Source: a virus
Lineage: Duplodnaviria; Caudoviricetes
Length of the DNA stretch: 56,984 bases
IMG/VR virus record: IMGVR_UViG_3300005326_000011
Span: 1 to 56,984 of that record
Strand: one strand, 5' to 3'
In this document: positions 1 through 56,984 of the stretch, one piece after another
Layout: the number at the start of each line of letters is the position of its first letter
How positions within the stretch are numbered: position 1 is the stretch's first letter
Translations under genes and position numbers: made by a program
The notes under the pieces: generated by a model
Told to the model about the DNA's origin: nothing
Seen by the model: the letters and a program-made list of their open reading frames with translations, nothing else
The model's database searches: none

Positions 1-123
1 CGGGGAAAGATTTTATGAGTACTATTTTAATGTTTTCAAAAAAAGGGGATAAGATTTTAATTAAAGTTGATGAGGAGCCAGGTGAGATTTGGGCTCAGCT
101 TAACTTTATTCATTTGGATCCAA
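1..123. repeat. Terminal direct repeat or assembly overlap, identical to 56862-56984; genome circular or circularly permuted
   Basis: The first 123 nt match the last 123 nt, and the ORF at 15 restarts at 56876. Confidence 0.95.
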
Positions 124-218
124 TTAAAGAGGAGTATTTTAATCGGGATTTTTTGTTTTTGACAGATAAGGGACAAAAGATTATAATTAGTCGCAGATTT
201 ATTTATTCCATAATTTAA
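15..218 (+). CDS. Hypothetical protein, 67 aa
   Basis: ATGA-coupled to the RHH gene across the circular junction and abuts the next gene. Confidence 0.6.
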   Translation: MSTILMFSKKGDKILIKVDEEPGEIWAQLNFIHLDPIKEEYFNRDFLFLTDKGQKIIISRRFIYSII

Positions 219-219
219 T

Positions 220-732
220 ATGGATTTACCAAAACTTGATTTTCTAAAAGGTGAAATCCCAATTCCAGACCCAAAATATATTACTTCACTTAAGGCTGGA
301 ACTAAAGACGGTAAACTTATTAAATATGAGGGTGAATATGAGAAGTTTTGTAAATGGTCTTCACTTCCCTCAGATGAGAGAGTCCCAAAGACCGCTGAGG
401 CATTTGAGAAAAAATATAGTCTTCCCCGCTTTTATACTTCTAAATTTAAAGACAGAGTTGATTTTCGCTCACGGGTTGTAAATTATTTTTGGGATTGGAT
501 GATGGATAAGTTTCCAGACGTTGTACAGTCAATGTATAAGCGGGCAGTTGCCAAAGATGGATCATCAGCTGATGCTAAGTATTTTGCTGAACTTGTATCT
601 AAACATTTAGAAGTTGATAAACCTATAAAAACTATTCAACCATTTGTATTGGTTGGAGTTGATCAGAATAAAATCAACAAGCTATTTACTCCTCAAAAAT
701 ACGAGAAAATTATAGATGGGGAGGTTAAATAA
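220..732 (+). CDS. Putative terminase small subunit
   Basis: 170-aa helical protein immediately upstream of terL; positional inference. Confidence 0.55.
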   Translation: MDLPKLDFLKGEIPIPDPKYITSLKAGTKDGKLIKYEGEYEKFCKWSSLPSDERVPKTAEAFEKKYSLPRFYTSKFKDRVDFRSRVVNYFWDWMMDKFPDVVQSMYKRAVAKDGSSADAKYFAELVSKHLEVDKPIKTIQPFVLVGVDQNKINKLFTPQKYEKIIDGEVK

Positions 733-3030
733 ATGGATCCTAAACAAATAGAGCCGACATCTAAACAAAGGCCTTTTATTGAAACTGATGCCAGGTATGC
801 CTGTATGTCGGGCGGCTACGGTTGCGTAGCTGGTGAAACTAAAGTTTTTGATCCAACGATAGGAAAGAAAGTGCGGATTGATGAACTTAATCAGGGTCAT
901 GTTTATTCAAAACAATTTAAGGGTTACGGAATAAATTGGGCAACCAGACCTAAAAAATATAAAAAAACACGACTTTATAAGGTTAAGACTGAGAGAGGAA
1001 ATGAAATTATAGTTACGAAGAAGCATAAATTTTTTTCACAGGATGATTGGAAAACCCTCTCGTCTTTAAAGACTGGACAATCCCTTCTTGTATATGGCGG
1101 ACTCCATCCTTTGACCATTTTGGGCATTTTCCCGTCAATTCTACTTTCAGGTGTTTGGAGTTTTTGGAAAAAAGTTCAAGGTTTTCTATGGAATTGTTTT
1201 TCTTATTACCGTCTTTGTGATGAACGACTTCTGTGGGTAAAAGCCATCTCTTTAGTTTACCCTCCATCACAAGCCGATGCTGTCTTACGTAACCTCCTGA
1301 GTTCTCGAAGGGATGATTTGGAACTAAGACGAGAACGTAGCCATCTTTATCAATTAGAGTACCTCCTTTCCAAGAACCATTCCGAGAACCAGTCGGACCT
1401 CCCTGTGGCAAACGTGGAAGATTATATCTTCGGCCAATCTTCTGAATTGCTTTTTTCGACTTACCCATTATGGGTGCAATCTCTCTTGAACAAAGGCCTT
1501 TTGCATAAAGTTGTTTTATTTTTTCTAAAACTTCAGGGGATGTTTTGGACATGGTATTATAATCATACTCTACGGTATGAAAAAGTCAAGAGTATAAAAT
1601 ATGAACGAACTGATTATTATTATGATCTTCATGTTCCTCATTTTAATAATTATTTTGCCGAAGGATTTGTTAATCATAATTCGGGAAAAACTTTTGGAGG
1701 ATGTTTACGGGCTCTTCTTCTCTCATCAATTCCAGGAAATCGTGGTCTGGTTGGACGTTTAACTTATCGGGAACTGGCAGACACAACTCGTAAGACTTTC
1801 TTTGAGCTTTGTCCACCTGAATATTATGATGAGAAAAATGCTGGTCGTTGGTCGCCAACTGAAAATAATTTAACTCTTATTAATGGAAGTGAAATATTTT
1901 TTAGACATTTAGATACGGTGTCTGAGGCGGAACTTAAATCAATGAATTTGGGATGGTTTTTTATTGACCAGGCTGAGGAAATATCACTTAATGTAGTTCG
2001 AGTTTTACAATCCAGACTTCGACTTAACTCTGTTCCTCGCCGCTTTGGATTTTTTACCTGTAACCCTGAGCCTGGAAGCTGGATTGAGGAAATGTTTAAA
2101 CGTCCCTACGATGAGGGAAAGTTAAAGCCTGAGTTTTTTTATCTTGATACAACAACCTATGACAATCCATATAACCCTCCAGACTATGTTGCGGATTTAA
2201 TTCGCCAATACCCCCCCGAACTTGCCAAGCGGTATATTGAGGGACGCTGGGATGTTCTTGCTAATTTAATTTATACTGAGCTTGACCCGAAAGTTCATGT
2301 AATCAGACCCTTTACCGTTCCAAAATCATGGGAACATATAGTTTCAGTTGATCATGGAATGGTTAATCCAACAGGAGTTTTGTGGGCGGCACTTGATTAT
2401 GATTCAAATATATACATATTTGATGAGTATTATAGCCCAGGGGTTGTATCAGAACATGCCCGTGCAATTAAGGAAAAAACAGGAGATCGCAATGTTTCTT
2501 TATGGCTAATTGATCCATCAACTAAAGCAAAAACCCGTGAGAAAAAAGATGCTTATGGAAATGCTTTTCCCTGGTCAATAATTGAAGAGTATGAAGATTA
2601 TGGATTTTATTTTATTCCAGCAAATAACGAAAAGCTTGCGGGAATAAATCGAGTTAAGGAGTTTTTAAAACTTGATGATAGACGAATTAATCCACAAACT
2701 CGAAAAAAACCAGCTCCCCGTTTATATATTATGCAAAACTGTGTCAATTTGATTTGGGAGTTAAAACAATATAAATGGAGAAAGCTTCGAAGTATGACAA
2801 ATCGAAATGCTCCTGAGGAACCTGTTGATTTTGCTGATCATTTAGTTGATAGTTTAAGATATATTATTATGTCACGTTTCCCAACTCCGTCAAAAACTCC
2901 TGATGGAAAACTGATGATTACAAGGCTTGATAGGGAAAATGCTAATTTTATGTCAACAAACCAACCCGTTGTGGCTGATGAAGTCCTTGGTCAATATGGA
3001 AGTTCAAATGATGATTATGAAGCCGAATAA
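733..3030 (+). CDS. terL: Terminase large subunit containing an intein
   Basis: Walker A GGYG/SGKT split by the intein; GRLTYREL; Walker B-like FFIDQAEE; TCNP coupling motif; nuclease motifs VDHG and DHLVDSLRY. Confidence 0.95.
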   Translation: MDPKQIEPTSKQRPFIETDARYACMSGGYGCVAGETKVFDPTIGKKVRIDELNQGHVYSKQFKGYGINWATRPKKYKKTRLYKVKTERGNEIIVTKKHKFFSQDDWKTLSSLKTGQSLLVYGGLHPLTILGIFPSILLSGVWSFWKKVQGFLWNCFSYYRLCDERLLWVKAISLVYPPSQADAVLRNLLSSRRDDLELRRERSHLYQLEYLLSKNHSENQSDLPVANVEDYIFGQSSELLFSTYPLWVQSLLNKGLLHKVVLFFLKLQGMFWTWYYNHTLRYEKVKSIKYERTDYYYDLHVPHFNNYFAEGFVNHNSGKTFGGCLRALLLSSIPGNRGLVGRLTYRELADTTRKTFFELCPPEYYDEKNAGRWSPTENNLTLINGSEIFFRHLDTVSEAELKSMNLGWFFIDQAEEISLNVVRVLQSRLRLNSVPRRFGFFTCNPEPGSWIEEMFKRPYDEGKLKPEFFYLDTTTYDNPYNPPDYVADLIRQYPPELAKRYIEGRWDVLANLIYTELDPKVHVIRPFTVPKSWEHIVSVDHGMVNPTGVLWAALDYDSNIYIFDEYYSPGVVSEHARAIKEKTGDRNVSLWLIDPSTKAKTREKKDAYGNAFPWSIIEEYEDYGFYFIPANNEKLAGINRVKEFLKLDDRRINPQTRKKPAPRLYIMQNCVNLIWELKQYKWRKLRSMTNRNAPEEPVDFADHLVDSLRYIIMSRFPTPSKTPDGKLMITRLDRENANFMSTNQPVVADEVLGQYGSSNDDYEAE
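1013..1552 (-). CDS. HNH homing endonuclease with N-terminal HTH, encoded antisense inside the intein
   Basis: SWKGG..IDKDGY, YVRQHRLVME and EVVHHKDGNKKNNSIENLEL (HNH_3-type); HTH-like LYAKGLCSREIA. Confidence 0.9.
   Translation of the reverse strand: MSKTSPEVLEKIKQLYAKGLCSREIAPIMGKSKKAIQKIGRRYNLPRLPQGGPTGSRNGSWKGGTLIDKDGYVLVLVPNHPFENSGGYVRQHRLVMEGKLKRWLLPTEVVHHKDGNKKNNSIENLELFSKNSKHLKVELTGKCPKWSKDGVRHIQEGIVQSLKTRGFSNHPVKKIYASS
1562..1589 (-). promoter_or_regulatory. Putative sigma70 promoter for the antisense HNH, near-leaderless
   Basis: Minus strand TTGACT(1589-1584)-N16-TATGAT(1567-1562); ATG at 1552. Confidence 0.55.
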
Positions 3031-3295
3031 AATTCCAATTCCACCACTGCCTCCAAAATCCAATCTTTACAAACCAATTTCATTTTGGGCAGATATCATG
3101 TTGACTCTTGATAAAAAAATTCAATATATGGAGGAGAATATGGCGTTTGGTGAGGTTGGTGTAACTTTTAAACTTTGGCGGGGAAAAGTCACAGACATTA
3201 CATGGACTGACCATGTTAATGATAAACTTTCAGTTGATAAAATTGGTGGAAAAAATACAGTGATTGCTGAAAATAATAAAGATTTGACAAAATGA
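3017..3295 (+). CDS. Hypothetical protein; C-terminus loosely YezD/DUF2292-like
   Basis: FGEVGVTFKLWRGKVTDI; start probably among the ATGs at 3008-3017. Confidence 0.5.
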   Translation: MKPNKIPIPPLPPKSNLYKPISFWADIMLTLDKKIQYMEENMAFGEVGVTFKLWRGKVTDITWTDHVNDKLSVDKIGGKNTVIAENNKDLTK

Positions 3296-3370
3296 TACAG
3301 TATTTGATATTCTGACCGTATCACCATAGTAAAATAATTACACGGTGGCTTTAATAGGCCACTTTTTTTT
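3284..3370 (+). promoter_or_regulatory. Promoter, conserved leader and intrinsic terminator, copy 1
   Basis: TTGACA-N18-TATTCT with TG extension; CCATAGTAAAATAATT; hairpin GGTGGC/GCCACT followed by a T run. Confidence 0.75.
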
Positions 3371-3380
3371 GGTGAAAAAT

Positions 3381-3635
3381 ATGGAAATAGTAATTATTCT
3401 TGGCTTTTTAACCAATATTGGTGGTTTAATATATTGTATATATAGTCTTTCTAAAATTCATAAAAGAATTGATGCAATTTTTACGATTGATAAACCCTCA
3501 GCAAATGATCCTTCACTTACTAAAAATGTAGAAGAAAATTTTCAAGAAGAAAATTTTTTAAATATTCCACCAAACGTAAAGTTTGAAATTGAAGGTGGAG
3601 ATTCTAATGTTCCACCTGGATATACTGAAAAATAA
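3381..3635 (+). CDS. Small protein with N-terminal membrane anchor
   Basis: MEIVIILGFLTNIGGLIYCIY; the ORF-track GTG at 3345 lies inside the terminator. Confidence 0.6.
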   Translation: MEIVIILGFLTNIGGLIYCIYSLSKIHKRIDAIFTIDKPSANDPSLTKNVEENFQEENFLNIPPNVKFEIEGGDSNVPPGYTEK

Positions 3636-3637
3636 TT

Positions 3638-5776
3638 ATGGATGATCCGTCAAATAAAAACAATATGCATGAAGGGGGAGCCGTATATACTCCTGATAAA
3701 AAAACAGGTAAGCCTGTTGTGCCTGAAAATTCAGACTATGATGATGCACAGCTTGTTTATAAATGTAAAACGCTTGAAAAACAATCTTTGGCCCATAGAC
3801 GTAAATTTGACTGGGAATGGTTGGTTCGCTCCCTATATGTAAGAGGATATCATTTTGCAAATTATAATCGTGGAACAAATACTATTCTTTTTGCCTCACG
3901 AACAGGAGTTAAAATTCCAATTAATTTAGTTGGTGCACATCTTCGGGGAGTTCGCAATCAAGTAACGTCATTTCAGCCTAAATGGGAGGTGCTACCTAAT
4001 TTCACAACCTCAGCTGCATTTGATAATGCAAGATATTCTGGAAAAACTTTAGATTATATTTATGAGAAGGCTCAAATAAAGAGAAAAATTAAAGAAGCGG
4101 TTAATGATTCTTTAATGTATTCAATAGGTATTTGGATGTTTGATATAAATCAAAAAGGAGAGGTTGTTGTTTTTAGAGTTGATCCCTTTGATTTTTTCTG
4201 TGATCCAAATGTTAAATCTCCAAATATCAACGATCCAGATTACGGAGCTGAATATGTTGTTATTGCAAATCAAATGCCAGTTGATGCAATTCAAAAAAAT
4301 AAAGATTTTAATGAGAATAGACTAAATATTCAAACTGATAACTTAGTGGCCGCTGCCGAATATAAACGGTTTTTACTTCAAGTTACTAAAAATGCTTTTT
4401 CAGCTCAAAAAGAATTTAATCAGACAGTTATTGTAAAGACGGCATATCTAAGGGAGAGACAAAATGATGGAAGTATAAAAATTAGACAGGTTGTATATAC
4501 TGAAAATGATGACAGACCACTTTTAAATAAACTTCTTGATACTGATGAATATCCATTTGAAGTTTTAAGAGGAGATATTACACCAGGCGATTTATATTCT
4601 GAGGCTTGGATTAAACATTTAATTCCAATAAATCGGGTGATTGATGCTCTTGAGTCACATATTTTTGAATATAATCATTTTTTTGCCCGTGGCAAATGGA
4701 TTATTGATAAAAATTCAGGGGTTAAGCTAATCACAAATCAACACGGACAAATAATTGAAAAAAATAGAGGAAGCCAGGTTCAACCAATTACTGTTCCGCC
4801 TCTTCCCCCATCGCCTCAGGAACAAATTTCCAATATGAGAAAATACCTTGAAGATATTTCAGGGGTTCATGATGTCTCACTTGGACGATTACCTGGGACG
4901 ATAAGGAGTGGGTCGGCAATTGCTGAGCTTCGTCAATCTGATGCAACTAATCAATCTGATTTAGTTGACAATCTTGAAGACTTTTTATCCCGAGCTGGTC
5001 GTAAAATTCTAAGGCTTGTCGCCGAAAACTGGACGACATCAAAACTGATTACTGTAACAGGCATCGGTGGCAAACCTGAGTATTTTATGGCAGTTGGAGA
5101 AGATTCTCCACTTTCTAAATCTAAAAATGGAAAAAAAGTTAAGTCTGGTGATAAAGAGCTTCCACTTGCGGTTATTGGTAAAGAGAATGATGTTCGAGTT
5201 CAGATAGGGAGTTGGCTTGCTTATACAAAAGAGGCTCGAATGGAGAAACTTAAAGAACTTTTCAGACTTGGTGCAATTGATCAAAGAAGTTTTCTTAATC
5301 ATTTAGAGTTTGCAGATACAGATGGAATAATTCAAAGGACACGTGAGGAGCAAACCTATCAACAGTATGCAGGTAAAAAAAGTGAACAAGTTCAAAAAGA
5401 ATATGGGATTCAGCTTGATGAGGAGTCACTTGCTATGGCTGAAAATGAACTTATGCTTGAAGGGACAGAGCAACATGCAGAGGCACAAGATGATCATGAA
5501 ATTCATATGTTAGTTCATAAAGAACAGGGAGAAAATAAATTAGTACTTGCGCATATCAAAGAGCATGAAAGATTTGATAAATGGCAAAAGAAAATGCAAT
5601 TAAATCCAATTATGCCAAATGAATCAATGGAAGCTCCAATTCCACCAGGTATGCCAATGGGGCCTGAAGTTCCAGGAGCTTCACCTGAGGTTCCGCCATT
5701 TATGATGGGAGCACCAATTGGACCTGGGGCGCCACCCCTTCCACCAGGGGAAATTCCTGGAGTTCCTGGACTATGA
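3638..5776 (+). CDS. Portal protein (P22-like)
   Basis: 712 aa after terL; VDPFDFFCDP and LEDISGVHDVSLG..SGSAI motifs; Pro/Gly-rich tail. Confidence 0.85.
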   Translation: MDDPSNKNNMHEGGAVYTPDKKTGKPVVPENSDYDDAQLVYKCKTLEKQSLAHRRKFDWEWLVRSLYVRGYHFANYNRGTNTILFASRTGVKIPINLVGAHLRGVRNQVTSFQPKWEVLPNFTTSAAFDNARYSGKTLDYIYEKAQIKRKIKEAVNDSLMYSIGIWMFDINQKGEVVVFRVDPFDFFCDPNVKSPNINDPDYGAEYVVIANQMPVDAIQKNKDFNENRLNIQTDNLVAAAEYKRFLLQVTKNAFSAQKEFNQTVIVKTAYLRERQNDGSIKIRQVVYTENDDRPLLNKLLDTDEYPFEVLRGDITPGDLYSEAWIKHLIPINRVIDALESHIFEYNHFFARGKWIIDKNSGVKLITNQHGQIIEKNRGSQVQPITVPPLPPSPQEQISNMRKYLEDISGVHDVSLGRLPGTIRSGSAIAELRQSDATNQSDLVDNLEDFLSRAGRKILRLVAENWTTSKLITVTGIGGKPEYFMAVGEDSPLSKSKNGKKVKSGDKELPLAVIGKENDVRVQIGSWLAYTKEARMEKLKELFRLGAIDQRSFLNHLEFADTDGIIQRTREEQTYQQYAGKKSEQVQKEYGIQLDEESLAMAENELMLEGTEQHAEAQDDHEIHMLVHKEQGENKLVLAHIKEHERFDKWQKKMQLNPIMPNESMEAPIPPGMPMGPEVPGASPEVPPFMMGAPIGPGAPPLPPGEIPGVPGL

Positions 5777-5913
5777 AACCAACAGTAAAGCGATTTAACC
5801 AAAAAAAAACTTATAAAGGAAGAACTGTCAAGCGGACAGTTGTATCTATTAACAGTTTAAAGCGTAAAGGCCGAAAAATGAAGCCAATGCGTGCTATGAA
5901 AAAAGGAAGGTGA
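5773..5913 (+). CDS. 46-aa highly basic peptide, absent from the ORF track
   Basis: MKPTVKRFNQKKTYKGRTVKRTVVSINSLKRKGRKMKPMRAMKKGR; ATGA overlap with the portal stop. Confidence 0.55.
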   Translation: MKPTVKRFNQKKTYKGRTVKRTVVSINSLKRKGRKMKPMRAMKKGR

Positions 5914-5918
5914 AATTT

Positions 5919-6179
5919 ATGAAAATTAAATCAGACCATTATAAACCATATAAAGAGAAAATGGAAGAAATATCAAAAGATATGAAAGGTATGGGTTTTG
6001 GAGTGCCAGATTGTGAGCCAGCTGACCTTTATGGAAAACGGGTTAATTTAGATCAAAATGATAAATCAAATCTTGGGGAAACGGCTGAAGATATTCAAGA
6101 ATTTTATGGACTTTGTGATTATAACGGTAATTCTAAAAAAATGGGTGGAGTTAGTGAGAGCAATGATGAGAGTTATTAA
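5919..6179 (+). CDS. Hypothetical protein
   Basis: ORF preceded by SD-like GGAAGGTGA. Confidence 0.6.
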   Translation: MKIKSDHYKPYKEKMEEISKDMKGMGFGVPDCEPADLYGKRVNLDQNDKSNLGETAEDIQEFYGLCDYNGNSKKMGGVSESNDESY

Positions 6180-6207
6180 AAATTAACAATAGAAGGGGGT
6201 GAGAAAT

Positions 6208-6555
6208 ATGAACTATACATATATCGCAGCAGATAATTCAGCAGGAGACGCTCAAGTACTTGGTGCTGCTTCTCAGGATATTTATGTTTGGGGTATTCAT
6301 TTTGGTGCTCCAACTGCAGGTACAATTACTCATTTTTATAATAAAAGAGTTGCTCCAGGACATACATCTGGAATGGGTAGCGTATCAACTGATAGTTTGG
6401 CTTGGTATTTAGTTCAACCAACAGCAGCTGCTGGAAATAACCTACAGTATGATGTTTGGTTTGAAAAACCTTTACAACTTGATGGTGGATCAGTTCACAC
6501 TGATGATGATAAGGTTACTATCATTTGGGAGCCTGTAGATCAGGCAACTGAGTAA
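6208..6555 (+). CDS. Putative virion or decoration beta-protein
   Basis: SD GGGGGTGA; small beta-rich protein in the head module. Confidence 0.55.
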   Translation: MNYTYIAADNSAGDAQVLGAASQDIYVWGIHFGAPTAGTITHFYNKRVAPGHTSGMGSVSTDSLAWYLVQPTAAAGNNLQYDVWFEKPLQLDGGSVHTDDDKVTIIWEPVDQATE

Positions 6556-6569
6556 GGAGGTGAAAAAAT

Positions 6570-6845
6570 ATGAAATTAGACACAAAACAACCTTCAACTT
6601 CTCCAAAAGCAGGAGGGAGTGGTAAAGTGGCTGTAGGAGGATTTGGTGCGGTTGGCACACCTTCTAAAGTTTCACTTCCTCAGCATGGCGGGGAGGGTGG
6701 AGATAAATATAAAGGACAAAAAAGCGATATGGGCTTAAAACAACACGGAGGAGAGGGGAATACTCTTAAATCCGCAAGTAATAGCACACTTATGAATCCA
6801 AAAGATAAATCATACGCTGGTCCTGGAAGAAATTTAGGTAATTAG
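6570..6845 (+). CDS. Gly/Lys-rich hypothetical protein
   Basis: SD AGGAGGTGA; QHGGEG occurs twice. Confidence 0.65.
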   Translation: MKLDTKQPSTSPKAGGSGKVAVGGFGAVGTPSKVSLPQHGGEGGDKYKGQKSDMGLKQHGGEGNTLKSASNSTLMNPKDKSYAGPGRNLGN

Positions 6846-6867
6846 TACTTTTACAATTAGTTCTAAT

Positions 6868-7000
6868 CGGAGATTTAGGGTTCTCACCTACTTTACCTGA
6901 TAGACGTATCAGGGTTTTAGGCGAGAATCCTTAAATCTTCGGGGGTCGCCCACCTTAGAGGTGTTAGACGTTACAATCGGAAGATTGTTTTAAAAATATT
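6868..7000 (+). ncRNA. Structured leader upstream of the scaffold gene
   Basis: Long stem CGGAGATTTAGGGTTCTCACCTA/TAGGCGAGAATCCTTAAATCTTCG with inner CCTGATA-GACG-TATCAGG; contains G-U pairs. Confidence 0.55.
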
Positions 7001-7702
7001 ATGGAAAATGATGAAAAAATAATCCCCGAGTCAACCCCGTCAGTTGAAAACCCAGTTGTTGACCCAACCCCATCGCAAGATGAGGATAAACAACCTGGTA
7101 AGAAGACGGCAGAAGCTCGGATTGATCAGCTTATTGCGATCAACAAACAGTTACAAAATGATTTACAGGAAGTAAAGGGAAAGGTAGATGCAATTCCTGT
7201 ACCTACCCCACCTCCTGAGCCTGTTGATCCAAGCGTAACTCCAGATGTTGAGAAAGCCGTAGGTTTTGTTAAAAAGGTTGGAAAATTCGTTGACCAAGAT
7301 TATCTTGAGAGTAAACTCAAGTCAATGGAGGATAGACGAGTTCTTGATTCCGAACACTCAAAATATGAGTCAACTTTTAACGGACAAGACGGTGGACCTG
7401 TTTATAACAGAGGTGAGATGGAAAAATACATGAATGATACAGGTATTTATAATCCAAAAGCCGCATATGAGCAGAAATTTAAAGACGAGCTTTTTGATCT
7501 CAGGCTTAAAACCCTTGAGAAGAGCCGAAAAACTAAAGCCTATGTACCAAATGCAAGTTCAACGGCAGAAACACGTGATAATAATTTAATCAGTCGTGAA
7601 AAGATTGATGAAGTTATGAAGCACCCAACGCCTGAAAATAAAGCATGGTATGAACAAAATAGAGCTTCTATTTTGGCTATGTATAGAAAGGGTCAATTAT
7701 AA
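7001..7702 (+). CDS. Putative capsid scaffolding protein
   Basis: Acidic Pro-rich N-terminus, coiled coil (AEARIDQLIA), directly before the capsid gene. Confidence 0.7.
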   Translation: MENDEKIIPESTPSVENPVVDPTPSQDEDKQPGKKTAEARIDQLIAINKQLQNDLQEVKGKVDAIPVPTPPPEPVDPSVTPDVEKAVGFVKKVGKFVDQDYLESKLKSMEDRRVLDSEHSKYESTFNGQDGGPVYNRGEMEKYMNDTGIYNPKAAYEQKFKDELFDLRLKTLEKSRKTKAYVPNASSTAETRDNNLISREKIDEVMKHPTPENKAWYEQNRASILAMYRKGQL

Positions 7703-7733
7703 ATTGACTACAGATAGGGGGTGAAAAAATAAT

Positions 7734-8831
7734 ATGGCACTCGGTACAGATCAGATGACGACCACAACGGGGGATTCTTTTATTCCCTCAGTATGGTCAG
7801 CGGAGGTACTTAGAGCAACTGAAAATGCTTTAGTAATGGCTCAATAACGGGGCCTTTTAGATTTAGCACTTGAAAATAGGTTAAAATCTATCAAAAAGGG
7901 GGCAAACTCGGGGAACACCCAGAACGGGTAACCGCCGAACTAAATAGGAGAAATCCTTAAAAGCGTAGAGAACAAACGCTCCCACTCTTTAAAAAGAGGA
8001 AGATATGTTCCGAACTGATTAGGAATAATCAGAAGCAAGAAATAGAAAACTTGCGATAACAAAAAGCCGTTAGTTAAGAGATTTGATAGTTTAGTTGAGG
8101 GTAAAGGGAATACTATTAATATTCCAAATTTGAGCAATTTATCAGCTTCAACAAAGTCTGCTAATACTCAAGTAACTTTACAAAGTCCAACTGAATCAAA
8201 CACATCAATCTCTATAACAACCCATAAAGAATCGTCATTTTTAGTGGAGGATCTTTTGAAGGTACAAGCCAGCTATGATTTAATGGCGGAATATACTTCA
8301 AAAGCAGGTGAATCTATTGCACGATCTGTTGATACTGATTTATTAGGCGTTTATTCCTCATCCACAAATACGGATGTTGGAGCTTATGGAACAGATATCA
8401 CTGATGCAACGATTCTTGCCGCTGCTGAATCTTTGGATTTAGCAAACGCACCTCTTGATGATAGAGCATTAGTTATCTATCCAACCCAAAAAACAGCCTT
8501 AATGAGAATTGATAAATTCGTTAAAGCTGACTATATGGGTCAATATCAAGATCCAACTGTTGTGAGAACAGGACCAAACTCAAGGTATATGTGGGGAGAC
8601 ATTTATGGAGTTCCAGTGTATTACACCAAACAGGTAACTCAGACTGCTGGTACACCTACACAAACTCATAACATGATGTTTCATAAGGAAGGTATTGCAT
8701 TAGCACTACAACAGGCTCCAAGAACACAAGCGGATTACCGTCTTGAATACTTGGGTACTTTAGTTGTTGTTGATGTTATATACGGATACACAGCTTTGAG
8801 ACCAACTTTCTTGCAACATATAAAGTCGTAA
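7734..8831 (+). CDS. Major capsid protein, spliced: exon 1 7734-7841 and exon 2 8067-8831 (290 aa)
   Basis: Joined MALGTDQMTTTTGDSFIPSVWSAEVLRATENALVMA|PLVKRFDSLVEGKGNTINIP; FIPxVW, GNTINIP, GDIYGVPVY and VDVIYG are HK97-fold capsid-like motifs; SD GGGGGTGA. Confidence 0.9.
7842..8066 (+). ncRNA. Group I self-splicing intron, 225 nt, no ORF
   Basis: 5' exon ends in U and intron ends in G; P1 GGCU/GGCC with U-G; P10 TAACGG(7845-50)/CCGTTA(8067-72); P3 GGGGGC/GCTCCC; P7 GAACA(7970-74)/TGTTC(8006-10); splicing restores the frame. Confidence 0.9.
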
Positions 8832-8837
8832 GATTTT

Positions 8838-8885
8838 ATGTAAAGTTCTTGGTGGTGTAAAGACACCACCAAGGGCATTTATATA
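8838..8885 (+). terminator. Hairpin after the capsid gene (terminator or processing stem)
   Basis: CTTGGTGGTGT-AAAG-ACACCACCAAG with AT-rich flanking pairing. Confidence 0.6.
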
Positions 8886-8898
8886 AGTTTATAAAAAT

Positions 8899-9114
8899 AT
8901 GGCAATAGTTATAATAAAATCAGGAAATGATAAAAGAGCTTCTCATTGGAATGAGATAAGATCAAGAGTTAAAACTCATGAGGGAGAATTTTTAACAGGT
9001 AGAAAAGGGCTTGAATATCAAAGAAAGTGGGGTCGTAAATATTTAGGTCGAGATTTAAATACAAGACCCGTTAGTTCATCAGACGTTGAGAGATTTGAAA
9101 AGACAGGACATTAA
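8899..9114 (+). CDS. Hypothetical protein
   Basis: ORF in the late operon. Confidence 0.6.
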   Translation: MAIVIIKSGNDKRASHWNEIRSRVKTHEGEFLTGRKGLEYQRKWGRKYLGRDLNTRPVSSSDVERFEKTGH

Positions 9115-9115
9115 T

Positions 9116-9736
9116 ATGATTGCTATCATAATCCCAAGTCGAGGATTTATATTTACAGATGTAATTTCGGCAATTGAAGATGAAAAGAAATATTTTTATG
9201 ATGAGGTTAAAATATTTACTTGTAGTTTGCAAATCCCAGATAGTTTTAATATTTTAACTGAAAAAGCATTAGCTGAGGGGGCAACACATTTATGGTATAT
9301 TGAAGAAGATACAGTTCCAGTTAAGGGGTCACTTAGAAAACTTATATTTTCAAGTGCGGACATTGCCTTTGTAGATTATGGAGTCAATGGTTATAGCTGT
9401 AGTGCAAAAGATAAATTAGGAAAGATTTTATGGGCAGGATTAGGATGTACGATGGTTAAGTCATATGTTTTTGAGAAACTTGATAAACCTTGGTTTAGAA
9501 CAGATAAGTCTTTAAGGCTTAATGATATGAAATGGACTGATAATAAAATGGGGTATGGTGGACAGGATATTTATTTTTATACTAAAGCAAAAGAGGCAGG
9601 ATTTAAAATAGAACAGATTATGGGTGAATGTCGTCATTTAAAACTTGAGAGTATGGGAAAGAGTGAAATAAATAATGGTTTGCATAAAATTGTTGAAAAA
9701 CCTAAAATAAGTAAGTATCAAATTATAAATTTATAA
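9116..9736 (+). CDS. GT-A (GT2-like) glycosyltransferase in the head module
   Basis: IAIIIPSRG, YIEEDT, GLGCTMVK..VFEKL.KPWF and GQDIYF..KAKEAGFKI. Confidence 0.75.
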   Translation: MIAIIIPSRGFIFTDVISAIEDEKKYFYDEVKIFTCSLQIPDSFNILTEKALAEGATHLWYIEEDTVPVKGSLRKLIFSSADIAFVDYGVNGYSCSAKDKLGKILWAGLGCTMVKSYVFEKLDKPWFRTDKSLRLNDMKWTDNKMGYGGQDIYFYTKAKEAGFKIEQIMGECRHLKLESMGKSEINNGLHKIVEKPKISKYQIINL

Positions 9737-9747
9737 ATAGAGAGGAG

Positions 9748-10029
9748 TTGAGTAATATGGCTAATTGGGAAGCGCAAGAAGTTAGAATGGTGAGTCCAAC
9801 AACAACTAACCAATCGGAGGATTTTGAAGCAGGATGTAATGCTTTGTATTTAGTGGCTGATGCTACATGTTTTATTAGCTTTGATGGTCATCCTGCAACT
9901 TCAAGTTCATTTTTAGTTGTTGCGAATCAGTTTTATCACATGGAAAAGTTAAGATTTAAAAAAGTTAATTATATCTGTTCAACTGGGACACCTAAATTAT
10001 ATTTAATTGCATCAAGAGCAACAACATGA
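9748..10029 (+). CDS. Small putative virion protein
   Basis: SD GAGGAG; beta-rich, 93 aa. Confidence 0.55.
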   Translation: MSNMANWEAQEVRMVSPTTTNQSEDFEAGCNALYLVADATCFISFDGHPATSSSFLVVANQFYHMEKLRFKKVNYICSTGTPKLYLIASRATT

Positions 10030-11009
10030 TATTAAAAAGAGATAATTCAAGACTTAAATTAGCTTTAATAAAAAAAAATAGAAGTGAAGCTAAAAAGTCT
10101 GAATTATCTGATAATAATTCATTTATTGAACCTATTAATAGGTTAGTACATGAATTGGATAATATCTCATTTAAACTAAATCAATATCTTAAAACTTCAA
10201 ATGATACGGTTGTTGAAGTTAGTACAGGAACTGAGGAAACTTTAAGGATGTTGAATAAAACAATAGTTGAAACAAAAGATCAACTTAGAATTATACCAGA
10301 TACACTATCGAATGTAGATAAAATTCTTAGTAAAGTAGCTAATATTCCTTTTCCAAAAATTCCTGAAGTTAAGTTCCCTGAAGTTCAGAAAGTTATAGGT
10401 CAAGTTAAAGTTGAAAATCAAATAAATTTATCTGGATTATCCTCAAAATTAGATAAAGTAACACAAGCAATTCAATCTTTAAGGGGTAGGTTGCAACAAA
10501 AAATTGAAGTAGATTTTCCAAAAATTGAATTTCCAAAACAAGAAATACAAAAATCAATCTCTTTAAATGAAGCTAAGGAAATCATAGATACTTTAAGGGA
10601 AGTAAAAGAATCTATAAATAAAATAAATATTCCTAAAGTTAATTTCCCATCAACTATAAATGTTGGTAATTTTCCTCCTCAAAAGTATCCAATGCCCGTA
10701 ACTCATATGTCAATTAATTCACTTCGTGGATTTGTAAAAACAACAGCGATTACTGTTTCATCTTCATTAACTCCATTACCTTCTGAAGTTTTAACAAGTC
10801 GAAGATCTATTATTGTTTACAATAATTCATCTCAAATATTAGAAGTTGGTGGTTCAACATTTACTTTTGGAAACGGATTGCCAATCCCTGCAAATTCATA
10901 TTCTCCACCTCTTGATGCAGGACCTGAAATGATTATTTATGGTCGAGTTGCCTCAAGTACGGCAGATATCCGTGTGATGGAAGTAAGTGATGAATTATCT
11001 GGAAGATAA
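10026..11009 (+). CDS. Putative virion fibre or adaptor protein, paralog A
   Basis: Coiled-coil and FP repeats; C-terminal ~110 aa closely match 13983-14969. Confidence 0.65.
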   Translation: MILKRDNSRLKLALIKKNRSEAKKSELSDNNSFIEPINRLVHELDNISFKLNQYLKTSNDTVVEVSTGTEETLRMLNKTIVETKDQLRIIPDTLSNVDKILSKVANIPFPKIPEVKFPEVQKVIGQVKVENQINLSGLSSKLDKVTQAIQSLRGRLQQKIEVDFPKIEFPKQEIQKSISLNEAKEIIDTLREVKESINKINIPKVNFPSTINVGNFPPQKYPMPVTHMSINSLRGFVKTTAITVSSSLTPLPSEVLTSRRSIIVYNNSSQILEVGGSTFTFGNGLPIPANSYSPPLDAGPEMIIYGRVASSTADIRVMEVSDELSGR

Positions 11010-11011
11010 AT

Positions 11012-13180
11012 ATGTCAATAGGAAACAGAATTGGACAAGCAGATCAACTTCATTTAACAACTCTTGATACCCGTTATTTAAAACTAACAGGTAGTCTTGC
11101 TGAAGTTTCAAATCACTCTCATACAGTACTTACTGATATTGGAACAAATACTCACGCTCAAATAGATACATATATCGCAACAACTGCCCCAGCTACATTT
11201 TTACAGATTTTAAATAACTTATCAGACCTCAATAACGTAGCAACCGCACGTACTAATCTCGGTCTAATAGCAGGTGGAACAGGTGATATCTGGGTAGAAA
11301 AAGCAGGGGATACTATGGTAGGTGCCTTAACCATCAACACCAACTCAACCACCGCTTTTGTAGTCGAGCAGGATGGGGTAAAAGATAATGTCTTAGTAGT
11401 AGATACGACAAATGGGAGGGTGGGTATTAACGTAATACCTTCGGCTGGCGCACTTTCCGTATACGGTACGAGCTATCTAGGTTCTACCGCAGATGCAACC
11501 GCACTTTCTCTTACAGGAAAAACAACTCATTCAGGACAAGTTACTACTTCATCAGGAGCAGGTGCAGTTAATTACTTTGACGGATATGCGTATTCTGGTG
11601 CAGGAAGCCAGCACATGAATACGTTTTTTAGAAACTATACTGTCGCTGGTCAATCGACCATACAGGAGTTTGGTTCAATCTATACCGTACTGTATCACTC
11701 GGCTGGATTTACTTTGCCAGAATGGAAAGGAATTGAGACTGGTGCAGCGTATGTAAGTGGAGCGGGTTCAGTAATTGACGAGGCGTGGGGAATTGATTGT
11801 AGTTTGCCAGCATGTAGCGATGGTGGTACTGTTGGTATTGCAGCGGGTGTGCATATCGGTGCTAGGTCAGTAACAGGGATAACCGATTCGTATGCAATTT
11901 ACTCACTGTTAACCAGACCATCTCTTTTCTCAAGCACGATTCAGGTTAATGATGGAGTTGGTGTAGGATTTGATATATGGCGTGATGGGGGGCAAACCTC
12001 AAATAGAATAACCGCATATCAAGATTCTGCCACATCGGGAGCAAACACTTATTACAGGTTCGCTAGAGGGTCATTGGCAACCCCTGCAAGCGTACAATCC
12101 AGTGATGTTGTTTATAATAATATCGGATATGGATATATTGATGGGAATTTTAGAGAAATAAGCAACATCAGAGCTAGTATATCTGGAACTCCCTCCGCTA
12201 CAAACTACTCATCGGCTTTACTTTTAAGAATTGTAAAAACCAACGAGACTGCGTTATCCACCGTTCTTAGATTTGACCCGACAGGGAATGCTACGTTTGG
12301 TGCATCAGCTGGAACGGGTAATTACAGGGTCTACGTTAGCGGTATCACAAACGCTTCTTCTTACTCGGGAACTGGAAGTTTAACTATTACAACAAACGGG
12401 GCAAAATTCAACTGCTACGAAGACGATGTCGCAACCACAGACGGTTATTTCAAATTGACCAATGCTACTGGTGTGGCTGGAGCATTTACCCCCTTAATGT
12501 CACTAAAGGGAAATAGAACGGGTAGTGCAGCAAACAACCAAATTGTTGCCGATAGTAACTCCGACCTAGTAACTGACACTGGTGAGGTTTTGAATATTTC
12601 ATTGCGGGCGGCAAATGGTGCGGTTACATACAGACCGTTATTGACAATAAGCAACTACACCACAGATATATTAGAAATTAGCAATGCAGGATTATTAACC
12701 TCGTATTATGGGCAATTCATAGATGGTTCATCAGATATAGTTCAGCTTAAAGTACAGGGGCATTCTTCCCAAACTGCAAACCTCACCGAGTGGCAGGATA
12801 GCAGTGCTGTGGTATTAGCTTACATATCACCAACAGGTAGTGCTTTATTCGGTGATAAGGTAGCTTTTACCCAAACAGATGGGAATGAGTACATAGACAG
12901 CTTGGCAGATGGCTACCTAGATATTGGAGCAACCACTCAGATAAGAATGTTAGCTGATACCTATATTGGAGCTAAAAATATCGTTACGGATACAACAACT
13001 GGTACTCAACTTGGAACATCGTCTACTCAAAAAATAGCCCTGTTTGGAGCTACACCTGTAGTGCAACCAGCCCATATAGCCGACCCAACAGGAGGGGCGA
13101 CAGTAGACGCAGAGGCAAGAACAGCTATTAACTCAATTAACGCATTACTTGCAACTTTAGGTCTCACAGCCAGTTCTTAG
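11012..13180 (+). CDS. Tail fibre or receptor-binding protein
   Basis: NNLSDL..VATARTNLGL, KAGDTMVGAL and VDTTNGRVGIN fibre motifs; G/S/T-rich. Confidence 0.8.
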   Translation: MSIGNRIGQADQLHLTTLDTRYLKLTGSLAEVSNHSHTVLTDIGTNTHAQIDTYIATTAPATFLQILNNLSDLNNVATARTNLGLIAGGTGDIWVEKAGDTMVGALTINTNSTTAFVVEQDGVKDNVLVVDTTNGRVGINVIPSAGALSVYGTSYLGSTADATALSLTGKTTHSGQVTTSSGAGAVNYFDGYAYSGAGSQHMNTFFRNYTVAGQSTIQEFGSIYTVLYHSAGFTLPEWKGIETGAAYVSGAGSVIDEAWGIDCSLPACSDGGTVGIAAGVHIGARSVTGITDSYAIYSLLTRPSLFSSTIQVNDGVGVGFDIWRDGGQTSNRITAYQDSATSGANTYYRFARGSLATPASVQSSDVVYNNIGYGYIDGNFREISNIRASISGTPSATNYSSALLLRIVKTNETALSTVLRFDPTGNATFGASAGTGNYRVYVSGITNASSYSGTGSLTITTNGAKFNCYEDDVATTDGYFKLTNATGVAGAFTPLMSLKGNRTGSAANNQIVADSNSDLVTDTGEVLNISLRAANGAVTYRPLLTISNYTTDILEISNAGLLTSYYGQFIDGSSDIVQLKVQGHSSQTANLTEWQDSSAVVLAYISPTGSALFGDKVAFTQTDGNEYIDSLADGYLDIGATTQIRMLADTYIGAKNIVTDTTTGTQLGTSSTQKIALFGATPVVQPAHIADPTGGATVDAEARTAINSINALLATLGLTASS

Positions 13181-13183
13181 GAG

Positions 13184-13465
13184 GTGAAAATTATGATTTT
13201 AAAACTAGAAGTAAATATACCAGACGATAAAGTAACAGGAGTCTTGGCGGACTTTGTGCATTATCATGGGTATCAGGATAAAATAAGTACTATTGTAGAT
13301 AACGAAGAAGTTCAAGTAGATAACCCGCAAACCAAAGCCCAGTTTGCCAAAACTAAAGTGGCAGAGTTTATCAAAAACTCAGTAAAAAGTTACCGTGCTA
13401 ATATATCAGCTGAGGAAGCACGAATAGCTAAAATTGAAGAAGTTGAAGCGATAAGTATAGTATAA
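13184..13465 (+). CDS. Hypothetical protein, possibly fibre-associated
   Basis: SD GGAGGTGA; true start may be ATG 13193. Confidence 0.55.
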   Translation: MKIMILKLEVNIPDDKVTGVLADFVHYHGYQDKISTIVDNEEVQVDNPQTKAQFAKTKVAEFIKNSVKSYRANISAEEARIAKIEEVEAISIV

Positions 13466-13492
13466 TTAATTATTACTAATTATTTCAAATTT

Positions 13493-13810
13493 ATGAAAAT
13501 TCTCATTTCATCTTATATTAAAAACTTTAAAGGTGAGGACATGCTTGATGAGGTTACTAAAAAGCCAGTTGAGGCACGCTCAATTATTGCAACAGCTATG
13601 GTTGCTGAGAATAATGAGAATAAATTAACTCCTGAAAAGAAAAATCAAGCCTTTCAAATTGGTATTAAACTTTACGCTCATGATGAGATTGACCTAACTA
13701 TTGAGCAAATGGCATTTATTAAAGAGAGAGTCGGTATATTTTATGGAGCTTTAGTATATGGCCGAATAAGTGAACTTTTTGACGGAAAAAAAGTTGAAGA
13801 AAAAAAATGA
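13493..13810 (+). CDS. Putative tail fibre chaperone-like protein
   Basis: EKKNQAF.IG.KL..EIDLTIE...IKERVG..YG.LVYGR pattern downstream of the fibre gene. Confidence 0.45.
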   Translation: MKILISSYIKNFKGEDMLDEVTKKPVEARSIIATAMVAENNENKLTPEKKNQAFQIGIKLYAHDEIDLTIEQMAFIKERVGIFYGALVYGRISELFDGKKVEEKK

Positions 13811-13900
13811 GTGAAGATAAAAGCTACTATCAGGAAATTAATCCGCCATTAAGCAAAGTTAAGCGGGAAACCATATAAGCCAGAGAAGTAAATAAAAGAT

Positions 13901-13978
13901 TTGACAATAATAGTTATAATTTGATAGACTAAATTACCCATTAGGAAAATAATTCCACTGAGTTTCAGTGGTTTTTTT
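13901..13978 (+). promoter_or_regulatory. Promoter, conserved leader and intrinsic terminator, copy 2
   Basis: TTGACA-N18-TAGACT with TG; CCATTAGGAAAATAATT; CCACTGA-GTT-TCAGTGG followed by T7. Confidence 0.75.
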
Positions 13979-13982
13979 ATAT

Positions 13983-14969
13983 ATGATATCTCCCAATTTT
14001 TTTAAAAATGAAAATAATCTTCAAAGACAAGAAAAACAAAACATGCTTGGGTCTTTTGTTGATTTAGTTGTACGAAATATTAGGTCAACCCTTGATAATT
14101 TGGCTAAAAACAATATATTTAGGGTAAAGGTTGAAAAAAGTGAAGATAGTCAACTTTTACGTGAAATTGCAGATAAGTTATACTCTCTTGTTGAGTATAG
14201 TAAGATATCAAATGGTAGTAAACTATCTCAAAAGATATCAGTTAAGACAACTGATTTGGTTACTGTAAATAAGGAAATAGAGAATTTACTTCGTAAAATT
14301 GAAGCTAAAGAACTTAAAGTAAATATTCCCGAACTCTCAAAAATTGTTGGAAATGTGGCTGTGACTAATTTTCCAACTGAATTTGATTTTTCAGTTATTT
14401 ACGATGCTCTTGTTGATGTACAAAGGGCAATTAAGCAAATAAAACTTGTTGTTCCGCCTCAAAGGGAGATTAAGTTTCCTGAAATTAAATTTCCAGAACC
14501 AACTTCTCCAATGATTGAGGGAAAACAAATTGTTGAGCTTCTTAAAGTATTAACTGTAGAAATTAAATCACTTCCCTCGAAAATGCCAATAACTCAAATG
14601 CCAACTGGAATGAAAGTGCATGTTGAAAACTTCCCTCCCCAGAAATACCCAATGCCAGTTACTCATATGTCTATAAATTCACTTAATGGTTTTGCTAAAT
14701 CAAGGGCGGTGACCGTAACATCAACTTTAACACCACTTCCCGCTGAGGTTTTAAGTTATAGACGAGCTCTTACTATTTATAATAATTCAAGTCAAACTGT
14801 ATATATTGGAGGGTCTGATGTAACTGTTTCAAATGGACTTCCAATTCCAGCGGGAACTTATTCACCAGCGATTGATGCTGGGTCTCGTATGATTATTTAT
14901 GGAATTGTTTCATCAGCAACCTCAGATATTCGTATATTAGAAGTTTCTGATGAAAATTCAGGACGATAA
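13983..14969 (+). CDS. Putative virion fibre or adaptor protein, paralog B
   Basis: Shares NFPPQKYPMPVTHMSINSL...EVSDE.SGR with 10026-11009. Confidence 0.65.
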   Translation: MISPNFFKNENNLQRQEKQNMLGSFVDLVVRNIRSTLDNLAKNNIFRVKVEKSEDSQLLREIADKLYSLVEYSKISNGSKLSQKISVKTTDLVTVNKEIENLLRKIEAKELKVNIPELSKIVGNVAVTNFPTEFDFSVIYDALVDVQRAIKQIKLVVPPQREIKFPEIKFPEPTSPMIEGKQIVELLKVLTVEIKSLPSKMPITQMPTGMKVHVENFPPQKYPMPVTHMSINSLNGFAKSRAVTVTSTLTPLPAEVLSYRRALTIYNNSSQTVYIGGSDVTVSNGLPIPAGTYSPAIDAGSRMIIYGIVSSATSDIRILEVSDENSGR

Positions 14970-14970
14970 T

Positions 14971-15384
14971 ATGGCAATAACACCAGGGACAGCAACTACA
15001 GCATTTTCCGCAGGAACTGGCGGACTTAATACGATTGGTAAAGTTGGTCCAAATGATTATGAACTTGCTGGAAATACACTTCATGTAAAAAAATATTATA
15101 CAAATGCTGGGGCGGTAACTGATGGGATAGTATGGAGTCCTGCTTCTGGTAAAAGATGGTATATAACAGATATATTTATCAACGTATCAGCGGCTGCAAC
15201 TGTAACACTTGAAGATGATTTAGTAGCTGGAGATAGTGTAGTATGGAAAGCAGAACTTGCCGCAAATAGCGGATGGTCACATTCTTTCACGACCCCCCTT
15301 TATAGTAGCGAGGATGAGGCTGATTTAATTATTACAACAAGTACAGCTACTTGTTATGTAACCATTTGTGGTTATGAAGTGTAA
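14971..15384 (+). CDS. Putative virion beta-sandwich protein
   Basis: Follows paralog B; WSPASGKRWYITDI; Thr/Ala-rich. Confidence 0.55.
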   Translation: MAITPGTATTAFSAGTGGLNTIGKVGPNDYELAGNTLHVKKYYTNAGAVTDGIVWSPASGKRWYITDIFINVSAAATVTLEDDLVAGDSVVWKAELAANSGWSHSFTTPLYSSEDEADLIITTSTATCYVTICGYEV

Positions 15385-15386
15385 AT

Positions 15387-16064
15387 ATGGCAATACAATT
15401 TGATTCATCTTCTAATGGAACTACTACTTCTACAAGTCCTTTAAAGTGGAATCATATATGTACAGGAACAAATTTAGTATTGATTATTGCCGTTGTTGTT
15501 AGGGCAAGTAGTGGTCCAAATTGTACTGGTATAACTTATAATAATATTTCATTAACATTATTGGGTTCAAAAAGGACAACGGGAGCTTCTCCAAATGCAC
15601 AAATAAGTTTATGGTATTTATTAAATCCCGCTATTGGAAGTAATGAAATATCCGTAAGTTTTACTGGAAGTACGGTATCTTGTAATGCTGGAGCTGTTTC
15701 TTGGACTGGAGTATCTCAAAGTGGACAACCAGATGCAGTAAATGGAGTAAGTAATGGTGTTTCAGCCAATCCTTCAATTACAATAACAACTATTTCTGAT
15801 AATTGTTGGGTTGTTGGAGGGTTAGCTTCTACAAGAAGTCCTACTCCTGTATTAACAGATAGATGGACAGGAGCAGTTTCACTAAATTTTGGTAGTCTTG
15901 AAGATACAAATGGTAATGTTACTCCAGCTGGTGATCAAGTAGTTTCTTGGACGTCAACAACTACATTATATGGTATATCAGTAGCTTCATTTTCTCCAGC
16001 TGATGAAACAATAACCTCAGTAAAAGATATTATTAGTTCAGGATTTATTCCTTTTGCAAGATGA
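15387..16064 (+). CDS. Ser/Thr-rich putative virion adhesin domain
   Basis: GTNLVLIIAV..GITYN..SLWYLLNP.IG, a beta-sandwich surface-domain pattern. Confidence 0.55.
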   Translation: MAIQFDSSSNGTTTSTSPLKWNHICTGTNLVLIIAVVVRASSGPNCTGITYNNISLTLLGSKRTTGASPNAQISLWYLLNPAIGSNEISVSFTGSTVSCNAGAVSWTGVSQSGQPDAVNGVSNGVSANPSITITTISDNCWVVGGLASTRSPTPVLTDRWTGAVSLNFGSLEDTNGNVTPAGDQVVSWTSTTTLYGISVASFSPADETITSVKDIISSGFIPFAR

Positions 16065-16294
16065 TATTAGATTATATTAAATCATGTTTATTTATTACTT
16101 TACTTTTTGTAACTATTTTGGCAGTATTAAAAGTTAATGAATATGGGGTAAGCAGTACCACAGTTTGTGGGTTTGTTGAAGCGTGTCGATTTAATAAGGG
16201 TATAATAGAATTACATAATACATATTCAGTATGTAAATATGAAGACTATAAAGAAGCAACAGCCTCGTCAAATTTAGATTTGACAGGACAATAA
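16061..16294 (+). CDS. Hypothetical protein
   Basis: ATGA-coupled ORF that ends within the next promoter. Confidence 0.5.
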   Translation: MILDYIKSCLFITLLFVTILAVLKVNEYGVSSTTVCGFVEACRFNKGIIELHNTYSVCKYEDYKEATASSNLDLTGQ

Positions 16295-16370
16295 CTTATT
16301 TGTTAGTATTATATATCCAATAGGAAAATAATTTCCGCTGGGAGCCGCAAGGTTTCGAGCGATTTTTTTT
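16280..16370 (+). promoter_or_regulatory. Promoter, conserved leader and intrinsic terminator, copy 3
   Basis: TTGACA-N18-TAGTAT with TG; CCAATAGGAAAATAATT; GCAA-capped hairpin followed by T8. Confidence 0.75.
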
Positions 16371-16378
16371 GTAAAAAA

Positions 16379-17125
16379 ATGTCAAAAACACTTTCAACAA
16401 TAAGAACACAAATGAGAAGTTATCTTGATGAGGCTACAGCTTTAGATTGGTCTGACGCTGAGTTAAATAGATTACTTAACATTTATTATCATAAAGTTCG
16501 AGTTAATGCAATTACCGCTTATGAGGATTATTTTGTAACTTCAACAACATTTAGTACAGTTGCTGACCAAGAAGAATATGACAATAGTGACGGAGTTCCA
16601 ACTGATATTTTTAAATTAAGGCGTGTTGAGCTAAATTATGATGTAACAACCACCTCAGGTGCTCCAACTCGATGTTTACCAATATTTAATATAGATGCAG
16701 TAAGACGTGATTTGGGATATGAGAACGCTGGAATTGGTCTTAAAGTATTTGGAAATGCCTATTATTATACTTATGGATATGGAGCAAATACAGTAATTGG
16801 ATTTATTCCAAAACCAGACAAAACAGGAACAAATGCGGTTAAAATTTGGTACATTCCAGAAGTTGCTGATTTATCCTCAGATAGCTCAACTATTGATATT
16901 CCCTATCCAGACCAATACTGGATAAATATAGTTTATGGAGCAATGAGTGAGGCTTTAAGGTTTGGTTCACAAGATACAGATAATGCAGATAAGTTTGACG
17001 CTAAATATGAGCGTGGCACCTTAAAAATGCAGGAGGATCTAAAGGATAAACTGGCAGAGGAGGGGAAATCTGTTATGGATGTTCTAGGAGATAGTATTTC
17101 CGCTGATATGGGCGGACCATATTAA
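16379..17125 (+). CDS. Head-tail adaptor (tubular protein A-like)
   Basis: TLSTIRTQMRSYLDE..WSDAELNRLLN, TVADQEEY and IPKPD patterns. Confidence 0.7.
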   Translation: MSKTLSTIRTQMRSYLDEATALDWSDAELNRLLNIYYHKVRVNAITAYEDYFVTSTTFSTVADQEEYDNSDGVPTDIFKLRRVELNYDVTTTSGAPTRCLPIFNIDAVRRDLGYENAGIGLKVFGNAYYYTYGYGANTVIGFIPKPDKTGTNAVKIWYIPEVADLSSDSSTIDIPYPDQYWINIVYGAMSEALRFGSQDTDNADKFDAKYERGTLKMQEDLKDKLAEEGKSVMDVLGDSISADMGGPY

Positions 17126-17127
17126 GT

Positions 17128-18639
17128 ATGCCAAGTCCAAGATATATAATTCGAGAAAGTAAATTTATCGGTTATAACGATCGTGATCCACCAGAACAGC
17201 TAAAACCAAGATATTTGGCAGACGCTTTAAATTGTTTTTTGAAAACTGGTGAGATTGTTAAAAGAACTGGTTATTCTTTGATTGGAAATGATATCGAACT
17301 TGATAAGCCATGTCAGGGACTATTTGGAGCTAAATTTTCAGATGGAACAAAAGAGTTAATTGGAGTATTTAACGGGTCAATTTATAAATGGACTGGATCT
17401 GGAAATTGGGCTCTTATAACAAGTGGATCTGGGGTACTAAGTACAACCGCCCAGATTGACATAGTCATGGCCAATAACGCAGTTTATTTTTTTGATGGCA
17501 CATCAACCGTTCCAAAATATAATGGGACGGCAATTTCAACAGTTGCGGCAATTCCAAAGGGAAAGTATGCAAAATGGTTTCATAATCAATTACATGTTGC
17601 AAACATTAGTACAAATAAAAACAGATTACAAAGTTCAGTGCTTGGAGATCCAGAAACATTTACGGGGGGAGCATCGTCTGATTTAGATGTAAACCCAAAT
17701 GACGGAGATGAAATTACAGGTCTTCAAACCTTAAAAGATGAGCTTTTTGTTTTTAAAGAAAGACGAGTTTGGGCAGCGACTAACTTTGGCACAGCGGCTC
17801 TCACTCTCTCATCAGTTGAGGAAAGGGCAACTGGACTTGGAACATTATCCAATCGTTCAATAGTTAATACGGGTAATGAGCTCTTTTACATTTCGTTTTC
17901 AGGTAATATTCCACATTTTCGCTCAATTATGAGAACTTTATATGGAGTAATTGTTGACAATGGAATAATTTCTCAGGATATTGAGGGGACAATGAATGGA
18001 TTAAATAAGGCTAAACTTGAAAATACAGCTGGATTTTTTGATGGAAGATATGTCTGGTTTGCTTTAACAAATGGAGCCTCAACCACAAATAATTTAGTTT
18101 TAACTTATGACACAATAACTAAGGGTTGGTCAAGACATACTGGAATAAATGCCTCAGTTATTATTGATTTTTCAGTAACAACAACTCCCCAAGTATATTT
18201 TGGAGAAGCAACTGATGTATCTAAGGCCTATGTTTTTGATAGCTCAACTGATGATAATGGAACCGCTATTAATTTTCAAGTAATTTCAAGGCGATATGGC
18301 GGGGATGAACCTGAACATAAAAATAAATATAAATGGTTATATGTTCGAAGTGAAGAAACTGGAAATTATGATGTAACTGTTGATTATGCAAAAGACGGAT
18401 TTTCATATGACAATTTAGGAACTATAAATCTATCTGGAACAGGCTCAGTGTTTGATAATATTATTCTTGATACATCACGGCTTGGGTCAACTGATTTATC
18501 AAGAGATAGATTTACGTTTCCTAAAAATAGAAGTTATTATTTACAATTTAAACTTTATGATACATCAGCCACAAGTTCAATTACAATTAGGGACTGGGAG
18601 CTGATTTTCATGAAAAAGTTACCAATTTCAGATAAATAA
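17128..18639 (+). CDS. Tail nozzle or DNA stabilisation protein (P22 gp10/T7 gp12-like)
   Basis: Beta-propeller-like 503 aa; NRLQSS.LGDPETF and DGDEITGL...LFVFKE. Confidence 0.7.
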   Translation: MPSPRYIIRESKFIGYNDRDPPEQLKPRYLADALNCFLKTGEIVKRTGYSLIGNDIELDKPCQGLFGAKFSDGTKELIGVFNGSIYKWTGSGNWALITSGSGVLSTTAQIDIVMANNAVYFFDGTSTVPKYNGTAISTVAAIPKGKYAKWFHNQLHVANISTNKNRLQSSVLGDPETFTGGASSDLDVNPNDGDEITGLQTLKDELFVFKERRVWAATNFGTAALTLSSVEERATGLGTLSNRSIVNTGNELFYISFSGNIPHFRSIMRTLYGVIVDNGIISQDIEGTMNGLNKAKLENTAGFFDGRYVWFALTNGASTTNNLVLTYDTITKGWSRHTGINASVIIDFSVTTTPQVYFGEATDVSKAYVFDSSTDDNGTAINFQVISRRYGGDEPEHKNKYKWLYVRSEETGNYDVTVDYAKDGFSYDNLGTINLSGTGSVFDNIILDTSRLGSTDLSRDRFTFPKNRSYYLQFKLYDTSATSSITIRDWELIFMKKLPISDK

Positions 18640-18641
18640 AA

Positions 18642-19340
18642 ATGATACCTAAAAATATAAAATTATTCGTTGAGGGTGGTAAAAAAACAAGATTTATTAA
18701 AGGAAATAAATCTTGGAATTATGGAATGGCTAAAAAATACATTTGCAAAACTTGTAAAAATGAATTTAAAAACAAATCGCATGGAAGACCAAAGTATTGT
18801 AGCCCAAAATGTAAAAAAATCGGTAATTGGGGGAAATTAGTTGGTAAATGGAATTTGGGAAGAAAATTAAGTAAAGAAAGAAAAAAGCAGATGAGTAAAA
18901 AAGCAAAAGAATTAGGTTTAGGTAAAAACCTTTTTATCCCAGATATAAGAAAAAAAGCGATTGAAAATTCAAGAAGAAGATTAATTGGTAAACCAAGTTG
19001 GAATAGAGGAGGAAAAGCTCCTTGGGTCATTGGAGAAAAAAATATAAATTGGAAAGGTGGAATTTCTACAGAAAGTAGAAAAGAAAGAAAAATCTTTGAG
19101 TGGTTAAGGAAAGAGGTTTTAAAACGAGATGATTATACTTGTCAAATATGTTGGAAAAGGGGAGGAATTTTACATGTTGACCACATACAAAGATGGTCTG
19201 ATTTTAAAAACCTTAGATTTAAAATGGAAAATTGTAGAACGCTTTGTCAGATTTGTCATTATAAAATAACATTTAAAAGACCCATTTCAAATGAAAGTAA
19301 AAAGTGGGGTATTAAAAATTACTTTCAGATAGGAGGATAA
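18642..19340 (+). CDS. Free-standing HNH endonuclease with NUMOD3-like repeats
   Basis: NWKGG, VLKRDDYTCQIC, LHVDHI and NCRTLCQICH. Confidence 0.9.
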   Translation: MIPKNIKLFVEGGKKTRFIKGNKSWNYGMAKKYICKTCKNEFKNKSHGRPKYCSPKCKKIGNWGKLVGKWNLGRKLSKERKKQMSKKAKELGLGKNLFIPDIRKKAIENSRRRLIGKPSWNRGGKAPWVIGEKNINWKGGISTESRKERKIFEWLRKEVLKRDDYTCQICWKRGGILHVDHIQRWSDFKNLRFKMENCRTLCQICHYKITFKRPISNESKKWGIKNYFQIGG

Positions 19341-19344
19341 ATTT

Positions 19345-19944
19345 ACGAGTACTATAAGTCGCGTCAAAGAGTGGTCATCTGGAGATGTATTAACCGCCGC
19401 AGATTTAAATGCAGAATTTGATAACATTATAGATGATTATGATGGTTCTATATCAAACGCCAATATTTCAGCAACAGCGGCTATTGCAGCAACTAAAATT
19501 GCAGGAACGGCAGCTACTCAAACTGGTAGTGAGACTTTAACAAATAAGACTTTAACTTCACCGACAATAACAGGGCCAACTATTACAGGAACAATCGCAG
19601 GAAATCCAACAATTACTAAACCAACCGTAAATGGATCAGTTCAGGCATTAACTACTGATACTGATGGGGCAACAATTACATTCGATTTGGTAGGCTCAAA
19701 TATTCACACTGTAACACTTGGTGGAAATAGAACATTAGCTCTTTCTAATGTATCAGTTGGGCAACCTTTTGTAATTAATCTTATTAATGGGGGCTCAAAC
19801 ACAGTCACTTGGTTTTCAACAATTAAATGGGCTTATGGAGTTACTCCAACCCTAACAACAACCACTGGTAAAATTGATTCATTTGGATTTATTTGTACCA
19901 GTGCAAGTAATTATCTTGGTTATATATTAGGATTAAATATGTAA
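19345..19944 (+). CDS. Tail fibre-like protein (199 aa) apparently starting at ACG
   Basis: AGGAGG, 8-nt spacer, then ACG; the frame reads STISRVKEWSSGDVLTAADLNAEFDNI into the 19687 ORF; in-frame stop at 19330. Confidence 0.7.
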   Translation, partial: TSTISRVKEWSSGDVLTAADLNAEFDNIIDDYDGSISNANISATAAIAATKIAGTAATQTGSETLTNKTLTSPTITGPTITGTIAGNPTITKPTVNGSVQALTTDTDGATITFDLVGSNIHTVTLGGNRTLALSNVSVGQPFVINLINGGSNTVTWFSTIKWAYGVTPTLTTTTGKIDSFGFICTSASNYLGYILGLNM

Positions 19945-19945
19945 A

Positions 19946-20656
19946 ATGAGTGCAATAGAACTTTGGAATACAACATTATTTTATGATACAAGTCTCCAGG
20001 GTTACTGGAGACTTGATGATGTAAACGATAGTAGTACTAATAGTTATCATTTAACCAATGTTAATGGTACAACATTTGTTGCTGGTAAATTTAATAATGG
20101 TTCAAATCATGTAAGGGCATCATCTCAATATCTAACAATAGCGGCGGCATCTTGTCCAAAACTTGCGATAGCAGGGAGTCAAACTTGGATGGCGTGGGTG
20201 TATTTAGCAACGGATACAGGAATAAATCGTTATGATATTGCAGCCAGAGCAGATAGTAGCTCAAATCATAATCCAGATTTATTTATAGCAGCGGGTAATG
20301 TTCCTAAATTTAATGTAACTGGATTAACTCCTGCTGAAACAATCTCAACAACTCCAATAGTAAAATTAGGATGGAATTTTGTATGTGGAGTATGGAACGC
20401 CGCAACTTCCACTAAAACAATCTGGTCAAATAGTACAAAAAAAGATGATACTGGAGTGACTGGGACAGTTGACGCAACGGCCAGTGATTTTTCAATTGGA
20501 AGATCAGGCGGATATAATAGTAATTATACAGATGGAATAATTGATGAAGTAGCTATATTTAGTAGAGCTTGGTCTGACACAGAAGTAACTAATTATTATA
20601 ATGGTCTTGTTTCTACCCGTTTTGGGGCAGCATCTATTTTTAATTTAATGATTTAA
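19946..20656 (+). CDS. LamG/concanavalin-like domain virion protein
   Basis: LQGYWRLD, WNFVCGVW and DGIIDEVAIFSRAWS. Confidence 0.85.
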   Translation: MSAIELWNTTLFYDTSLQGYWRLDDVNDSSTNSYHLTNVNGTTFVAGKFNNGSNHVRASSQYLTIAAASCPKLAIAGSQTWMAWVYLATDTGINRYDIAARADSSSNHNPDLFIAAGNVPKFNVTGLTPAETISTTPIVKLGWNFVCGVWNAATSTKTIWSNSTKKDDTGVTGTVDATASDFSIGRSGGYNSNYTDGIIDEVAIFSRAWSDTEVTNYYNGLVSTRFGAASIFNLMI

Positions 20657-20660
20657 AACT

Positions 20661-21239
20661 ATGCCTGATTACGTAACATATCCAAAATTTAACTTTGACT
20701 GGACAGCAGCTCGTCAACAGGCTTATGATGAGCTAACCCCTTATTATTCCCAAAAACTTAACTTAGCAAAAGGGGACGTTGAGCTTGCTAAAAAATATAT
20801 TCAAGAAGATTATGATAGAGGTTTAAGGTATGCTTCTGAGGATTATGGTCAATCATCGGCTGAGGAAACAATAAAATCAGGTCAAGAAACATTAAGTGCA
20901 CAGGGCGAGGCTAATAAACGTGGAGTACTTGTCGGACAGATTCCAACGGGACAGGAGACATCAAAAGCTCCAACTTCCGAATATTACTCTAAATTTATTG
21001 GAGCTCCAATGGAGCAGGGACAACAACTTAGACAACAAGCAATAAAAAGGGCATTAAGTCGTCAGACTGAGGCCGCTGGAATTAGTAAGGTTCGAGGGTC
21101 TGATGAGCAGGATAGAAAATGGAGAGATACACAGCTTGATATTGAACAGGAAAAAAGAGAAAAAGCCAATACACAAATGGCACCATTAAAATATCAGGAA
21201 GCATATTCCAAATATCGAGCAAGTAATGATTTAGGATAA
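20661..21239 (+). CDS. Putative internal virion or ejection protein
   Basis: Q/A-rich helical protein after the tail genes. Confidence 0.5.
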   Translation: MPDYVTYPKFNFDWTAARQQAYDELTPYYSQKLNLAKGDVELAKKYIQEDYDRGLRYASEDYGQSSAEETIKSGQETLSAQGEANKRGVLVGQIPTGQETSKAPTSEYYSKFIGAPMEQGQQLRQQAIKRALSRQTEAAGISKVRGSDEQDRKWRDTQLDIEQEKREKANTQMAPLKYQEAYSKYRASNDLG

Positions 21240-21255
21240 AAATTATATAAATATT

Positions 21256-22032
21256 ATGGCACAACTAAATGAAAATCCGAATGTAGCAAACACAGATCGT
21301 GTTTCTCAAATACAGGGAGCTCTTGATAAAAGTAGAGCTGATATTGGTGGGTATGAAAAAAATGTTTCTGATGCAACGGCTCAATATTCACCCGCAACCG
21401 ATCGTCAAGTTCAAGATATGAGAGCCGCTCAATCTGATAAAATACAGCAACTTTTTGCTCATGACACTAAATTAGCACAAACTTATTTTCCAGTTCAAGG
21501 ACCACTTGGTGAATCGTCAGGAAATGTAACTCAACCTGAAAATATGCAAGGAGTTGTTGATCCCTTAATTGGACAGCGGGCTGCAACTGGACAAACTTTA
21601 GCAACAGCTAAGGAACTTGCTGATATTTCAACTGATATTGGTAGACGCAAAGACGTATTATCTGAGGGTTTGGGTAAAGCCATGCAACTTTTACAGTTTG
21701 GACTTCAAGCTAAAAAAATGGAACAAGAGTCATTTCAAAATGAACTTGACTATTTATTTAATTTAAAAAAGTTTGATGCTGATAAAGCAACTGAAGAAGC
21801 CGAAAAAGCTAAAGAAGAAGAAGATTTGCTTAAATATATTGAAATGTTAAAGGCTCTAACTGGTGGAGCAGGAGCAAAACAAACCACAAAAAAAACTAAT
21901 AGAAATTCTGTAAGTACAGCAAGAAAACCATTGGTTATACCAGATTGGTCAAAGCCAGGAGGCTCATATGTTCCATATGGAGATAGTGTTACTAATTCAA
22001 AAACAAGTGGTAGTACGTTTATACCAGATTAA
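21256..22032 (+). CDS. Putative internal virion or ejection protein
   Basis: Helical, Q/A-rich; positional inference. Confidence 0.5.
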   Translation: MAQLNENPNVANTDRVSQIQGALDKSRADIGGYEKNVSDATAQYSPATDRQVQDMRAAQSDKIQQLFAHDTKLAQTYFPVQGPLGESSGNVTQPENMQGVVDPLIGQRAATGQTLATAKELADISTDIGRRKDVLSEGLGKAMQLLQFGLQAKKMEQESFQNELDYLFNLKKFDADKATEEAEKAKEEEDLLKYIEMLKALTGGAGAKQTTKKTNRNSVSTARKPLVIPDWSKPGGSYVPYGDSVTNSKTSGSTFIPD

Positions 22033-22034
22033 CT

Positions 22035-24206
22035 ATGGCACGTATAAAAGTTATTGATAAAACAACAGGTCAGTCAGGAACGATTGAAGATTGGGATCTT
22101 GATCCTAATAAATTTGATGTAGTTGGTGGAGCTTCTCAACCGAATACAGCTTCAACAATGGGTGGAGTAAAGGGAACCATTAGAAAAGGATCTGAATTAT
22201 TAAATACATTAGGTTTAGGGGCTGTTCCTGGAGCAGCTGCAAGTATTTATGAAATACCTGGAATGGTAGGACGAGGATTTCAAAAACGATCAGTTGAAGA
22301 GGCAGCTCAAGATAATCCATTTTTAACTGGTCAAAAACAAAGAAGCCTTATTAAGGCTCGAACTGAAGGAATAGGTGAAAATATTAAACAAGCAGGAAAA
22401 GAAACCGCTGGACTTGCCTCATGGATGATAAATCCTATGTCAAAAGCAACCCTTCCTGTTAAAATGGGAGCTGCCGCATTATCTGGAGGATTATCTAATA
22501 TGTCTCAAGAAGATTCAACGGCTGGTTCTGTTGCAACATCTGCTGGAATATCTTCATTATTTCCACCTGTATTTAAAGCTGGTGGAGCTGTATTAAATAA
22601 GGTTGGAAAAGCAGGAAAAGATTTAGTTTTAAATATTTTTAAACCATCAAGTGCCATGCTTGATGATTTTAGAAAATTTGTAAAACTTGATTTTGTAGAC
22701 GAATTTCTAAAAAGAGATGCTAAAAATGTGAGTAAGATGGGAGATGATGAAATGGTAAATTATTTTTCATCTAAATCAAAAGATACAATAGGAAAGGTTA
22801 ATGATTATCTTAAACAAACTGGAGAATATATTGAATCAAGTGATTTCTTTAATTCTGTAAAGGAAGTTTTTAACTCAAAATTAAAGTATGAAACTGGTGA
22901 AAATAAATTATTACAAGCTCCAGCAAGAAAAAAGATATTGGAAATAATGAGAGACTATATTGGAATAAGTGAAGATCAAATGGAAAAAATGATAGCAAGT
23001 AAGCAGTTTTTACCATTGGAAATGCCACCCATTCGTATAGATACTTTTAATATGATGAAAAGTGATTTACAAGATGCCGCTTCAAGTTTTTATAATAACG
23101 GAAAAAAAACAAGTGCAAGTTCGGCGGTTGCTGATATTGCAAGAAAATTTGGTGATTTAATAGAAACAAGAGTTCCTGAAGTCAAACAAATGAATCAATC
23201 AACTCAATATTATAAAGTAGCACTTGATGCTTTACAAAAAAGAGTAGATTTATTAAAAACATCTGGTGGATTTATTAAGAATATAACAGGTCAAGGTCTT
23301 GCACCTGGACTTATAGGTGGAGCATTAGGTGCATTGACTGGCAATCCATTAACAGCGGCTCTTACGGGAGCTGGTGTTTCTGTTGGATCGGCTGCACTAA
23401 ATACAATGACTCAAAGTCCAAGTATTGTTAAAAATATATCTAAAAAATTAATAGGAGCAGGTAAAGCAAGTGTTCCTGATTTTATTAAAAAATTATTACC
23501 AATTACAACTGGAAAAGGAGTTGGGGCTATTATGGGTAAACCCTCAGAACCAAGTGTTATTCCAACACCAACAGAAACTCCAGAATTACCTCCAAATCAA
23601 TTTCCACCAGTTGGTGATATAGCAGACACAACTAATGTAGAAACTCAAACAGAAGTTGCTCCAGAAACAGAAACTACTCCAAGTCAATATGAAATAACTC
23701 CTGAAATGGTTAAGATGGCAAGGCTTATGTATAGTGACAAAATAGCTGATAGAATTGAAAAAGCATATAATGCTCAATTTTATGGTCAGCAATGGGAAAA
23801 GAAATTAAGTGGAGGAGAAGCTAAAAAAACAGAACTTCAACAAAAATTTTCTAATGCAGCAAGTGCTGGAGAAAAGGCATTAGCATTAATAAAATCAGGA
23901 ACCGTTAAGTCTGGACTTGGTCAGAAACAAATGGGAGCATTAGGAGAAACTTTTGGTTTTAATTCAGAAAATCAACAAACATATAGATCAACACTTGCTA
24001 TTGCAAGAACAGCAGTTCGCAATGCTATGCTTGGAGCTAATATGACACCGAAAGAACTTGAATCTATTCAGGCTTTTATTCCTGAATTTGATGATGCTCC
24101 AAATATTGCTGAATATAAATTAAATACGTTTATTTTATTGATGAATGAATTTGGTAAACGCTTTGAAGGTGTAGTTAGTAATCAAATACAACCGTCAACT
24201 GAATAA
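22035..24206 (+). CDS. Putative DNA ejection (pilot) protein
   Basis: 723 aa with Gly/Ala hydrophobic stretches (GLIGGALGALTGNPL). Confidence 0.6.
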   Translation: MARIKVIDKTTGQSGTIEDWDLDPNKFDVVGGASQPNTASTMGGVKGTIRKGSELLNTLGLGAVPGAAASIYEIPGMVGRGFQKRSVEEAAQDNPFLTGQKQRSLIKARTEGIGENIKQAGKETAGLASWMINPMSKATLPVKMGAAALSGGLSNMSQEDSTAGSVATSAGISSLFPPVFKAGGAVLNKVGKAGKDLVLNIFKPSSAMLDDFRKFVKLDFVDEFLKRDAKNVSKMGDDEMVNYFSSKSKDTIGKVNDYLKQTGEYIESSDFFNSVKEVFNSKLKYETGENKLLQAPARKKILEIMRDYIGISEDQMEKMIASKQFLPLEMPPIRIDTFNMMKSDLQDAASSFYNNGKKTSASSAVADIARKFGDLIETRVPEVKQMNQSTQYYKVALDALQKRVDLLKTSGGFIKNITGQGLAPGLIGGALGALTGNPLTAALTGAGVSVGSAALNTMTQSPSIVKNISKKLIGAGKASVPDFIKKLLPITTGKGVGAIMGKPSEPSVIPTPTETPELPPNQFPPVGDIADTTNVETQTEVAPETETTPSQYEITPEMVKMARLMYSDKIADRIEKAYNAQFYGQQWEKKLSGGEAKKTELQQKFSNAASAGEKALALIKSGTVKSGLGQKQMGALGETFGFNSENQQTYRSTLAIARTAVRNAMLGANMTPKELESIQAFIPEFDDAPNIAEYKLNTFILLMNEFGKRFEGVVSNQIQPSTE

Positions 24207-24347
24207 TTTTTTAATAAAATCAGGAAGATGAAATAAAAAATCAAAAAATATAATAATTGGAGCAATAATATATCCAAATATTAATAATCCAATAGCATAA
24301 GGATTAAATATAAATAAGGCTAATAATATAATTAAAATTATATTCAT
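24195..24347 (-). CDS. 50-aa membrane protein (moron), absent from the ORF track
   Basis: MNIILIILLALFIFNPYAIGLLIFGYIIAPIIIFFDFLFHLPDFIKKLFS, directly behind a consensus promoter. Confidence 0.65.
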   Translation of the reverse strand: MNIILIILLALFIFNPYAIGLLIFGYIIAPIIIFFDFLFHLPDFIKKLFS

Positions 24348-24355
24348 AATATAAC

Positions 24356-24384
24356 ATTATAACATATTACTAATTAAAAGTCAA
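24356..24384 (-). promoter_or_regulatory. Consensus sigma70 promoter for the moron
   Basis: TTGACT-N17-TATAAT with TG extension; ATG 8 nt downstream. Confidence 0.75.
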
Positions 24385-24386
24385 GT

Positions 24387-25916
24387 ATGGCAGAAAAAGA
24401 GAAGAAAGACAAAAAGAAAGTAACAATAAATATGCCTGAGGCTGATGTTATTGGTACACGGGCAAGACTTGCAAGACGAAGATTTTTTGGGAGAAAAGGA
24501 ACTGGGGGGGCAAATGTTACTAAATCAGAAACAGAATCTAAATCAGAGTCTAAATCTGAGGAAAGAAAACCAGATTCTAAATCTAATAAAGAAAATAAAG
24601 TCAAATCTGTTGTTAATGCTGTTAAGGAGAAATCTCGTGGTAGAGTTACTCCCAGTGTAAATACTGAAAAAAATAAACAAACTGAACGAGAAATATCAGA
24701 TAGACAAAAAGTAATAGATGCAAGAGAAAAAGATATCGCAGAAAGAGAAGCAAGAATTAAGGCAATTGAAGAAAGACAAGCTCAACTTGAACAACCAACT
24801 CCTGATATTATTGCAGCTATTAATAAAAGAATGGCTGAACAAGTTAAGGCAGAAACAACACAAACAACTAAATCAGAAGTTAAAACTCCAACAAAAGAAG
24901 CTCAAGTTTATGATTCAGACCCATATAATCTTCTTAATTCATATGCTGAAAAATATGCACCAGGAGATGAAGAATTTAAAAAGGTAGTTCATGCAATTGC
25001 TTTAACTGAATCAGGCGGAGATCCAAGAGCTGCTGGTGATTATTGGACAGACGATGATGGAGTAAATAGGGCTCATTCTTATGGACTTTTCCAAGCTAAC
25101 GTGCAAGGTGGGCGGGGACAAGGTCATAAAATTGAAGATTTACAAGATGCTGAATATAACATTAAAATATCAGTTCCTGAACTTTATCAAGCATATACTG
25201 ATGGAATAAATCAGGGATTAAGTGGAGCCGATCTTGTCGCTCATGTTTCAAGAGGGGCACAACGACCTGCTGAGGGATTAGAATGGAAAGCAGCTCAAAA
25301 TTATGGAAGATATGTCAATGAAGACCCAAAGACAACAACTGAGGATTTCATGATGAAACAGAAAAAAAATCAAATGCAAACATTTCAGGATTTTGCACCT
25401 AATTTAACTCCAACTCCAAAAATGCCACAATCTCCAATTCAATCAACTCCATATGGGTTACCATCTAATAATGAACCTGCATGGATGTCAATTGGAAGAT
25501 CTGTAATGCAAAGTGCAAATAATTTCTTACCAAAAACATCGGTTCAAGCTGCGGCTGCAACTAAACCAGTTTCATCATTTAGTAGTGGAAGTAGTTCAAG
25601 TGGAGGCGGAGGCGGAAGCTCATATAGTAGCTCAAGTCAATCAAGATCCTCAGCCCCATCATATTCTGCTCCAAAATCATCAAGTTCGTCTTATTCAGCT
25701 CCAAAGTCAACATCTTCATATGTTTCATCTGTTAAGGTAACACCTCAAGCAACAGCGGCTGCTAAATCTGTATCTCAAAGTAATGTAATGAAAGCTCTAT
25801 CTGCTCCAAAAACATCTCAATCGTCTGCCCAAATGAAAGCACCTTCAAAATCCTCAGGTGGTGGTGTGGTACAATCAATTGTAAACGCTGTTAAAAATTT
25901 ATTTAAGAAAAAATAA
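24387..25916 (+). CDS. Virion-associated lytic transglycosylase (SLT-like) with Ser-rich tail
   Basis: AIALTESGGDPRA and SYGLFQ motifs. Confidence 0.75.
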   Translation: MAEKEKKDKKKVTINMPEADVIGTRARLARRRFFGRKGTGGANVTKSETESKSESKSEERKPDSKSNKENKVKSVVNAVKEKSRGRVTPSVNTEKNKQTEREISDRQKVIDAREKDIAEREARIKAIEERQAQLEQPTPDIIAAINKRMAEQVKAETTQTTKSEVKTPTKEAQVYDSDPYNLLNSYAEKYAPGDEEFKKVVHAIALTESGGDPRAAGDYWTDDDGVNRAHSYGLFQANVQGGRGQGHKIEDLQDAEYNIKISVPELYQAYTDGINQGLSGADLVAHVSRGAQRPAEGLEWKAAQNYGRYVNEDPKTTTEDFMMKQKKNQMQTFQDFAPNLTPTPKMPQSPIQSTPYGLPSNNEPAWMSIGRSVMQSANNFLPKTSVQAAAATKPVSSFSSGSSSSGGGGGSSYSSSSQSRSSAPSYSAPKSSSSSYSAPKSTSSYVSSVKVTPQATAAAKSVSQSNVMKALSAPKTSQSSAQMKAPSKSSGGGVVQSIVNAVKNLFKKK

Positions 25917-25917
25917 T

Positions 25918-26802
25918 ATGGAAAAATTCAAAATTGGAGACATCTTTATAGGTAACTATTCTCAAACTCAATCATTTGGCGGAAATGCGTCAATGTACGC
26001 ACAATTTGGATTAAAAGGTCATAATGGATTGGATTTTGGTACACCAAACGGAATTCAAATAGTATCAACAGCAGATGGGTGGATTAGTGAAATTGGCACT
26101 GATCCAACAGGTTATGGTAATTATTTAAAAGTAGTCCATAATGGATATTTAACTATATATGCTCACTTTAGAGAAGTTATAATTAAACTAAATGAAAAAG
26201 TAGTAAGTGGACAACTTTTAGGTTATTCAGACAATACAGGTAATTCAACTGGCCCTCATCTTCATTTTGCAGTTGCCCCATGTGATGCAAAAGGAATTAA
26301 AACAGAAATCAATAATGGATATAGCGGATATATTGATCCAAATGGAGACCGTTGTCAGTGGGTAATTAAAAATTTAACTAAACCAGTTGAGGCTTCATCA
26401 TCATCTAATGAACTTGCCGAATGTTTAGCCCAACACACAAAACTTGTAAATGAAGCAGTAGTAAAGGATAAAAAGATTGAGGAGTTAAATAAGCAATTAA
26501 CCACTTGCTCTGCTAACGGAGATTTATGCCAAACTAAGCTAAATTCTATGACTTTAGAGAAGCAGGAGATTGAGAAGCAATCGGCTATCTACAAAGCCTC
26601 ATATGATGAGTTGCCAAAGACAAAAGAACTACTTGAACAAGCGGAAAAAGACAAGATTGATTATCGAAGTGAAATCACAAATCTAAACTCCGCTCTAACC
26701 AAAAAGACAAATCAATATAACGCACTTAAAAAGCCAGGTCTTAAATTCATGCAAGACGCTATGATAAAATTACTTGAGCATTTAAATATACCACTAACAT
26801 GA
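25918..26802 (+). CDS. Endolysin: M23 peptidase plus coiled coil
   Basis: HNGLDF, GYGNY, YAH and NTGNSTGPHLHF. Confidence 0.9.
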   Translation: MEKFKIGDIFIGNYSQTQSFGGNASMYAQFGLKGHNGLDFGTPNGIQIVSTADGWISEIGTDPTGYGNYLKVVHNGYLTIYAHFREVIIKLNEKVVSGQLLGYSDNTGNSTGPHLHFAVAPCDAKGIKTEINNGYSGYIDPNGDRCQWVIKNLTKPVEASSSSNELAECLAQHTKLVNEAVVKDKKIEELNKQLTTCSANGDLCQTKLNSMTLEKQEIEKQSAIYKASYDELPKTKELLEQAEKDKIDYRSEITNLNSALTKKTNQYNALKKPGLKFMQDAMIKLLEHLNIPLT

Positions 26803-27095
26803 TACGCCAAGAAAATATAAACAACAGACAATATGACACCAATAAAAGACAGGCGGTCTTAAATGAGGATACTAAAATAGATTTTAAAGTAAATAGCATT
26901 TGGGCAATATTAACATCAGTTGTAATCTCATCATTTATCTTTGGCGGAACTTATGCTGTTATGATTATTAAACTTGATAATTTACTGGCCTCTCAAAATG
27001 AAATGAAACAAGATTTTAAAGAGTGGAAAAAACAATGGGAAGCAAGGCTTGGCGAGGTTGAAAAAGAAATTTATTTATTAACTGAAATGAGGTGA
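26799..27095 (+). CDS. Single-TM coiled-coil lysis-module protein
   Basis: One hydrophobic helix then a coiled coil; follows the endolysin. Confidence 0.55.
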   Translation: MIRQENINNRQYDTNKRQAVLNEDTKIDFKVNSIWAILTSVVISSFIFGGTYAVMIIKLDNLLASQNEMKQDFKEWKKQWEARLGEVEKEIYLLTEMR

Positions 27096-27098
27096 AAC

Positions 27099-27263
27099 AT
27101 GGAAGATAATCTAAAATCAACAAAATTTATAATGGCACTAATTGGAATGAGCCTTTGTGTTTTATGGGCGGTATTTAGGTTAGAAAAAGAATACTTAATA
27201 CTTGCTTTATCATTTACTGGAGTTTATTCAGTAAGTAATGTAGTACAAAAGTTTTCTAAATAG
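27099..27263 (+). CDS. Putative holin (54 aa, two hydrophobic segments), absent from the ORF track
   Basis: SD GAGGTGA; MEDNLKSTKFIMALIGMSLCVLWAVF...LILALSFTGVYSVSNVVQKFSK. Confidence 0.6.
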   Translation: MEDNLKSTKFIMALIGMSLCVLWAVFRLEKEYLILALSFTGVYSVSNVVQKFSK

Positions 27264-27471
27264 TACTTAAAAAGCAGGTTTGACAGATTAAATTACCCTT
27301 ATGGTCTGTTGTTAAAAAGTCAGTCTTTTTGCAACGTATACATTTTTGTTTAATTTTATTCATGTGAGCCTTACCTCCCCTATATTCTTTAGGTACTCTG
27401 TGAGTTTTTAACCAGATGTAGCGGTCATGTGCTTCTTTTGATGCCCACTCCTCACCATTTATTATTATCAT
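27256..27471 (-). CDS. Small Zn-ribbon protein
   Basis: CIRC...CQTC. Confidence 0.5.
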   Translation of the reverse strand: MIIINGEEWASKEAHDRYIWLKTHRVPKEYRGGKAHMNKIKQKCIRCKKTDFLTTDHKGNLICQTCFLSTI

Positions 27472-27598
27472 AGCTTAGTCGTGTGGAAACGAGTGAGCTA
27501 AAGTAAAATAGATTTGGCTCGGTCTTTTATCCCCTCCCCAATTACTATTTTCACCTTTCGGTGTTTCAGCTTTGTCTATTTTCCACACAATTAAACTA
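27471..27598 (-). ncRNA. Structured intergenic element, ~128 nt
   Basis: Terminal ~19-bp stem with G-U pairs, nested stems, CACC-GAAA-GGTG hairpin. Confidence 0.55.
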
Positions 27599-27877
27599 TC
27601 ATTTTTTCTTAGTTTGTAATACCGTACCAATTACTAATCCATAAATTACCTTCATTGCATCACGATAGGCAATACGAAGTGCATGGATATCCATTTGGTC
27701 AATATCATTATCAAAAGCAATCCCTAGTATTTTAAATGTTTCTTTAATTTGCTCTTCCATAGATTATTAACAATATTAATAAAACGACTAACTCACCAAT
27801 TATTAAACTAACAACCTTATCATTATCCTCAAAGATGTATTTTAACTTATATTTATAAATATTTAGTGGGGTGTAAT

Positions 27878-28105
27878 TCATCTTACTTTCTTCCAATGTT
27901 TTTCATGAACTGGACTTAGAGTACGGGAACGTTCTTTATGATTTCCTTTGTCGCAACTTGGCTTATTCTCAAAACTTCTATTTGAAAAACCACTCCAAAA
28001 TGCCTTAAGTATGCCAAGCGCACCAAGAGCAAGTGGCGTCATTACCGCCAAATATTCAGGACGTGATAAGCAAAATTTGTAAAACTCACTTATTTCTTGC
28101 ATCAA
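27878..28105 (-). CDS. Small membrane-anchored hypothetical protein
   Basis: One hydrophobic segment. Confidence 0.45.
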   Translation of the reverse strand: MMQEISEFYKFCLSRPEYLAVMTPLALGALGILKAFWSGFSNRSFENKPSCDKGNHKERSRTLSPVHEKHWKKVR

Positions 28106-28749
28106 AAAATATTATAATACCTCCAACTATTGTTAAAAATAGCAAAATACCAGAGAATATCTCACTTATTTCTCTCATTTTGGTTTAACAATCTTTGTAA
28201 CAACTTCACCACCAGCTTTAAGTATTGCAATTAAAACGACAGCAGGTGAGGTAACGATTGAGATAATGGGGTTTTTAGGTACTTCTTTTTGAAAGCGCAT
28301 CTTTGGTCGCTCCATATAATTTATTTAAACTTTTAATAGTCTTTCCTAACTTAGTTTTTCTTTTAAAGTTAATATTTCGTTTATATAAATGTCCACATAG
28401 CGGACACATATTGCCCAAACTTGTTATAAGTATTGTACCTTTTTTAATTCTAAATCTTCTCATACTTTTTAACTAACTTTATAACTTCTTCGGAATATTT
28501 TTTACAGTCAATTATAACTTTAGGATCATCATCAAAAAGATGAGAAAAGTAAAATTCCGCAAATATAAGCGCTATTTCAAATTGTAATCTCTTGTTTTTC
28601 ATTTGTTTAATAATTTAATTAATTTTTCTAATCTTTTTACTGTCAATTTATTTCTTTTAATAATTCCTTTTCCATCACATACTTCACACTTAAATAGTCT
28701 TGATACTAAATAACCTATACCTTCACAATTAAAACAAACTATTTCTTTT

Positions 28750-29163
28750 TTATTTTTCATAGCTTTTTAATAGAATTTCTAAGTCGGCGGTTGACCATTT
28801 TACTGGACTTTCGGCTCTTACCCTTAGTGCTTCGTAGCCCTTTTTTCCGAGCTTTTTTAGCATGTAATCTCGATACTCTCCCATTTTTTCCTTTTCGAAA
28901 ATGTGTAAATGACACCCGAGGCACACGCAATCGAGATTGTCTGCGTCGAAGCGAACTGATAGTCGCTTTCTTGACCAGAAGTGGCTTGTTGTTAGTGCCT
29001 TTATTGACCCGCACCTGACGCACTTTCCTCGACCTCTTATAATTTTTGATACGACTGTGTCTAACTCTTTTATTAACAGCTTTCTTTGGCTTTTTGGCGA
29101 CTTGAAGTACTTTAGATGTTTTTTTTGAAGTTTTTCTGGTTTTGGAAAGGATTGATGTGTCAT
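28750..29163 (-). CDS. NinG/Rap-like recombination endonuclease
   Basis: KELDTVVSKIIR..KCVRCG..SHFWSR..VRFD.DN..CLGCH. Confidence 0.75.
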   Translation of the reverse strand: MTHQSFPKPEKLQKKHLKYFKSPKSQRKLLIKELDTVVSKIIRGRGKCVRCGSIKALTTSHFWSRKRLSVRFDADNLDCVCLGCHLHIFEKEKMGEYRDYMLKKLGKKGYEALRVRAESPVKWSTADLEILLKSYEK

Positions 29164-30139
29164 ATACTTGGGCCGAATTGTCTATAAAATTATATACCAC
29201 TATACGCATTTATTTATCTTTAATTTTTAATGTTTATTTATACATTTAGAACAATATTTAACATGACATGGACATTCACATAGTCCCCAATCATGGTCTC
29301 TATTATCAGAGCATTGTTTACATTCAGATGCTTTGGTTATTAATTTATCTCTAAAATCGGTAAGATACATCATAGTTTCAAGTTCCATTCTTATTTTTAA
29401 TGATTTAATTTGTTTACATTTAGGTGGTTAATAGAACTTTTACAATAACCACATTGTCCACGAATAAAAGTTCCACTTAATTTAGTTAGATTAACCCAGC
29501 TTTTATGGCAAGAACAGTATAGTTTATCTTGTCTCTTGTGTAGTTTAGGTTTCATTTAATATGGTAATATCTTTTAAAACATTTATCAATTCCTTAGAAT
29601 TAGTTATTCTAATATCTACCTTTTGTGTACTCATACTAAAATATTAAATTTATAATAATATCTGTCTGAAAAATCCAATTGTAGTTCCCCATGTCAATTG
29701 TTCAAGCAAAAAAACAACTAAATTTGTTTCAATCATTGGTTCTTTTTTTAAATACAATTTCCCTAATATTAATTCTAATGTTTGTTTGGAACTCATTTTA
29801 TATAATTTTTCATTTCCCATTCTCATTGAAGGTATTAATTTACCTTTTTTATTTATTTGTCTTTCAATAATTGAAAAAATTAATTCACCAGTTATTAATT
29901 TTTTCATTTGATGATTATTTATATAGGGAATTATTTTCATATTTTTATAGCCTTAAAATAGTAATCATATAATCTTCTTCTCGTTGTCCACATTTTTTTA
30001 GATATATCATCATATTTATGATGACATTTTTTACAGAGTGGGATATAGTCATTCAAGTCTCTTTTAGCTTTATGAGATATACTTGCCCATTCTATTCGTT
30101 TTATATCTTCTCTTTCCCTATTAGTTTATTCATATAAGT

Positions 30140-30394
30140 TTAGAATTTATAAATCTTTCCTTTATGCTTAAAACTTGTTAATGTTGGCAAATATTCTTCT
30201 CCAACTATATAGACTTTACCGAATAATGTTTTATAAAATACAGCCACATTTCTTTTATCTGTAATTGTAGTATCAATCGCCACATAACAAGGAATAAAAA
30301 ATAATAAAAACTTTTCCCACAACTTAAAACCAACAGCCTTTCTAATATAGGCTGGATTAAAATATGGATTTCCGTATTTTACTAACTTATTCAT
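30140..30394 (-). CDS. Hypothetical protein
   Basis: ORF in the minus-strand operon. Confidence 0.5.
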   Translation of the reverse strand: MNKLVKYGNPYFNPAYIRKAVGFKLWEKFLLFFIPCYVAIDTTITDKRNVAVFYKTLFGKVYIVGEEYLPTLTSFKHKGKIYKF

Positions 30395-30397
30395 ATC

Positions 30398-30733
30398 CTA
30401 TTCTCCTAAAATGTTATTTAATATTTCCTTGCGACATTGATAAATTAAAAAATTTGTTAATTTTTCAATATCCATACCTAAAGTAGCAATTCGTAATTCA
30501 CTTAAAGGTTTCCCATATTCACCTATAATCCCTGTAATAAACCTAAATGCTTTATCATAAAATTTCTTATCAATCTCTTTAGATTCCTCTTCAATCAACT
30601 TAGTTACCTCTTGGCGGAGGAAGTCATTGATTTCTTCTTTTGCTGGAGTTCCAATAGCTAAATAATCACCATAACTAATAGATACTTGTTCAAATTTCTC
30701 ATCAAATTTTGATAACAGGTCATTAAGTGTCAT
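30398..30733 (-). CDS. Hypothetical protein
   Basis: ORF in the minus-strand operon. Confidence 0.55.
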   Translation of the reverse strand: MTLNDLLSKFDEKFEQVSISYGDYLAIGTPAKEEINDFLRQEVTKLIEEESKEIDKKFYDKAFRFITGIIGEYGKPLSELRIATLGMDIEKLTNFLIYQCRKEILNNILGE

Positions 30734-30748
30734 AGGTTATTTAAACTT

Positions 30749-31054
30749 TTATTCTGCAATAACTCCAAGTGCGGTTAAGAAATCATTAATTTGTTCCTTT
30801 TTAATCTTGGTTGTTCCACCTTTACCATAGAATTTAGCATTTTGTAATTCTGCTTCACGAAGGTCTGCTCCATAAAGGTTTGCTTCACGAAGGTCTGCTT
30901 CTTCAACCGCTTCTTTTAATGTAAGCTTGTCGCTTTCATATAAAACACTACCTGTTTTAGATAATATTTGTAACTTCTTAGAGGTTTTTGTTTCCTCCTC
31001 ATTAACGTATTTTTTTAGCTCCTCGATTTTATCAAGAGCCTTTTGTTTGGTCAT
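30749..31054 (-). CDS. Short pentapeptide-repeat protein
   Basis: ADLRE ANLYG ADLRE AELQN AKF. Confidence 0.7.
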   Translation of the reverse strand: MTKQKALDKIEELKKYVNEEETKTSKKLQILSKTGSVLYESDKLTLKEAVEEADLREANLYGADLREAELQNAKFYGKGGTTKIKKEQINDFLTALGVIAE

Positions 31055-31144
31055 TATATTAAAATATTAAATTTATAATAATCACTCCCGCTATTATTCC
31101 AATTAGTAACCACATTATTACATCAAGGGTGTTATTGGTCATAT

Positions 31145-31537
31145 CTATTTAGCGGAATTTTTAACTTTTACTATTGTAATTACTTGTTTGTTTTTAGTGA
31201 TTATAATAAATCTGCTACCATTTATTAATTTTTTAATTTCCCCGCTTCCTCCGACTATTAAAGAAGCATGTTTAATAATTTCTTTTTTAATTGCTTCTAT
31301 GTCTATTTTTTTTACTCTTTCTAAATATCTTAAAATAGCATGTTCAGTAACAGGTTCTATATTTTCTCTTTTAGCTTCATTTATTTGAAATTGTAAGTTT
31401 TGTATTTTTTTGTTTATTTCTCTTTGCTGACTTTGTTTGATAATTACTTCTTCATTAAGAGCTTGACGTTCCGCTAAAGTTTTATCAAGCAATGTTTGTA
31501 ATGATTTTAGGCTAAATTTATTTACTTTAGTTTTCAT
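31145..31537 (-). CDS. Coiled-coil hypothetical protein
   Basis: Coiled coil followed by VTEHAILRYLERV. Confidence 0.55.
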   Translation of the reverse strand: MKTKVNKFSLKSLQTLLDKTLAERQALNEEVIIKQSQQREINKKIQNLQFQINEAKRENIEPVTEHAILRYLERVKKIDIEAIKKEIIKHASLIVGGSGEIKKLINGSRFIIITKNKQVITIVKVKNSAK

Positions 31538-32037
31538 AGGCTATATGCTCCTGCACTATATATTAATAAACACTCTCCTATACTATTACACCATGGCATT
31601 TTTTTATGACTTAATCTATTATCAAGCCATAGATAAAATGTTTCTTCTTGTTCTTTTCTATTTTTAAAACAATAATTATCAGGCGGTGCATAACCTATCT
31701 CATTTATCATTCCTTTTGTTAAACAATATCCGTTCAGCCCAGTTTTATCATTTCCTCGCCCACTTTCACTTAACCAAACCTTATCATATGCTTTTTTATA
31801 GATTTCAGAAACTAAGGGAGTAGGTGTTAAAGTTGGCGTTATTTTAATTGTAGATACCCCTAATTTCGCTTTTGGCGTGGGTGATGGCGTGTTTGACCTA
31901 CGACACACTAAACAGCGGAATTTGACAGTAAATGGTACTTGCACAAAGTAGCGGTCAACAAAGGCGTAAAATGCTATTAAAAACAGCGTACTTAGAATTA
32001 GTTTCCAAAATATTTTGTTTTTAAGTATGTTTTTCAT
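31534..32037 (-). CDS. Membrane-anchored protein with Pro/Thr linker; possible lysozyme-like fold
   Basis: N-terminal TM, TPTLTPTP linker, VWLSESG. Confidence 0.45.
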   Translation of the reverse strand: MKNILKNKIFWKLILSTLFLIAFYAFVDRYFVQVPFTVKFRCLVCRRSNTPSPTPKAKLGVSTIKITPTLTPTPLVSEIYKKAYDKVWLSESGRGNDKTGLNGYCLTKGMINEIGYAPPDNYCFKNRKEQEETFYLWLDNRLSHKKMPWCNSIGECLLIYSAGAYSL

Positions 32038-32039
32038 AA

Positions 32040-33299
32040 TTAGTACTCCTTATTAAATCTAACCTCAACTGGTAATCCAAACGAGCCATTTTTCGCTTCA
32101 CGACAGGTCTTTGCTCTTGTTTCTATAAAATACTCACGGCCTGTTGGACAATAAACATGTAGGAAATAAAATGGTGTATTAAAGACTTTAGTTTGAAGTT
32201 CGTAAATCTTCATTGTTTTACCCATCTCATCTACTTCTTTACTAATTACTTTTAGTCCTTTCATTTTCTTAATCTTTATCTTATCCATCATTTTCCATGC
32301 AATACGTCTTTGCTCTATGTTTTTAATTTTAGTTAGTATATAGGCAGGTGTTAGTTTGTCTTTAATAATGTTATTAAATAATTTTTTATCTATAAATGGT
32401 ATTCCGTGTATATAATATTGACCATATCCATCAGGCCATTCAATTGCCATTTCTTTAGTATTATGTAATCTGTTTTCATTATCTCTTGTTATTTTTATTG
32501 GCATATCAGACACAATACATACTTTTTCCAGTTGTATCATTTTGTATACTCCACTTTTTAAAAGAAAAACAAAATTATTAAATAAATCTAATTTAACTAC
32601 CCCTAATTTTTTAAAGTATTCATAAAAAGCAACCCATCCATAATCCCAAACATTGCCATAAGAGGAAAAACTAAAAAATTCAAGTTTTTGGCTCCCAACT
32701 TGGCTCTCAACTTGGCTCTCAACTTGGCTCCAAACTTGGCTCCAAACTTGGCTCCCAACTTGGCTCTCAACTTGGCTCTCAACTTGGCTCTCAACTTGGC
32801 TCCTAACTTGGCTCCAAACTTGGCTCCAAACTTGGCTCCAAACTTGGCTCCCAACTTGGCTCCAAACTTGGCTCCAAACTTGGCTCCCAACTTGGCTCCC
32901 AACTTGGCTCTCAACTTGGCTATCAACTTGGCTCTCAACTTGGCTCCTAACTTGGCTCCAAACTTGGCTCCCAACTTGGCTCTCAACTTGGCTCCAAACT
33001 TGGCTCTCAACTTGGCTCTCAACTTGGCTCCTAACTTGGCTCCTAACTTGGCTCCAAACTTGGCTCCTAACTTGGCTCCCTGTATTTTTAATCATATTAG
33101 AACCATATTGAACGGCCAGTGGGGACGAAAGGAAAATAATAAGTGGTTTTTTAAATCCAGCTAATTCATATAGCCAATTTATATATTTGGTCGCTTCTTT
33201 CCTATTGGTTCGTAATTTACAATTAAATAATCTATCTAACCATTCTTGTTTTACTTCATCCATTAATTTTATTTGTTTAGTAGTAAGTTTATTTATCAT
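32040..33299 (-). CDS. DUF6745-like protein with an SQVx tandem repeat
   Basis: N-terminal LTTKQ..EW, SSPLA, RLHN...[14 protein letters not shown] and NIEQRR. Confidence 0.75.
32688..33080. repeat. Coding 12-bp tandem repeat, ~33 units
   Basis: Minus-strand unit AGCCAAGTT followed by a variable codon (TGG/GAG/GGG/AGG/GAT). Confidence 0.95.
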
Positions 33300-33304
33300 A
33301 GTTT

Positions 33305-33610
33305 TTAATCAATAACGGGTTTCATGCCCTCATGAGTAACTTCTAATTGCTTTCTAATTTCATAAATGCCAGACTTTATTGCTACCCCTTTTGGCGAGTG
33401 TTCAACGTGATATAACTTTGCTCCCGTTTTTGCTTTTAGATATCCGATAATAAAATCACCCTCTTTTTTAAAGTAGATATCACAATTAACGGCTGTGTGG
33501 TCGTTTCCATGTGAACCCTTTTCAATAAGATTACCTTTTGACTTTTTTAAGCCAGTTGGTAATTTGTTAATCTTGACAAACGTAATGTCTCCGTGCCTTA
33601 TATATTTCAT
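33305..33610 (-). CDS. Conserved phage protein that commonly neighbours DUF6745 genes
   Basis: RHGD, GSHGNDH, HVEH and GIYEIRKQLE motifs. Confidence 0.65.
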   Translation of the reverse strand: MKYIRHGDITFVKINKLPTGLKKSKGNLIEKGSHGNDHTAVNCDIYFKKEGDFIIGYLKAKTGAKLYHVEHSPKGVAIKSGIYEIRKQLEVTHEGMKPVID

Positions 33611-33722
33611 AAATTTATTTAATTTGTAACTGCACAACTGTAACAGACTTCATTTTTAACACTTCTTTTCTTAATTACCTCCGCACACTTACAGCAAATT
33701 GTTATTTTAGTATAGTTTTTTT

Positions 33723-34019
33723 TCATATATTTTTAATTTTTATTAAATATTTTTCTACTTCTTTAGTTGTTAAATAACCTATTACATCATAAGTTATTTT
33801 AGTATCATAACAAATTATAAAATCATCTATTCCTTTTCCCATCCATTTAATTACTGCTAATTCCCATTCTAATTCGTTTCTTGTATAAGAAGCATATATA
33901 TCACCAATTTTATTTCTTACAACTGACGCTCCATAACCGTTTTTAAATCTATATAGTTTTTGAATACCATTACCTGTTGGATGTTTTATTTCTAAAAGTG
34001 GTTTTATATTTTTTTTCAT
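33723..34019 (-). CDS. Conserved phage hypothetical protein
   Basis: YRFKNGYGASVV...WELAVI pattern. Confidence 0.6.
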   Translation of the reverse strand: MKKNIKPLLEIKHPTGNGIQKLYRFKNGYGASVVRNKIGDIYASYTRNELEWELAVIKWMGKGIDDFIICYDTKITYDVIGYLTTKEVEKYLIKIKNI

Positions 34020-34507
34020 ATTTTTTTAAAAAATGTTTCTAATATGTATCTAACTAGGTTTCCATTTGATACGTTTTTTTTAGTAGCTTCAATATTTAGT
34101 CTTTTAAAGGTTCTTTCGTCTAATATAAATGTATATCTTTTTTGTTTACCTGGTGACAACTTAATTAATTTATATTTTTTTGGTTTTATTGGAGCTTTTT
34201 TAATAAAATTAATATGTTTTCTTCCTTTATGTTTTTTATAATGACATTTATGACATAATTTTTCTAAATTAGACATATCGTCATTTAAATTATTAAAATC
34301 TTTGTGATGTAAAAGAACTGCATTATTATTACAATTTTCACATTTACCCATATTTCTATATTTATTTTTTCTACTTCTTTTACCAGTATTTTTATATTTC
34401 ATAATTATTTGATGTATTCTTTGTCTTGTAACTCCAGTTTGTAAAGCTATTTGTTGAAATCCAAATCCTTGATTTTTTAATTCTAAAACTAATTCTTTAT
34501 TTATCAT
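34016..34507 (-). CDS. HTH-HNH-RHH-like endonuclease
   Basis: FQQIA..GVTRQRIHQI, CENC, HHKDFN..N..SNLEKLCHKCH; own promoter TTGACA-N17-TAATAT at 34543-34515. Confidence 0.8.
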   Translation of the reverse strand: MINKELVLELKNQGFGFQQIALQTGVTRQRIHQIIMKYKNTGKRSRKNKYRNMGKCENCNNNAVLLHHKDFNNLNDDMSNLEKLCHKCHYKKHKGRKHINFIKKAPIKPKKYKLIKLSPGKQKRYTFILDERTFKRLNIEATKKNVSNGNLVRYILETFFKKI

Positions 34508-34670
34508 ATATCTTATATTAACAAATAACTTTACATTTGTCAAGTACTATTTACTTAGTAATATGTAGTGTGTATGTATTATTGAAGAAGTATGGCGATA
34601 AAAAACAAAATGGCATAGATTATTACTACTCCAAAAAATATTCCAAATATTAGTTCAATTCCAGCTATTA

Positions 34671-35003
34671 TCATATTAGTTTTTTTTGTACTCCCATTTG
34701 TAATTTTTTCCATGCATCAAGCATTTTTAAACGACCATCACCCGTCCACTCATCAATCTTAATTATGGGTTTCCATTCAAAATCGTATAAATGATAAGTA
34801 TCTCCTTTTTTAATATACATATCAGACCTTTGAGCTAAATGAGGCATTTGATCGCAAGTATATGGAGTTTTTGAATTAACAATCATCTTTTGTTTATTAT
34901 ATTCAACTTCAATGCTTTGCCCCGTTTTTTTAGCAAACTCAACTATAAATGAGCGAACAGATATCTTGCCCTGCCAAAGTTTTAAAGATTTATATTTCAT
35001 CAT
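34671..35003 (-). CDS. Hypothetical protein
   Basis: Coupled ORF. Confidence 0.55.
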   Translation of the reverse strand: MMKYKSLKLWQGKISVRSFIVEFAKKTGQSIEVEYNKQKMIVNSKTPYTCDQMPHLAQRSDMYIKKGDTYHLYDFEWKPIIKIDEWTGDGRLKMLDAWKKLQMGVQKKLI

Positions 35004-35290
35004 AGTAAATTTCTTTTAACTAATCTTTTAACAACTCTTTTTATTGTGTGTTTTTTAAGTTCTTTTAATATATCTAAAAAGTCAAGACCGTCTTTTGAAT
35101 AAACTCTCCACATCTTCTTTTTAACTTCTTTTTTTGAGGGAATTGGAATAATTAAATCTTTCTCCCAACGAACAATTGATTGGCGGTTGCATGGATATCC
35201 GTGTTCTTTAAGAAATTCAATTAAATCATCAGTTGTTAACCACTTCTCACGAAGTATTAAAATATCTTTATGTTGGAATTTAGCCTTCAT
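35000..35290 (-). CDS. MerR/excisionase-like HTH protein
   Basis: NRQSIVRWEK..IIP.P....WRVYS. Confidence 0.6.
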   Translation of the reverse strand: MKAKFQHKDILILREKWLTTDDLIEFLKEHGYPCNRQSIVRWEKDLIIPIPSKKEVKKKMWRVYSKDGLDFLDILKELKKHTIKRVVKRLVKRNLL

Positions 35291-35717
35291 ACTCTTCGTT
35301 AAAATTACTAACTTTTTGCTTACCTGCTAAATATTCCTGTTTTTTTTTCTCGGCATCAACTAAATTCTTACCCCATGCTATAAAATCACATCCTGAAGAT
35401 GTTTTGGTTGCAAAATCAAACTTTGAATTCTCACATTTACAAATATCTTTACCAGTTTTAGTTAAGATATGAAATAATCGACCACCGTCTTTTGGACAAA
35501 CATCACCTGTCCATTCTTTATCTTTTTTAGGTGGAAATCCCATACCTCTTTTTGGTTTTAAATCATGCTTATTCATTAAGGCAACCATTTTCTCAAATAA
35601 TGGAACTGCTCTATCAAACATTAAATCTGCATTAACTAAGTCTTCTGAAAGATAAGAAATTGTAAATTTACCATCAGTACTAAGAAACACATTGAAATCT
35701 TTTTCTTGTTTTGTCAT
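35280..35717 (-). CDS. Hypothetical protein with Zn-ribbon
   Basis: CPKDGG..CKC..GCDF; upstream promoter TTGACA..TGTTATACT near 35748-35770. Confidence 0.55.
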   Translation of the reverse strand: MTKQEKDFNVFLSTDGKFTISYLSEDLVNADLMFDRAVPLFEKMVALMNKHDLKPKRGMGFPPKKDKEWTGDVCPKDGGRLFHILTKTGKDICKCENSKFDFATKTSSGCDFIAWGKNLVDAEKKKQEYLAGKQKVSNFNEEYEG

Positions 35718-36052
35718 AAGTATATTAAATTATAATAATAATAGTATAACATATTAGTAAGTATTTGTCAAATATATATATAAATATAAAACTATATCAT
35801 AATTCAGACAAGATATTTCCTATATATAGTTTCAAGATTGATTGTAAGGCTTAATCCTCAATCTTTTATTTGTAGTTCTTAAAGGGTTTCTCACATTGTG
35901 GAGTATCACCTTTAGTCAAGGTTCGCCTACAAAAACGATTATTCAGCATAAGGGAGTATTTATTCGCCATACTCCAGGCATACCTCTACTTACCCCCGCT
36001 TTTATTTTAACTCCTGCAGTTGTTGGAGTCCTATGGGTAGCTGTCGCTGTAG

Positions 36053-36403
36053 TTAGGTTACGGGATTGTATTCCCGAGCAATCCATTGTAATTTTATTTT
36101 CTTTTTATTAATTAAATACTTATTAGCAATTGCAATTAGATATAGTCGAGGTTCGTTTGATTTTCCATTATTTGAAAGACCAATTGCAATTTGAGAGTCA
36201 GAGCAGATAATGTCATTTTTCTTAGCAAGAGTTAGAGCATGAAAAATCGCTAACATTTCCGCTTCATTATTTGTAAGAGAGTTTTTTGTATAAGGGATAG
36301 TAATAACTTTTTCTTTTATTTTAAGAAGTGAATAACCAGAATTAGCAAAAACGCCACCAATTCCGTTTAATCCGTCTAAATGTCCGTCAGTATATATTTG
36401 CAT
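36053..36403 (-). CDS. RNase HI-like protein
   Basis: IYTDG, TNNEAE, ICSDSQ and WIARE.N; the usual fourth Asp is missing. Confidence 0.8.
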   Translation of the reverse strand: MQIYTDGHLDGLNGIGGVFANSGYSLLKIKEKVITIPYTKNSLTNNEAEMLAIFHALTLAKKNDIICSDSQIAIGLSNNGKSNEPRLYLIAIANKYLINKKKIKLQWIAREYNPVT

Positions 36404-36586
36404 AAAAAAAGGCGCTTAGTCCTCTGTGCCTGTGTTCAGCCAGAACACAGAGAATTAAACACCTTTTATACTTGCTGAACCAAGTCTACTAATCATCGTC
36501 CCTCTTAAAGCTCCACTCAGTATTAACTAAATGGAAATCTAAAATGACGATATATAAATTTACCACACTCTACTTTATTTTGTCAA
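36404..36586 (-). promoter_or_regulatory. Promoter and structured attenuator-like leader of the RNase H gene
   Basis: TTGACA-N18-TAAATT; stems ATCGTC/GACGAT and GTTCAGC/GCTGAAC; long hairpin plus U7 directly before the ATG. Confidence 0.6.
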
Positions 36587-36592
36587 GCGTAT

Positions 36593-37141
36593 TTATTGTA
36601 AAAGTCCATTTTGACTAAAATAATCATATATCTCAGGTGCTACACTCTCAATGAGGTTGGTTGCTTTCTCAAGTTCTTCTTGTCCATTCCATAGCATTGA
36701 CCAGTTAGAAGTCTTTTCATATTGGTTATAGTGAAGAAGATAGGCTTTTTCAACTTCAATACCCGCATGTTTCATAGCAAGAAAGTAAAAAGGTATCTGA
36801 TCAGTTCCAATCCAGTTATTTGATTCAGATGTTCCAGTTTTAAATTCATAAAGAGATGGTGCATCAAGGCAGTCGATGACAATAGACAAATCATATCTAT
36901 CATTGTATGGAATTAACATTTTATGTTCAGTAAGTGGAGCTGTAAGTTCAAACTTTGGAAAAAACGGCGGAAGAGACTTGCTTGATTTTATATACTCTTC
37001 AATTTCTTTATGAATACGTTTCCCATCTTCCATTGCTTTATTAGTTGGTAGGGGTTGATGAAGATAGAGTTTAACAGCGTCATCTATTCGTCCTTTACTC
37101 CAAACGCTCATTAAACTATACGATAGCCGAAGTTTTTTCAT
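36593..37141 (-). CDS. PD-(D/E)XK exonuclease (RecB/Cas4-like)
   Basis: LSYS, GKRIH, E..IDCLD..YEFKTG and Q..FY. Confidence 0.75.
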   Translation of the reverse strand: MKKLRLSYSLMSVWSKGRIDDAVKLYLHQPLPTNKAMEDGKRIHKEIEEYIKSSKSLPPFFPKFELTAPLTEHKMLIPYNDRYDLSIVIDCLDAPSLYEFKTGTSESNNWIGTDQIPFYFLAMKHAGIEVEKAYLLHYNQYEKTSNWSMLWNGQEELEKATNLIESVAPEIYDYFSQNGLLQ

Positions 37142-37276
37142 ATTTTTGCAAAATATACTTTATTTTTTTTATGTCTACTTTCTCTGAACATTTTAATAGC
37201 CTGAAATGTAGCTAATATCATTTTTTCTCCGCACTCTTTTTGCCAGTCAGAGCCATACTCAATTTCAAATATGTAT

Positions 37277-37717
37277 TTATCCTTGAGTTTTTTCATTGTT
37301 TTTGAGAGATAAACTTGTAGTACGTTTTCTTATATTAGCTTGAACTCCCAAGGGTAGTTGACCTTTCTCTTTCATAAACTCCTCAATCTTGTCAGTTACA
37401 GCCCTAAATTTAACCTCTTTTGTAGCAAAGCCATCTTCTGTAGCCTTTTCACCAGTTGAGGGGTCAATTGCATATTTATATCCATAAACTCTTGACATAG
37501 CTCTGGTTTTATTACCATTTATGGTTTTGAAATTTGGATCAATGCGACAGGCATCTTCCTCAATCTTATTTTTAGCATTATTTATAGCTTGTTCAATTAA
37601 GACCTGTAGGGTCAGGAGTTTATATAAATATTCATCAGCTTCTTTTTTAATAACTAAATTTCCAGCTTGTTTGCTAAATTCAATTATTTGGTCTGTATCA
37701 ATTGTGATTATAGCCAT
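37277..37717 (-). CDS. Hypothetical protein (Gp157/Gam-like coiled coil)
   Basis: Helical N-terminus and C-terminal LPLGV; next to the exonuclease. Confidence 0.4.
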   Translation of the reverse strand: MAIITIDTDQIIEFSKQAGNLVIKKEADEYLYKLLTLQVLIEQAINNAKNKIEEDACRIDPNFKTINGNKTRAMSRVYGYKYAIDPSTGEKATEDGFATKEVKFRAVTDKIEEFMKEKGQLPLGVQANIRKRTTSLSLKNNEKTQG

Positions 37718-37858
37718 ATTTAGTGTTTTTCCTCAATCCATTCAATATTTTCACGAGGAATATATAATTTTCTACCACTTTCAAACATTATTATCCAATG
37801 TTCTTCACGATTAAACATGTCTTTCTCAATCGTAAATACTTCTTCTTTGTTTTTTAAT

Positions 37859-38107
37859 TTAACTACGTATTTCATTTTGGATTAATTTTTCAATATCGTC
37901 TATATAATTTCTTATGTTTACTTCTGAAATTTCAGCGTCTTTTGAAACATTACTTATTGAAGCATGACCACGCTTGATTAGTTTATAGATTAGTAGTTTA
38001 TATCTTAGTGAATAGAGCATACTTAGTAAAGAGTGATATTTATTTAGAGCAGGTGGAATTGAGGCTACTATTTCATCAACTTTTATATCTGATATTTGAT
38101 CTTCCAT
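37859..38107 (-). CDS. Putative HTH regulator
   Basis: SISNVSKDAEISEVNIRNYI; leaderless promoter. Confidence 0.55.
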   Translation of the reverse strand: MEDQISDIKVDEIVASIPPALNKYHSLLSMLYSLRYKLLIYKLIKRGHASISNVSKDAEISEVNIRNYIDDIEKLIQNEIRS

Positions 38108-38113
38108 GAACTT

Positions 38114-38187
38114 ATTATAACATAAGTTACCAAAAAAGTCAAGAGTAAGGTTACTCGCTTGACAATGATTGGTTTATGTGTTAAATT
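38114..38187. promoter_or_regulatory. Back-to-back divergent sigma70 promoters
   Basis: Minus: TTGACT(38142)-N17-TATAAT. Plus: TTGACA(38159)-N17-TAAATT. Both TG-extended and leaderless. Confidence 0.75.
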
Positions 38188-38192
38188 TTGTT

Positions 38193-38399
38193 ATGGACTT
38201 AAATCAAATGATTAAACTTCATCAGGGGGATAAAGAGATAGAACTTCCACTTATAAACATTCTTCGTATTAATTTTATTCATATGAATAGACTTAAGGAA
38301 GAATGGCAAAAAGCAAATCAAGATAATAACGTGAATAATTTCTGGCTTTATTTAAAGCGTAAATTAGGAATAACTGAGGGGTCTAAAATTTTATTATAA
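38193..38399 (+). CDS. Hypothetical protein
   Basis: ATG just after the promoter. Confidence 0.55.
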   Translation: MDLNQMIKLHQGDKEIELPLINILRINFIHMNRLKEEWQKANQDNNVNNFWLYLKRKLGITEGSKILL

Positions 38400-38400
38400 T

Positions 38401-38709
38401 ATGGAAAATATAGAGAAACAAAAAGAGATATTGGTTAAATTCGCTGAGGCAATTAAAAATTTTCAAGAAGCACTTCGTTTAGCTGGAATGTCTGAAACGT
38501 CAATTTTATACAATACAATAAATCTTCCTGATTTTGATAAAATGTTACCTGACGATGTAATTAAGTTTTATCATCAAGTTAAGGAAATGGTTGTTTTATA
38601 TTTTAATAGTCTTTCATTGTCAAGGCGTGAAATTGAAAGACGGCTTGGGGCTCACTCAAGAGTTTATGTCAAAGAAGTTATTGATAAACAGAAAAAAATT
38701 ATAAGTTAA
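38401..38709 (+). CDS. Putative HTH protein
   Basis: LSRREIERRLG..SRVYVKEVI. Confidence 0.55.
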   Translation: MENIEKQKEILVKFAEAIKNFQEALRLAGMSETSILYNTINLPDFDKMLPDDVIKFYHQVKEMVVLYFNSLSLSRREIERRLGAHSRVYVKEVIDKQKKIIS

Positions 38710-38718
38710 TTTAATTCT

Positions 38719-38931
38719 ATGGCGAACGTATATGCAAGGTCATTACCTCTTGTTCCCTATAAAAGAATGTGTGATTTAAAAGCTCCAGGTCATAATCAAA
38801 TTATTATGCCCAATAAACCTGCTTATCAGATAACCTCAGGTATAGCTCAGGGGATTTATCATAATAGTAGATGTTATGATGTGGCACGGCGTCACTATGA
38901 AAAATTAAAAGCTCAGTTAAATTTAAAATAA
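38719..38931 (+). CDS. Hypothetical protein, possibly metal-binding
   Basis: C..H..YH..C pattern. Confidence 0.5.
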   Translation: MANVYARSLPLVPYKRMCDLKAPGHNQIIMPNKPAYQITSGIAQGIYHNSRCYDVARRHYEKLKAQLNLK

Positions 38932-38932
38932 C

Positions 38933-39166
38933 ATGCAGACAATGTGGATGATAGATACAACTGGTTCACCAAAATATGTAGTAAGTCAGTATATTGACCA
39001 AAAAAAAGCAGAGGGTTGGGTTATTATGGATGTTCGGGAATTTAAAAGTGATGGGACTCCGAAACAGACATACTATCCCCAATATGATCGTCAAAATCCA
39101 ATAAGCAAAGTTAAGGTTGACGCACAGGAAATAAACGCTGAGATTTTACAAACAGATATATTTTAA
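38933..39166 (+). CDS. Hypothetical protein
   Basis: Operonic ORF. Confidence 0.55.
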   Translation: MQTMWMIDTTGSPKYVVSQYIDQKKAEGWVIMDVREFKSDGTPKQTYYPQYDRQNPISKVKVDAQEINAEILQTDIF

Positions 39167-39167
39167 T

Positions 39168-40286
39168 ATGACAAGTATAAAATATTGTGGGTCATTTCTT
39201 GATTCATCAGGCTATGGTTCAGCTAATCGTGCCTTTATTGCTGCTTTATTTATTGCAGGAGTTGATGTGACAACTGAACTTGCAGTTCATATGAAAGAGC
39301 AAGTAAATGTTCACTGGACTGGAGAACTTGCAATAAACCTTAAAAATAGAAATATTTCATATCAGGTAAAAATTATTCATTTAACACCAGATTTGTATGA
39401 GAATTATGTAGAAAAAGGAAAATATAATATTGGACATTTGTTTTGGGAAGTAGATAAACTTCCACAAGACTGGGTTGATAAGTGTAATCGAATGGATGAG
39501 ATATGGACTTCATCTGCCCACATGGTTGAACTTTTTAAAAGTTGTGGTGTTAAGGTTCCAGTTTATGCTTTTGCTCAGCCCATAGATATTTCTATGGCTG
39601 ATAAAGACTATAAAAAGTATGCACTTATTGGACATACTGGACTTTTATTTTATTCCATTTTTCAATGGATTGAAAGGAAAAATCCAAAACTTCTTCTTAA
39701 AGCATTTTGGGAAGCATTTGAGGGACATGATGATGTATCTCTTCTTCTTAAAACTTTTCGTTTATCTTATGACCAATCGGAATTTGATAAGATAAGAAAT
39801 GATATTTGGGAATGGAAAAGAGAGATGGGAAAAGGAATTTTTCCAAAAGTTTATCTTACGTCAAAGGCTATGCATCATGATGAGATTATGAGAGTTCATA
39901 GGACTGGTGATGTATTTGTACTTCCCCATAGAGGTGAGGGTTGGAACAGATGTATTGCCGAGTCACTTCTTATGGGTAATGTAGTTACAGCAACCGCTCG
40001 TGGTGGAATTCATGAGTATTTACGAGATGAGCATTACTTTGGACTTCCAAGTAAAATGGTTCCTGTAACTGAGGTTCCTTGGATTAAGTTCTATACAAAA
40101 GATCAAAATTGGGCTGAGGCTGATAAAGAATATTTAATTAAAACTATGAAATATATTTATAAAAATTATGAACTTTGTAAAGCTAAGGGAATTACAGCAC
40201 GTGAATATGTTAAGGAGAATTTTAATTATTATAAAATTGGTTACCTCATGAGAGAGCGACTTGAGGAGATTTATAAAAAATTATGA
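39168..40286 (+). CDS. GT-B (GT4-like) glycosyltransferase
   Basis: DSSGYG, WIERKNP and FVLPHRGEGW...ES. Confidence 0.9.
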   Translation: MTSIKYCGSFLDSSGYGSANRAFIAALFIAGVDVTTELAVHMKEQVNVHWTGELAINLKNRNISYQVKIIHLTPDLYENYVEKGKYNIGHLFWEVDKLPQDWVDKCNRMDEIWTSSAHMVELFKSCGVKVPVYAFAQPIDISMADKDYKKYALIGHTGLLFYSIFQWIERKNPKLLLKAFWEAFEGHDDVSLLLKTFRLSYDQSEFDKIRNDIWEWKREMGKGIFPKVYLTSKAMHHDEIMRVHRTGDVFVLPHRGEGWNRCIAESLLMGNVVTATARGGIHEYLRDEHYFGLPSKMVPVTEVPWIKFYTKDQNWAEADKEYLIKTMKYIYKNYELCKAKGITAREYVKENFNYYKIGYLMRERLEEIYKKL

Positions 40287-40630
40287 AGATTAGAGATAAT
40301 AAGGGAAGATTTATAAAAGGACATCCTCGATTAGGTGGTGTTTTATTTAAGAAAGGCTCTATCCCTTGGAATAAGAATGGTAATCAACCACAGACAGCAA
40401 AAGAAAAAGCATATAATTGGAAAGGTGATAGTGTTAAATATAGAGGTTTACATATGTGGATTTCTAATAATTTAGGTAAGGCAAAAAAATGTTCAAATAA
40501 TATAAAACATATATCTACTCGTTATCATTGGGTAAATATTAATCATACATATAAAAGAAATTTTAATGATTGGATTGAACTATGTCCATCTTGTCATAGA
40601 TTATATGATAATGGAAAAATAATATTATGA
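40283..40630 (+). CDS. Small HNH/His-Cys endonuclease with NUMOD3-like N-terminus
   Basis: GRFIKGH, PWNK, NWKGD.V.YRGLH.W and DWIELCPSCH. Confidence 0.8.
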   Translation: MKIRDNKGRFIKGHPRLGGVLFKKGSIPWNKNGNQPQTAKEKAYNWKGDSVKYRGLHMWISNNLGKAKKCSNNIKHISTRYHWVNINHTYKRNFNDWIELCPSCHRLYDNGKIIL

Positions 40631-41646
40631 AGATACATTACTTAAGTTGTCATTCTATTTTAGAATATGATGAAGCATCTCTTTTTACAGAATTAGGACA
40701 TGATGTTTTTTGTAATGGTGTATATCTTGATCCAAAAGGACATATTGATTTACCAAGACCTGGCATTAGTGGAATGACACATCATACAGAATATGTAGAA
40801 TTAGCTCAAAAATTTGCTAAAACAAATCTTCCAAAAGAATTAATAGATCCATTTGATATTATATTTGTTGCTCATCAGCCTGAATGGGTAACTGAAAACT
40901 GGGAAAGAATGAAACATAAAAAAGTTATTTGGCGAAGTATTGGTCAATCAACAAGAACTGTTGAGAATATGATTAGAAAATGTAGATATGAGGGGCTTAA
41001 AATTGTTAGATATTCTCCAATGGAACAAAATATTCCAGATTATTTAGGAGCTGATGCGATAATTCGTTTTTATAAAGATCCTAAGGAATTTGGAAATTAT
41101 AACGGTAATGAAAAAAGAGTTATTAATTTTACTCAAACATTAAAAGGAAGACGTTTATTTTGTCATTACGATCATATTATGGCAATGGTTGAGGGATTTC
41201 CTGCAATGATTTATGGGTCAGGAAATGATGACCTTGGTCCACTTAACGGAGGGAAAATTCCTTATGATTTAATGAAGGGAGCACTTCGGGATAATCGAGT
41301 ATTTATTTATGGTGGAACATGGCCTGCCTCATATACTTTAACTTTAATTGAGGCGATGATGACTGGAACCCCCGTTGTTACAATTGGTCGGAAAATGGCG
41401 ACTGAAATTCCTGAGCTTGCAACAGCTGAGGTTGGTAATTTCTTTGAACTTCCAAATATCATAACAAATGAACAGAATGGATTTATGTATGATGATATTG
41501 GGTCTTTACGAAATGCAATTCATAAATTACTTGAAGATCACACATTGGCTAAAAAAATTGGTCAAAAGGGAAGAGAAAAGGCGGTTGAGCTTTTTGGCAA
41601 GGATAAAATAAAGGGGGAATGGAATAAATTTTTAAATTCTATATGA
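40627..41646 (+). CDS. GT-B (GT4-like) glycosyltransferase
   Basis: LIEAMMTGTPVV, NEQNGF and IGQKGRE.A.ELF. Confidence 0.85.
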   Translation: MKIHYLSCHSILEYDEASLFTELGHDVFCNGVYLDPKGHIDLPRPGISGMTHHTEYVELAQKFAKTNLPKELIDPFDIIFVAHQPEWVTENWERMKHKKVIWRSIGQSTRTVENMIRKCRYEGLKIVRYSPMEQNIPDYLGADAIIRFYKDPKEFGNYNGNEKRVINFTQTLKGRRLFCHYDHIMAMVEGFPAMIYGSGNDDLGPLNGGKIPYDLMKGALRDNRVFIYGGTWPASYTLTLIEAMMTGTPVVTIGRKMATEIPELATAEVGNFFELPNIITNEQNGFMYDDIGSLRNAIHKLLEDHTLAKKIGQKGREKAVELFGKDKIKGEWNKFLNSI

Positions 41647-42044
41647 TAATTTTAAAACCATTGGATTTGCGAGATATTGAATGGGCAAGGATTTTAAGAA
41701 ATAAATATAAGAAATATTTTGATGATAAAGAAATTTCTCAGACAGATCAAAATAGATGGTATAAAAGGTATATATATAAAAAGAATTATGAATTTTATGT
41801 TATTGTTAAAGATGATAAAAATATAGGAACGGTTTCTTTACTTGTGACTGATAAGTATGTAAAAATAGGTGATTTAATTACAGAAGTTGAAGATACTAAT
41901 TTATTTAAGGAAATAATTGAAGAGATAGATAAAAAATATAAATGTCCATATATGCTTGATATGACAGAAAATAATTCTTATTTACTGAAAATTATTCAAA
42001 AAATGGGATTTATTACAAAAGTTATAAGTTTATATAAAAAATGA
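41643..42044 (+). CDS. GNAT acetyltransferase (PseH-like)
   Basis: LKPL..RDIE..RILRN, IS..DQ.RWY, IGTVSL and KMGF. Confidence 0.65.
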   Translation: MIILKPLDLRDIEWARILRNKYKKYFDDKEISQTDQNRWYKRYIYKKNYEFYVIVKDDKNIGTVSLLVTDKYVKIGDLITEVEDTNLFKEIIEEIDKKYKCPYMLDMTENNSYLLKIIQKMGFITKVISLYKK

Positions 42045-42685
42045 TTACAAAATATTTTGAAGAGATATTAGGTCAAAAAACAGTTCCTGAGGTCACTGAT
42101 AATAGATATAAAATGTTTGATGATGGAGGTGTTGAGGCTGAACTTGGTGATTTTCTATATGGATTAGTTCGAGTAGTTAAACCAAAAAATGTTCTTGAAA
42201 CGGGACTTTATTCAGGAATTAGTGCTTCGTATATGGCAAAGGGACTTCAAGACAATGGAGAGGGACATCTAATTTCAATAGAGTTTGAAGCTATGCATGT
42301 AGAACGAGCAAAATCCAGATTATTAAAATTAAACCTCCTTCCATATGTAACAGTCGAACACACATCTTCATTAACTTTTAATCCACAAAATACCTTTCAA
42401 ATTATTCTTCTTGATACTGAGCCAAATATTCGTTTTCAAGAACTTGTGAGATATTTTCCGTATTTAGATGAAGGTGGATTTATGTTTATCCATGACCTTC
42501 CAAGAAATATGTGTCAGGGTAATTTTAACACAGATCATCCAGAAATCAAGTCTTGGCCATTTGGAGATATCCCTTCTGAAATGAAAAAGTTATTTGATGA
42601 GAAGAAACTTATTAGATTTCATTTACCATCACCTCGTGGGATGGTAGGGCTATATAAACCACGCAAAGATGATTATGGATATTAA
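42041..42685 (+). CDS. Class I SAM O-methyltransferase
   Basis: KPKNVLETGLYSGIS and GGFMFIHD. Confidence 0.85.
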   Translation: MITKYFEEILGQKTVPEVTDNRYKMFDDGGVEAELGDFLYGLVRVVKPKNVLETGLYSGISASYMAKGLQDNGEGHLISIEFEAMHVERAKSRLLKLNLLPYVTVEHTSSLTFNPQNTFQIILLDTEPNIRFQELVRYFPYLDEGGFMFIHDLPRNMCQGNFNTDHPEIKSWPFGDIPSEMKKLFDEKKLIRFHLPSPRGMVGLYKPRKDDYGY

Positions 42686-43205
42686 ACAGATAGTTGCAGA
42701 AAGCAGAGCCAGTATTGTCAAAAGTGACCTTGAAGTATTACTTAATATGGCTAAGTCTTTTGATATAAGAAATATTCTTGAGATTGGAACATGGAAAGGT
42801 TATTCGGCTGAAGTTTGGATTAAGGCATTTTTTCCAAATAAATTTGTGACTATTGAAAAAGAACCTAAGTTTTCTGATGCTGTTGAAATTAAAAACATTA
42901 ATCATAAATATTTTTGGAATACGAATTCTCATAGTAATGAAATCAAATTTAATACAGAGCTTTATGACTTTTTATTTATTGACGGAGATCATTCTTATGG
43001 GGGGGTAAAAAAAGACTTTGAGATGTATAGTCCACTTGTTAAAAAAGGTGGTCTTATTGTATTTCATGATATAATTTATGTTTCAAACGATGTAAATGCT
43101 CCAGTTCAAGTAAAATTTCTTTGGGATGAATTAAAGTTAAAATATAATTATTTAGAAATTAAAACCGACCAGAGTTCAACTGGTATGGGAGTATTATTTA
43201 TTTAA
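42669..43205 (+). CDS. Class I SAM methyltransferase (Methyltransf_24-like)
   Basis: ILEIGTWKG, FIDGDHSY and GGLIVFHD. Confidence 0.9.
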   Translation: MIMDIKQIVAESRASIVKSDLEVLLNMAKSFDIRNILEIGTWKGYSAEVWIKAFFPNKFVTIEKEPKFSDAVEIKNINHKYFWNTNSHSNEIKFNTELYDFLFIDGDHSYGGVKKDFEMYSPLVKKGGLIVFHDIIYVSNDVNAPVQVKFLWDELKLKYNYLEIKTDQSSTGMGVLFI

Positions 43206-43220
43206 AAGGAGGAAAATAAA

Positions 43221-43622
43221 TTGGCAGACGAACAGCATTGGTGTGGTGCTAAATTAGTCAATGTAACTCCCGATAAAACTCTATATCCTGATATTGCAGA
43301 GGGAGTTGGAATTAGTGGAATGATAGATTGTCAGGGAAAAGTGACTATTGAGAAAGATGTCTTTTCAGGACATGACATTATGATTTTGACAGGAAGTCAT
43401 AATTATCTTGCCTTTGGATATGAAAGAAGAAGGCAGGGTGTAATTAAGCCCGTTTTGATTAAGGAGGGAGCATGGCTTTGCACAAGATGTATTATCTTAC
43501 AAGGAGTAACAGTTGGTCGTCATGCTGTAATTGGAGCAGGTTCTATTGTTACAAAAGATGTTCCTGATTATGAGTTCTGGGCTGGTAACCCAGCAAAATT
43601 AATAAAAGTTATACCACATTAA
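43221..43622 (+). CDS. Hexapeptide-repeat sugar O-acetyltransferase
   Basis: GVTVGRHAVIGAGSIVTKDVP..AGNPAK. Confidence 0.9.
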   Translation: MADEQHWCGAKLVNVTPDKTLYPDIAEGVGISGMIDCQGKVTIEKDVFSGHDIMILTGSHNYLAFGYERRRQGVIKPVLIKEGAWLCTRCIILQGVTVGRHAVIGAGSIVTKDVPDYEFWAGNPAKLIKVIPH

Positions 43623-43627
43623 TTTAT

Positions 43628-43693
43628 ATGAAAATTCTTATAACAGTTAATAAAATAGATTTGACAAGAGCTGGTTTTATTAGTAGTATGTAG
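43628..43693 (+). pseudogene. Decayed duplicate of the epimerase N-terminus, now overlapping the HNH promoter
   Basis: MKILIT(VNKIDLT)RAGFISSM* versus MKILITGCAGFIGSNM; contains TTGACA-N17-TAGTAT. Confidence 0.65.
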
Positions 43694-43695
43694 GA

Positions 43696-44088
43696 ATGAA
43701 GAATTATTCTTTAGGAAAAAAATGTTTAGATTGCGGGAAGAATAAGTCTGATAGAGGAAATTATTGTAAGAAATGCGGATATAAGTATAGAGTTAGACCA
43801 AAGGGATTAAAGTATAAAATTGTAGTTGTTAATAAGGGTTGGTTTGAAAATAAGGGAGGTTGGATTGATGAAAGTGGATATAGAAAAATACGGATAAATG
43901 GGAAGCAAATTAGGGAGCATGTTTACATATTGGAAAAACATTTAGGAAGAAAACTTTTAAAAAGTGAAGTTTCTCATCATATAAACGGAGATAAATTAGA
44001 TAATAGAATAGAAAATTTACAAGTTGTTTCTAAAAAGAAACATGATAAGTTTCATCATTATAAATTTAGGAAAGGTTTAATTATATGA
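43696..44088 (+). CDS. HNH endonuclease
   Basis: CLDC..CKKC and REHVYILEKHLGRKL..HHINGDKLDNRIENL. Confidence 0.9.
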   Translation: MKNYSLGKKCLDCGKNKSDRGNYCKKCGYKYRVRPKGLKYKIVVVNKGWFENKGGWIDESGYRKIRINGKQIREHVYILEKHLGRKLLKSEVSHHINGDKLDNRIENLQVVSKKKHDKFHHYKFRKGLII

Positions 44089-45140
44089 AGATACTCATAA
44101 CGGGTTGTGCAGGATTTATCGGGAGCAATATGTCAGTTGAGGCAATTAGTCGTGGTCATTCAGTAGTTGCTTTTGATAATTTATGGCGACCTGATGTTTC
44201 AGATAATGTTAAATATATGAAGAAAAAGTATGGAGATAAGTATGAGTTTATTTGGGGAGATGTAAGAAATCCAGAGGATTTAGAGAAAGTTCCAGAAGTT
44301 GACGCTGTAATTCATCTGGCTGCAAATCCTGGAGCAATCTCATCGGTCTATTTTCCAATATATGATTTTAGAAGTAATGCGATGGGAACATTTAATGTTT
44401 GTGAATTTGTACGAAAAAGAGGGTTAAAGATGATTTATGCATCAACCACTAAAACAATGTCAGACATTATGAATACTTTCCCAATGGTTGAAACAGATAA
44501 AAGAATGGATCCAACAAGAGGAGAATACCCTGATGTTACAAAAGTAGGATTGGATTTTGAGGGCGGGAAGGCAGTTGCAGTTAATGATAAATTTCCAATT
44601 GATGGATTTGGAAAGTGGGGACATTCTCCTTATGGAATATCAAAACTAACTGGAGAGTTATATGTTCAAGAATTTCATGTAACATTTAAAGTGCCTGTTG
44701 TTATTTTTAGAATGAGCTGTATTTATGGAATATTTCAAAAGGGAATAGAGGAGCAAGGTTGGGTAGCATGGTTTTTGAAACAGATTAAAAATGGTGATGG
44801 AAAGATTAACATATTTGGTAATGGTAAACAAGTAAGAGATGTGCTTGATGGTCGGGATGTAGCCAGAATTTATTTAAGAGCTCTTGATAATATAGATACA
44901 GTTAATGGAGAAATATTTACAGTAGGTGGTGGAGTGAAATATAACTATTCATTACTTGAGGTAATTTCCAAAATTGAGGAAATGACAGGTAAGAAAGCCC
45001 AATTAACTTTTAAGGATAAGCGACCAGCTGACGGAGATTGGTATGTGTCAAGTAACAAAAAAGCTAAAGAGTTGTTAAATTGGGAGCCTGAGATTGGATT
45101 AGAACAGGCACTAAAGGACATGATTCAATCTTATGAGTAG
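44085..45140 (+). CDS. NAD-dependent nucleotide-sugar epimerase, CDP-paratose 2-epimerase (RfbE)-like
   Basis: TGCAGFIG, PYGISK, FRMSCIYG..Q.G..QGWVAWF and GKQVRDVL. Confidence 0.85.
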   Translation: MKILITGCAGFIGSNMSVEAISRGHSVVAFDNLWRPDVSDNVKYMKKKYGDKYEFIWGDVRNPEDLEKVPEVDAVIHLAANPGAISSVYFPIYDFRSNAMGTFNVCEFVRKRGLKMIYASTTKTMSDIMNTFPMVETDKRMDPTRGEYPDVTKVGLDFEGGKAVAVNDKFPIDGFGKWGHSPYGISKLTGELYVQEFHVTFKVPVVIFRMSCIYGIFQKGIEEQGWVAWFLKQIKNGDGKINIFGNGKQVRDVLDGRDVARIYLRALDNIDTVNGEIFTVGGGVKYNYSLLEVISKIEEMTGKKAQLTFKDKRPADGDWYVSSNKKAKELLNWEPEIGLEQALKDMIQSYE

Positions 45141-45969
45141 AGCAATTATTACATCAATGCATTGTTATACCCCTTGGGGTAGAGATTATTATCAACCCAT
45201 TGAGGATTATTTTATTGGGAACTTAACTAAGTATAAAGATGAATTTGACCATTTATATATATTAGACTCCCAGTGGGGATTCGAACCACTTCCTGAATGG
45301 ATAACTGTGATTAAGACCAATCCTTCAGTTCGTTACTATGACGCTTATAAACAAGTATTACCAGATATAAAAGAAGAAGAGGTGTTGTTTTTAGATAATG
45401 ATTTTGTTATTTATAAGCCAGGAGTGATTAGTATGATTTTTGGGTGGCTTAAGGAATATGGAGTAGCTTCTATTTTTGATACGATTGGAGATTTTAAGAC
45501 AGATAAAATGAATGGAAAAAATAAGCTGTGTCCATATTTTTTTGCAAGTAGCAAGAAATTACTTATGAATTATCTTGATGTAGATTGGGGAAATCATATG
45601 CCTCATTCTGAAACATTGGGGCTATTAACAGAGGAGATGCTTAAAGATAATATAAAACTTTGGGAGATGCAGGAGGATAAATCTAACTTTTTATTTGGTG
45701 AAACACTTGGGAGTAGACGAAGTAAAAACTTCGGATATTATCATGTTCGTAGTGGTTCAACTCCAGCATATCTACTTTCTCATAGACAAAGAGGGGATAG
45801 GCAGTATACAGATTATCTTAAAAATCAACCAAAGAGCGAATATCTTCGTCAAATGGCTTGGTATCAGATAATGGGTGGAGACGTTGATTCTCTTATTGGA
45901 GATTTGGTTATAGGTATAAATGAGTGGAGTGAATATATTAAGAATTTTAAGATATTTCATGGACTTTGA
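45133..45969 (+). CDS. GT-A-like glycosyltransferase paralog 1
   Basis: LFLDND and GYYHVR. Confidence 0.6.
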   Translation: MSRAIITSMHCYTPWGRDYYQPIEDYFIGNLTKYKDEFDHLYILDSQWGFEPLPEWITVIKTNPSVRYYDAYKQVLPDIKEEEVLFLDNDFVIYKPGVISMIFGWLKEYGVASIFDTIGDFKTDKMNGKNKLCPYFFASSKKLLMNYLDVDWGNHMPHSETLGLLTEEMLKDNIKLWEMQEDKSNFLFGETLGSRRSKNFGYYHVRSGSTPAYLLSHRQRGDRQYTDYLKNQPKSEYLRQMAWYQIMGGDVDSLIGDLVIGINEWSEYIKNFKIFHGL

Positions 45970-46050
45970 TTACCCACCAATTTTAGAAATAATTATTTAT
46001 ATATTAGTTTGGATGTTGATATTTTATTTATTACCATTACCATCAATAAA

Positions 46051-46248
46051 ATGAAAAAAACATTAGGAGAATTGATTGACTGTTTAAGTGTAACTAATAT
46101 AAAAATATTTATGTTGGTAGAAAAAGTTCAAAAGAACGAACATACTAAAGAAGAGGCTAAAAAAATTCAGGACTTAAATAGATATCGTTCAGAGCTTACT
46201 AATGCTATTAATGAATTTAATAATGAAAGGAAAGAAATAAAATTATGA
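46051..46248 (+). CDS. Small coiled-coil protein of glycan clusters (DUF4254/DUF6165-like)
   Basis: TLGELID.LS..NIK...LN..RS.L...IN. Confidence 0.55.
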   Translation: MKKTLGELIDCLSVTNIKIFMLVEKVQKNEHTKEEAKKIQDLNRYRSELTNAINEFNNERKEIKL

Positions 46249-47177
46249 GTAGAGCTTATATTACGACATTTCATAATTATAGTGAGCCATTTCATACAGA
46301 TTATTATAAAGTTTTTTATGATTATTTTGTAGCTCAGTTTAATTTATGGTGTGATTTGGTAGATACAGTTTATATTATAGACACTAATTGGAACTTTACG
46401 GAAGATGATAAAAAACGATTAACTGATATTAAAAAGGAAGTTGTGTTTTATAAATCGCCAATTCAAGGTCATCATAATAAACAGTATCAGGAATTTCTCC
46501 CTCAGATTAAAGAAGATGAAATGCTTTTTATGGATAATGATGTATTTATAACTAAAAGATTTGGAATAAGCGATTGGTTTTTTAAAGCACAAAATAAGGA
46601 GGCTGTAATCAGTTGGTTTGGTTATCAATCATCTAAGTATCCACAAGGAGCAATTAAAGATCCACTATGGAATAAATATCCGTTTTTAAAAGAAAGAGAT
46701 GTTGTGTTTATGGAAAGTTGTCATTTTTTATTAACTAAAAAACTTTTAAAAAGAATAGGAAAGGATTTAGATTTTATGAATTATCAACCATTTAAGGAGG
46801 GGACATATATTAAGGATTTTGATTATCATACTAAAAAAGGTGATTGGTGTGAGTTTTTTGGACTTTTAGGATATCAGATATTGTCTGGCAATAATTGGGC
46901 TGAGATGCCAACAAGTGAGTATGGTTGGGGATATTATCATGTTAGAGCTTGTAGTTATGTATATTTACTTTTAAGTTATAAGAAATTAGGCTTACCTCAA
47001 TATGGTGATTTTTTAAAGAATTTTAAGAAAGAAGATATTATTGAAAGGTTGGTTTGGTTTTATATTTTAGATAAGAATGGGAAATATCATAAAGAATTAT
47101 TTGAGATTGTAAAAGATTTTGAAATAGAACTTGGTGAATTTAAAAATAAAGTTTATCAATTAGAACAGAAGATATGA
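46245..47177 (+). CDS. GT-A-like glycosyltransferase paralog 2
   Basis: LFMDND and GYYHVR; MSRA.IT..H.Y N-terminus shared with paralog 1. Confidence 0.6.
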   Translation: MSRAYITTFHNYSEPFHTDYYKVFYDYFVAQFNLWCDLVDTVYIIDTNWNFTEDDKKRLTDIKKEVVFYKSPIQGHHNKQYQEFLPQIKEDEMLFMDNDVFITKRFGISDWFFKAQNKEAVISWFGYQSSKYPQGAIKDPLWNKYPFLKERDVVFMESCHFLLTKKLLKRIGKDLDFMNYQPFKEGTYIKDFDYHTKKGDWCEFFGLLGYQILSGNNWAEMPTSEYGWGYYHVRACSYVYLLLSYKKLGLPQYGDFLKNFKKEDIIERLVWFYILDKNGKYHKELFEIVKDFEIELGEFKNKVYQLEQKI

Positions 47178-48154
47178 GTAAAAGAGCTGTAATTTTAGGT
47201 ACTGGCGCATTTCCATTAATACTTCGTCTTTGGCTTGAAATGCTTAAAAAATGGCAGGATGAGGTAGATGTTGTTTATATAGCTATTGATAATTATAATG
47301 TTCCATCAAGTAGAGAATATATTTTAAATTTAGTTAAACAATTTTCTAAAGTTAAATTACTTGAGGAGTTAAGAGGTTGGCCTAATTCTTATGCTGATGT
47401 TATTAAACAAAGTAATGCAGATACATTTCTTATTATGCATGATGATGCGTTTGTTTATAAAAAAGGAATAGTTGATAAGTATTTTAAGATAGCTGAGGAG
47501 GGGAAAGTAGTAACTCAAAGACATGGAATTTATGAACCATCAGATATTGTCAATGAGGCTCTTCAGAAAAAATATGGTTGGACTAATGATATTGCCCCAT
47601 ATTCATTTTTACTTTATTTTCTTTTTATATCTCGTCTTAATTTGGAGAAAACAACTATGAATTTTAATGGTATAGGTTGGCAAGCGGGAGATAATATTCC
47701 TCTTCTTGGGATTAAAAATGCTCCAGTATCAATTGCTGGAGATACGGGATTTCTTTTGGGACTTGAGTTATTTGAAAAGCAGGTTCCATTTCACTTTATT
47801 CCCCGAAGTGAAACATCAGGGTTAGTTCAAGAACTAAATCCAATTCGTTTTCTTATTGAACAAATGAAAGATAAACAGGGGATATTTAAACATGGTTGGT
47901 TACATTTACAAAATACAGGAAATACTATTCCTTTATGGTTTAAACAAGATATAGACGCACATCCGTGGCACGGTAACATAGAGAAAATAAGGCTTGCTTG
48001 GATGTATACAATGCTCCAGTTTGATTATAGTGAAATTCCTGATTTTAAATATCAAGCTGATGAAATATTTAAAGGAGTAATGGTAAGATGTGGACTTGAT
48101 ATTGAAGAGATAAAAATTATTAGTAATATTTTTCAAATACTTTTATATGGGTAA
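47174..48154 (+). CDS. GT-A-like glycosyltransferase paralog 3
   Basis: IMHDDAFVYKKG and WLHL. Confidence 0.6.
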   Translation: MSKRAVILGTGAFPLILRLWLEMLKKWQDEVDVVYIAIDNYNVPSSREYILNLVKQFSKVKLLEELRGWPNSYADVIKQSNADTFLIMHDDAFVYKKGIVDKYFKIAEEGKVVTQRHGIYEPSDIVNEALQKKYGWTNDIAPYSFLLYFLFISRLNLEKTTMNFNGIGWQAGDNIPLLGIKNAPVSIAGDTGFLLGLELFEKQVPFHFIPRSETSGLVQELNPIRFLIEQMKDKQGIFKHGWLHLQNTGNTIPLWFKQDIDAHPWHGNIEKIRLAWMYTMLQFDYSEIPDFKYQADEIFKGVMVRCGLDIEEIKIISNIFQILLYG

Positions 48155-49124
48155 ATCTGCTCTTTTAAGTACTTGCGGAGATCCATTCATTTTACTTCTT
48201 GGGATTAAGTTGTGGAAGGAGAGATGGTATGATGAGATAGATAATTTATATATTAATTACAATAATCATTGTCAAATTCCATATAACATAGTAACGGAGT
48301 GTTTTTCAAGATTAAATGATAAAAAGATTCATTTAATTTATCATCCCTCAGGAATTGGAAATGGACCTCCTCAGGTTGAGAATTTGCTTATTGCAAAAGA
48401 GGATTTGGTTTTACTTCTTGAAGATGATTTTTACATATTTACAAAAGGTATAGTTAGTGGGTATTTTAAAAAGATTGAAAGTGGAGAATGTGATTTACTT
48501 GGATCACCCCGTTATACATATGGTGAAGTAGCCGATAGTGCAAAGAAAAAATACAATCTTGATTATAATGGTGAGGGAGATCGTGGTTTTGGTTGGTGGC
48601 CAACTGGATTTTATTGTAAGCGTAAAGATTTATTAAAAACTGATTTGGATTTTGGTAGTAAGAAATATAGTCGGGGAGAGTATTTTAAAGAGCTTGATTA
48701 TACATTTAAAGAAGATAATTATACTGATACTTTTACTTGGACTTCAGTTCAACTTCGAGCTATGGGGCTTAAAGCTATTGAAATTCCCCAATATCACGCT
48801 GATGTTTATGAGATTGAAAGTAAGCAAAAAGGTATAATGAATTGGAGAAATGGTAATCCACCATATATTCATGGGGGTAGTCTCTCTGCGGGATGGGGGG
48901 GCTACCTTTCGGGTCGACTTCCTGACGTATCTCATGTTGCCGCCAAACAGGAAATAGAAACAAGATGTGCTTTTTGGAAGATAGCCTCAGATGTAGTTGA
49001 GGGGTTTGAACAATTTAAAGACCAATATCGAAGCGGGATAGAAAATCTTATTATCTCATGTTCTCTTGATCGTGATAGAATAAACACAAAGATTAAAATT
49101 TATAAAACATTAATGAATTTATGA
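48147..49124 (+). CDS. GT-A-like glycosyltransferase paralog 4
   Basis: LLEDDFYIF.KG and YIHGG. Confidence 0.6.
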   Translation: MGKSALLSTCGDPFILLLGIKLWKERWYDEIDNLYINYNNHCQIPYNIVTECFSRLNDKKIHLIYHPSGIGNGPPQVENLLIAKEDLVLLLEDDFYIFTKGIVSGYFKKIESGECDLLGSPRYTYGEVADSAKKKYNLDYNGEGDRGFGWWPTGFYCKRKDLLKTDLDFGSKKYSRGEYFKELDYTFKEDNYTDTFTWTSVQLRAMGLKAIEIPQYHADVYEIESKQKGIMNWRNGNPPYIHGGSLSAGWGGYLSGRLPDVSHVAAKQEIETRCAFWKIASDVVEGFEQFKDQYRSGIENLIISCSLDRDRINTKIKIYKTLMNL

Positions 49125-49924
49125 AACCTGATCTTTTATTGACACAAATCAAACATGCGGATTATCCAGTCTTTAGGCTTTTTCTTAAAAGACATAGTAA
49201 TTTTTTTAATAAGATTATTGTTTATTTTAGTGAACATAATCGGTTTCCTTATTTTGACCATTTTATTCAAACAGCGATTAAGGAAGATGTTTATGAGATA
49301 TTTGATTATCCAGAGATAGTATTTCTTGATCCAGTTTTGACTGATTGGGGACGTGAGGACTGGCGAAATAAATCAACAAATGAAATGCTTAAGTATTCAA
49401 CTTCAGATTGGGTTTGTTCGGTGGAGCAGGATTTTTTTGCAAAAGATTGGGATAAGTTGTTAAGTAGTGTAGGTGAGGCTATGAAGACATATGATTTAGT
49501 TGGTTGGTGGCAGGAGAATAATAAATACATTCATCCGTCATTTTGGTTTATAAAGCGAGAATTACTTGAGAAGACAAATAAAGATTTTTCAGCTCGTGAC
49601 GGACATGACCATTTTGGTTGGATTACAAAAGATGTTGAGAGATTGGGTGGTAAAATTAAATCTACTCAAGATATGGGATTTAAGGATTTTGAAAATTGTT
49701 TCCATTTAGGAGGAGTTAATCAGAATTATCTTGAGGGATTAAAGCCTGAATTTGTATTTCATAGACCTGATTGGTTTTATATCTATAACTATTGGTGTCG
49801 CAAGGCAGACGTTATGCAATCTCCGTTGTTTACAGAGATATCATTAAAAGTTGAGGATAGACTAAAGAAAATGTTTCCTCAAATTAATCCAGAGACAGAC
49901 AATCGGGCTATATATTTTAAATGA
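49121..49924 (+). CDS. GT-A-like glycosyltransferase paralog 5
   Basis: HADYP, DWR, VEQDFF, HPSF and FHLGG. Confidence 0.6.
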   Translation: MKPDLLLTQIKHADYPVFRLFLKRHSNFFNKIIVYFSEHNRFPYFDHFIQTAIKEDVYEIFDYPEIVFLDPVLTDWGREDWRNKSTNEMLKYSTSDWVCSVEQDFFAKDWDKLLSSVGEAMKTYDLVGWWQENNKYIHPSFWFIKRELLEKTNKDFSARDGHDHFGWITKDVERLGGKIKSTQDMGFKDFENCFHLGGVNQNYLEGLKPEFVFHRPDWFYIYNYWCRKADVMQSPLFTEISLKVEDRLKKMFPQINPETDNRAIYFK

Positions 49925-50661
49925 ATATAACACTTTTAACAGTTTGGCCAACCCATGCAGATTATCCAATATTTAGGCGTTGGCTTGAGAGAAATAGAAA
50001 CAAATTTCATCATTGTATCATGGCGTTAAGTGATGCAAAACATCCTCGCAATATCTCAAATGATTTAAAACAACTATTTGTTAAGTTGAAAGTTCAGTGG
50101 ACTGACCCACCTACAGTTGGGGGGACAGATGATTGGCGAAGCAAGGCAATAAACTCGGCTTATTATCAGATAAAAGGAGACTGGATATTATTTATGGAGC
50201 AGGACTTTTTCATTAAAGATAAGGCATTAGATTTGATTTTATTACAAGCTGAAAAATATGATGGAATTGTATATAAAGAGGGAGAGAGGCTACATCCAGC
50301 ATTTCTTTTGGTTCGTAAATCAATAGCTGATAAAACTTCCAAAGACTTTGCTGTAGTTAGGGATAAATTTGATCATTTTTATACCTTTATTCAAGAGATA
50401 ATGAAAATGGGGAAGATTATTACATTAAATGACATTGGATTGAAAAATAATGAAGATTATTATCATATGTCAGGGCTTACTCAAAATTACCATATGTTTA
50501 GTCTTGGACAAACACCAACTCATTTGAATGAATTTTTACAGTACAATTATTACTGTATGGATGTTATATCACAAGTTGAACCATTTTATTATGTTTTATG
50601 TCAAATTAATCAAAAATTGGGTCGTGGAATTGAAAATCAAATTACAAGTTTTTTTAAATAA
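49921..50661 (+). CDS. GT-A-like glycosyltransferase paralog 6
   Basis: HADYP, DWR, MEQDFF, HPAF and YYHMSG. Confidence 0.6.
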   Translation: MNITLLTVWPTHADYPIFRRWLERNRNKFHHCIMALSDAKHPRNISNDLKQLFVKLKVQWTDPPTVGGTDDWRSKAINSAYYQIKGDWILFMEQDFFIKDKALDLILLQAEKYDGIVYKEGERLHPAFLLVRKSIADKTSKDFAVVRDKFDHFYTFIQEIMKMGKIITLNDIGLKNNEDYYHMSGLTQNYHMFSLGQTPTHLNEFLQYNYYCMDVISQVEPFYYVLCQINQKLGRGIENQITSFFK

Positions 50662-50665
50662 AATT

Positions 50666-51157
50666 ATGAGTAATAGGAAAATAAAATTTCATCATAAGAA
50701 AAGATGGACTGATAAAGAACTTAATATTTTAAGGATATATTATCCTATTTATGGATTTAAAAAGGTATCAGAATTGACTGGTAGACAAAGAGGATCTATA
50801 AATAAGATAGCAACAAGATTTAAAATAAAAGTAGATTATTCTATATTTAGTCATCCAACAAAAGGAAAAAAGAGATATAATCTTTGTAATGAAAGAAATG
50901 GACAATGGAAGGGTGATAAGGTTGGATATACAGCCCTTCATAATTATGTTAAAAGAAGATTAAAAAGACCTATTATTTGTCAAAAATGTTTAAAAATTTC
51001 ACGTGTTGATTTAGCAAATATAAGTGGAAAATATAAAAGAGATTTATCAGATTGGGAGTGGTTATGTCGTAAATGTCATATGGAAAAAGATGGTAGACTT
51101 TATAAATTGGTTAAAACAAATCATAAAAAATATGATGTACTGCAACCTTTGCTCTAA
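50666..51157 (+). CDS. HTH plus HNH/His-Cys endonuclease, same family as 40283
   Basis: RWTDKEL, QWKGD.VGY.ALH, CQKC and DWEWLCRKCH. Confidence 0.8.
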   Translation: MSNRKIKFHHKKRWTDKELNILRIYYPIYGFKKVSELTGRQRGSINKIATRFKIKVDYSIFSHPTKGKKRYNLCNERNGQWKGDKVGYTALHNYVKRRLKRPIICQKCLKISRVDLANISGKYKRDLSDWEWLCRKCHMEKDGRLYKLVKTNHKKYDVLQPLL

Positions 51158-51605
51158 TTTTGTAGAAACAGTTCAAACGCCAGTTGAGCTTCGGGCGCAT
51201 ATTAAACAAATTCATACTCAAGCAAGACTTGATGCTTTTAAAATTCCAGCTTCTAAACTCAAAGAGATTGAAGCAACTAAATCTAATGAAACACCGCTTT
51301 CTGAAAGAAAGATAGTAGTTCAAGAGGGTCAGGCTCCAAAAGTAATAGATGTACCACTTCCACCAACTCCAATTACTCTTGATTATAAATATAGTGGGCA
51401 GTGTCCTGATTGTCGGTGTGAAGTAAAGACATTACAAGTTAAACTTGGTAATGATTTAATTATAGTTTGCTACTGTCTATCGTGTGATAAAAAGATAACA
51501 GAGCAAATTGTTTTTCCAATAGATGTTCAAATTCAACTTATTCAAAAAGCCCAAAGCGTGGGAGATAGTAACTCAGGTGCTTCTGATGTTAAAAAGAGAA
51601 GCTAA
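51132..51605 (+). CDS. Zinc-finger protein (C2H2-like plus Cys4)
   Basis: CNLC..H...H and CPDC..CLSC. Confidence 0.55.
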   Translation: MMYCNLCSNFVETVQTPVELRAHIKQIHTQARLDAFKIPASKLKEIEATKSNETPLSERKIVVQEGQAPKVIDVPLPPTPITLDYKYSGQCPDCRCEVKTLQVKLGNDLIIVCYCLSCDKKITEQIVFPIDVQIQLIQKAQSVGDSNSGASDVKKRS

Positions 51606-52281
51606 AATAGGAATTAGTACTCTTGAGCTTAATCAGATGGCTGAAAAACTTATTCTTGAGCTTGGTGGTATACCATATAATAAAGGATATAAACCCTCAT
51701 GGGCAAAGTCTGCTTATCCATATGCAACCTGTATTGGTGTGAATGAATGTATCGCTCATGGATTTCCAACGACCTATAATCTAAAAGATGGTGATTTAGT
51801 ATCATTTGATTTAGGGGTTAAAAAGGATGGATTATGTGGTGATGGGGCAATAACTATACCCATTGGTAATATTAGCAGACAAGATGAGAGATTGCTAAGG
51901 ATTGCCTATAATAGTTTAATAGCTGGACTTTCTAAGGTTAAAGCTGGAGCGTTTATTCGAGATATTTCGTCAGAAATGGAGGGAGTTGCACTGCGACAAG
52001 ATTTTGTTGTTAATAAGATATTTATGGGTCATGGTATAGGAAAGGACATGCATGAAGCCCCAAACATACCAAATTATTATATATATAAAAATGAAGAACA
52101 ATTGATTGAGGGGCAAATGATTTGTCTTGAACCAATGGTTACTAAAAAAGATAATTGCGGGATATATATAAATGACTGGACTGTTATAACTCGTGATGGA
52201 AAAAAATCAGCAGTTTTTGAAGTTCAGGTAAAGGTGGAAAAAAACGGATATAAATTACTTACAACTCATCTTAATGGCTAA
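51523..52281 (+). CDS. map: Methionine aminopeptidase type I
   Basis: CIGVNE.IAHG.P, DGDLVSFDLG, GD.A.T, GHGIG..MHE.P and LEPM; the usual EH motif reads EV. Confidence 0.9.
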   Translation: MFKFNLFKKPKAWEIVTQVLLMLKREAKIGISTLELNQMAEKLILELGGIPYNKGYKPSWAKSAYPYATCIGVNECIAHGFPTTYNLKDGDLVSFDLGVKKDGLCGDGAITIPIGNISRQDERLLRIAYNSLIAGLSKVKAGAFIRDISSEMEGVALRQDFVVNKIFMGHGIGKDMHEAPNIPNYYIYKNEEQLIEGQMICLEPMVTKKDNCGIYINDWTVITRDGKKSAVFEVQVKVEKNGYKLLTTHLNG

Positions 52282-53329
52282 TATATTTATTGATCTTCAT
52301 CATTCTGGACTTGCCTATTCATTTTACTTAACTTTGGAAAAACGATTAGGCCATAAGATATATTTTCCAATTGGAATGGAATGGGAACAATCTGGTTATT
52401 GGTTACTTCATAAACCATATAACTATAATAAAGATACAGCTCGTCAATATTTGGATTTGCGAGATTGTTATATTCCGTCAGATGGGACGCCCCCATTAAC
52501 AACTATTGACAAGAAACTCTCAACTCATTTTGAAATTAAAGACCTTGCCCATAACTACATAAGAAAACATTTAACCCTTGAACAGTTTAAACAAATGGAC
52601 ATAGATATTATAATTGCTTCAATTCCAGACCATGCTCACTCATTTTCAAAACTACTATTGGAATGTAAGCCAAAAGCTAAACTTGTATTTCAGATGGGCA
52701 ATATGTTTAATGAAGTTTACGATTTAATAAAATTAGAAGTTATAAAAAATCTATTAGCTTCAACTGTCAAATTTAATACTCCCAATAAGATTAATGTATG
52801 TTTTTATCATCAAGAGATAGATACAGACATATTTAAGCCCATAGAGCCTCAAAAAAGCAATATAATTTCATCTTTTGTAATAGGATTGCCAAAAGAACAA
52901 GAATTTTTAAATTATAAAAATGCTCTTCAACAATTTGATTTCAGGGCTTATGCTTCAAAATACTATCCCTTTATATCAACAATTTCAGAATTAGCGTCTC
53001 TTATGGTAAAATCACGCTTTGGTTATCATGTTAAACCACGGGGAGACGGATTTGGGCATATTATTTATAACTGGGCATATATAGGACGCCCAATAATCAC
53101 TCATTTTTGTGATTATAAAGATAAACTGGCAGGGGAATTGCTTGAGGATAATATAACAGCCATTGACCTTGATAATGGGACTATTGAGGAAAATAGTAAA
53201 CGAATTGCAAGTATTACAGACAATCAATATTTTAAAATGATAAGTAATATAAATAATAGAATTAGTTCAATCATAGATTATAAAATGGACGCAATCAATA
53301 TTAATAATTTTTTTAATAATTTAATTTAA
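52274..53329 (+). CDS. GT-B-like glycosyltransferase
   Basis: IDTDIFKP and GYHVKPRGDGFGH..GRPII. Confidence 0.7.
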   Translation: MANIFIDLHHSGLAYSFYLTLEKRLGHKIYFPIGMEWEQSGYWLLHKPYNYNKDTARQYLDLRDCYIPSDGTPPLTTIDKKLSTHFEIKDLAHNYIRKHLTLEQFKQMDIDIIIASIPDHAHSFSKLLLECKPKAKLVFQMGNMFNEVYDLIKLEVIKNLLASTVKFNTPNKINVCFYHQEIDTDIFKPIEPQKSNIISSFVIGLPKEQEFLNYKNALQQFDFRAYASKYYPFISTISELASLMVKSRFGYHVKPRGDGFGHIIYNWAYIGRPIITHFCDYKDKLAGELLEDNITAIDLDNGTIEENSKRIASITDNQYFKMISNINNRISSIIDYKMDAININNFFNNLI

Positions 53330-53332
53330 CAA

Positions 53333-53623
53333 TTATAATATTTCCCCTTCTTCGTCAACCTGTTGGATTTCAAGACTGCATAACCCGCAAAACTGGTCTT
53401 TACTGTCATCATCTCCCTTTTCAACATCAGGCTTACTACATTCACAATAACGAGTATCATCTATGAATGGCGAAGCCATCCTGTTATCTACTATGGATTG
53501 ACTGTTACCAAACTCATCGACCGCATTTACATCATGTTTTACCATATTTATTTTTTTATTATAATTTATTAATTTTTTAAAATTTATCATTAAAGTTGTT
53601 GACTTTCCTAACTCTAAATCCAT
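53333..53623 (-). CDS. Small Zn-binding hypothetical protein
   Basis: CEC...CGLC; start uncertain. Confidence 0.45.
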   Translation of the reverse strand: MDLELGKSTTLMINFKKLINYNKKINMVKHDVNAVDEFGNSQSIVDNRMASPFIDDTRYCECSKPDVEKGDDDSKDQFCGLCSLEIQQVDEEGEIL

Positions 53624-54224
53624 ATTTATTTTTTTAATTTATAATGGTAAATATTTATCGAATAATTCTTTGTTTTCTTTTTTAACTACTTTTAATTCTT
53701 TTATTAGATTGTCAATCTCTTTTTGTAGTTTATACATTTTGTTATTTAATTCCACTATTTTATTTATTATTTTACTCATATTATTCATTTATTAAACTTG
53801 TAATTTTAAATATTAGCTGTTTAGCTATATTTTCGTATTTCATGCGTAGCTTCCAATCCTGCTCATCTGATAACCATTCGATAGCTTCGTATAAATCACT
53901 AAGTAACCGCCCCATTTTTAGCTTATCTACATTTGTTAGTTCGATCATAGTCTGGTTATATAAAAACTGTTAAAATCTTCAAAAGCATCATATAAGTCCG
54001 CCCAATATGGGTCAAGGTGTACAAGTATGAACCAGTATAGTTTATGTAATTTTTTCATAATTTTGTTTAATTTGTAATTCTATCAACGTATCTTTACCGC
54101 CATATGCAAAAGCTAAACCTAAACATATTTTAAGATATTCAGCCTTAGCATCATTAAGTTTTAATATTTTTATCGCATTTTTTTTTAATTCCTCAAGTTC
54201 TTTTTTCATATATTTAAACTAAAT

Positions 54225-54545
54225 TTATTTAAATAAATTTATAACTCTATCACACTCATTTTTTAATGATAGTAATTTAGTAACCATATCAACAAATTTA
54301 TTATCTTCATAATCAATATTGCATTCATGGTCAAAAGTAATTGTTAAACCCTTTCCTTTATAAGTGGTATAAAAACGGGCTTCAGTCCACCCATCACACT
54401 CCCTTTGTACTTGGGTAGTTCCAAATCCTAACCAGTCTTCATTCTCATTAGTAAAATTATCTATATCTTCAGCCGATATATTGTTTAATTCAATATCATT
54501 TTCTTTTAAATATTTTTTTAATGATACTTTTATTTTATTTTCCAT
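54225..54545 (-). CDS. Early hypothetical protein
   Basis: ORF with AT-rich TTATAAATT leader. Confidence 0.55.
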   Translation of the reverse strand: MENKIKVSLKKYLKENDIELNNISAEDIDNFTNENEDWLGFGTTQVQRECDGWTEARFYTTYKGKGLTITFDHECNIDYEDNKFVDMVTKLLSLKNECDRVINLFK

Positions 54546-54780
54546 ATTTATATATTTAATTTATAATTTTTAACTTTAAACCCGCACTCTTTTAGTAATT
54601 TGTTAACACTATCTCGCTCTGACATATAACCCGCCACGCTTTCAAGAGTATCTATATCTCTATACTCCCGATCCAATCTATTTGTTAGATTGTTTTTTTT
54701 GACTTTTTTATAGTCCATATTGTTATTTTAATTTATAACTTCTGACAGTTTATATTGCTATAAACCGCCAAAGCTATCAA

Positions 54781-55104
54781 TTACATTATTCTAATAACCA
54801 CCCCTTCTTTAGCTTCTTTTTCAAAGTAAGCAATCGCATATTTATTTTGTAATTTAATTGCCTTTGCTAAACTCTCATAAGCTAAAAATTCCATTTTCAA
54901 CTCTTTTATAAGATCAGCTGTATGCTCCCCGCCTCTGTATAAAATGGCATTGATTAGATAATCAATACTTTCAATAGCTTTTTTGCTATCGGCATTTTCT
55001 ACCATTTCAATTCCTTGCTGTATAATGTCACAATCGGCATAATTATTAAAACGTCTGGCTCTCTCACTAATCAACATCAACCTGTTGGCTTGTGCTGTAT
55101 TCAT
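54781..55104 (-). CDS. Early hypothetical protein
   Basis: ORF flanked by hairpins. Confidence 0.55.
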   Translation of the reverse strand: MNTAQANRLMLISERARRFNNYADCDIIQQGIEMVENADSKKAIESIDYLINAILYRGGEHTADLIKELKMEFLAYESLAKAIKLQNKYAIAYFEKEAKEGVVIRIM

Positions 55105-55280
55105 AATTAAAATATAAATTTATAATAACTAAATTGTACGGGTCAATAGTTTTACGCATTAGTAAAACTTATTGACTTTGATTAAAGTTATCGCATTTGA
55201 CTACTTGTAATCGCCGTACAATCTAGTTATTATTGATTGCATTTACAAGCTGGTATTGTTGTCAATACCGCTTGTCTTGA

Positions 55281-55493
55281 TTAGATTAGAAAATCTGCTA
55301 ATTCTGTATCATTGTTTATATAGTCCATATTGCCATTCTCTAAGTCGGGATTGATTTCATTTTCAAATGTTTTTTCTTTATCTTGTTTTTTGCCTTCAAT
55401 AATATGCTTATCACAATAACCAATCCAACGCCCGAAGTGAGTCATTTCATTCTGACAATAACCGCTTTTTAATCTAATATCACAAGTAGCCAT
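55281..55493 (-). CDS. Early hypothetical protein
   Basis: Cys/His pattern; flanked by hairpins. Confidence 0.5.
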   Translation of the reverse strand: MATCDIRLKSGYCQNEMTHFGRWIGYCDKHIIEGKKQDKEKTFENEINPDLENGNMDYINNDTELADFLI

Positions 55494-55803
55494 ATAATCA
55501 AAACTATCAAGCGAAATTTATAATAAAACCGCTTGAGAGCTTGTATCTGCAATCAATCTCAAATTGTTAAGGTGCTATATATAGACAAGTAGTATTTATT
55601 AAATACCTTCTTAACTTTCGTTAAGATATCTCGGCCTTTGACTATCATTTTATTGATACTGTTAAACCAACGCTTAACAGGTGTCCCCGCTTTTTGATTG
55701 AATAACCGTTTGACACTTTCTCTATTGCTTCTGTTATTCACGGGCTGTCTATATATTTTTAAAGTGCTAATAATATATCATTACAATATATTATCATAAC
55801 TTC

Positions 55804-55832
55804 ATTATATAGTAGTATTTATAACTTGTCAA
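55804..55832 (-). promoter_or_regulatory. Consensus early sigma70 promoter
   Basis: TTGACA-N17-TATAAT on the minus strand. Confidence 0.75.
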
Positions 55833-56439
55833 GGGCATTATGTATCATTATCATATACTACTCTTATCTGGAGTATGTATTGAGTATGTAAAGTTAAATT
55901 TTATTTTTTGCTATCCCCATATAATAGAGGGGATTAAAAAAATAGGGTATAGCTAACAAGGGTTAAAAAACATGAACTAAAAACTCCATAAAGGATAGTA
56001 AAAAGGACAATGATATCCCCAGCATAGTAATAAGATATAAGAGGACATAATACAAGGACAACAAGACAAGATAAGCGAGCGAGGGCGAGCATATTATCTC
56101 ATTTACATTGTTATAACAATCTAAATCGTATTATAATGTAAATAGGCATATAACGTCGTAAATGAATGAATTTACGACGTTGTTATTAGTAATTCTTATC
56201 TGGTAGTAGTATAATTATGTATCTTTATATTGTTATAGGTTATATATCATAGTTATATATATGTTTTATATGTATATATATCAGGGAAAGGAGGTAGGCA
56301 ACCTTGAAAAGTTACCCTTTATAAATAAAGAAAAAATAAGACAGTCACCCACATTCACAAAACCATATAATAACCCACCAGATATGAAAACCCAAGAAGG
56401 GGAGTAAAAAATCCATTTAGGGAAGTACGAGAAGTAGAT

Positions 56440-56476
56440 TTGATAGTTGTGTATAACGTGTGTATACTGTGTGTAT
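56440..56476 (+). promoter_or_regulatory. Leaderless promoter overlapped by three TGTGTAT repeats at 11-bp spacing
   Basis: TTGATA-N17-TATACT; repeats at 56448, 56459 and 56470; ATG at 56475. Confidence 0.65.
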
Positions 56477-56879
56477 GAGAATAAATGTAAGTATTGATGA
56501 TAAACTCCTGATAGAATTTGATAAATATTGCTCTATTTTTAATTATAATCGAAGTGAACTTTTAAGTAAATTAATGAGAGATGTTGTGTATAACATACAC
56601 ACGGATATACCTAAAGATACACACACTTTACACACAGAGAATATACCTATTAAAAAAATGATTAAGAATGGAAATGAAATACATATAGAAACTGGTACTA
56701 TGCCTGTAGAGAATAAATCTATTGGATATTGCTCACTTCACTTTGATGTCTTGGGAAAGCGGGAGTTGACGCTTATTTCGTGGGAAGATGAGAATGGTAA
56801 TTTGGTGGTTGATAAAAAGATGGTATGCCCCGATTGTGTTGAGAAGTATAAAAATTTAGGGCGGGGAAAGATTTTATGA
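56475..56879 (+). CDS. Ribbon-helix-helix (CopG/NikR-like) regulator with C-terminal Cys/His cluster
   Basis: MRINVSIDDKLLIEFD...NRSELLSKLMR; CSLH..CPDC. Confidence 0.75.
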   Translation: MRINVSIDDKLLIEFDKYCSIFNYNRSELLSKLMRDVVYNIHTDIPKDTHTLHTENIPIKKMIKNGNEIHIETGTMPVENKSIGYCSLHFDVLGKRELTLISWEDENGNLVVDKKMVCPDCVEKYKNLGRGKIL

Positions 56880-56984
56880 GTACTATTTTAATGTTTTCAA
56901 AAAAAGGGGATAAGATTTTAATTAAAGTTGATGAGGAGCCAGGTGAGATTTGGGCTCAGCTTAACTTTATTCATTTGGATCCAA
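56862..56984. repeat. Terminal direct repeat, copy of 1-123
   Basis: Exact match by eye. Confidence 0.95.

Follow-up and report, generated by a model that had tools for sequence, protein, structure and literature searches.

Promoter, stem-loop box and terminator units ahead of the late operons of an uncultured phage and its relatives: a probable antitermination timer

The window analyzed here (56,984 nucleotides) is the complete 57-kb genome of an uncultured phage. Direct reading of the sequence revealed that three late operons are each headed by a unit made of a promoter, a box and a terminator, located at 3284-3370 (U1), 13901-13978 (U2) and 16280-16370 (U3). The order in each unit is TTGACA-N18-extended -10, box, GC-rich hairpin, T-run and ATG, with a box of 16-17 nt, a hairpin tail of 7-8 T and the ATG 5-11 nt past the T-run. 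The features are the following:

159..187, + strand: sigma70 consensus promoter TTGACA-17-TATAAT (12/12 matches), ahead of TerS-like, TerL and 3017-3295
3017..3295, + strand: small ORF 'gpX', 92 aa, helix plus beta-hairpin; stop codon inside the U1 promoter
3284..3313, + strand: U1 promoter; -35 TTGACA 3284-3289, 18-nt spacer, TG 3305-3306, -10 TATTCT 3308-3313
3324-3339 (element to 3343), + strand: U1 box CCATAGTAAAATAATT; CCATA, stem-loop GTAA-AATAA-TTAC (3329-3341), AC
3344..3370, + strand: U1 intrinsic terminator; hairpin 3344-3363, 8-bp stem, T8 3363-3370
3381..3635, + strand: first gene after U1 (ATG 3381), 84-aa protein conserved in relatives
3638-5776: portal gene, next after the 84-aa gene
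13901..13930, + strand: U2 promoter; -35 TTGACA 13901-13906, 18-nt spacer, TG 13922-13923, -10 TAGACT 13925-13930
13938-13954 (element to 13956), + strand: U2 box CCATTAGGAAAATAATT; CCATTA, stem-loop GGAA-AATAA-TTCC (13944-13956)
13955..13978, + strand: U2 intrinsic terminator; hairpin 13955-13971, 7-bp stem, T7 13972-13978
13983..14969, + strand: first gene after U2 (ATG 13983), paralog of 10026-11009
16280..16309, + strand: U3 promoter; -35 TTGACA 16280-16285, 18-nt spacer, TG 16301-16302, -10 TAGTAT 16304-16309
16317-16333 (element to 16336), + strand: U3 box CCAATAGGAAAATAATT; CCAATA, stem-loop GGAAA-ATAA-TTTCC (16323-16336)
16336..16370, + strand: U3 intrinsic terminator; hairpin 16336-16361, bulged 10-bp stem, T8 16363-16370
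16379..17125, + strand: first gene after U3 (ATG 16379), tail or virion structural protein

The original prediction that these three sites share one architecture proved to be real and non-random, based on direct reading, the promoter and terminator scan, and exact-match counts. The consensus promoter scan found TTGACA, a spacer of 18 and a TG before the -10 in 3/3 units; the terminators of U1 and U2 were also listed by the scan, while the bulged hairpin of U3 was caught only by a separate custom script. Exact AGKAAAATAATT occurs three times in the window, every time inside a unit, with approximately 0.17 matches expected from composition, and allowing up to 2 mismatches gives 69 matches vs 62.6 expected. 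For GATTTGACA, four exact matches were found in the window, all on the + strand, and at up to 1 mismatch 25 vs 23.4 expected; the fourth exact copy (43658) belongs to a promoter located 7 nt ahead of the ATG of an HNH gene and is accompanied by neither box nor terminator. All three units also have GAT directly 5' of TTGACA. As predicted, the terminator sequences differ between U1, U2 and U3 while the box is kept, but the gap between the -10 and the box is 7-10 nt rather than about 10 nt. Similarly, the claim that the terminator precedes any ORF holds for the ATG starts, which fall past the T-runs, but not for the GTG-start ORFs 3345 and 13968 listed by ORF callers, which begin within the hairpins. 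The folding energy of the U1 leader plus terminator is -11.7 kcal/mol, with the GTAA-AATAA-TTAC hairpin included in the MFE structure, and that of U3 is -18.7 kcal/mol. In U2 the final CC of the box stem-loop doubles as part of the terminator stem, as does the last C in U3.

It was confirmed that U1 lies ahead of the portal/head operon, U2 ahead of a duplicated fibre cassette and U3 ahead of the tail operon. The 84-aa protein encoded before the portal gene has a hydrophobic N-terminus as judged by eye. The proteins encoded at 13983..14969 and 10026-11009 both match a single protein of the complete relative G001, at 33% and 35% identity, respectively, and as these genes are paralogs the fibre cassette is considered duplicated. 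The G001 homolog of 16379..17125 also has an equivalent unit in front. No terminator follows the promoter at 159..187, and the early-region promoters are of the same TTGACA/TATAAT type; considering also that the phage genome has no detectable gene for a sigma factor or RNA polymerase, the timing of late expression cannot stem from promoter class. The terminators of U1-U3 are the clearest canonical terminators of the genome. Terminator-like sites elsewhere (20-57 kb) numbered 7 vs 8.4, and 7 vs 6.1 by shuffle, which we regard as at or below expectation, and no terminator was listed by the scans where genes converge, near 27.26 kb and 53.33 kb. The U1-U3 terminators thus do not resemble ordinary operon ends.

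The test set by the original prediction, that a box not conserved in relatives would refute it, did not refute it, as the layout is conserved and each clade or genome keeps its own box in all its units. Among 77 portal-linked loci, 9 were left out for having too little upstream DNA and 18 as exact duplicates, and in 43 of the 50 non-identical loci examined by script a promoter, hairpin, T-run and ATG lie before the small-ORF/portal pair, even where portal identity is as low as about 30%. The unit is absent by the script in the other 7/50, and relative L007 retains the promoter and the box but misses the terminator, which is thus dispensable in at least one lineage. The box is common to all units of the same genome: to 3/3 in the window, to the two units of G001 (GAAG-loop-CUCA), and to the two units each of G003 and G004 (ACUCUUG-loop-UAUGAG). 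Boxes of relatives read, for example, GGAGAACAACTCC, CGGAAAAACCG and GGGAAGTACCC, in which the -10-like hexamer AATAAT is not conserved. Neither is GAT, as the base before TTGACA is C, T or A.

Across these relatives, the conserved element is a small stem-loop on the sense strand, with an A-rich loop, located next to the terminator or overlapping it. The box holds a stem-loop of 2-5 bp, the stem sequence of which varies among relatives with pairing retained, usually with an AAnAA loop (13/13 pentaloop examples); locus L050 has a U5 loop instead. When 24 unique leaders with 19 distinct stems were anchored at the conserved (U/G)AG and compared with 5000 shuffles, the mean number of paired positions was 3.125 vs 2.25 ± 0.16 (0/5000 shuffles as high), and stems of at least 3 bp were present in 18/24 vs 7.2 expected, although slid-anchor controls gave 2.4-2.9 and the margin is therefore modest. 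Anchoring at two ends gave 0/2000 shuffles as high. U1 (GTAA..TTAC) and U2 (GGAA..TTCC) differ by one compensatory double change, and the far clade tolerates a G-U pair (CTCTTG..TATGAG vs CTCTTA..TATGAG). The stems contain very few base pairs and have little thermodynamic stability. Searching for hairpins without an anchor did no better than shuffles (3.47 vs 3.33; 221/1000 as high), not a single pair was predicted by RNAalifold from 36 units aligned with MAFFT, and a hairpin covariance model recovered little besides its seeds (12 matches at E<=1). The spacing between hairpin and terminator varies from a 4-nt overlap to a 6-nt gap, and by our own reading the 3' arm of the hairpin is part of the 5' arm of the terminator in U2, U3, L019, L040, L057, L064, L070, L073, L086 and L093.

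Most likely, this layout, kept across a family of related phages, acts as an antitermination timer for late genes. While the anatomy, its conservation, the hairpin and the sharing of boxes within genomes are observed directly, we infer that transcripts terminate, that readthrough is regulated and that a dedicated factor exists, as well as its identity, and we propose, with roughly even confidence, that the units form a factor-dependent switch that reads the sense-strand hairpin and is nearer to lambda N-boxB or a LoaP leader than to Q. In this scheme, a strong host sigma70-type promoter would fire constantly, and the intrinsic terminator, some 20-25 nt into the transcript, would halt RNA polymerase and release an RNA of about 45-55 nt, so that the operon behind would stay off. 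The sense-strand element between the start site and the terminator (CCnUA, a 2-5 bp stem-loop usually with AAnAA, and a short spacer) would be the address for a phage-specified factor produced earlier in infection, which on the nascent hairpin would prevent the action of the terminator and allow transcription of the portal/head, fibre and tail genes. The factor-bound hairpin might block or compete with the adjacent terminator stem, which is possible because of the overlapping or closely upstream position of the hairpin. Alternatively, the factor might ride the polymerase like lambda N or, less likely, recognition of the hairpin might take place on non-template DNA, in a complex paused early in transcription.

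By position, the best candidate for such a factor would be the small ORF 3017-3295. It closes the TerS-TerL operon, which is unattenuated, and has a homolog directly before the promoter in 24/24 relatives aligned, a placement that recalls lambda, where gene Q sits before pR'. It is the sole linked candidate, by position only. The structure prediction called for in the original prediction gave an AlphaFold2 model with a pLDDT of 79 that matched no known fold, and family and fold searches for this ORF gave nothing informative. The other small ORF suggested earlier, 16061-16294, is a poor candidate, with a hydrophobic N-terminus (translation read by eye) and no homolog in G001. As previously noted, no Q, N or NusG gene is recognizable in the phage genome. 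Besides, there is no Arg-rich N-like ORF, the sole polybasic ORF being a wrong-frame read over a NinG gene, and no proteins with NGN, KOW, CAT/PRD or ANTAR domains were detected in the phage.

The units might instead be unregulated attenuators or insulators that end incoming upstream transcription and trim their own promoter by a fixed fraction with no trans-factor, setting module stoichiometry, with the box as a 5'-UTR element for mRNA stability or Shine-Dalgarno-independent translation. The compact genome, the T-run reaching nearly to the ATG (0-16 nt) in most relatives, the persistence of L007 without a terminator and the lack of a recognized antiterminator gene in the phage are compatible with this explanation, as is the scarcity of Shine-Dalgarno motifs (17/94 starts), since an A/U-rich leader could then aid translation. 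We nevertheless consider it unlikely, as a strong promoter before a strong terminator (7-8 bp GC-rich stem, U7-8) would squander most transcripts of top-expressed genes, and a covarying hairpin with a conserved loop, and one box per genome across all units, would be left unexplained. The hairpin also begins ~5-20 nt downstream of the predicted 5' end, a position at which 5' mRNA stabilizers are not known to sit. It is rather improbable that the units serve mainly to encode small regulatory RNAs of ~50 nt acting on host or phage mRNAs, with late-gene readthrough being secondary. A short 5' element, single-stranded or a hairpin, serving as seed and followed by a terminator hairpin and U-tail is the shape of many sRNAs, and three units sharing a single box are reminiscent of sRNA families with multiple copies. 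Phage precedents are the 5'-UTR-derived short RNAs reported to arise from premature termination in 201phi2-1 (PMC11512511) and the short pR' transcript of Stx phages, reported to work as an sRNA (PMC7547250). However, inspection of the minus-strand matches by eye, with up to 2 mismatches allowed, gave no antisense target of the box in the window, and the late genes have no other promoter and lie only 5-11 nt past the T-run in the window, so readthrough is needed regardless of the role of the short RNA. The sRNA and antitermination explanations are not mutually exclusive.

Two further explanations place the signal in DNA. In one, the box would be an operator in double-stranded DNA, with an inverted repeat (for instance GGAA-N5-TTCC) from +5 to +20 where a dimeric repressor or activator would hold the late promoters off or on; the terminator would be a feature of its own. 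The repeat has operator size and overlaps the initial transcribed region, symmetric half-site changes would mimic covariation, and ORF 56475-56879 is possibly ribbon-helix-helix-like by our own reading and a weak HicB-like match (E 0.037). Yet the loop is strand-asymmetric, being A-rich on the sense strand in most units read, which a symmetric dimer site does not require, the half-sites of U1 and U2 differ within one genome, a G-U pair is tolerated in the far clade, and the universal adjoining terminator is unexplained, making an operator very improbable. The least probable explanation is a Q-like one, in which a -10-like element within the box would make polymerase pause near the promoter in a sigma-dependent manner, a DNA-binding factor would load on the paused enzyme, and the modified polymerase would ignore the terminator. 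The logic and position fit pR'-qut-tR' (constitutive promoter, immediate terminator, late genes), the box in the window includes the -10-like hexamer AATAAT, GAT lies 5' of TTGACA in all three units, and the end of a small gene falls at the promoter, like that of Q in lambdoid phages. However, neither the hexamer nor GAT is kept in relatives, and the phage has no Q family match. The parallel with pR'/qut drawn originally thus stands for the layout, while a Q-type reading is weaker than an RNA-hairpin one (N-boxB, LoaP or RAT-like), since the conserved element is a sense-strand stem-loop and not a -10-like pause element or promoter-near DNA site.

The RNA-hairpin switch favored here can be compared with several known systems. 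Promoter-proximal terminators also occur in Pseudomonas phage 201phi2-1, for which ONT-cappable-seq detected terminators immediately after promoters before the major capsid gene, and its authors suggested that these time expression and hinted at antitermination (PMC11512511). This is, however, an unrelated giant phage with its own polymerases, and the accessible part of that report describes no conserved hairpin operator or family-wide conservation (PMC11512511). With lambda pR'-qut-tR' the units share a constitutive sigma70 promoter, an immediate intrinsic terminator, late genes, an expected short terminated RNA and a small gene ending just 5' of the promoter, but the phage has three separate units where lambda has one, the conserved element is a sense-strand hairpin and not a -10-like pause inducer plus DNA site, and no Q homolog was found. 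As with BglG/LicT RAT and ANTAR systems, a weak, protein-needing hairpin lies beside the 5' arm of a strong terminator or shares bases with it, and each target operon has its own copy; unlike RAT, the overlap occurs in some units only, the rest having a spacer of 2-6 nt, and the hairpin is far smaller, and no CAT/PRD or ANTAR domain was found in the phage. For LoaP, a NusG paralog, and RfaH-ops, a short leader element before intrinsic terminators recruits a dedicated factor, with ops forming a small hairpin in non-template DNA; the units have a similarly placed leader element, but the phage has no detectable NGN or KOW protein. Compared with lambda N/nut, the units lack a recognizable boxA-like element, have an AU-rich stem of 2-5 bp vs 5 bp in boxB, meet the terminator within 0-6 nt and head late structural operons and not early ones, in a phage without an Arg-rich N-like ORF. 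Both nevertheless place a small RNA stem-loop in the leader shortly after a host-type promoter with terminators downstream, and the AAnAA loop of the units resembles the purine-rich five-base loops of boxB (GAAAA, GAAGA and GACAA).

The three promoter-leader-terminator units, which the original prediction had described as sharing one architecture, were confirmed by direct reading at each site, and the architecture extends to related genomes. The units and the stems of their predicted terminators are as follows:

3284-3370 (U1), before the portal/head operon: 8-bp stem followed by T8
13901-13978 (U2), before the second fibre cassette: 7-bp stem followed by T7
16280-16370 (U3), before the tail operon: bulged 10-bp stem followed by T8

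In a consensus scan all three units showed TTGACA, a spacer of 18 nt and a -10 preceded by TG, and by this consensus match their promoters are predicted to be of the sigma70 type with an extended -10 (i.e., a TTGACA-like -35, a 16-18 nt spacer and TGn before a TAnnnT -10). Their hairpins are predicted to be intrinsic (Rho-independent) terminators, defined as a GC-rich hairpin with a U-tract of ~7-9 nt directly behind it; the consensus scan listed those of U1 and U2, and the bulged U3 hairpin was found by a separate script of our own. The window contains three exact copies of the 12-mer AGKAAAATAATT, every one within a unit, and four of GATTTGACA, three of them in units. The fourth, at 43658 (plus strand), is a promoter without a terminator or the box (i.e., the 16-17 nt leader element between promoter and terminator), with 7 nt between its -10 and the ATG of an HNH gene. 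Terminator-like sites between 20 and 57 kb are at or below the level expected from shuffling (7 vs. 8.4, and 7 vs. 6.1), and near 27.26 kb and 53.33 kb, where genes converge, the scans listed no terminators. On this basis, each of the clearest predicted canonical terminators of the genome lies 20-25 nt past a promoter, with the first ATG of a virion operon following 5-11 nt later. U2 is followed first by gene 13983-14969, a paralog of 10026-11009; these two match one protein of the relative genome G001 at 33% and 35% identity, respectively. Because G001 has a single copy of this gene, U2 appears to have arrived with a duplicated (or exchanged) fibre cassette.

No close cultured phage was found by megablast of positions 3000-17000 against phage records, and the best portal tblastn matches, to actinobacterial and Bacillus phages, had only 22-24% identity. 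The portal profile retrieved no relative from the bacterial and archaeal genome collection, and a tail-gene query had no match in viral contigs. The exact promoter-box pattern occurred at two loci in viral contigs (L001 and L002), the latter having the pattern words and nothing terminator-like in the following 60 nt. Relatives were collected with a portal query (22 viral-contig loci) and the portal profile (55 metagenome-contig loci); of these 77, 9 were dropped because their upstream DNA was too short and 18 because their upstream 500 nt duplicated another locus exactly, which left 50 for examination. The motif search across related phages, proposed as a check of the original prediction, showed that the layout is kept in 43 of these 50 loci, some of them near-duplicates: a TTGAC-type -35, a stable hairpin at most 3 nt from a T-run, and the ATG of the small ORF preceding the portal. 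The -35 in the relatives is of the TTGAC(A/T) type and lies ahead of the unit, and the layout is also kept in the clade with ~30% portal identity (L020, L022, L024 and L077). The script scored seven loci as negative (L007, L017, L063, L071, L076, L088 and L089). Read by eye, L063 has a hairpin, T7 and ATG behind a TTGATT -35. L007 (3530-3606; 65% portal identity) has a promoter and a box-like leader without a terminator hairpin or T-run before the ATG. At L017, L071 and L088 another gene replaces the small upstream ORF.

The consensus of 28 leaders aligned with MAFFT is ACCnTAG-nGAAAnAACC-ACACGG. When the leaders are read in register, a stem-loop follows (U/G)AG, and its stem varies in sequence with the pairing kept.

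Stems of the leader stem-loop (5' arm/3' arm) and the units or related loci that carry them
GUAA/UUAC: U1
GGAA/UUCC: U2, U3
GUAG/CUAC: L008
GUUG/CAAC: L019
GAAG/CUUC: L036
GGAG/CUCC: L040, L064, L070
GCG/CGC: L043
CGG/CCG: L052
GGG/CCC: L013, L035, L053, L073, L085
GUG/CAC: L039
GGA/UCC: L003, L048
GCAG/CUGC: L086

The loop usually has five bases, AAnAA, a pattern from which none of the 13 pentaloop examples departs more than once. In a test anchored at the 5' (U/G)AG, comprising 24 unique leaders with 19 distinct stems, the mean number of paired positions was 3.125 compared with 2.25 +/- 0.16 after shuffling, and none of 5000 shuffles reached the observed value; at least 3 bp were formed in 18 of the 24 leaders, with 7.2 expected (shuffle maximum 15). 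Control anchors slid upstream gave 2.42-2.93. A test anchored at both ends gave 2.43 vs. 1.75 +/- 0.17, a value reached in 0 of 2000 shuffles. On the other hand, no significant excess emerged when hairpins near the terminator were sought without an anchor, and RNAalifold predicted 0 pairs on the MAFFT alignment, which set hairpins of unequal loop size in different registers. The covariance model R1 (27 positions, 4 pairs) retrieved 12 sequences at E<=1, and most of these were seeds of the model or near-copies of them. Since these tests are mixed, the stems are short and the ViennaRNA minimum free energy structure includes the hairpin in some units only (U1 among them), the evidence for the leader hairpin is supportive but falls short of proof.

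In the window, a single box recurs in all three units. The complete G001 genome (56,483 bp) has two units, which precede the portal operon and the homolog of window gene 16379, respectively, and each carries GAAG-loop-CUCA. In the far clade, G003 and G004 have two units each, all with ACUCUUG-loop-UAUGAG; the second again consists of promoter, terminator, T7 and ATG, with the GAG of the hairpin common to the terminator stem. Boxes are thus genome-specific and common to the units of one genome. The position of the hairpin 3' arm ranges from 4 nt within the terminator 5' arm to 6 nt ahead of it. By our own reading, an overlap of 1-4 nt makes hairpin and terminator mutually exclusive in U2, U3, L019, L040, L057, L064, L070, L073, L086 and L093, and the two are 2-6 nt apart in U1, L003, L035, L052, L053 and L014.

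At 56,984 bp and 33% GC, the window is a complete virus record and has, by our own reading of the sequence, direct terminal repeats of 123 bp (1-123 = 56862-56984). Genes were assigned by scanning ORFs against PHROGs and Pfam, and the main features are:

220, plus: TerS-like ORF (PHROG/Pfam scan), virion module
733, plus: TerL (PHROG/Pfam scan), virion module
3017-3295, plus: small ORF, virion module
3381-3635, plus: 84-aa ORF with hydrophobic N-terminus, first gene after U1
3638, plus: portal (PHROG/Pfam scan)
8130, plus: major head protein (PHROG/Pfam scan)
virion module, plus: fibre-like genes (PHROG/Pfam scan)
15387, 16379 and 17128, plus: tail and virion proteins (PHROG/Pfam scan)
25918, plus: peptidase/endolysin-like gene (PHROG/Pfam scan)
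27256-38107, minus: block of small early-type ORFs, including NinG-like, RNase H and Cas4-like
39168-53329, plus: block of glycosyl-, methyl- and acetyltransferases, also with epimerase and M24 peptidase genes
53333-56092, minus: second block of small ORFs

The transferase block is conserved with G001 at 28-65% identity and may have a role in DNA or surface-glycan modification. No tRNA genes and, at gathering thresholds, no Rfam families were found in the window. The PHROG and Pfam scans of its ORFs detected no sigma factor, RNA polymerase, Q, N or NusG-like protein, which bears out the earlier statement that no Q, N or NusG paralog is recognisable.

Several further observations concern individual genes. 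The 84-aa protein has a conserved C-terminal motif, KFE.EGGD...PPG, and its homologs accompany the unit wherever the unit occurs among the related loci read. Three HNH endonuclease genes are present (18642-19340, 34016-34543 and 43696-44088); the gene at 43696, which lies in the sugar-transferase block, is preceded by a GATTTGACA promoter of its own, and the G001 homolog of that at 18642 sits in a different genomic place, which suggests that this gene is mobile. Directly after the major head gene, a perfect 14-bp hairpin without a U-tract (8845-8876) could stabilise the 3' end or act as a partial stop, which would set head-to-downstream stoichiometry. The product of ORF 56475-56879 has an N-terminus that looks ribbon-helix-helix-like (weak HicB-like match, E 0.037) and a Cys-rich C-terminus; the ORF overlaps the start of ORF 15-218 (ATGA) across the terminal repeat, just upstream of the promoter at 159, and may regulate the packaging operon.

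The following strong promoters, predicted by consensus, lie outside the units:

159-187, plus: perfect TTGACA-17-TATAAT, before the TerS-TerL-3017 operon, without terminator
55832-55804, minus: perfect consensus
38142-38114, minus: TTGACT-17-TATAAT
35771-35743, minus: TTGACA-17-TATACT

Further strong promoters besides these are also of the same host type as those of U1-U3, and because this type is shared, promoter class as judged by consensus does not account for late timing. At 38107 (minus) and 43696 (plus) the ATG lies only ~7 nt past the -10 hexamer (regions 38142-38107 and 43661-43698), a spacing that suggests leaderless mRNAs; few starts (17 of 94) have a Shine-Dalgarno-like motif. The TerS-like gene of G001 (L012 1265-1303) looks alike in its spacing from ATG to -10. 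The RNase H gene (36586-36403, minus) has a strong extended -10 promoter, TTGACA-18-TAAATT with TG upstream, and a leader of ~150 nt with an 8-bp hairpin (CUGUGUUC..GAACACAG), the T7 of which abuts the ATG. This region may be a structured leader or a non-coding RNA, and it has no Rfam match. Some 260 nt without an ORF (36053-35790, minus) lie upstream of the promoter at 35771-35743, and an antisense near-consensus promoter, TTGACT-17-TATAAT with TG (24384-24356, minus), points from the gap 24206-24387 into the tail genes.

Based on the layout of the units and their distribution, we propose that the late genes are likely under an antitermination logic. The original prediction is supported in this part only, and in place of a Q-type DNA or pause element a hairpin operator of the RNA type is favoured. 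The host polymerase would initiate freely at the unit promoters, transcription would halt at the terminator after ~50 nt, and a phage-specified factor would read the sense-strand hairpin and prevent termination. Such a design is argued for because the promoter class carries no temporal control, because the terminators do not look like those of operon ends, and because discarding most transcripts of the highest-expressed genes makes sense only if readthrough is switchable. Structure and a strand-asymmetric loop are both conserved, and the stem sequence varies from genome to genome while staying constant inside each; together these features suggest a trans-acting partner that co-evolves with the hairpin, and a target that would be RNA or single-stranded non-template DNA rather than duplex. 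The action could be local (steric or competitive, RAT-like) or processive (N-like); since each operon has its own unit and other terminators are lacking, a local mechanism would suffice.

The small ORFs ending at the promoters had been named as candidates for this factor. ORF 16061-16294 has a hydrophobic N-terminus (by eye) and no homolog in G001, which speaks against it, whereas ORF 3017-3295, encoding the 92-aa protein gpX, is the better placed candidate, its homologs occupying the identical place in 24 of 24 relatives aligned, far clade included. Its stop falls inside the U1 promoter, and it is the last gene of the unattenuated TerS-TerL operon and immediately precedes its putative target, in parallel to Q before pR'. 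Conserved gene order in the packaging module would explain this position equally, and for that reason we regard gpX as a rather doubtful candidate, proposed by position. The family shares the motif FWS..LD.K...G(F/Y)G.(I/V)...GK(V/I). Structure prediction, suggested earlier as a check, did yield an AlphaFold2 model with a helix (21-40) and a beta-hairpin (43-69; mean pLDDT 79, pTM 0.54), but no informative fold match: Foldseek had no match in the PDB at E<=0.001, a wide VIA-align search had a best Z of 3.9 without function, and a sequence profile against the PDB gave nothing informative. Against DUF2292 (YezD-like, PF10055) the gathering score was not reached, 2 of 25 members matching (best E 0.018) and the window protein not among them; the ESM Atlas gave viral hypotheticals only, with a weak DUF2292 lead (0.77), and a search of 5.8 billion proteins gave 25 matches, all unnamed.

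The polybasic ORF 28757-29209 (minus; 150 aa, pI 12, 53 K/R) was rejected as an N-like factor. It is the wrong frame of a NinG gene: the other frame, 28750-29163 (137 aa), is NinG-family (E 1.4e-7), as is its G001 homolog, and the polybasic frame has no relative and is probably spurious. The remaining candidates are small Cys-rich or basic ORFs:

27256-27471
28275-28463
28599-28760
29227-29555
55559-55741

Taken as a whole, it is unlikely, though worth stating, that this phage family times its late genes by an undescribed antitermination in which a ~13-nt sense-strand hairpin operator acts against a promoter-proximal terminator before each late operon, with a factor from a new helix-plus-beta-hairpin protein family (ORF 3017-3295) unrelated to Q, N, NusG paralogs, p7 and gp39. 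If true, a strong promoter, a 13-nt hairpin and a terminator, ~90 bp in total, would form a compact, portable switch by which a whole uncultured phage family times its virion genes without its own sigma factor or polymerase. The short list of phage antitermination systems would grow by a new recognition element and probably by a new family of proteins, and the many natural hairpin variants would be ready-made orthogonal operator sets for specificity tests.

Among described phages, excerpts of the work on 201phi2-1 describe promoters ahead of the capsid gene that have terminators right behind them, as well as short RNAs derived from 5'-UTRs, with antitermination hypothesised only (PMC11512511); if true, our proposal would offer a mechanistic example for such promoter-proximal terminators, unexplained in these excerpts on long-read transcriptomics of other phages. 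The always-on pR' is terminated at once and its short RNA is an sRNA, according to excerpts of PMC7547250. Excerpts on Xp10 p7 (PMC4513864, PMC6624301), P23-45 gp39 (PMC3351154) and the conAn system (PMC8191782) cover further systems. A full-text literature search returned no description of this phage group or of this hairpin operator.

RfaH and LoaP are NusG paralogs with NGN plus KOW domains, and no protein of this type had a Pfam or PHROG match. BglG and LicT, CAT/PRD-domain proteins, stabilise a RAT hairpin overlapping the terminator 5' arm; no CAT/PRD-domain protein had a PHROG or Pfam match in the window, and by our own reading hairpin and terminator overlap by 1-4 nt in some units and are separated by spacers of 2-6 nt in others. 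HK022 put is a factor-independent RNA of two stem-loops, ~65-70 nt, downstream of the promoter, unlike the pre-terminator leader of ~20-30 nt with a single tiny hairpin and no Rfam match at gathering thresholds. Q-type systems combine a Q protein, a -10-like pause-inducing element in the initial transcribed region, and late genes preceded by a constitutive promoter and a terminator directly behind it. The units resemble lambda Q in having a promoter, whose constitutive activity we infer, and an immediate terminator before late genes. AATAAT occurs in the window's box but is missing from most relatives' boxes, so a Q-type pause element is not conserved, and no lambda Q-family protein was matched among the ORFs scanned (PHROGs, Pfam). 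Lambda N/nut comprises a boxB stem-loop with a purine-rich pentaloop, a boxA for NusB/NusE and the small Arg-rich N protein. The only Arg-rich N-like candidate found was the polybasic frame, a search that short disordered proteins could escape, and the 20-nt leaders hold nothing like the boxA consensus, from which the boxA of this phage's host may differ. Like boxB, the leader has a predicted stem-loop at a fixed place, with an AAnAA-like pentaloop in all 13 examples.

Follow-up and report, generated by a model that had tools for sequence, protein, structure and literature searches.

A probable group I intron, devoid of an ORF, in the sole major capsid gene of an uncultured phage from groundwater

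Phage capsid genes with introns have been reported before, and the interruption described here is a further example of them, not a new type. The capsid gene of mycobacteriophage LittleE carries an intron of 820 bp with a LAGLIDADG-like ORF, the splicing of which was shown by RT-PCR and N-terminal sequencing, and a capsid-gene intron of the lactococcal phage Tuc2009 is cited in the same source (excerpts of PMC3706429). [quoted passage not shown] As far as these excerpts describe them, the three systems resemble the phage studied here in combining a capsid-gene intron with terminase inteins and free-standing HNH genes; they differ in that their capsids are of another family, and the introns are likened here by description. 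The large terminase of our phage contains an intein which, together with two free-standing HNH ORFs, indicates that selfish elements are plentiful in this genome. Another related arrangement is that of collaborative homing, in which an ORF-less intron is paired with a free-standing endonuclease. In cyanophage S-PM2, the psbA intron and free-standing F-CphI are reportedly such a pair. In known examples of collaborative homing, the enzyme gene usually lies beside the intron-bearing gene.

The analysed stretch of DNA (the window; 56,984 nucleotides) is the virus record IMGVR_UViG_3300005326_000011, a complete genome of 56,984 bp with direct terminal repeats and a completeness of 100%. The sequencing runs listed as carrying its sequence are labelled groundwater metagenome and include none from RNA. 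No match was found by blastn with positions 7000-9000 in cultured phages, and the capsid family has no close relative there (best tblastn identity at most 32%). The capsid gene is arranged as follows:

7716..7723, + strand, Shine-Dalgarno-like AGGGGGTG, 10 nt 5' of the exon 1 ATG (sequence reading)
7734..7841, + strand, capsid exon 1 (36 aa, ending ...ENALVMA), matching positions 19-60 of the phrog_267 profile (major head protein)
7842..8066, + strand, putative group I intron, 225 nt, without ORF (stops in all three + frames, no endonuclease gene)
8067..8831, + strand, capsid exon 2 (254 aa and stop), matching phrog_267 with E 1e-38 at profile positions 69-320
8845..8876, + strand, terminator-like hairpin of 14 bp, 3' of the capsid gene

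The frame opened by ATG 7734 encodes 36 capsid-like residues and one Gln and then meets a stop codon (CAA TAA, 7842-7847). Deletion of 7842-8066 (225 nt) brings 7734-7841 and 8067-8831 into one capsid frame of 290 aa, with the junction ATGGCT|CCGTTA and the protein sequence ...ENALVMA|PLVKRFD.... The junction is ambiguous by one C; the rule of U at position -1 and a terminal G sets the boundaries at 7841|7842 and 8066|8067. The phrog and Pfam profile scans were run on each exon separately, and exon 2 matched Phage_capsid_4 (PF25209, 37.2 bits, cut-off 27) and Phage_capsid_2 (PF19821, 30.1 bits, cut-off 25). With matches over the curated cut-offs, the predicted product is, as judged by profile, an HK97-type major capsid protein.

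A homologue search with exon 2 yielded 460 proteins at E<=0.001, the best 120 of which were examined at the junction. In 117 of these best 120 (of 460) the protein spans the junction position uninterrupted, reaching at least 30 residues upstream of it in 95, 10-29 in 14 and 1-9 in 8, and the other three stop short of the junction, one of them being the window's own 233-aa ORF. The length of 290 aa is exactly that of most of the best 120 of the 460 homologues. The closest among the homologues listed, P0002 (290 aa, 88% identical), reads without interruption ...RATENALVMAPLVKRFDSLVEGKGNTINIPNLSN..., agrees exactly with the predicted spliced product at the join and in the residues next to it, and is identical to it over ...RATENALVMAPLVKRFDSLVEGKGNTINIPNLSNLSASTKSANTQVTLQ. 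The claim of the preliminary description that exon 1 runs into CAA TAA and that excision of 7842-8066 gives a 290-aa protein is thus borne out by both the sequence and the homologues across the junction.

Exon 1 is intact and, to judge from its codon differences to eight uninterrupted relatives (14-19 synonymous vs 3-13 non-synonymous), under purifying selection. No second capsid copy was found in the whole 56,984-bp window. Since this is the only capsid gene and the genome is complete, production of the capsid should depend on intron removal; such a dependence on splicing had already been put forward, and the sole gene copy, the complete genome and the junction-spanning homologues support it at the level of sequence. 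Gene callers do report the ORF 8130-8831 (P0001, 233 aa), and its existence would fit a gene in which the intron is kept, the capsid is the 233-aa protein started from TTG 8130 and exon 1 survives as a non-functional relic. Such a protein would be shorter by 57 residues at its N-terminus, where the best-conserved part of the family lies, position 8130 is not preceded by a Shine-Dalgarno site, and both exon 1, with its signature of purifying selection, and the ribozyme core are intact, which makes initiation at 8130 extremely improbable.

The elements of the intron were located in the sequence as follows:

7845..7854, + strand, internal guide sequence UAACGG|GGCC (first 6 nt the P10 strand, last 4 the P1 strand)
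7858..7890, + strand, P2 hairpin, 7858-7864 with 7884-7890 and inner pairs (minimum-energy fold)
7898..7903, + strand, P3 5' strand GGGGGC, partner 7978-7983 (Rfam alignment, pair check, covariation)
7908..7938, + strand, P4/P5 segment (Rfam alignment, fold, pair check, covariation)
7940..7963, + strand, P6, 7946-7949 with 7954-7957, GAAA loop, outer 7940-7941 with 7962-7963 (fold, pair check)
7968..7974, + strand, 5' strand of P7, with G followed by bulged A7969 and GAACA (Rfam alignment, pair check)
7978..7983, + strand, P3 3' strand GCUCCC (sequence, pair check)
7985..7998, + strand, P8 hairpin CUCUU-UAAA-AAGAG (fold, pair check)
7999..8011, + strand, J8/7 GAAGAUA and P7 3' strand UGUUCC, aligned to the Rfam consensus GAAGAUAUAGUCu
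8015..8032, + strand, P9 hairpin of 7 bp with a GGAA loop (Rfam alignment, fold, covariation)
8035..8054, + strand, second 3' hairpin (P9.1-like), GCAAG...CUUGC (fold; identical in the related introns L121 and L064)
8055..8066, + strand, 3' tail GAUAACAAAAAG with terminal G 8066; its GCGAUAACA motif is common to the whole intron family

P1 consists of the pairs U7841·G7851, C7840-G7852, G7839-C7853 and G7838-C7854, plus C7842-G7850. Directly 5' of the P1 strand, 7845-7850 (UAACGG) has its exact reverse complement in 8067-8072 (CCGUUA), which gives P10; the odds of six bases matching perfectly in exactly this register are about 1 in 4096. P4 is formed by 7908-7913 with 7932-7938 (G7934 bulged) and P5 by 7918-7920 with 7926-7928, joined by J4/5 AACA and J5/4 UAA. 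A script check found all pairs of P3, P4, P5, P6, P7, P8, P9 and the second 3' hairpin to be standard. The unconstrained minimum-energy fold gives P2, P3, P4, P5, P6, P8, P9 and the second hairpin, and its z-score is -4.13, none of 200 shuffles folding as well. The P1 U-G, the 6-bp P10, the P3, P8 and P9 stems and the terminal G, all named in the preliminary description, were confirmed by the sequence and the script-checked pairs. With the 5' U·G in P1, the omega-G, P10 and a P3-P8/P4-P6 core containing the P3/P7 pseudoknot, 7842-8066 is by its sequence features a group I intron.

A search with group I models had been proposed as a check. In a search of 501 nt, the Rfam model RF00028 (Intron_gpI) aligned 7832-8032 to model positions 1-253 with 36.8 bits and E 7.3e-8, so that a full-model match was obtained, at a score under the curated gathering score of 50 bits. 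Because 36.8 bits lies below this cut-off, the intron is not listed at the gathering score: scanning the whole window at Rfam gathering scores gave no matches, nor did the RF00028 search of the window's own virus record. The intron shares with RF00028 the elements P1-P9, J4/5, J8/7 GAAGAUA, the 5' splice-site U·G and the terminal G. It differs in four positions of P7, for which the model has a strongly conserved GACUA/UAGUC, and in that P5, P6 and P8 are very short. Typical phage introns belong to subgroups IA1 and IA2. The criterion for these subgroups is a P7.1/P7.2 extension between P7 and P3 (excerpts of PMC3984707), and 7842-8066, with only AAC (7975-7977) at that place, lacks it.

Relatives of this intron were found in genes of the same capsid family. 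A capsid alignment, searched against metagenome contigs, provided 80 loci, and two of these 80, L064 and L121, have introns homologous to that of the window, each scoring 82.8 bits with R1, a covariance model made from the window core alone (7896-8066, 38 pairs; P7, being a pseudoknot, is not part of it). Homology of the core extends from P3 to the 3' end in L064, L121 and an intron in another phage gene, L143 (82.8-89.4 bits to R1). The L064 intron ends directly 5' of the same Pro codon, ...CUAG|CCACUCGUUAAG, and includes the C-terminal portion of an ORF for an HNH endonuclease, which runs into P3; its contig begins inside the intron with exon 1 out of view, so that the identity of the site is read from the 3' splice site. 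The L121 intron (874-1123, 250 nt, without ORF) lies 4 nt further on than the window's site (GGGU|UAGUA). Its guide sequence fits its own site, and where a 3-nt repeat blurs the boundary, the U/G rule selects GGGU|UAGUA. Like the window intron, those of L064 and L121 interrupt ...ALV(M/A)A|(P/G)LVKR... of the same capsid family, and their GGAA L9 loop and second 3' hairpin are identical to those of the window; L064, L121 and L143 differ from it by a hairpin between P7 and P3 and by a longer P6. The P7-P3 hairpin is present in L064, L121, L143 and L134-L142, whereas the window keeps only AAC. When 12 interrupted loci were scanned with Rfam by E-value, only L064 was found, with 44 bits.

The helices of the window, L064 and L121 introns (P3, P4, P5, P7, P8, P9 and the second hairpin) were aligned by hand, the MAFFT alignment of the three having misplaced P6-P8. 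In the resulting 36 pairs, 15 are changed on both sides, 2 on one side and 19 are invariant, with unpaired cells at 1/108. Being hand-made, this three-intron alignment leans towards structure.

Outside the capsid genes, a blastn comparison with cultured phages gave weak hits only, to 52 Streptococcus phage records, in which 79 nt from the 3' part of the intron are matched at 72.6% identity (E 0.8). The best of these matches falls between two annotated TerL pieces of phage P4761 (KY705258.1), an intron that scores 52.5 bits with Rfam Intron_gpI, above the cut-off. The TerL intron is likewise a group I intron in a structural or packaging gene and has the same 3' end, ...GAAC-P9-AGAAGC...CUUGCGAUAACAAA, but it has the canonical P7 GACUA/UAGUC, an insertion of about 66 nt between P7 and P3 and a length of about 300 nt, and it sits in another host gene of a phage from another host phylum. 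The pattern of the shared 3' end was found in 26 viral contigs, and its UGACC version in 11 more. Another pattern, AGAGAACAAA..AAGATATGTTC, found five loci in viral contigs; these are coding-like, none is group I by Rfam, and they were discarded as chance matches.

In the pattern-collected set, R1 matched 53 more places at E<=1e-4, spread over 42 loci. The R1 alignment of 48 distinct rows has standard pairs in 95.1% of cells, compared with 59.8% in shuffles (reached by 0/500) and 32-43% when the partners were slid, and 36 of the 38 pairs have changes on both sides; an alignment fitted to the model leans towards structure, and the margin is large all the same. The covariance-model alignment put the P6/P7 5' strand of the cousins in insert columns, and P7 is outside its pair count. 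Among the 12 best R1 matches, the window has the shortest core, 171 nt, the others having 186-221 nt. By these comparisons of sequence and pairing, the window intron belongs to a large phage group I family sharing the 3' end J8/7-P7-P9-hairpin-GCGAUAACA.

This family made it possible to place the unusual P7, which consists of G7968-C8011, the bulged A7969 and GAACA (7970-7974) paired with UGUUC (8006-8010), G7970-C8010 being presumed from the sequence to be the guanosine-binding G-C pair. In L064 and L121, P7 reads GGUCA/UGACC, from which the window differs by two compensated pair swaps. The closing pair of P7 in L121 is A-U, compared with G-C elsewhere in the three-intron comparison, and the G-C pair beside the bulge is invariant in all three introns (window, L064, L121). 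All 48 of the 48 distinct aligned rows have the C of the binding pair. The P7 3' strand varies in these rows as listed, with counts that carry a bias, since two of the patterns by which the set was collected prescribe this strand:

UAGUC, 33 of 48 rows
UGACC, 10 of 48 rows
UAUGC, 2 of 48 rows
UGGUC, 1 of 48 rows
CAGUC, 1 of 48 rows
UGUUC, 1 of 48 rows (window only)

A pattern scan of metagenome contigs for the UGUUC strand with the family 3' end gave no matches. The variant P7 pointed out earlier is therefore real as GAACA/UGUUC with two compensated changes and is not special, P7 varying with compensation across the family. In the sequences compared, the exact UGUUC variant is rare and compensated change of P7 is normal in this intron family.

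The same features bear on the possibility that this is a decaying intron in a defective phage, splicing having been ended by the P7 changes, the loss of P7.1 and the shortening of P6. That the UGUUC strand is unique among the 48 relatives, that peripheral elements of the cousins are missing and that the Rfam score is below the threshold would agree with decay. Against this, both P7 changes are compensated and have spared the binding G-C and bulged A7969, every core helix is intact, the genome is complete, and the sequence is identical in runs of two studies. We consider decay highly unlikely. The second of these runs contributed a 493-nt contig with 0 differences over 7753-8245, the whole intron included, and no intron-less form was seen in the two DNA runs.

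We conclude that 7842-8066 is very probably a group I intron, ORF-less and functional, within the sole capsid gene and a trimmed offshoot of an HNH-bearing lineage. The capsid pre-mRNA would fold into the P3-P8 and P4-P6 core, and the guide sequence 7845-7854 would hold the end of exon 1 via U7841·G7851. Free guanosine bound at G7970-C8010 of P7 would attack after U7841, whereupon the terminal G8066 would occupy the guanosine site and P10 would align exon 2. Ligation of the exons would produce ...AUGGCU|CCGUUA... (...GTAATGGCT|CCGTTAGTT...), coding for the 290-aa capsid. Catalysis and splicing efficiency of 7842-8066 are here deduced from its sequence. The lost HNH gene and P7.1 and the short P6 would, in the direction of change that we infer from the compared sequences, reflect a reduction from an HNH-bearing ancestor. 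The trimmed intron may persist by vertical inheritance, or by being copied when another enzyme cuts an intron-less allele. The uncultured groundwater phage family would thereby join those phages in which splicing is required for the most abundant protein of the virion, and the intron would offer a compact natural ribozyme (core of 171 nt) with clear cousins for comparison.

Two free-standing HNH ORFs were found in the window:

18642..19337, + strand, HNH ORF of 232 aa (PF01844, E 1.2e-8), 10.6 kb from the intron
43696..44085, + strand, HNH_3 ORF of 130 aa (PF13392, E 2.1e-10), 35.6 kb from the intron

One of these enzymes might cut intron-less capsid alleles near the insertion site during co-infection and so mobilise the intron by collaborative homing, a mechanism documented for two phages (excerpts of PMC3984707). 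The phage resembles such systems in having a small ORF-less group I intron and free-standing HNH genes, and targets exist, as P0002 and 76 of the 78 judgeable metagenome loci are without an intron at the site. It differs from them in that the HNH genes are not adjacent to the capsid gene, lying 10.6 and 35.6 kb away, and that nothing links either of them to the insertion site. Pfam gave no match for the next ORF 3' of the capsid gene (8899-9114), and the best tblastn hit of the L064 HNH fragment in the window (E 0.26) covers the CxxCH motif only and is not significant. The existence of the HNH-bearing cousin L064 points to loss of an endonuclease gene instead. Homing of this kind is thus unlikely, and the mobilisation by a free-standing HNH suggested in the preliminary description found no support, both HNH ORFs being distant and unlike the HNH of the L064 intron.

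The loss of an endonuclease gene, which we favour, can be viewed against the introns of related capsid genes. At the window's site, 2 of the 78 judgeable metagenome loci are interrupted at or beside it (L064 and L121) and 76 are contiguous. A second site directly precedes W-S-x-E-V-L-R (about codon 20) and is interrupted in 13 of 76 judgeable metagenome loci (L058, L061, L062, L065, L066, L070, L086, L087, L090, L091, L095, L109 and L119). L086 and L087 appear identical. The insert of L058 contains a 160-aa ORF. Its motif is presumably of the LAGLIDADG type. The upstream-site inserts end ...GCAGAGACUGAAUGA...GAAGCGACAGUCC..., corresponding to P7 GACUG/CAGUC, and R1 scores 33.6 bits on L061, 16.6 on L065 and 14.5 on L090; since Rfam missed these introns, their group I nature is read from the R1 matches and from motifs recognized by eye. 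A third place was observed in L127, which is interrupted after ...SNYDL (about codon 107) by an insert with a reverse-strand ORF and 25.1 bits to R1. Among 20 capsid loci of IMG/VR, none of the 18 judgeable ones is interrupted at the window's site and Rfam gave no match; the upstream site is interrupted in L014 and L015. Related capsid genes thus carry, according to these sequences, introns with different endonuclease types at four or more positions within about 90 codons, and this segment with its at least four insertion points is material for studying the turnover of introns and endonucleases.

It is possible, if rather doubtful, that the capsid N-terminus is a homing hot spot of competing lineages and that the window intron is a minimised free-rider spreading only in trans. 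The hot spot so conceived would comprise introns with LAGLIDADG ORFs (about codons 20 and 107) and one with an HNH ORF (codon 36/37). The free-rider would be copied into alleles cut by the enzymes of its cousins or by the phage's own HNH enzymes. In size, the intron would then rank with the smallest functional group I ribozymes of phages, and collaborative homing would operate at the level of an intron family.

The interruptions also affect annotation. Gene callers give the window capsid as a 233-aa fragment (P0001) and many relatives as proteins of 252-268 aa, which are really exon 2, so that capsid-based classification of such metagenomic phage genomes is affected by intron-split capsids called as fragments. 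Homologues of 256 and 268 aa have these lengths because they start at the first Met after the upstream site.

The capsid family that carries the window's intron after codon 36 has, as judged from the sequences, a second intron insertion site, at about codon 20 and directly 5' of the W-S-x-E-V-L-R motif. Inserts in the capsid gene of the compared contigs include the following:

L058 1844-2326, + strand, insert at the upstream site
L121 874-1123, ORF-less intron homologous to the window's (L121 and L133 are one contig)
L127 1444-3055, capsid gene interrupted at a third place, near codon 107 (after ...SNYDL)

The site before W-S-x-E-V-L-R is also interrupted in L061, L062, L065, L066, L070, L086, L087, L090, L091, L095, L109 and L119 and in the IMG/VR capsid loci L014 and L015, and because of this insert capsid homologues were called as proteins of 256 or 268 aa. 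The P7 helix of the upstream-site inserts reads GACUG/CAGUC. The L058 insert contains a 160-aa ORF with what we take to be a LAGLIDADG-type motif. The insertion points of the L121 intron and the window's intron are 4 nt apart, with that of L121 further downstream, which indicates one intron lineage at two adjacent insertion points. The guide sequence of the L121 intron differs from that of the window's intron. Within the third interruption, R1, the covariance model built from the window's intron core, matched a group I core at 1807-1982 (25.1 bits), and a 156-aa ORF is located at 1986-2456 on the opposite strand.

The capsid gene of L119 has an in-frame TAG at codon 37 (about 1695-1697; ...LVAA*LVKRFD...), where its relatives have Ser or Gly. 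A sequencing error, a pseudogene or recoding of the stop codon might each account for it.

R1 also gave three to five separate matches within a few kb on each of several viral contigs (L035 2723-7886; also L037, L044, L027, L040 and L038), and these clusters look like intron-dense phage regions.

Further features of the window itself are the following:

733-3030, + strand, intein-bearing large terminase, 765 aa
39168-53329, long sugar-modifying gene block
43696-44085, HNH_3 ORF inserted in this block
34241-34276, - strand, short ...LCHKCH motif within the ORF 34019-34543

The Pfam family Intein_splicing matched terminase residues 47-316 (E 1.2e-17), and the terminase domains begin after the intein, at residue 317. 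With the capsid intron, protein-splicing and predicted RNA-splicing elements are therefore both found in essential late genes of the phage. A terminator scan flagged 7838-7854, where the P1 stem-loop is followed by UUUU; the match is probably a coincidence of P1 and the U-rich start of P2. The sugar-modifying block encodes glycosyltransferases, methyltransferases, a hexapeptide transferase, an NAD-dependent epimerase/dehydratase and an M24 peptidase. The ORF 34019-34543, for which Pfam gave no match at E 0.001, may on its sequence be a third HNH-like ORF of the window. A likeness of ...LCHKCH to the zinc-finger end of HNH proteins was seen, without a significant score, in comparison with the HNH endonuclease ORF fragment in the partly sequenced capsid intron of the metagenome locus L064.

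Follow-up and report, generated by a model that had tools for sequence, protein, structure and literature searches.

A soluble glycan-assembly operon in an uncultured groundwater phage and its possible virion target

What glycan would a phage build with nine glycosyltransferases (GTs) encoded in one operon, and on which acceptor? The window analysed here, 56,984 bp, is the complete genome of an uncultured phage from groundwater metagenomes, with exact 123 bp direct terminal repeats. Between 39168 and 53329 every ORF in the ORF list lies on the plus strand, mostly separated by overlaps of 4-17 bp or gaps of at most 73 bp, and the nine GTs, an SDR epimerase, two methyltransferases (MT1 and MT2) and a hexapeptide acetyltransferase form a co-transcribed, translationally coupled operon, as a preliminary description had proposed. 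The quarter of the genome allotted to it there holds for the span (24.9%), while the glycan genes proper cover 11,511 bp, or 20.2%. Since GC content (0.314 in the cluster, 0.329 in the whole genome) and codon usage (r 0.887 with the structural genes) are close to those of the rest of the genome, we regard the operon as native to the phage. Its features are the following.

38114-38187, sites at 38142-38114 (minus) and 38159-38187 (plus): predicted sigma70-like divergent promoter pair (promoter scan)
38169-38399, 38401-38709, 38719-38931 and 38933-39166, plus: four small ORFs at the head of the operon, function not assigned (ORF list)
39168-40286, plus: GTB1, GT4-type GT-B glycosyltransferase (Glyco_trans_1_4, E 5.2e-7, 30.4 bits, cut-off 27)
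40283-40630, plus: Cys-rich 115-aa protein (blastp to 50528-51157, 37% identity, E 5e-10)
40627-41646, plus: GTB2, GT4-type GT-B glycosyltransferase, core gene (Glycos_transf_1, 27.4 bits, cut-off 26.4)
41643-42044, plus: 133-aa protein, possible GNAT acetyltransferase (Acetyltransf_3, E 5e-3, 18 bits, cut-off 25.4)
42041-42685, plus: MT1, class I SAM methyltransferase of the cation-dependent O-methyltransferase type (Methyltransf_24, 1.3e-8; Methyltransf_3, 4.4e-7)
42669-43205, plus: MT2, second class I SAM O-methyltransferase-like enzyme, accessory (Methyltransf_24, 4.8e-16)
43221-43622, plus: left-handed beta-helix (hexapeptide) sugar O-acetyltransferase-like protein, accessory (Hexapep, 28.5 bits, cut-off 27)
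43696-44088, plus: HNH homing-endonuclease gene, inserted in the operon (HNH_3, 2.1e-10)
44085-45140, plus: extended SDR nucleotide-sugar epimerase, nearest to CDP-tyvelose 2-epimerase, RfbE/TyvE (Epimerase, 1.2e-42)
45133-45969, plus: GTA1, GT-A-fold-like paralog, group A (blastp to GTA2, 2e-22)
46009-46248, plus: 79-aa DUF4254-like protein (DUF4254, E 3.1e-5, 24.3 bits, cut-off 27)
46245-47177, plus: GTA2, GT-A-fold paralog, group A (Atlas model, pTM 0.76)
47174-48154, plus: GTA3, GT-A-fold paralog, group A (Glycos_transf_2, E 7e-3, below cut-off)
48147-49124, plus: GTA4, GT-A-fold paralog, group A, core gene (homologs, alignment A3)
49121-49924, plus: GTA5, GT-A-fold paralog, group B (Atlas model, pTM 0.81)
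49921-50661, plus: GTA6, GT-A-fold paralog, group B (blastp to GTA5, 32% identity, 2e-31)
50666-51157, plus (listed start 50528, likely 50666): Cys-rich paralog of 40283-40630 (blastp)
51132-51605, plus (listed start 51024, true start uncertain): zinc-ribbon-like protein (Cys pairs in the translation)
51586-52281, plus: type I methionine aminopeptidase (TIGR00500, 210.1 bits, cut-off 171.35; Peptidase_M24, 5.5e-35)
52274-53329, plus: last GT, third GT-B, core gene (AF2 model and Foldseek)

The promoter pair is common to the operon and to the presumed early minus-strand genes, which may mean that the operon is expressed early or in the middle phase and not late, in a scan that overall does not exceed chance (125 sigma70-like sites in the scanned region versus 112.3 +/- 9.9 in shuffles). 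None of the four head ORFs belongs to a Pfam family, and the TTG start of the one at 38169-38399 makes it doubtful; a 28%-identical counterpart of the 77-aa head ORF precedes GTB1 in the related locus L028.

Most of the enzyme inventory of the preliminary description stands. Its three GT-B enzymes are supported by Pfam matches above cut-off for two and by AF2/Foldseek for the third. GTB1 also matches the PHROG glycosyltransferase family phrog_2170 (7e-16) and has orthologs of 36-47% identity in G001, G002, G007 and all nine of the GTA4-retrieved loci that extend far enough to include its site; GTB1 anchors the locus as its conserved element and is a candidate initiating enzyme. GTB2 recurs at 41-65% identity in nine of the ten GTA4-retrieved loci (the tenth, L030, begins behind its position) and at 45% in G001, and a tblastn search of 50,697 phage records returned no match to it. 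The last GT belongs to a family without a Pfam model and has no Pfam match. Its AF2 model (pLDDT 88, pTM 0.85, from the 11-sequence alignment A4) is recognised by Foldseek against PDB as a GT4-type GT-B, with 7qsg as best match (E 1.3e-10), followed among others by HepE, BshA and PglA, at TM 0.55-0.64 and at identities of 8-15% that are generic for GT4; a profile search of PDB gave 4xso (E 0.009). It has 436 homologs, none of them named, and is present in all eight full-length related clusters.

The six GT-A-like enzymes are likewise upheld, mostly indirectly, through paralogy, hhalign, Atlas models and a D-x-D-type motif conserved in their alignments. By blastp they fall into two paralog groups, A and B, which hhalign joins with 84.7% probability (E 6.7e-6), and the Atlas models of one member per group reach TM 0.5-0.74 to GT2/GT8 clusters. 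Their families lack Pfam models, and the Pfam search of all six gave only the GTA3 match listed above. In group A, GTA1 shows an N-D (DxD-type) motif in alignment A1 and has orthologs of 46-52% identity in relatives. GTA2, which has no Pfam family and was found in this genome only among the records compared, has a model at TM 0.49-0.71 to GT2, GT8 and Nucleotid_trans clusters. GTA3 is linked by blastp to GTA4 (6e-10) and has a 35% ortholog in L033. GTA4 is the most conserved of the six, with an E-D-D motif and 46 invariant columns in alignment A3; its 271 homologs at E<=1e-3 include none listed with a functional name, and identity is 53-80% among the 120 homologs listed, its own copy aside. 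In group B, the GTA5 model (TM 0.56-0.74 to GT2 clusters) is accompanied by an E-Q-D motif, and GTA6 has orthologs in seven of the eight full-length related clusters. Neither GTA3 nor GTA5 had a match among cultured phages.

The chain would be modified by several tailoring enzymes. Both SAM methyltransferases named in the preliminary description exceed the Methyltransf_24 cut-off, its hexapeptide acetyltransferase exceeds that of Hexapep, and its RfbE-like epimerase is matched over the full length by CDP-tyvelose 2-epimerase structures (9rl0, 1.3e-55; 1orr, 3.4e-50), the next best match being UDP-glucose 4-epimerase at 5e-30 across half the length only. Orthologs of this SDR (45-72%) occur in G001, L033, L039 and L040. 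MT1 matches O-methyltransferases in PDB at ~1e-5 and is present in seven of the eight full-length related clusters; it also matches the PADLOC defence-system methyltransferase model mad2 (2.3e-9). MT2 matches the O-methyltransferases 3ntv (3e-8) and 2gpy (8.6e-8) and has orthologs in L028 (52%) and L040 (47%). The hexapeptide enzyme, with a 67% ortholog in L031, resembles the WcaF family (2e-18) and NeuD/PglB/VioB (5e-15), both under the equivalog cut-offs. The GNAT acetyltransferase was not confirmed: its Pfam score is below cut-off, the PDB search gave nothing below E 0.07 (the best acetyltransferase at E 0.32), the PHROG match is to phrog_1249 (5.8e-4), and blastp found no ortholog in relatives at 1e-5.

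Other genes lie between these enzymes, and the preliminary description had not listed the HNH_3, Cys-rich, DUF4254-like, zinc-ribbon-like and methionine aminopeptidase ORFs. The HNH gene matches 13 PHROG HNH families. The Cys-rich protein at 40283-40630 has no Pfam, PHROG or NCBIfam family, shows by eye an HNH-like C-x2-C-H motif and has homologs at other positions in L039; it is probably a mobile endonuclease-like insert. Its paralog, also without a Pfam family, matches a PHROG 'transcriptional regulator, D5-like' (3.2e-5). The DUF4254-like protein is conserved beside GT-A genes (orthologs of 65% in G001 and 52% in G007), and homologs of the zinc-ribbon-like protein, which has no Pfam family at E<=0.01, adjoin the last GT in G001, L031, L033 and L040. 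The start of the methionine aminopeptidase is placed at 51586 because the database copy is 231 aa long; the gene has no counterpart in any relative compared.

Several kinds of gene were sought without success. By a crude hydropathy scan every ORF has three TM-like segments or fewer, and the cluster enzymes, which all appear soluble, have none; six-frame HMM searches of six genomes recovered no WbaP-type or WecA-type lipid-carrier priming transferase; flippase, polymerase, ligase and Gtr protein were likewise found in none of the six. ThyA-like hydroxymethylase and Tet_JBP dioxygenase were found in none of ten cluster-bearing records (five at least 90% complete) by six-frame HMM search, the Tet_JBP result being the weaker because none of 14 control genomes scored above cut-off; applied to two complete genomes, the same approach gave no C5-MTase. 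The absence of flippase, polymerase, Gtr-type proteins and base hydroxymethylase reported in the preliminary description is thus borne out. Its rejection of classic serotype conversion is upheld by the lack of Gtr-type or polytopic membrane proteins and of a tyrosine integrase in this genome, and that of T4-type DNA glucosylation by the lack of a 5-hydroxymethyl-pyrimidine route in the ten records.

The relatives, all from metagenome contigs, keep the locus while genes behind GTB1 are swapped, lost or supplemented. GTB1, GTB2, GTA4 and the last GT occur in all eight relatives whose locus is complete from GTB1 to the last GT, seven of which had been retrieved using GTA4 itself. G001, a complete, portal-retrieved relative, retains seven GTs, MT1 and the epimerase; elsewhere a DegT aminotransferase, an MT24-formyltransferase fusion, an NDP-sugar C-methyltransferase and additional SDRs have been gained. 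In the fragment G002 (portal 57% identical), GTB1 at 46% identity is followed by a different cassette of three GT2-type genes (one below the Pfam cut-off), an MT24 and an SDR, an arrangement consistent with a glycan that diversifies behind a conserved first enzyme recognising the acceptor. Members of the GT-A and last-GT families were found only on phage-sized contigs of 63 kb or less, and a pattern search of 185,579 species genomes did not find them, making recent capture from a host envelope locus less likely.

A link to the capsid comes from a sister lineage. In the complete 42.7 kb phage G007, whose MCP is 42% identical to that of this phage, the same cluster is accompanied by an extra Glycos_transf_1 gene (1.9e-16) directly 3' of the capsid gene; the order scaffold, MCP, GT recurs in five of five further sister loci (six of six counting G007), and G013 (91% complete) carries both cluster and post-capsid GT. 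In L030 and L032, which have minimal clusters, the terminase, portal and capsid genes follow immediately downstream and share the strand. In this genome the position behind the capsid gene belongs to a conserved 216-aa protein that is not a GT, as in all eight portal-retrieved loci holding that protein, and GT queries had no match in the 25 loci searched. The capsid protein has no long Ser/Thr tract; the Ser/Thr-richest 20 residues (12/20) are in the SLT-domain protein at 24387-25916. The post-capsid GT4 of the sister loci and a GTB1 conserved ahead of a replaced cassette lend circumstantial support to the glycan on the virion suggested in the preliminary description, a target that we infer: autonomous cytoplasmic glycosylation of virion proteins is our preferred, tentative reading of the operon, with a probability of about 0.4. 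The position of the cluster outside the structural module and the hinted early or middle promoter count against it. Further points on that side are the DNA methyltransferases in L039 and L032, the MT1-mad2 match and the integrase of G009.

Remodelling of the host envelope, the main rival and somewhat less probable, would place the GTs and tailoring enzymes at the inner membrane face on a host-primed lipid carrier or teichoic acid and would leave priming, export by flippase or ABC transporter, and ligation to enzymes of the host. Lipid-linked acceptors of host origin are common substrates for soluble GT4 and GT2 enzymes, so that such a target is compatible with the missing membrane proteins. 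The gene content, with the additions of the relatives included, matches O-antigen, capsule and S-layer glycan loci minus the membrane steps, the acetyltransferase is nearest to WcaF-, WbbJ- and NeuD-type polysaccharide enzymes, and the structures that resemble the last GT in fold include PglA, PimA and TarM, whose acceptors are lipid-linked or teichoic acid. The groundwater origin, the tyrosine integrase of one relative (G009) and a promoter position compatible with early expression also fit, and passages of PMC11310336 and PMC12911398 interpret viral GTs and O-antigen sugar genes in groundwater viromes as host-surface auxiliary genes. The infected cell would then display a new surface glycan that could exclude superinfecting phage, keep progeny from adhering to debris or alter how cells attach to one another. 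However, genes for priming, flipping, polymerisation, ligation or a Gtr protein were found in none of the six genomes, a phage without an integrase has no access to lasting serotype conversion, and both the restriction of the GT families to phage-sized contigs and the extra GT behind the sister capsid gene speak against this reading.

Among targets inside the cell, a free or lipid-free methylated oligo- or polysaccharide, or a glycosylated host protein or small molecule serving host takeover, appears improbable. The best match of the last GT, 7qsg, is a mannosyltransferase of the mycobacterial cytoplasmic methylmannose polysaccharide pathway, and the next ones (BshA, MshA, pterin glucosyltransferases) act on small molecules, but at identities generic for GT4; the apparent solubility of all enzymes and the aminopeptidase in the operon would suit such a product, yet the latter is missing from every relative compared, and the cassette replacement behind the conserved first GT resembles diversification driven by selection from outside, an unexpected pattern for an internal metabolite. 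Glycosylation of phage DNA bases in evasion of restriction is more improbable still. Its models are the T-even phages and metavirome 5hmC-glycan clusters, in which, according to passages of bioRxiv 10.1101/2023.12.21.572611, phage GT-A and GT-B enzymes, sometimes with an epimerase, add mono- to trisaccharides to 5hmC. The last GT has the T4 alpha-glucosyltransferase among its remote structural neighbours (rank 43), MT1 and MT2 have secondary matches to models labelled DNA methyltransferase, and in L039 and L032 the cluster contains or adjoins genes for N6/N4 DNA methyltransferase and ParB-methyltransferase. Nine GTs with O-methylation and acetylation nevertheless go far beyond mono- to trisaccharides, the hydroxymethylase, dioxygenase and C5-MTase searches described above were negative, and the same passages judge a DNA target less likely for the ~65% of GT contigs without a base-modification partner.

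Under virion glycosylation, host nucleotide sugars, one of them re-epimerised by the phage SDR, would serve as donors; GTB1 would put the first sugar on a conserved phage acceptor, most likely an exposed capsid or tail protein; the remaining GTs would lengthen the chain step by step, and the methyl- and acetyltransferases would cap it. The variable genes behind GTB1 would give each related phage a different glycan, rather like serotypes, in a coat that may shield or alter the particle surface. Such a coat is less unprecedented than first implied, because glycans are known on the capsid and tail-tube proteins of mycobacteriophages Che8, Corndog and Myrna, according to passages of PMC12363180 and PMC12619734 citing Freeman et al. 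2023. The likeness to giant viruses drawn in the preliminary description is a fair one as regards gene content.

The genes between 38.2 and 53.3 kb all share the plus strand, and overlaps of 4-17 bp link most of them to the next. The features of this cluster referred to below are the following.

39168-53329, plus strand, span of the cluster
39168-40286, plus strand, GTB1, first GT-B glycosyltransferase
40627-41646, plus strand, GTB2, second GT-B glycosyltransferase
42041-42685, plus strand, MT1, Methyltransf_24 enzyme
42669-43205, plus strand, MT2, Methyltransf_24 enzyme
44085-45140, plus strand, short-chain dehydrogenase/reductase (SDR) epimerase
45133-50661, plus strand, GTA1-GTA6, six GT-A paralogs (group A, GTA1-GTA4; group B, GTA5 and GTA6)
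52274-53329, plus strand, third GT-B gene, the last GT of the cluster

Pfam cut-offs were exceeded by two group-1 GT-Bs (GTB1 and GTB2), both methyltransferases, a hexapeptide transferase, an HNH_3 endonuclease, the SDR, of the extended type, and an M24 peptidase. The nearest relatives of MT1 and MT2 are cation-dependent O-methyltransferases, and a match of MT1 to mad2 was the sole result of a PADLOC scan; those of the hexapeptide acetyltransferase are WcaF, NeuD and WbbJ-type sugar acetyltransferases. The SDR matched CDP-tyvelose 2-epimerase structures over its full length (residues 1-348; 9rl0, 1.3e-55; 1orr, 3.4e-50), the next-best SDR family reaching 5e-30 and covering half the protein, and it is thus predicted to belong, among the extended SDRs, to the CDP-tyvelose 2-epimerase (RfbE/TyvE) subfamily. 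For the last GT no family was matched; an AF2 model built on an 11-sequence alignment (pLDDT 88) displayed a GT4-type GT-B fold, for which Foldseek returned 7qsg as top match (E 1.3e-10), followed by HepE, BshA and PglA.

The six proteins encoded at 45133-50661 form two paralog groups by blastp, which were joined by hhalign profile comparison with a probability of 84.7%. Atlas models of GTA2 and GTA5 aligned to GT2, GT8 and Nucleotid_trans clusters (TM 0.5-0.74), GTA1, GTA3, GTA4 and GTA6 were tied to these modelled paralogs by blastp and hhalign, and a DxD-type motif is kept in the form of N-D, D-D and Q-D variants. Combining such a motif with a Rossmann-like fold in the models, all six are putative GT-A enzymes of a CAZy GT2-like kind. 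None of the six exceeded the Pfam GT2 cut-off, and searches of PDB sequences with profiles of the two groups gave no match for one (alignment A1) and a single, non-significant match to SunS for the other (alignment A2, E 0.089).

Most of the gene content proposed in the preliminary description was recovered by these analyses. Pfam, structural models, profile comparison and motifs speak for its three GT-B and six GT-A-like enzymes, Pfam speaks for its two methyltransferases and hexapeptide acetyltransferase, and its term 'RfbE-like' is right because the SDR matches CDP-tyvelose 2-epimerase structures over the whole length; its GNAT acetyltransferase found no support, at 18 bits against a cut-off of 25.4. 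The estimate of about a quarter of the genome holds for the whole span (24.9%) but not for the glycan genes proper, which make up 20.2%. Other genes in the span have no connection with glycans; they comprise a type I methionine aminopeptidase, which we consider genuine, an HNH_3 endonuclease, two Cys-rich paralogs and two ORFs, one DUF4254-like and one zinc-ribbon-like. The degenerate genes that the same description had named as grounds for abandoning its reading were not seen, and a degenerate or foreign island was ruled out: all ORFs are intact, motifs are conserved, and the composition is like that of the rest of the phage. It is a real and intact cluster, and its GC content and codon usage mark it as native to the phage.

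A hydropathy scan revealed no polytopic membrane protein in the window, no ORF having more than three TM-like segments, and the nine GTs of the cluster have none. This agrees with the earlier statement that no flippase, polymerase or Gtr-type membrane proteins were recognised. Neither WbaP-type (PF02397) nor WecA-type (PF00953) priming transferases were detected in six genomes (0/6 each), nor did we find the priming and export or polymerisation proteins that characterise Wzx/Wzy- or ABC-dependent loci; the hallmarks of Gtr-type serotype conversion (a GtrA flippase, GtrB, a polytopic Gtr(type) protein and a temperate phage) were not found in the window. The base hydroxymethylase, likewise not recognised in the preliminary description, was sought by six-frame HMM searches in ten cluster-bearing records, namely the window, the complete relative G001 and eight further ones, five of the ten being at least 90% complete. 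ThyA-like enzymes (PF00303) and Tet/JBP dioxygenases (PF12851, whose positive control was weak) were found in none of the ten, and C5 DNA methyltransferases (PF00145) in neither the window nor G001; the records searched thus show no enzyme making 5-hydroxymethyl-pyrimidines, on which DNA glycosyl-hypermodification depends. The cluster is a glycan-building system made of soluble enzymes.

The GT-A family and the last GT have no Pfam model, and the relatives found all come from metagenome contigs of at most 63 kb. For GTA4 there are 271 homologs, none of which bears a functional name, and their longest contigs measure 55-63 kb; scanning 185,579 species genomes for the pattern of its alignment (A3) gave no relative. 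The GT-A paralog profile matched 463 representative clusters of 1.84 billion (129 at E<=1e-30), and ten sampled clusters were all on metagenome contigs of up to 38.5 kb and bore no functional name; none of the 436 homologs of the last GT has a Pfam domain. When five GTs (GTB1, GTB2, GTA3, GTA5 and the last GT) were queried by tblastn against 50,697 phage records, the last four gave no match and GTB1 matched 143 records, mostly of Streptomyces phages, at about 25% identity, a level also shared with GTs of Rhodococcus, Flavobacterium and Microcystis phages and of Sulfolobales viruses. None of the five matched a Mycobacterium phage. Both the GT-A family and that of the last GT-B could represent new CAZy-type families, and their members are candidate glyco-engineering enzymes working in the cytoplasm.

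Two relatives, G001 and G002, were retrieved independently of the cluster through their portal proteins, both 57% identical to that of the window. The complete G001 (56.5 kb) retains seven GTs, namely the three GT-B enzymes (GTB1, GTB2 and the last GT) and four GT-A paralogs, along with MT1, the epimerase and the DUF4254-like ORF. G002, a 28-kb fragment without GTB2, GTA2, GTA4 and the last GT, has a GTB1 that is 46% identical, followed by a different cassette that comprises a Methyltransf_24 gene, another SDR and three GT2-type genes, one of which stays under the Pfam cut-off. Further loci were collected with the GTA4 profile, which retrieved 13, ten of them analysed; GTA4 as a single query retrieved two and GTA2 as a single protein none.

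The recurring gene order is GTB1-GTB2-MT1-SDR-GTA1-GTA4-GTA5-GTA6-last GT, and in two loci (L030 and L032) the cluster is reduced to GTB1-GTB2-GTA4-last GT, a minimal form that immediately precedes the terminase, portal and capsid genes. Counting as full clusters G001 and the seven analysed loci that span GTB1 to the last GT, the genes GTB1, GTB2, GTA4 and the last GT are present in all eight (GTA4 by construction in seven), MT1, GTA1, GTA5 and GTA6 each in seven, and a TyvE-like epimerase in four; three more have other SDRs. The relatives differ in accessory genes: L029 carries an NDP-sugar C-methyltransferase together with a DegT-family aminotransferase and a fusion of Methyltransf_24 with a formyltransferase, L039 and L032 carry DNA N6/N4 methyltransferases, and extra SDRs, extra methyltransferases and a Thg1-like protein are found among the relatives. 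The last of these is a Thg1-like tRNA-His guanylyltransferase gene (Thg1, 6.9e-28) inside the glycan cluster of L033, at 11356-12045. Among the records compared, the aminopeptidase, GTA2 and the weak GNAT match are peculiar to the window, and its nine GTs are the largest set.

A sister lineage associates a GT with the capsid gene. The complete 42.7-kb phage G007, with an SPP1-type portal and a capsid protein 42% identical to that of the window, carries the cluster (about 10.3 kb) and, directly behind its capsid gene, an additional gene matching Glycos_transf_1 (1.9e-16), in which the E-x7-E motif is intact. The order scaffold-capsid-GT is retained in five of five further loci (6/6 including G007), and G013 (91% complete) has both the post-capsid GT and a GTB2 homolog. 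In the lineage of the window, a conserved 216-aa protein that is not a GT occupies the place directly behind the capsid gene, and in the window itself the cluster lies outside the structural module. The GTA1 ortholog of G007 (L038, 6965-8275) is interrupted by an ORF whose domains are HNH_3 and AP2, which leaves pieces of 121 and 155 aa; this is a homing-endonuclease insertion in a GT gene.

The capsid gene of the window (7734-8831) is itself interrupted: its N-terminal part (7734-7841) and the remainder (8067-8831), in the same frame, are separated by 225 nt with in-frame stops, and the capsid genes of relatives are continuous. This insert, probably a small intron of the self-splicing kind, folds at -53.6 kcal/mol versus -34.7 +/- 4.6 for shuffles (z -4.15) and had no Rfam family at E<=0.1. 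Of all segments in the structural proteins, a Ser-rich stretch (25665-25826, 12 Ser/Thr in 20 residues) of the SLT-domain protein (ORF 24387-25916) is the richest in Ser/Thr; it is partly encoded by three copies of a 27-nt repeat and could be an O-glycan acceptor.

The window, a virus record of 56,984 bp, is complete and has exact direct terminal repeats of 123 bp. Genes typical of tailed phages (terminase large subunit, portal, major capsid of the T7-like-podovirus type, tail proteins) occupy 0.2-27 kb of the plus strand, and blocks of small minus-strand genes, mostly without assignable function, lie at 27-38 kb and 53-56 kb. No close relative was found among 50,697 deposited phage genomes (megablast, tblastn); two groundwater metagenome DNA runs, and no RNA run, are listed as containing the phage. 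Searches of the window revealed no tRNA genes and no tyrosine integrase. The host would be bacterial, since the phage carries M23 peptidase and SLT-domain peptidoglycan hydrolases, and in view of these the label 'MAG: Nanoarchaeota archaeon' borne by a few homologs of GTA4 and the last GT was dismissed as a probable binning artefact. Among the tail genes, a concanavalin-A-like lectin (19946-20656, Laminin_G_3, 2.8e-15) may give a weak hint at the host, such proteins being reported, in the parts available of two papers, in phages assigned to CPR bacteria (PMC11310336, PMC12911398).

Other features were observed along the genome. The terminase large subunit (733-3030) contains an intein (Intein_splicing, 1.4e-18, residues 46-316), and an antisense ORF in this region (1013-1552, minus strand) has an HNH_3 domain (2.7e-9) and, at other places in relatives, homologs; the terminases of L032 and L033 contain LAGLIDADG inteins. 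At 32688-33080, a tandem array of 32.8 copies of a 12-nt unit (92% matches) lies inside a minus-strand ORF (32040-33299, 419 aa, DUF6745), where it would encode a long tetrapeptide repeat. A conserved AT-rich 39-nt motif (family D3) at 29620-29658, 31043-31081 and 55090-55128, thus in both minus-strand blocks, may be a promoter common to presumed early genes.

That the first GT-B is conserved and the cassette behind it replaceable agrees with a model in which GTB1 would recognise a conserved acceptor and the remaining enzymes would build a glycan differing between relatives. We favour virion proteins as the acceptor, with a probability of roughly 0.4, because the membrane steps are missing in every genome searched, there is no route to glycosylatable bases, the window has no tyrosine integrase, the enzyme families were found only on phage-sized metagenome contigs, and the sister lineage has a GT in its capsid operon. 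No repeated promoter motif common to the cluster and the structural genes was found. The main rival, somewhat less probable, is a remodelling of host envelope glycans that would rely on host priming and export. In its favour, the cluster shares its enzyme classes with O-antigen, capsule and S-layer loci, lipid-linked acceptors are often used by GT4 and GT2 enzymes, a sigma70-like divergent promoter, from a scan not above chance, lies at the operon start beside presumed early genes, and groundwater virome papers, in the sections available, interpret such genes in this way (PMC11310336, PMC12911398). Under this reading, a probably virulent phage would, strikingly, alter the surface glycans of its host with soluble enzymes only. 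A cytoplasmic product or a host-protein target is unlikely. Glycosylation of DNA is more improbable still, because the base-modification searches were negative (with the weak Tet/JBP control) and the GTs are too numerous, known DNA-acting clusters adding one to three sugars in the portion of the literature at hand.

With virion proteins as the acceptor, no larger glycosylation system would be known in a small tailed phage; it would extend virion glycosylation beyond actinobacteriophages to abundant uncultured groundwater phages and show glycan diversification at a single phage locus. Pushed further, and only tentatively, a lineage of groundwater tailed phages of ordinary size might carry a 'glycocalyx factory', in which a conserved initiating GT-B marks a virion protein and an exchangeable cassette, with as many as eight more GTs plus tailoring enzymes, builds strain-specific complex particle glycans, 'serotypes' made without membrane machinery, on a scale so far found only in giant viruses. 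Tailoring would comprise methyl and acetyl groups in the window, and amino, formyl and C-methyl groups in relatives.

Virion glycosylation has been described in the mycobacteriophages Che8, Corndog and Myrna (Freeman et al. 2023, via PMC12363180, PMC12619734). As far as the available parts of these accounts go, they too are tailed phages encoding their own soluble GTs, and the glycan coat proposed for our phage, on capsid or tail proteins, would likewise be made in the cytoplasm without membrane machinery. In contrast to what those parts describe, the window has nine GTs, an epimerase, two methyltransferases and an acetyltransferase, in about 20% of the genome and outside the structural module, and the five GTs queried by tblastn showed no homology to the Che8 and Corndog enzymes. 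DNA glycan hypermodification clusters, according to the part at hand of their description, are defined by an adjoining ThyS homolog or by C5-MT plus 5mYOX, and their products are mono- to trisaccharides (bioRxiv 10.1101/2023.12.21.572611). They share with our cluster, within that same part, metavirome GT-A and GT-B enzymes, sometimes an epimerase, and host nucleotide sugars as source; however, neither defining partner was found with the cluster. O-antigen, capsule and S-layer loci and prophage Gtr cassettes have the same enzyme classes and the same cassette variation among close relatives, but here there is no priming phosphoglycosyltransferase, flippase, polymerase, ligase or GtrA/B-type protein, nor a tyrosine integrase in the window.

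Giant viruses reportedly glycosylate autonomously, with capsid glycans in chlorovirus PBCV-1 and fibril glycans in Megavirinae. The likeness to them drawn in the preliminary description stands for gene content (soluble GTs, nucleotide-sugar tailoring, methyl- and acyltransferases, clade-specific variation of the gene set); however, ours is a tailed 57-kb phage with an expected bacterial host, and the BFVD neighbours of the last GT, mostly giant-virus GT1-family proteins, resemble it in fold only, at 7-14% identity. The mycobacterial methylmannose polysaccharide pathway also combines a soluble GT4, ManT (7qsg), with O-methyltransferases and makes a methylated cytoplasmic glycan, but the last GT is only 14% identical to 7qsg. 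That pathway uses one GT and yields a homopolymer, and we know of no link between it and phages. Phage-encoded glycosylation is already known for DNA, host O-antigen and mycobacteriophage virions. Novel features are the scale, with nine GTs and a fifth of a 57-kb genome devoted to glycan genes, together with two apparent GT families that have no Pfam model and whose known relatives are all metagenome sequences, and comparative evidence suggesting the diversification of a cassette behind a conserved first enzyme.
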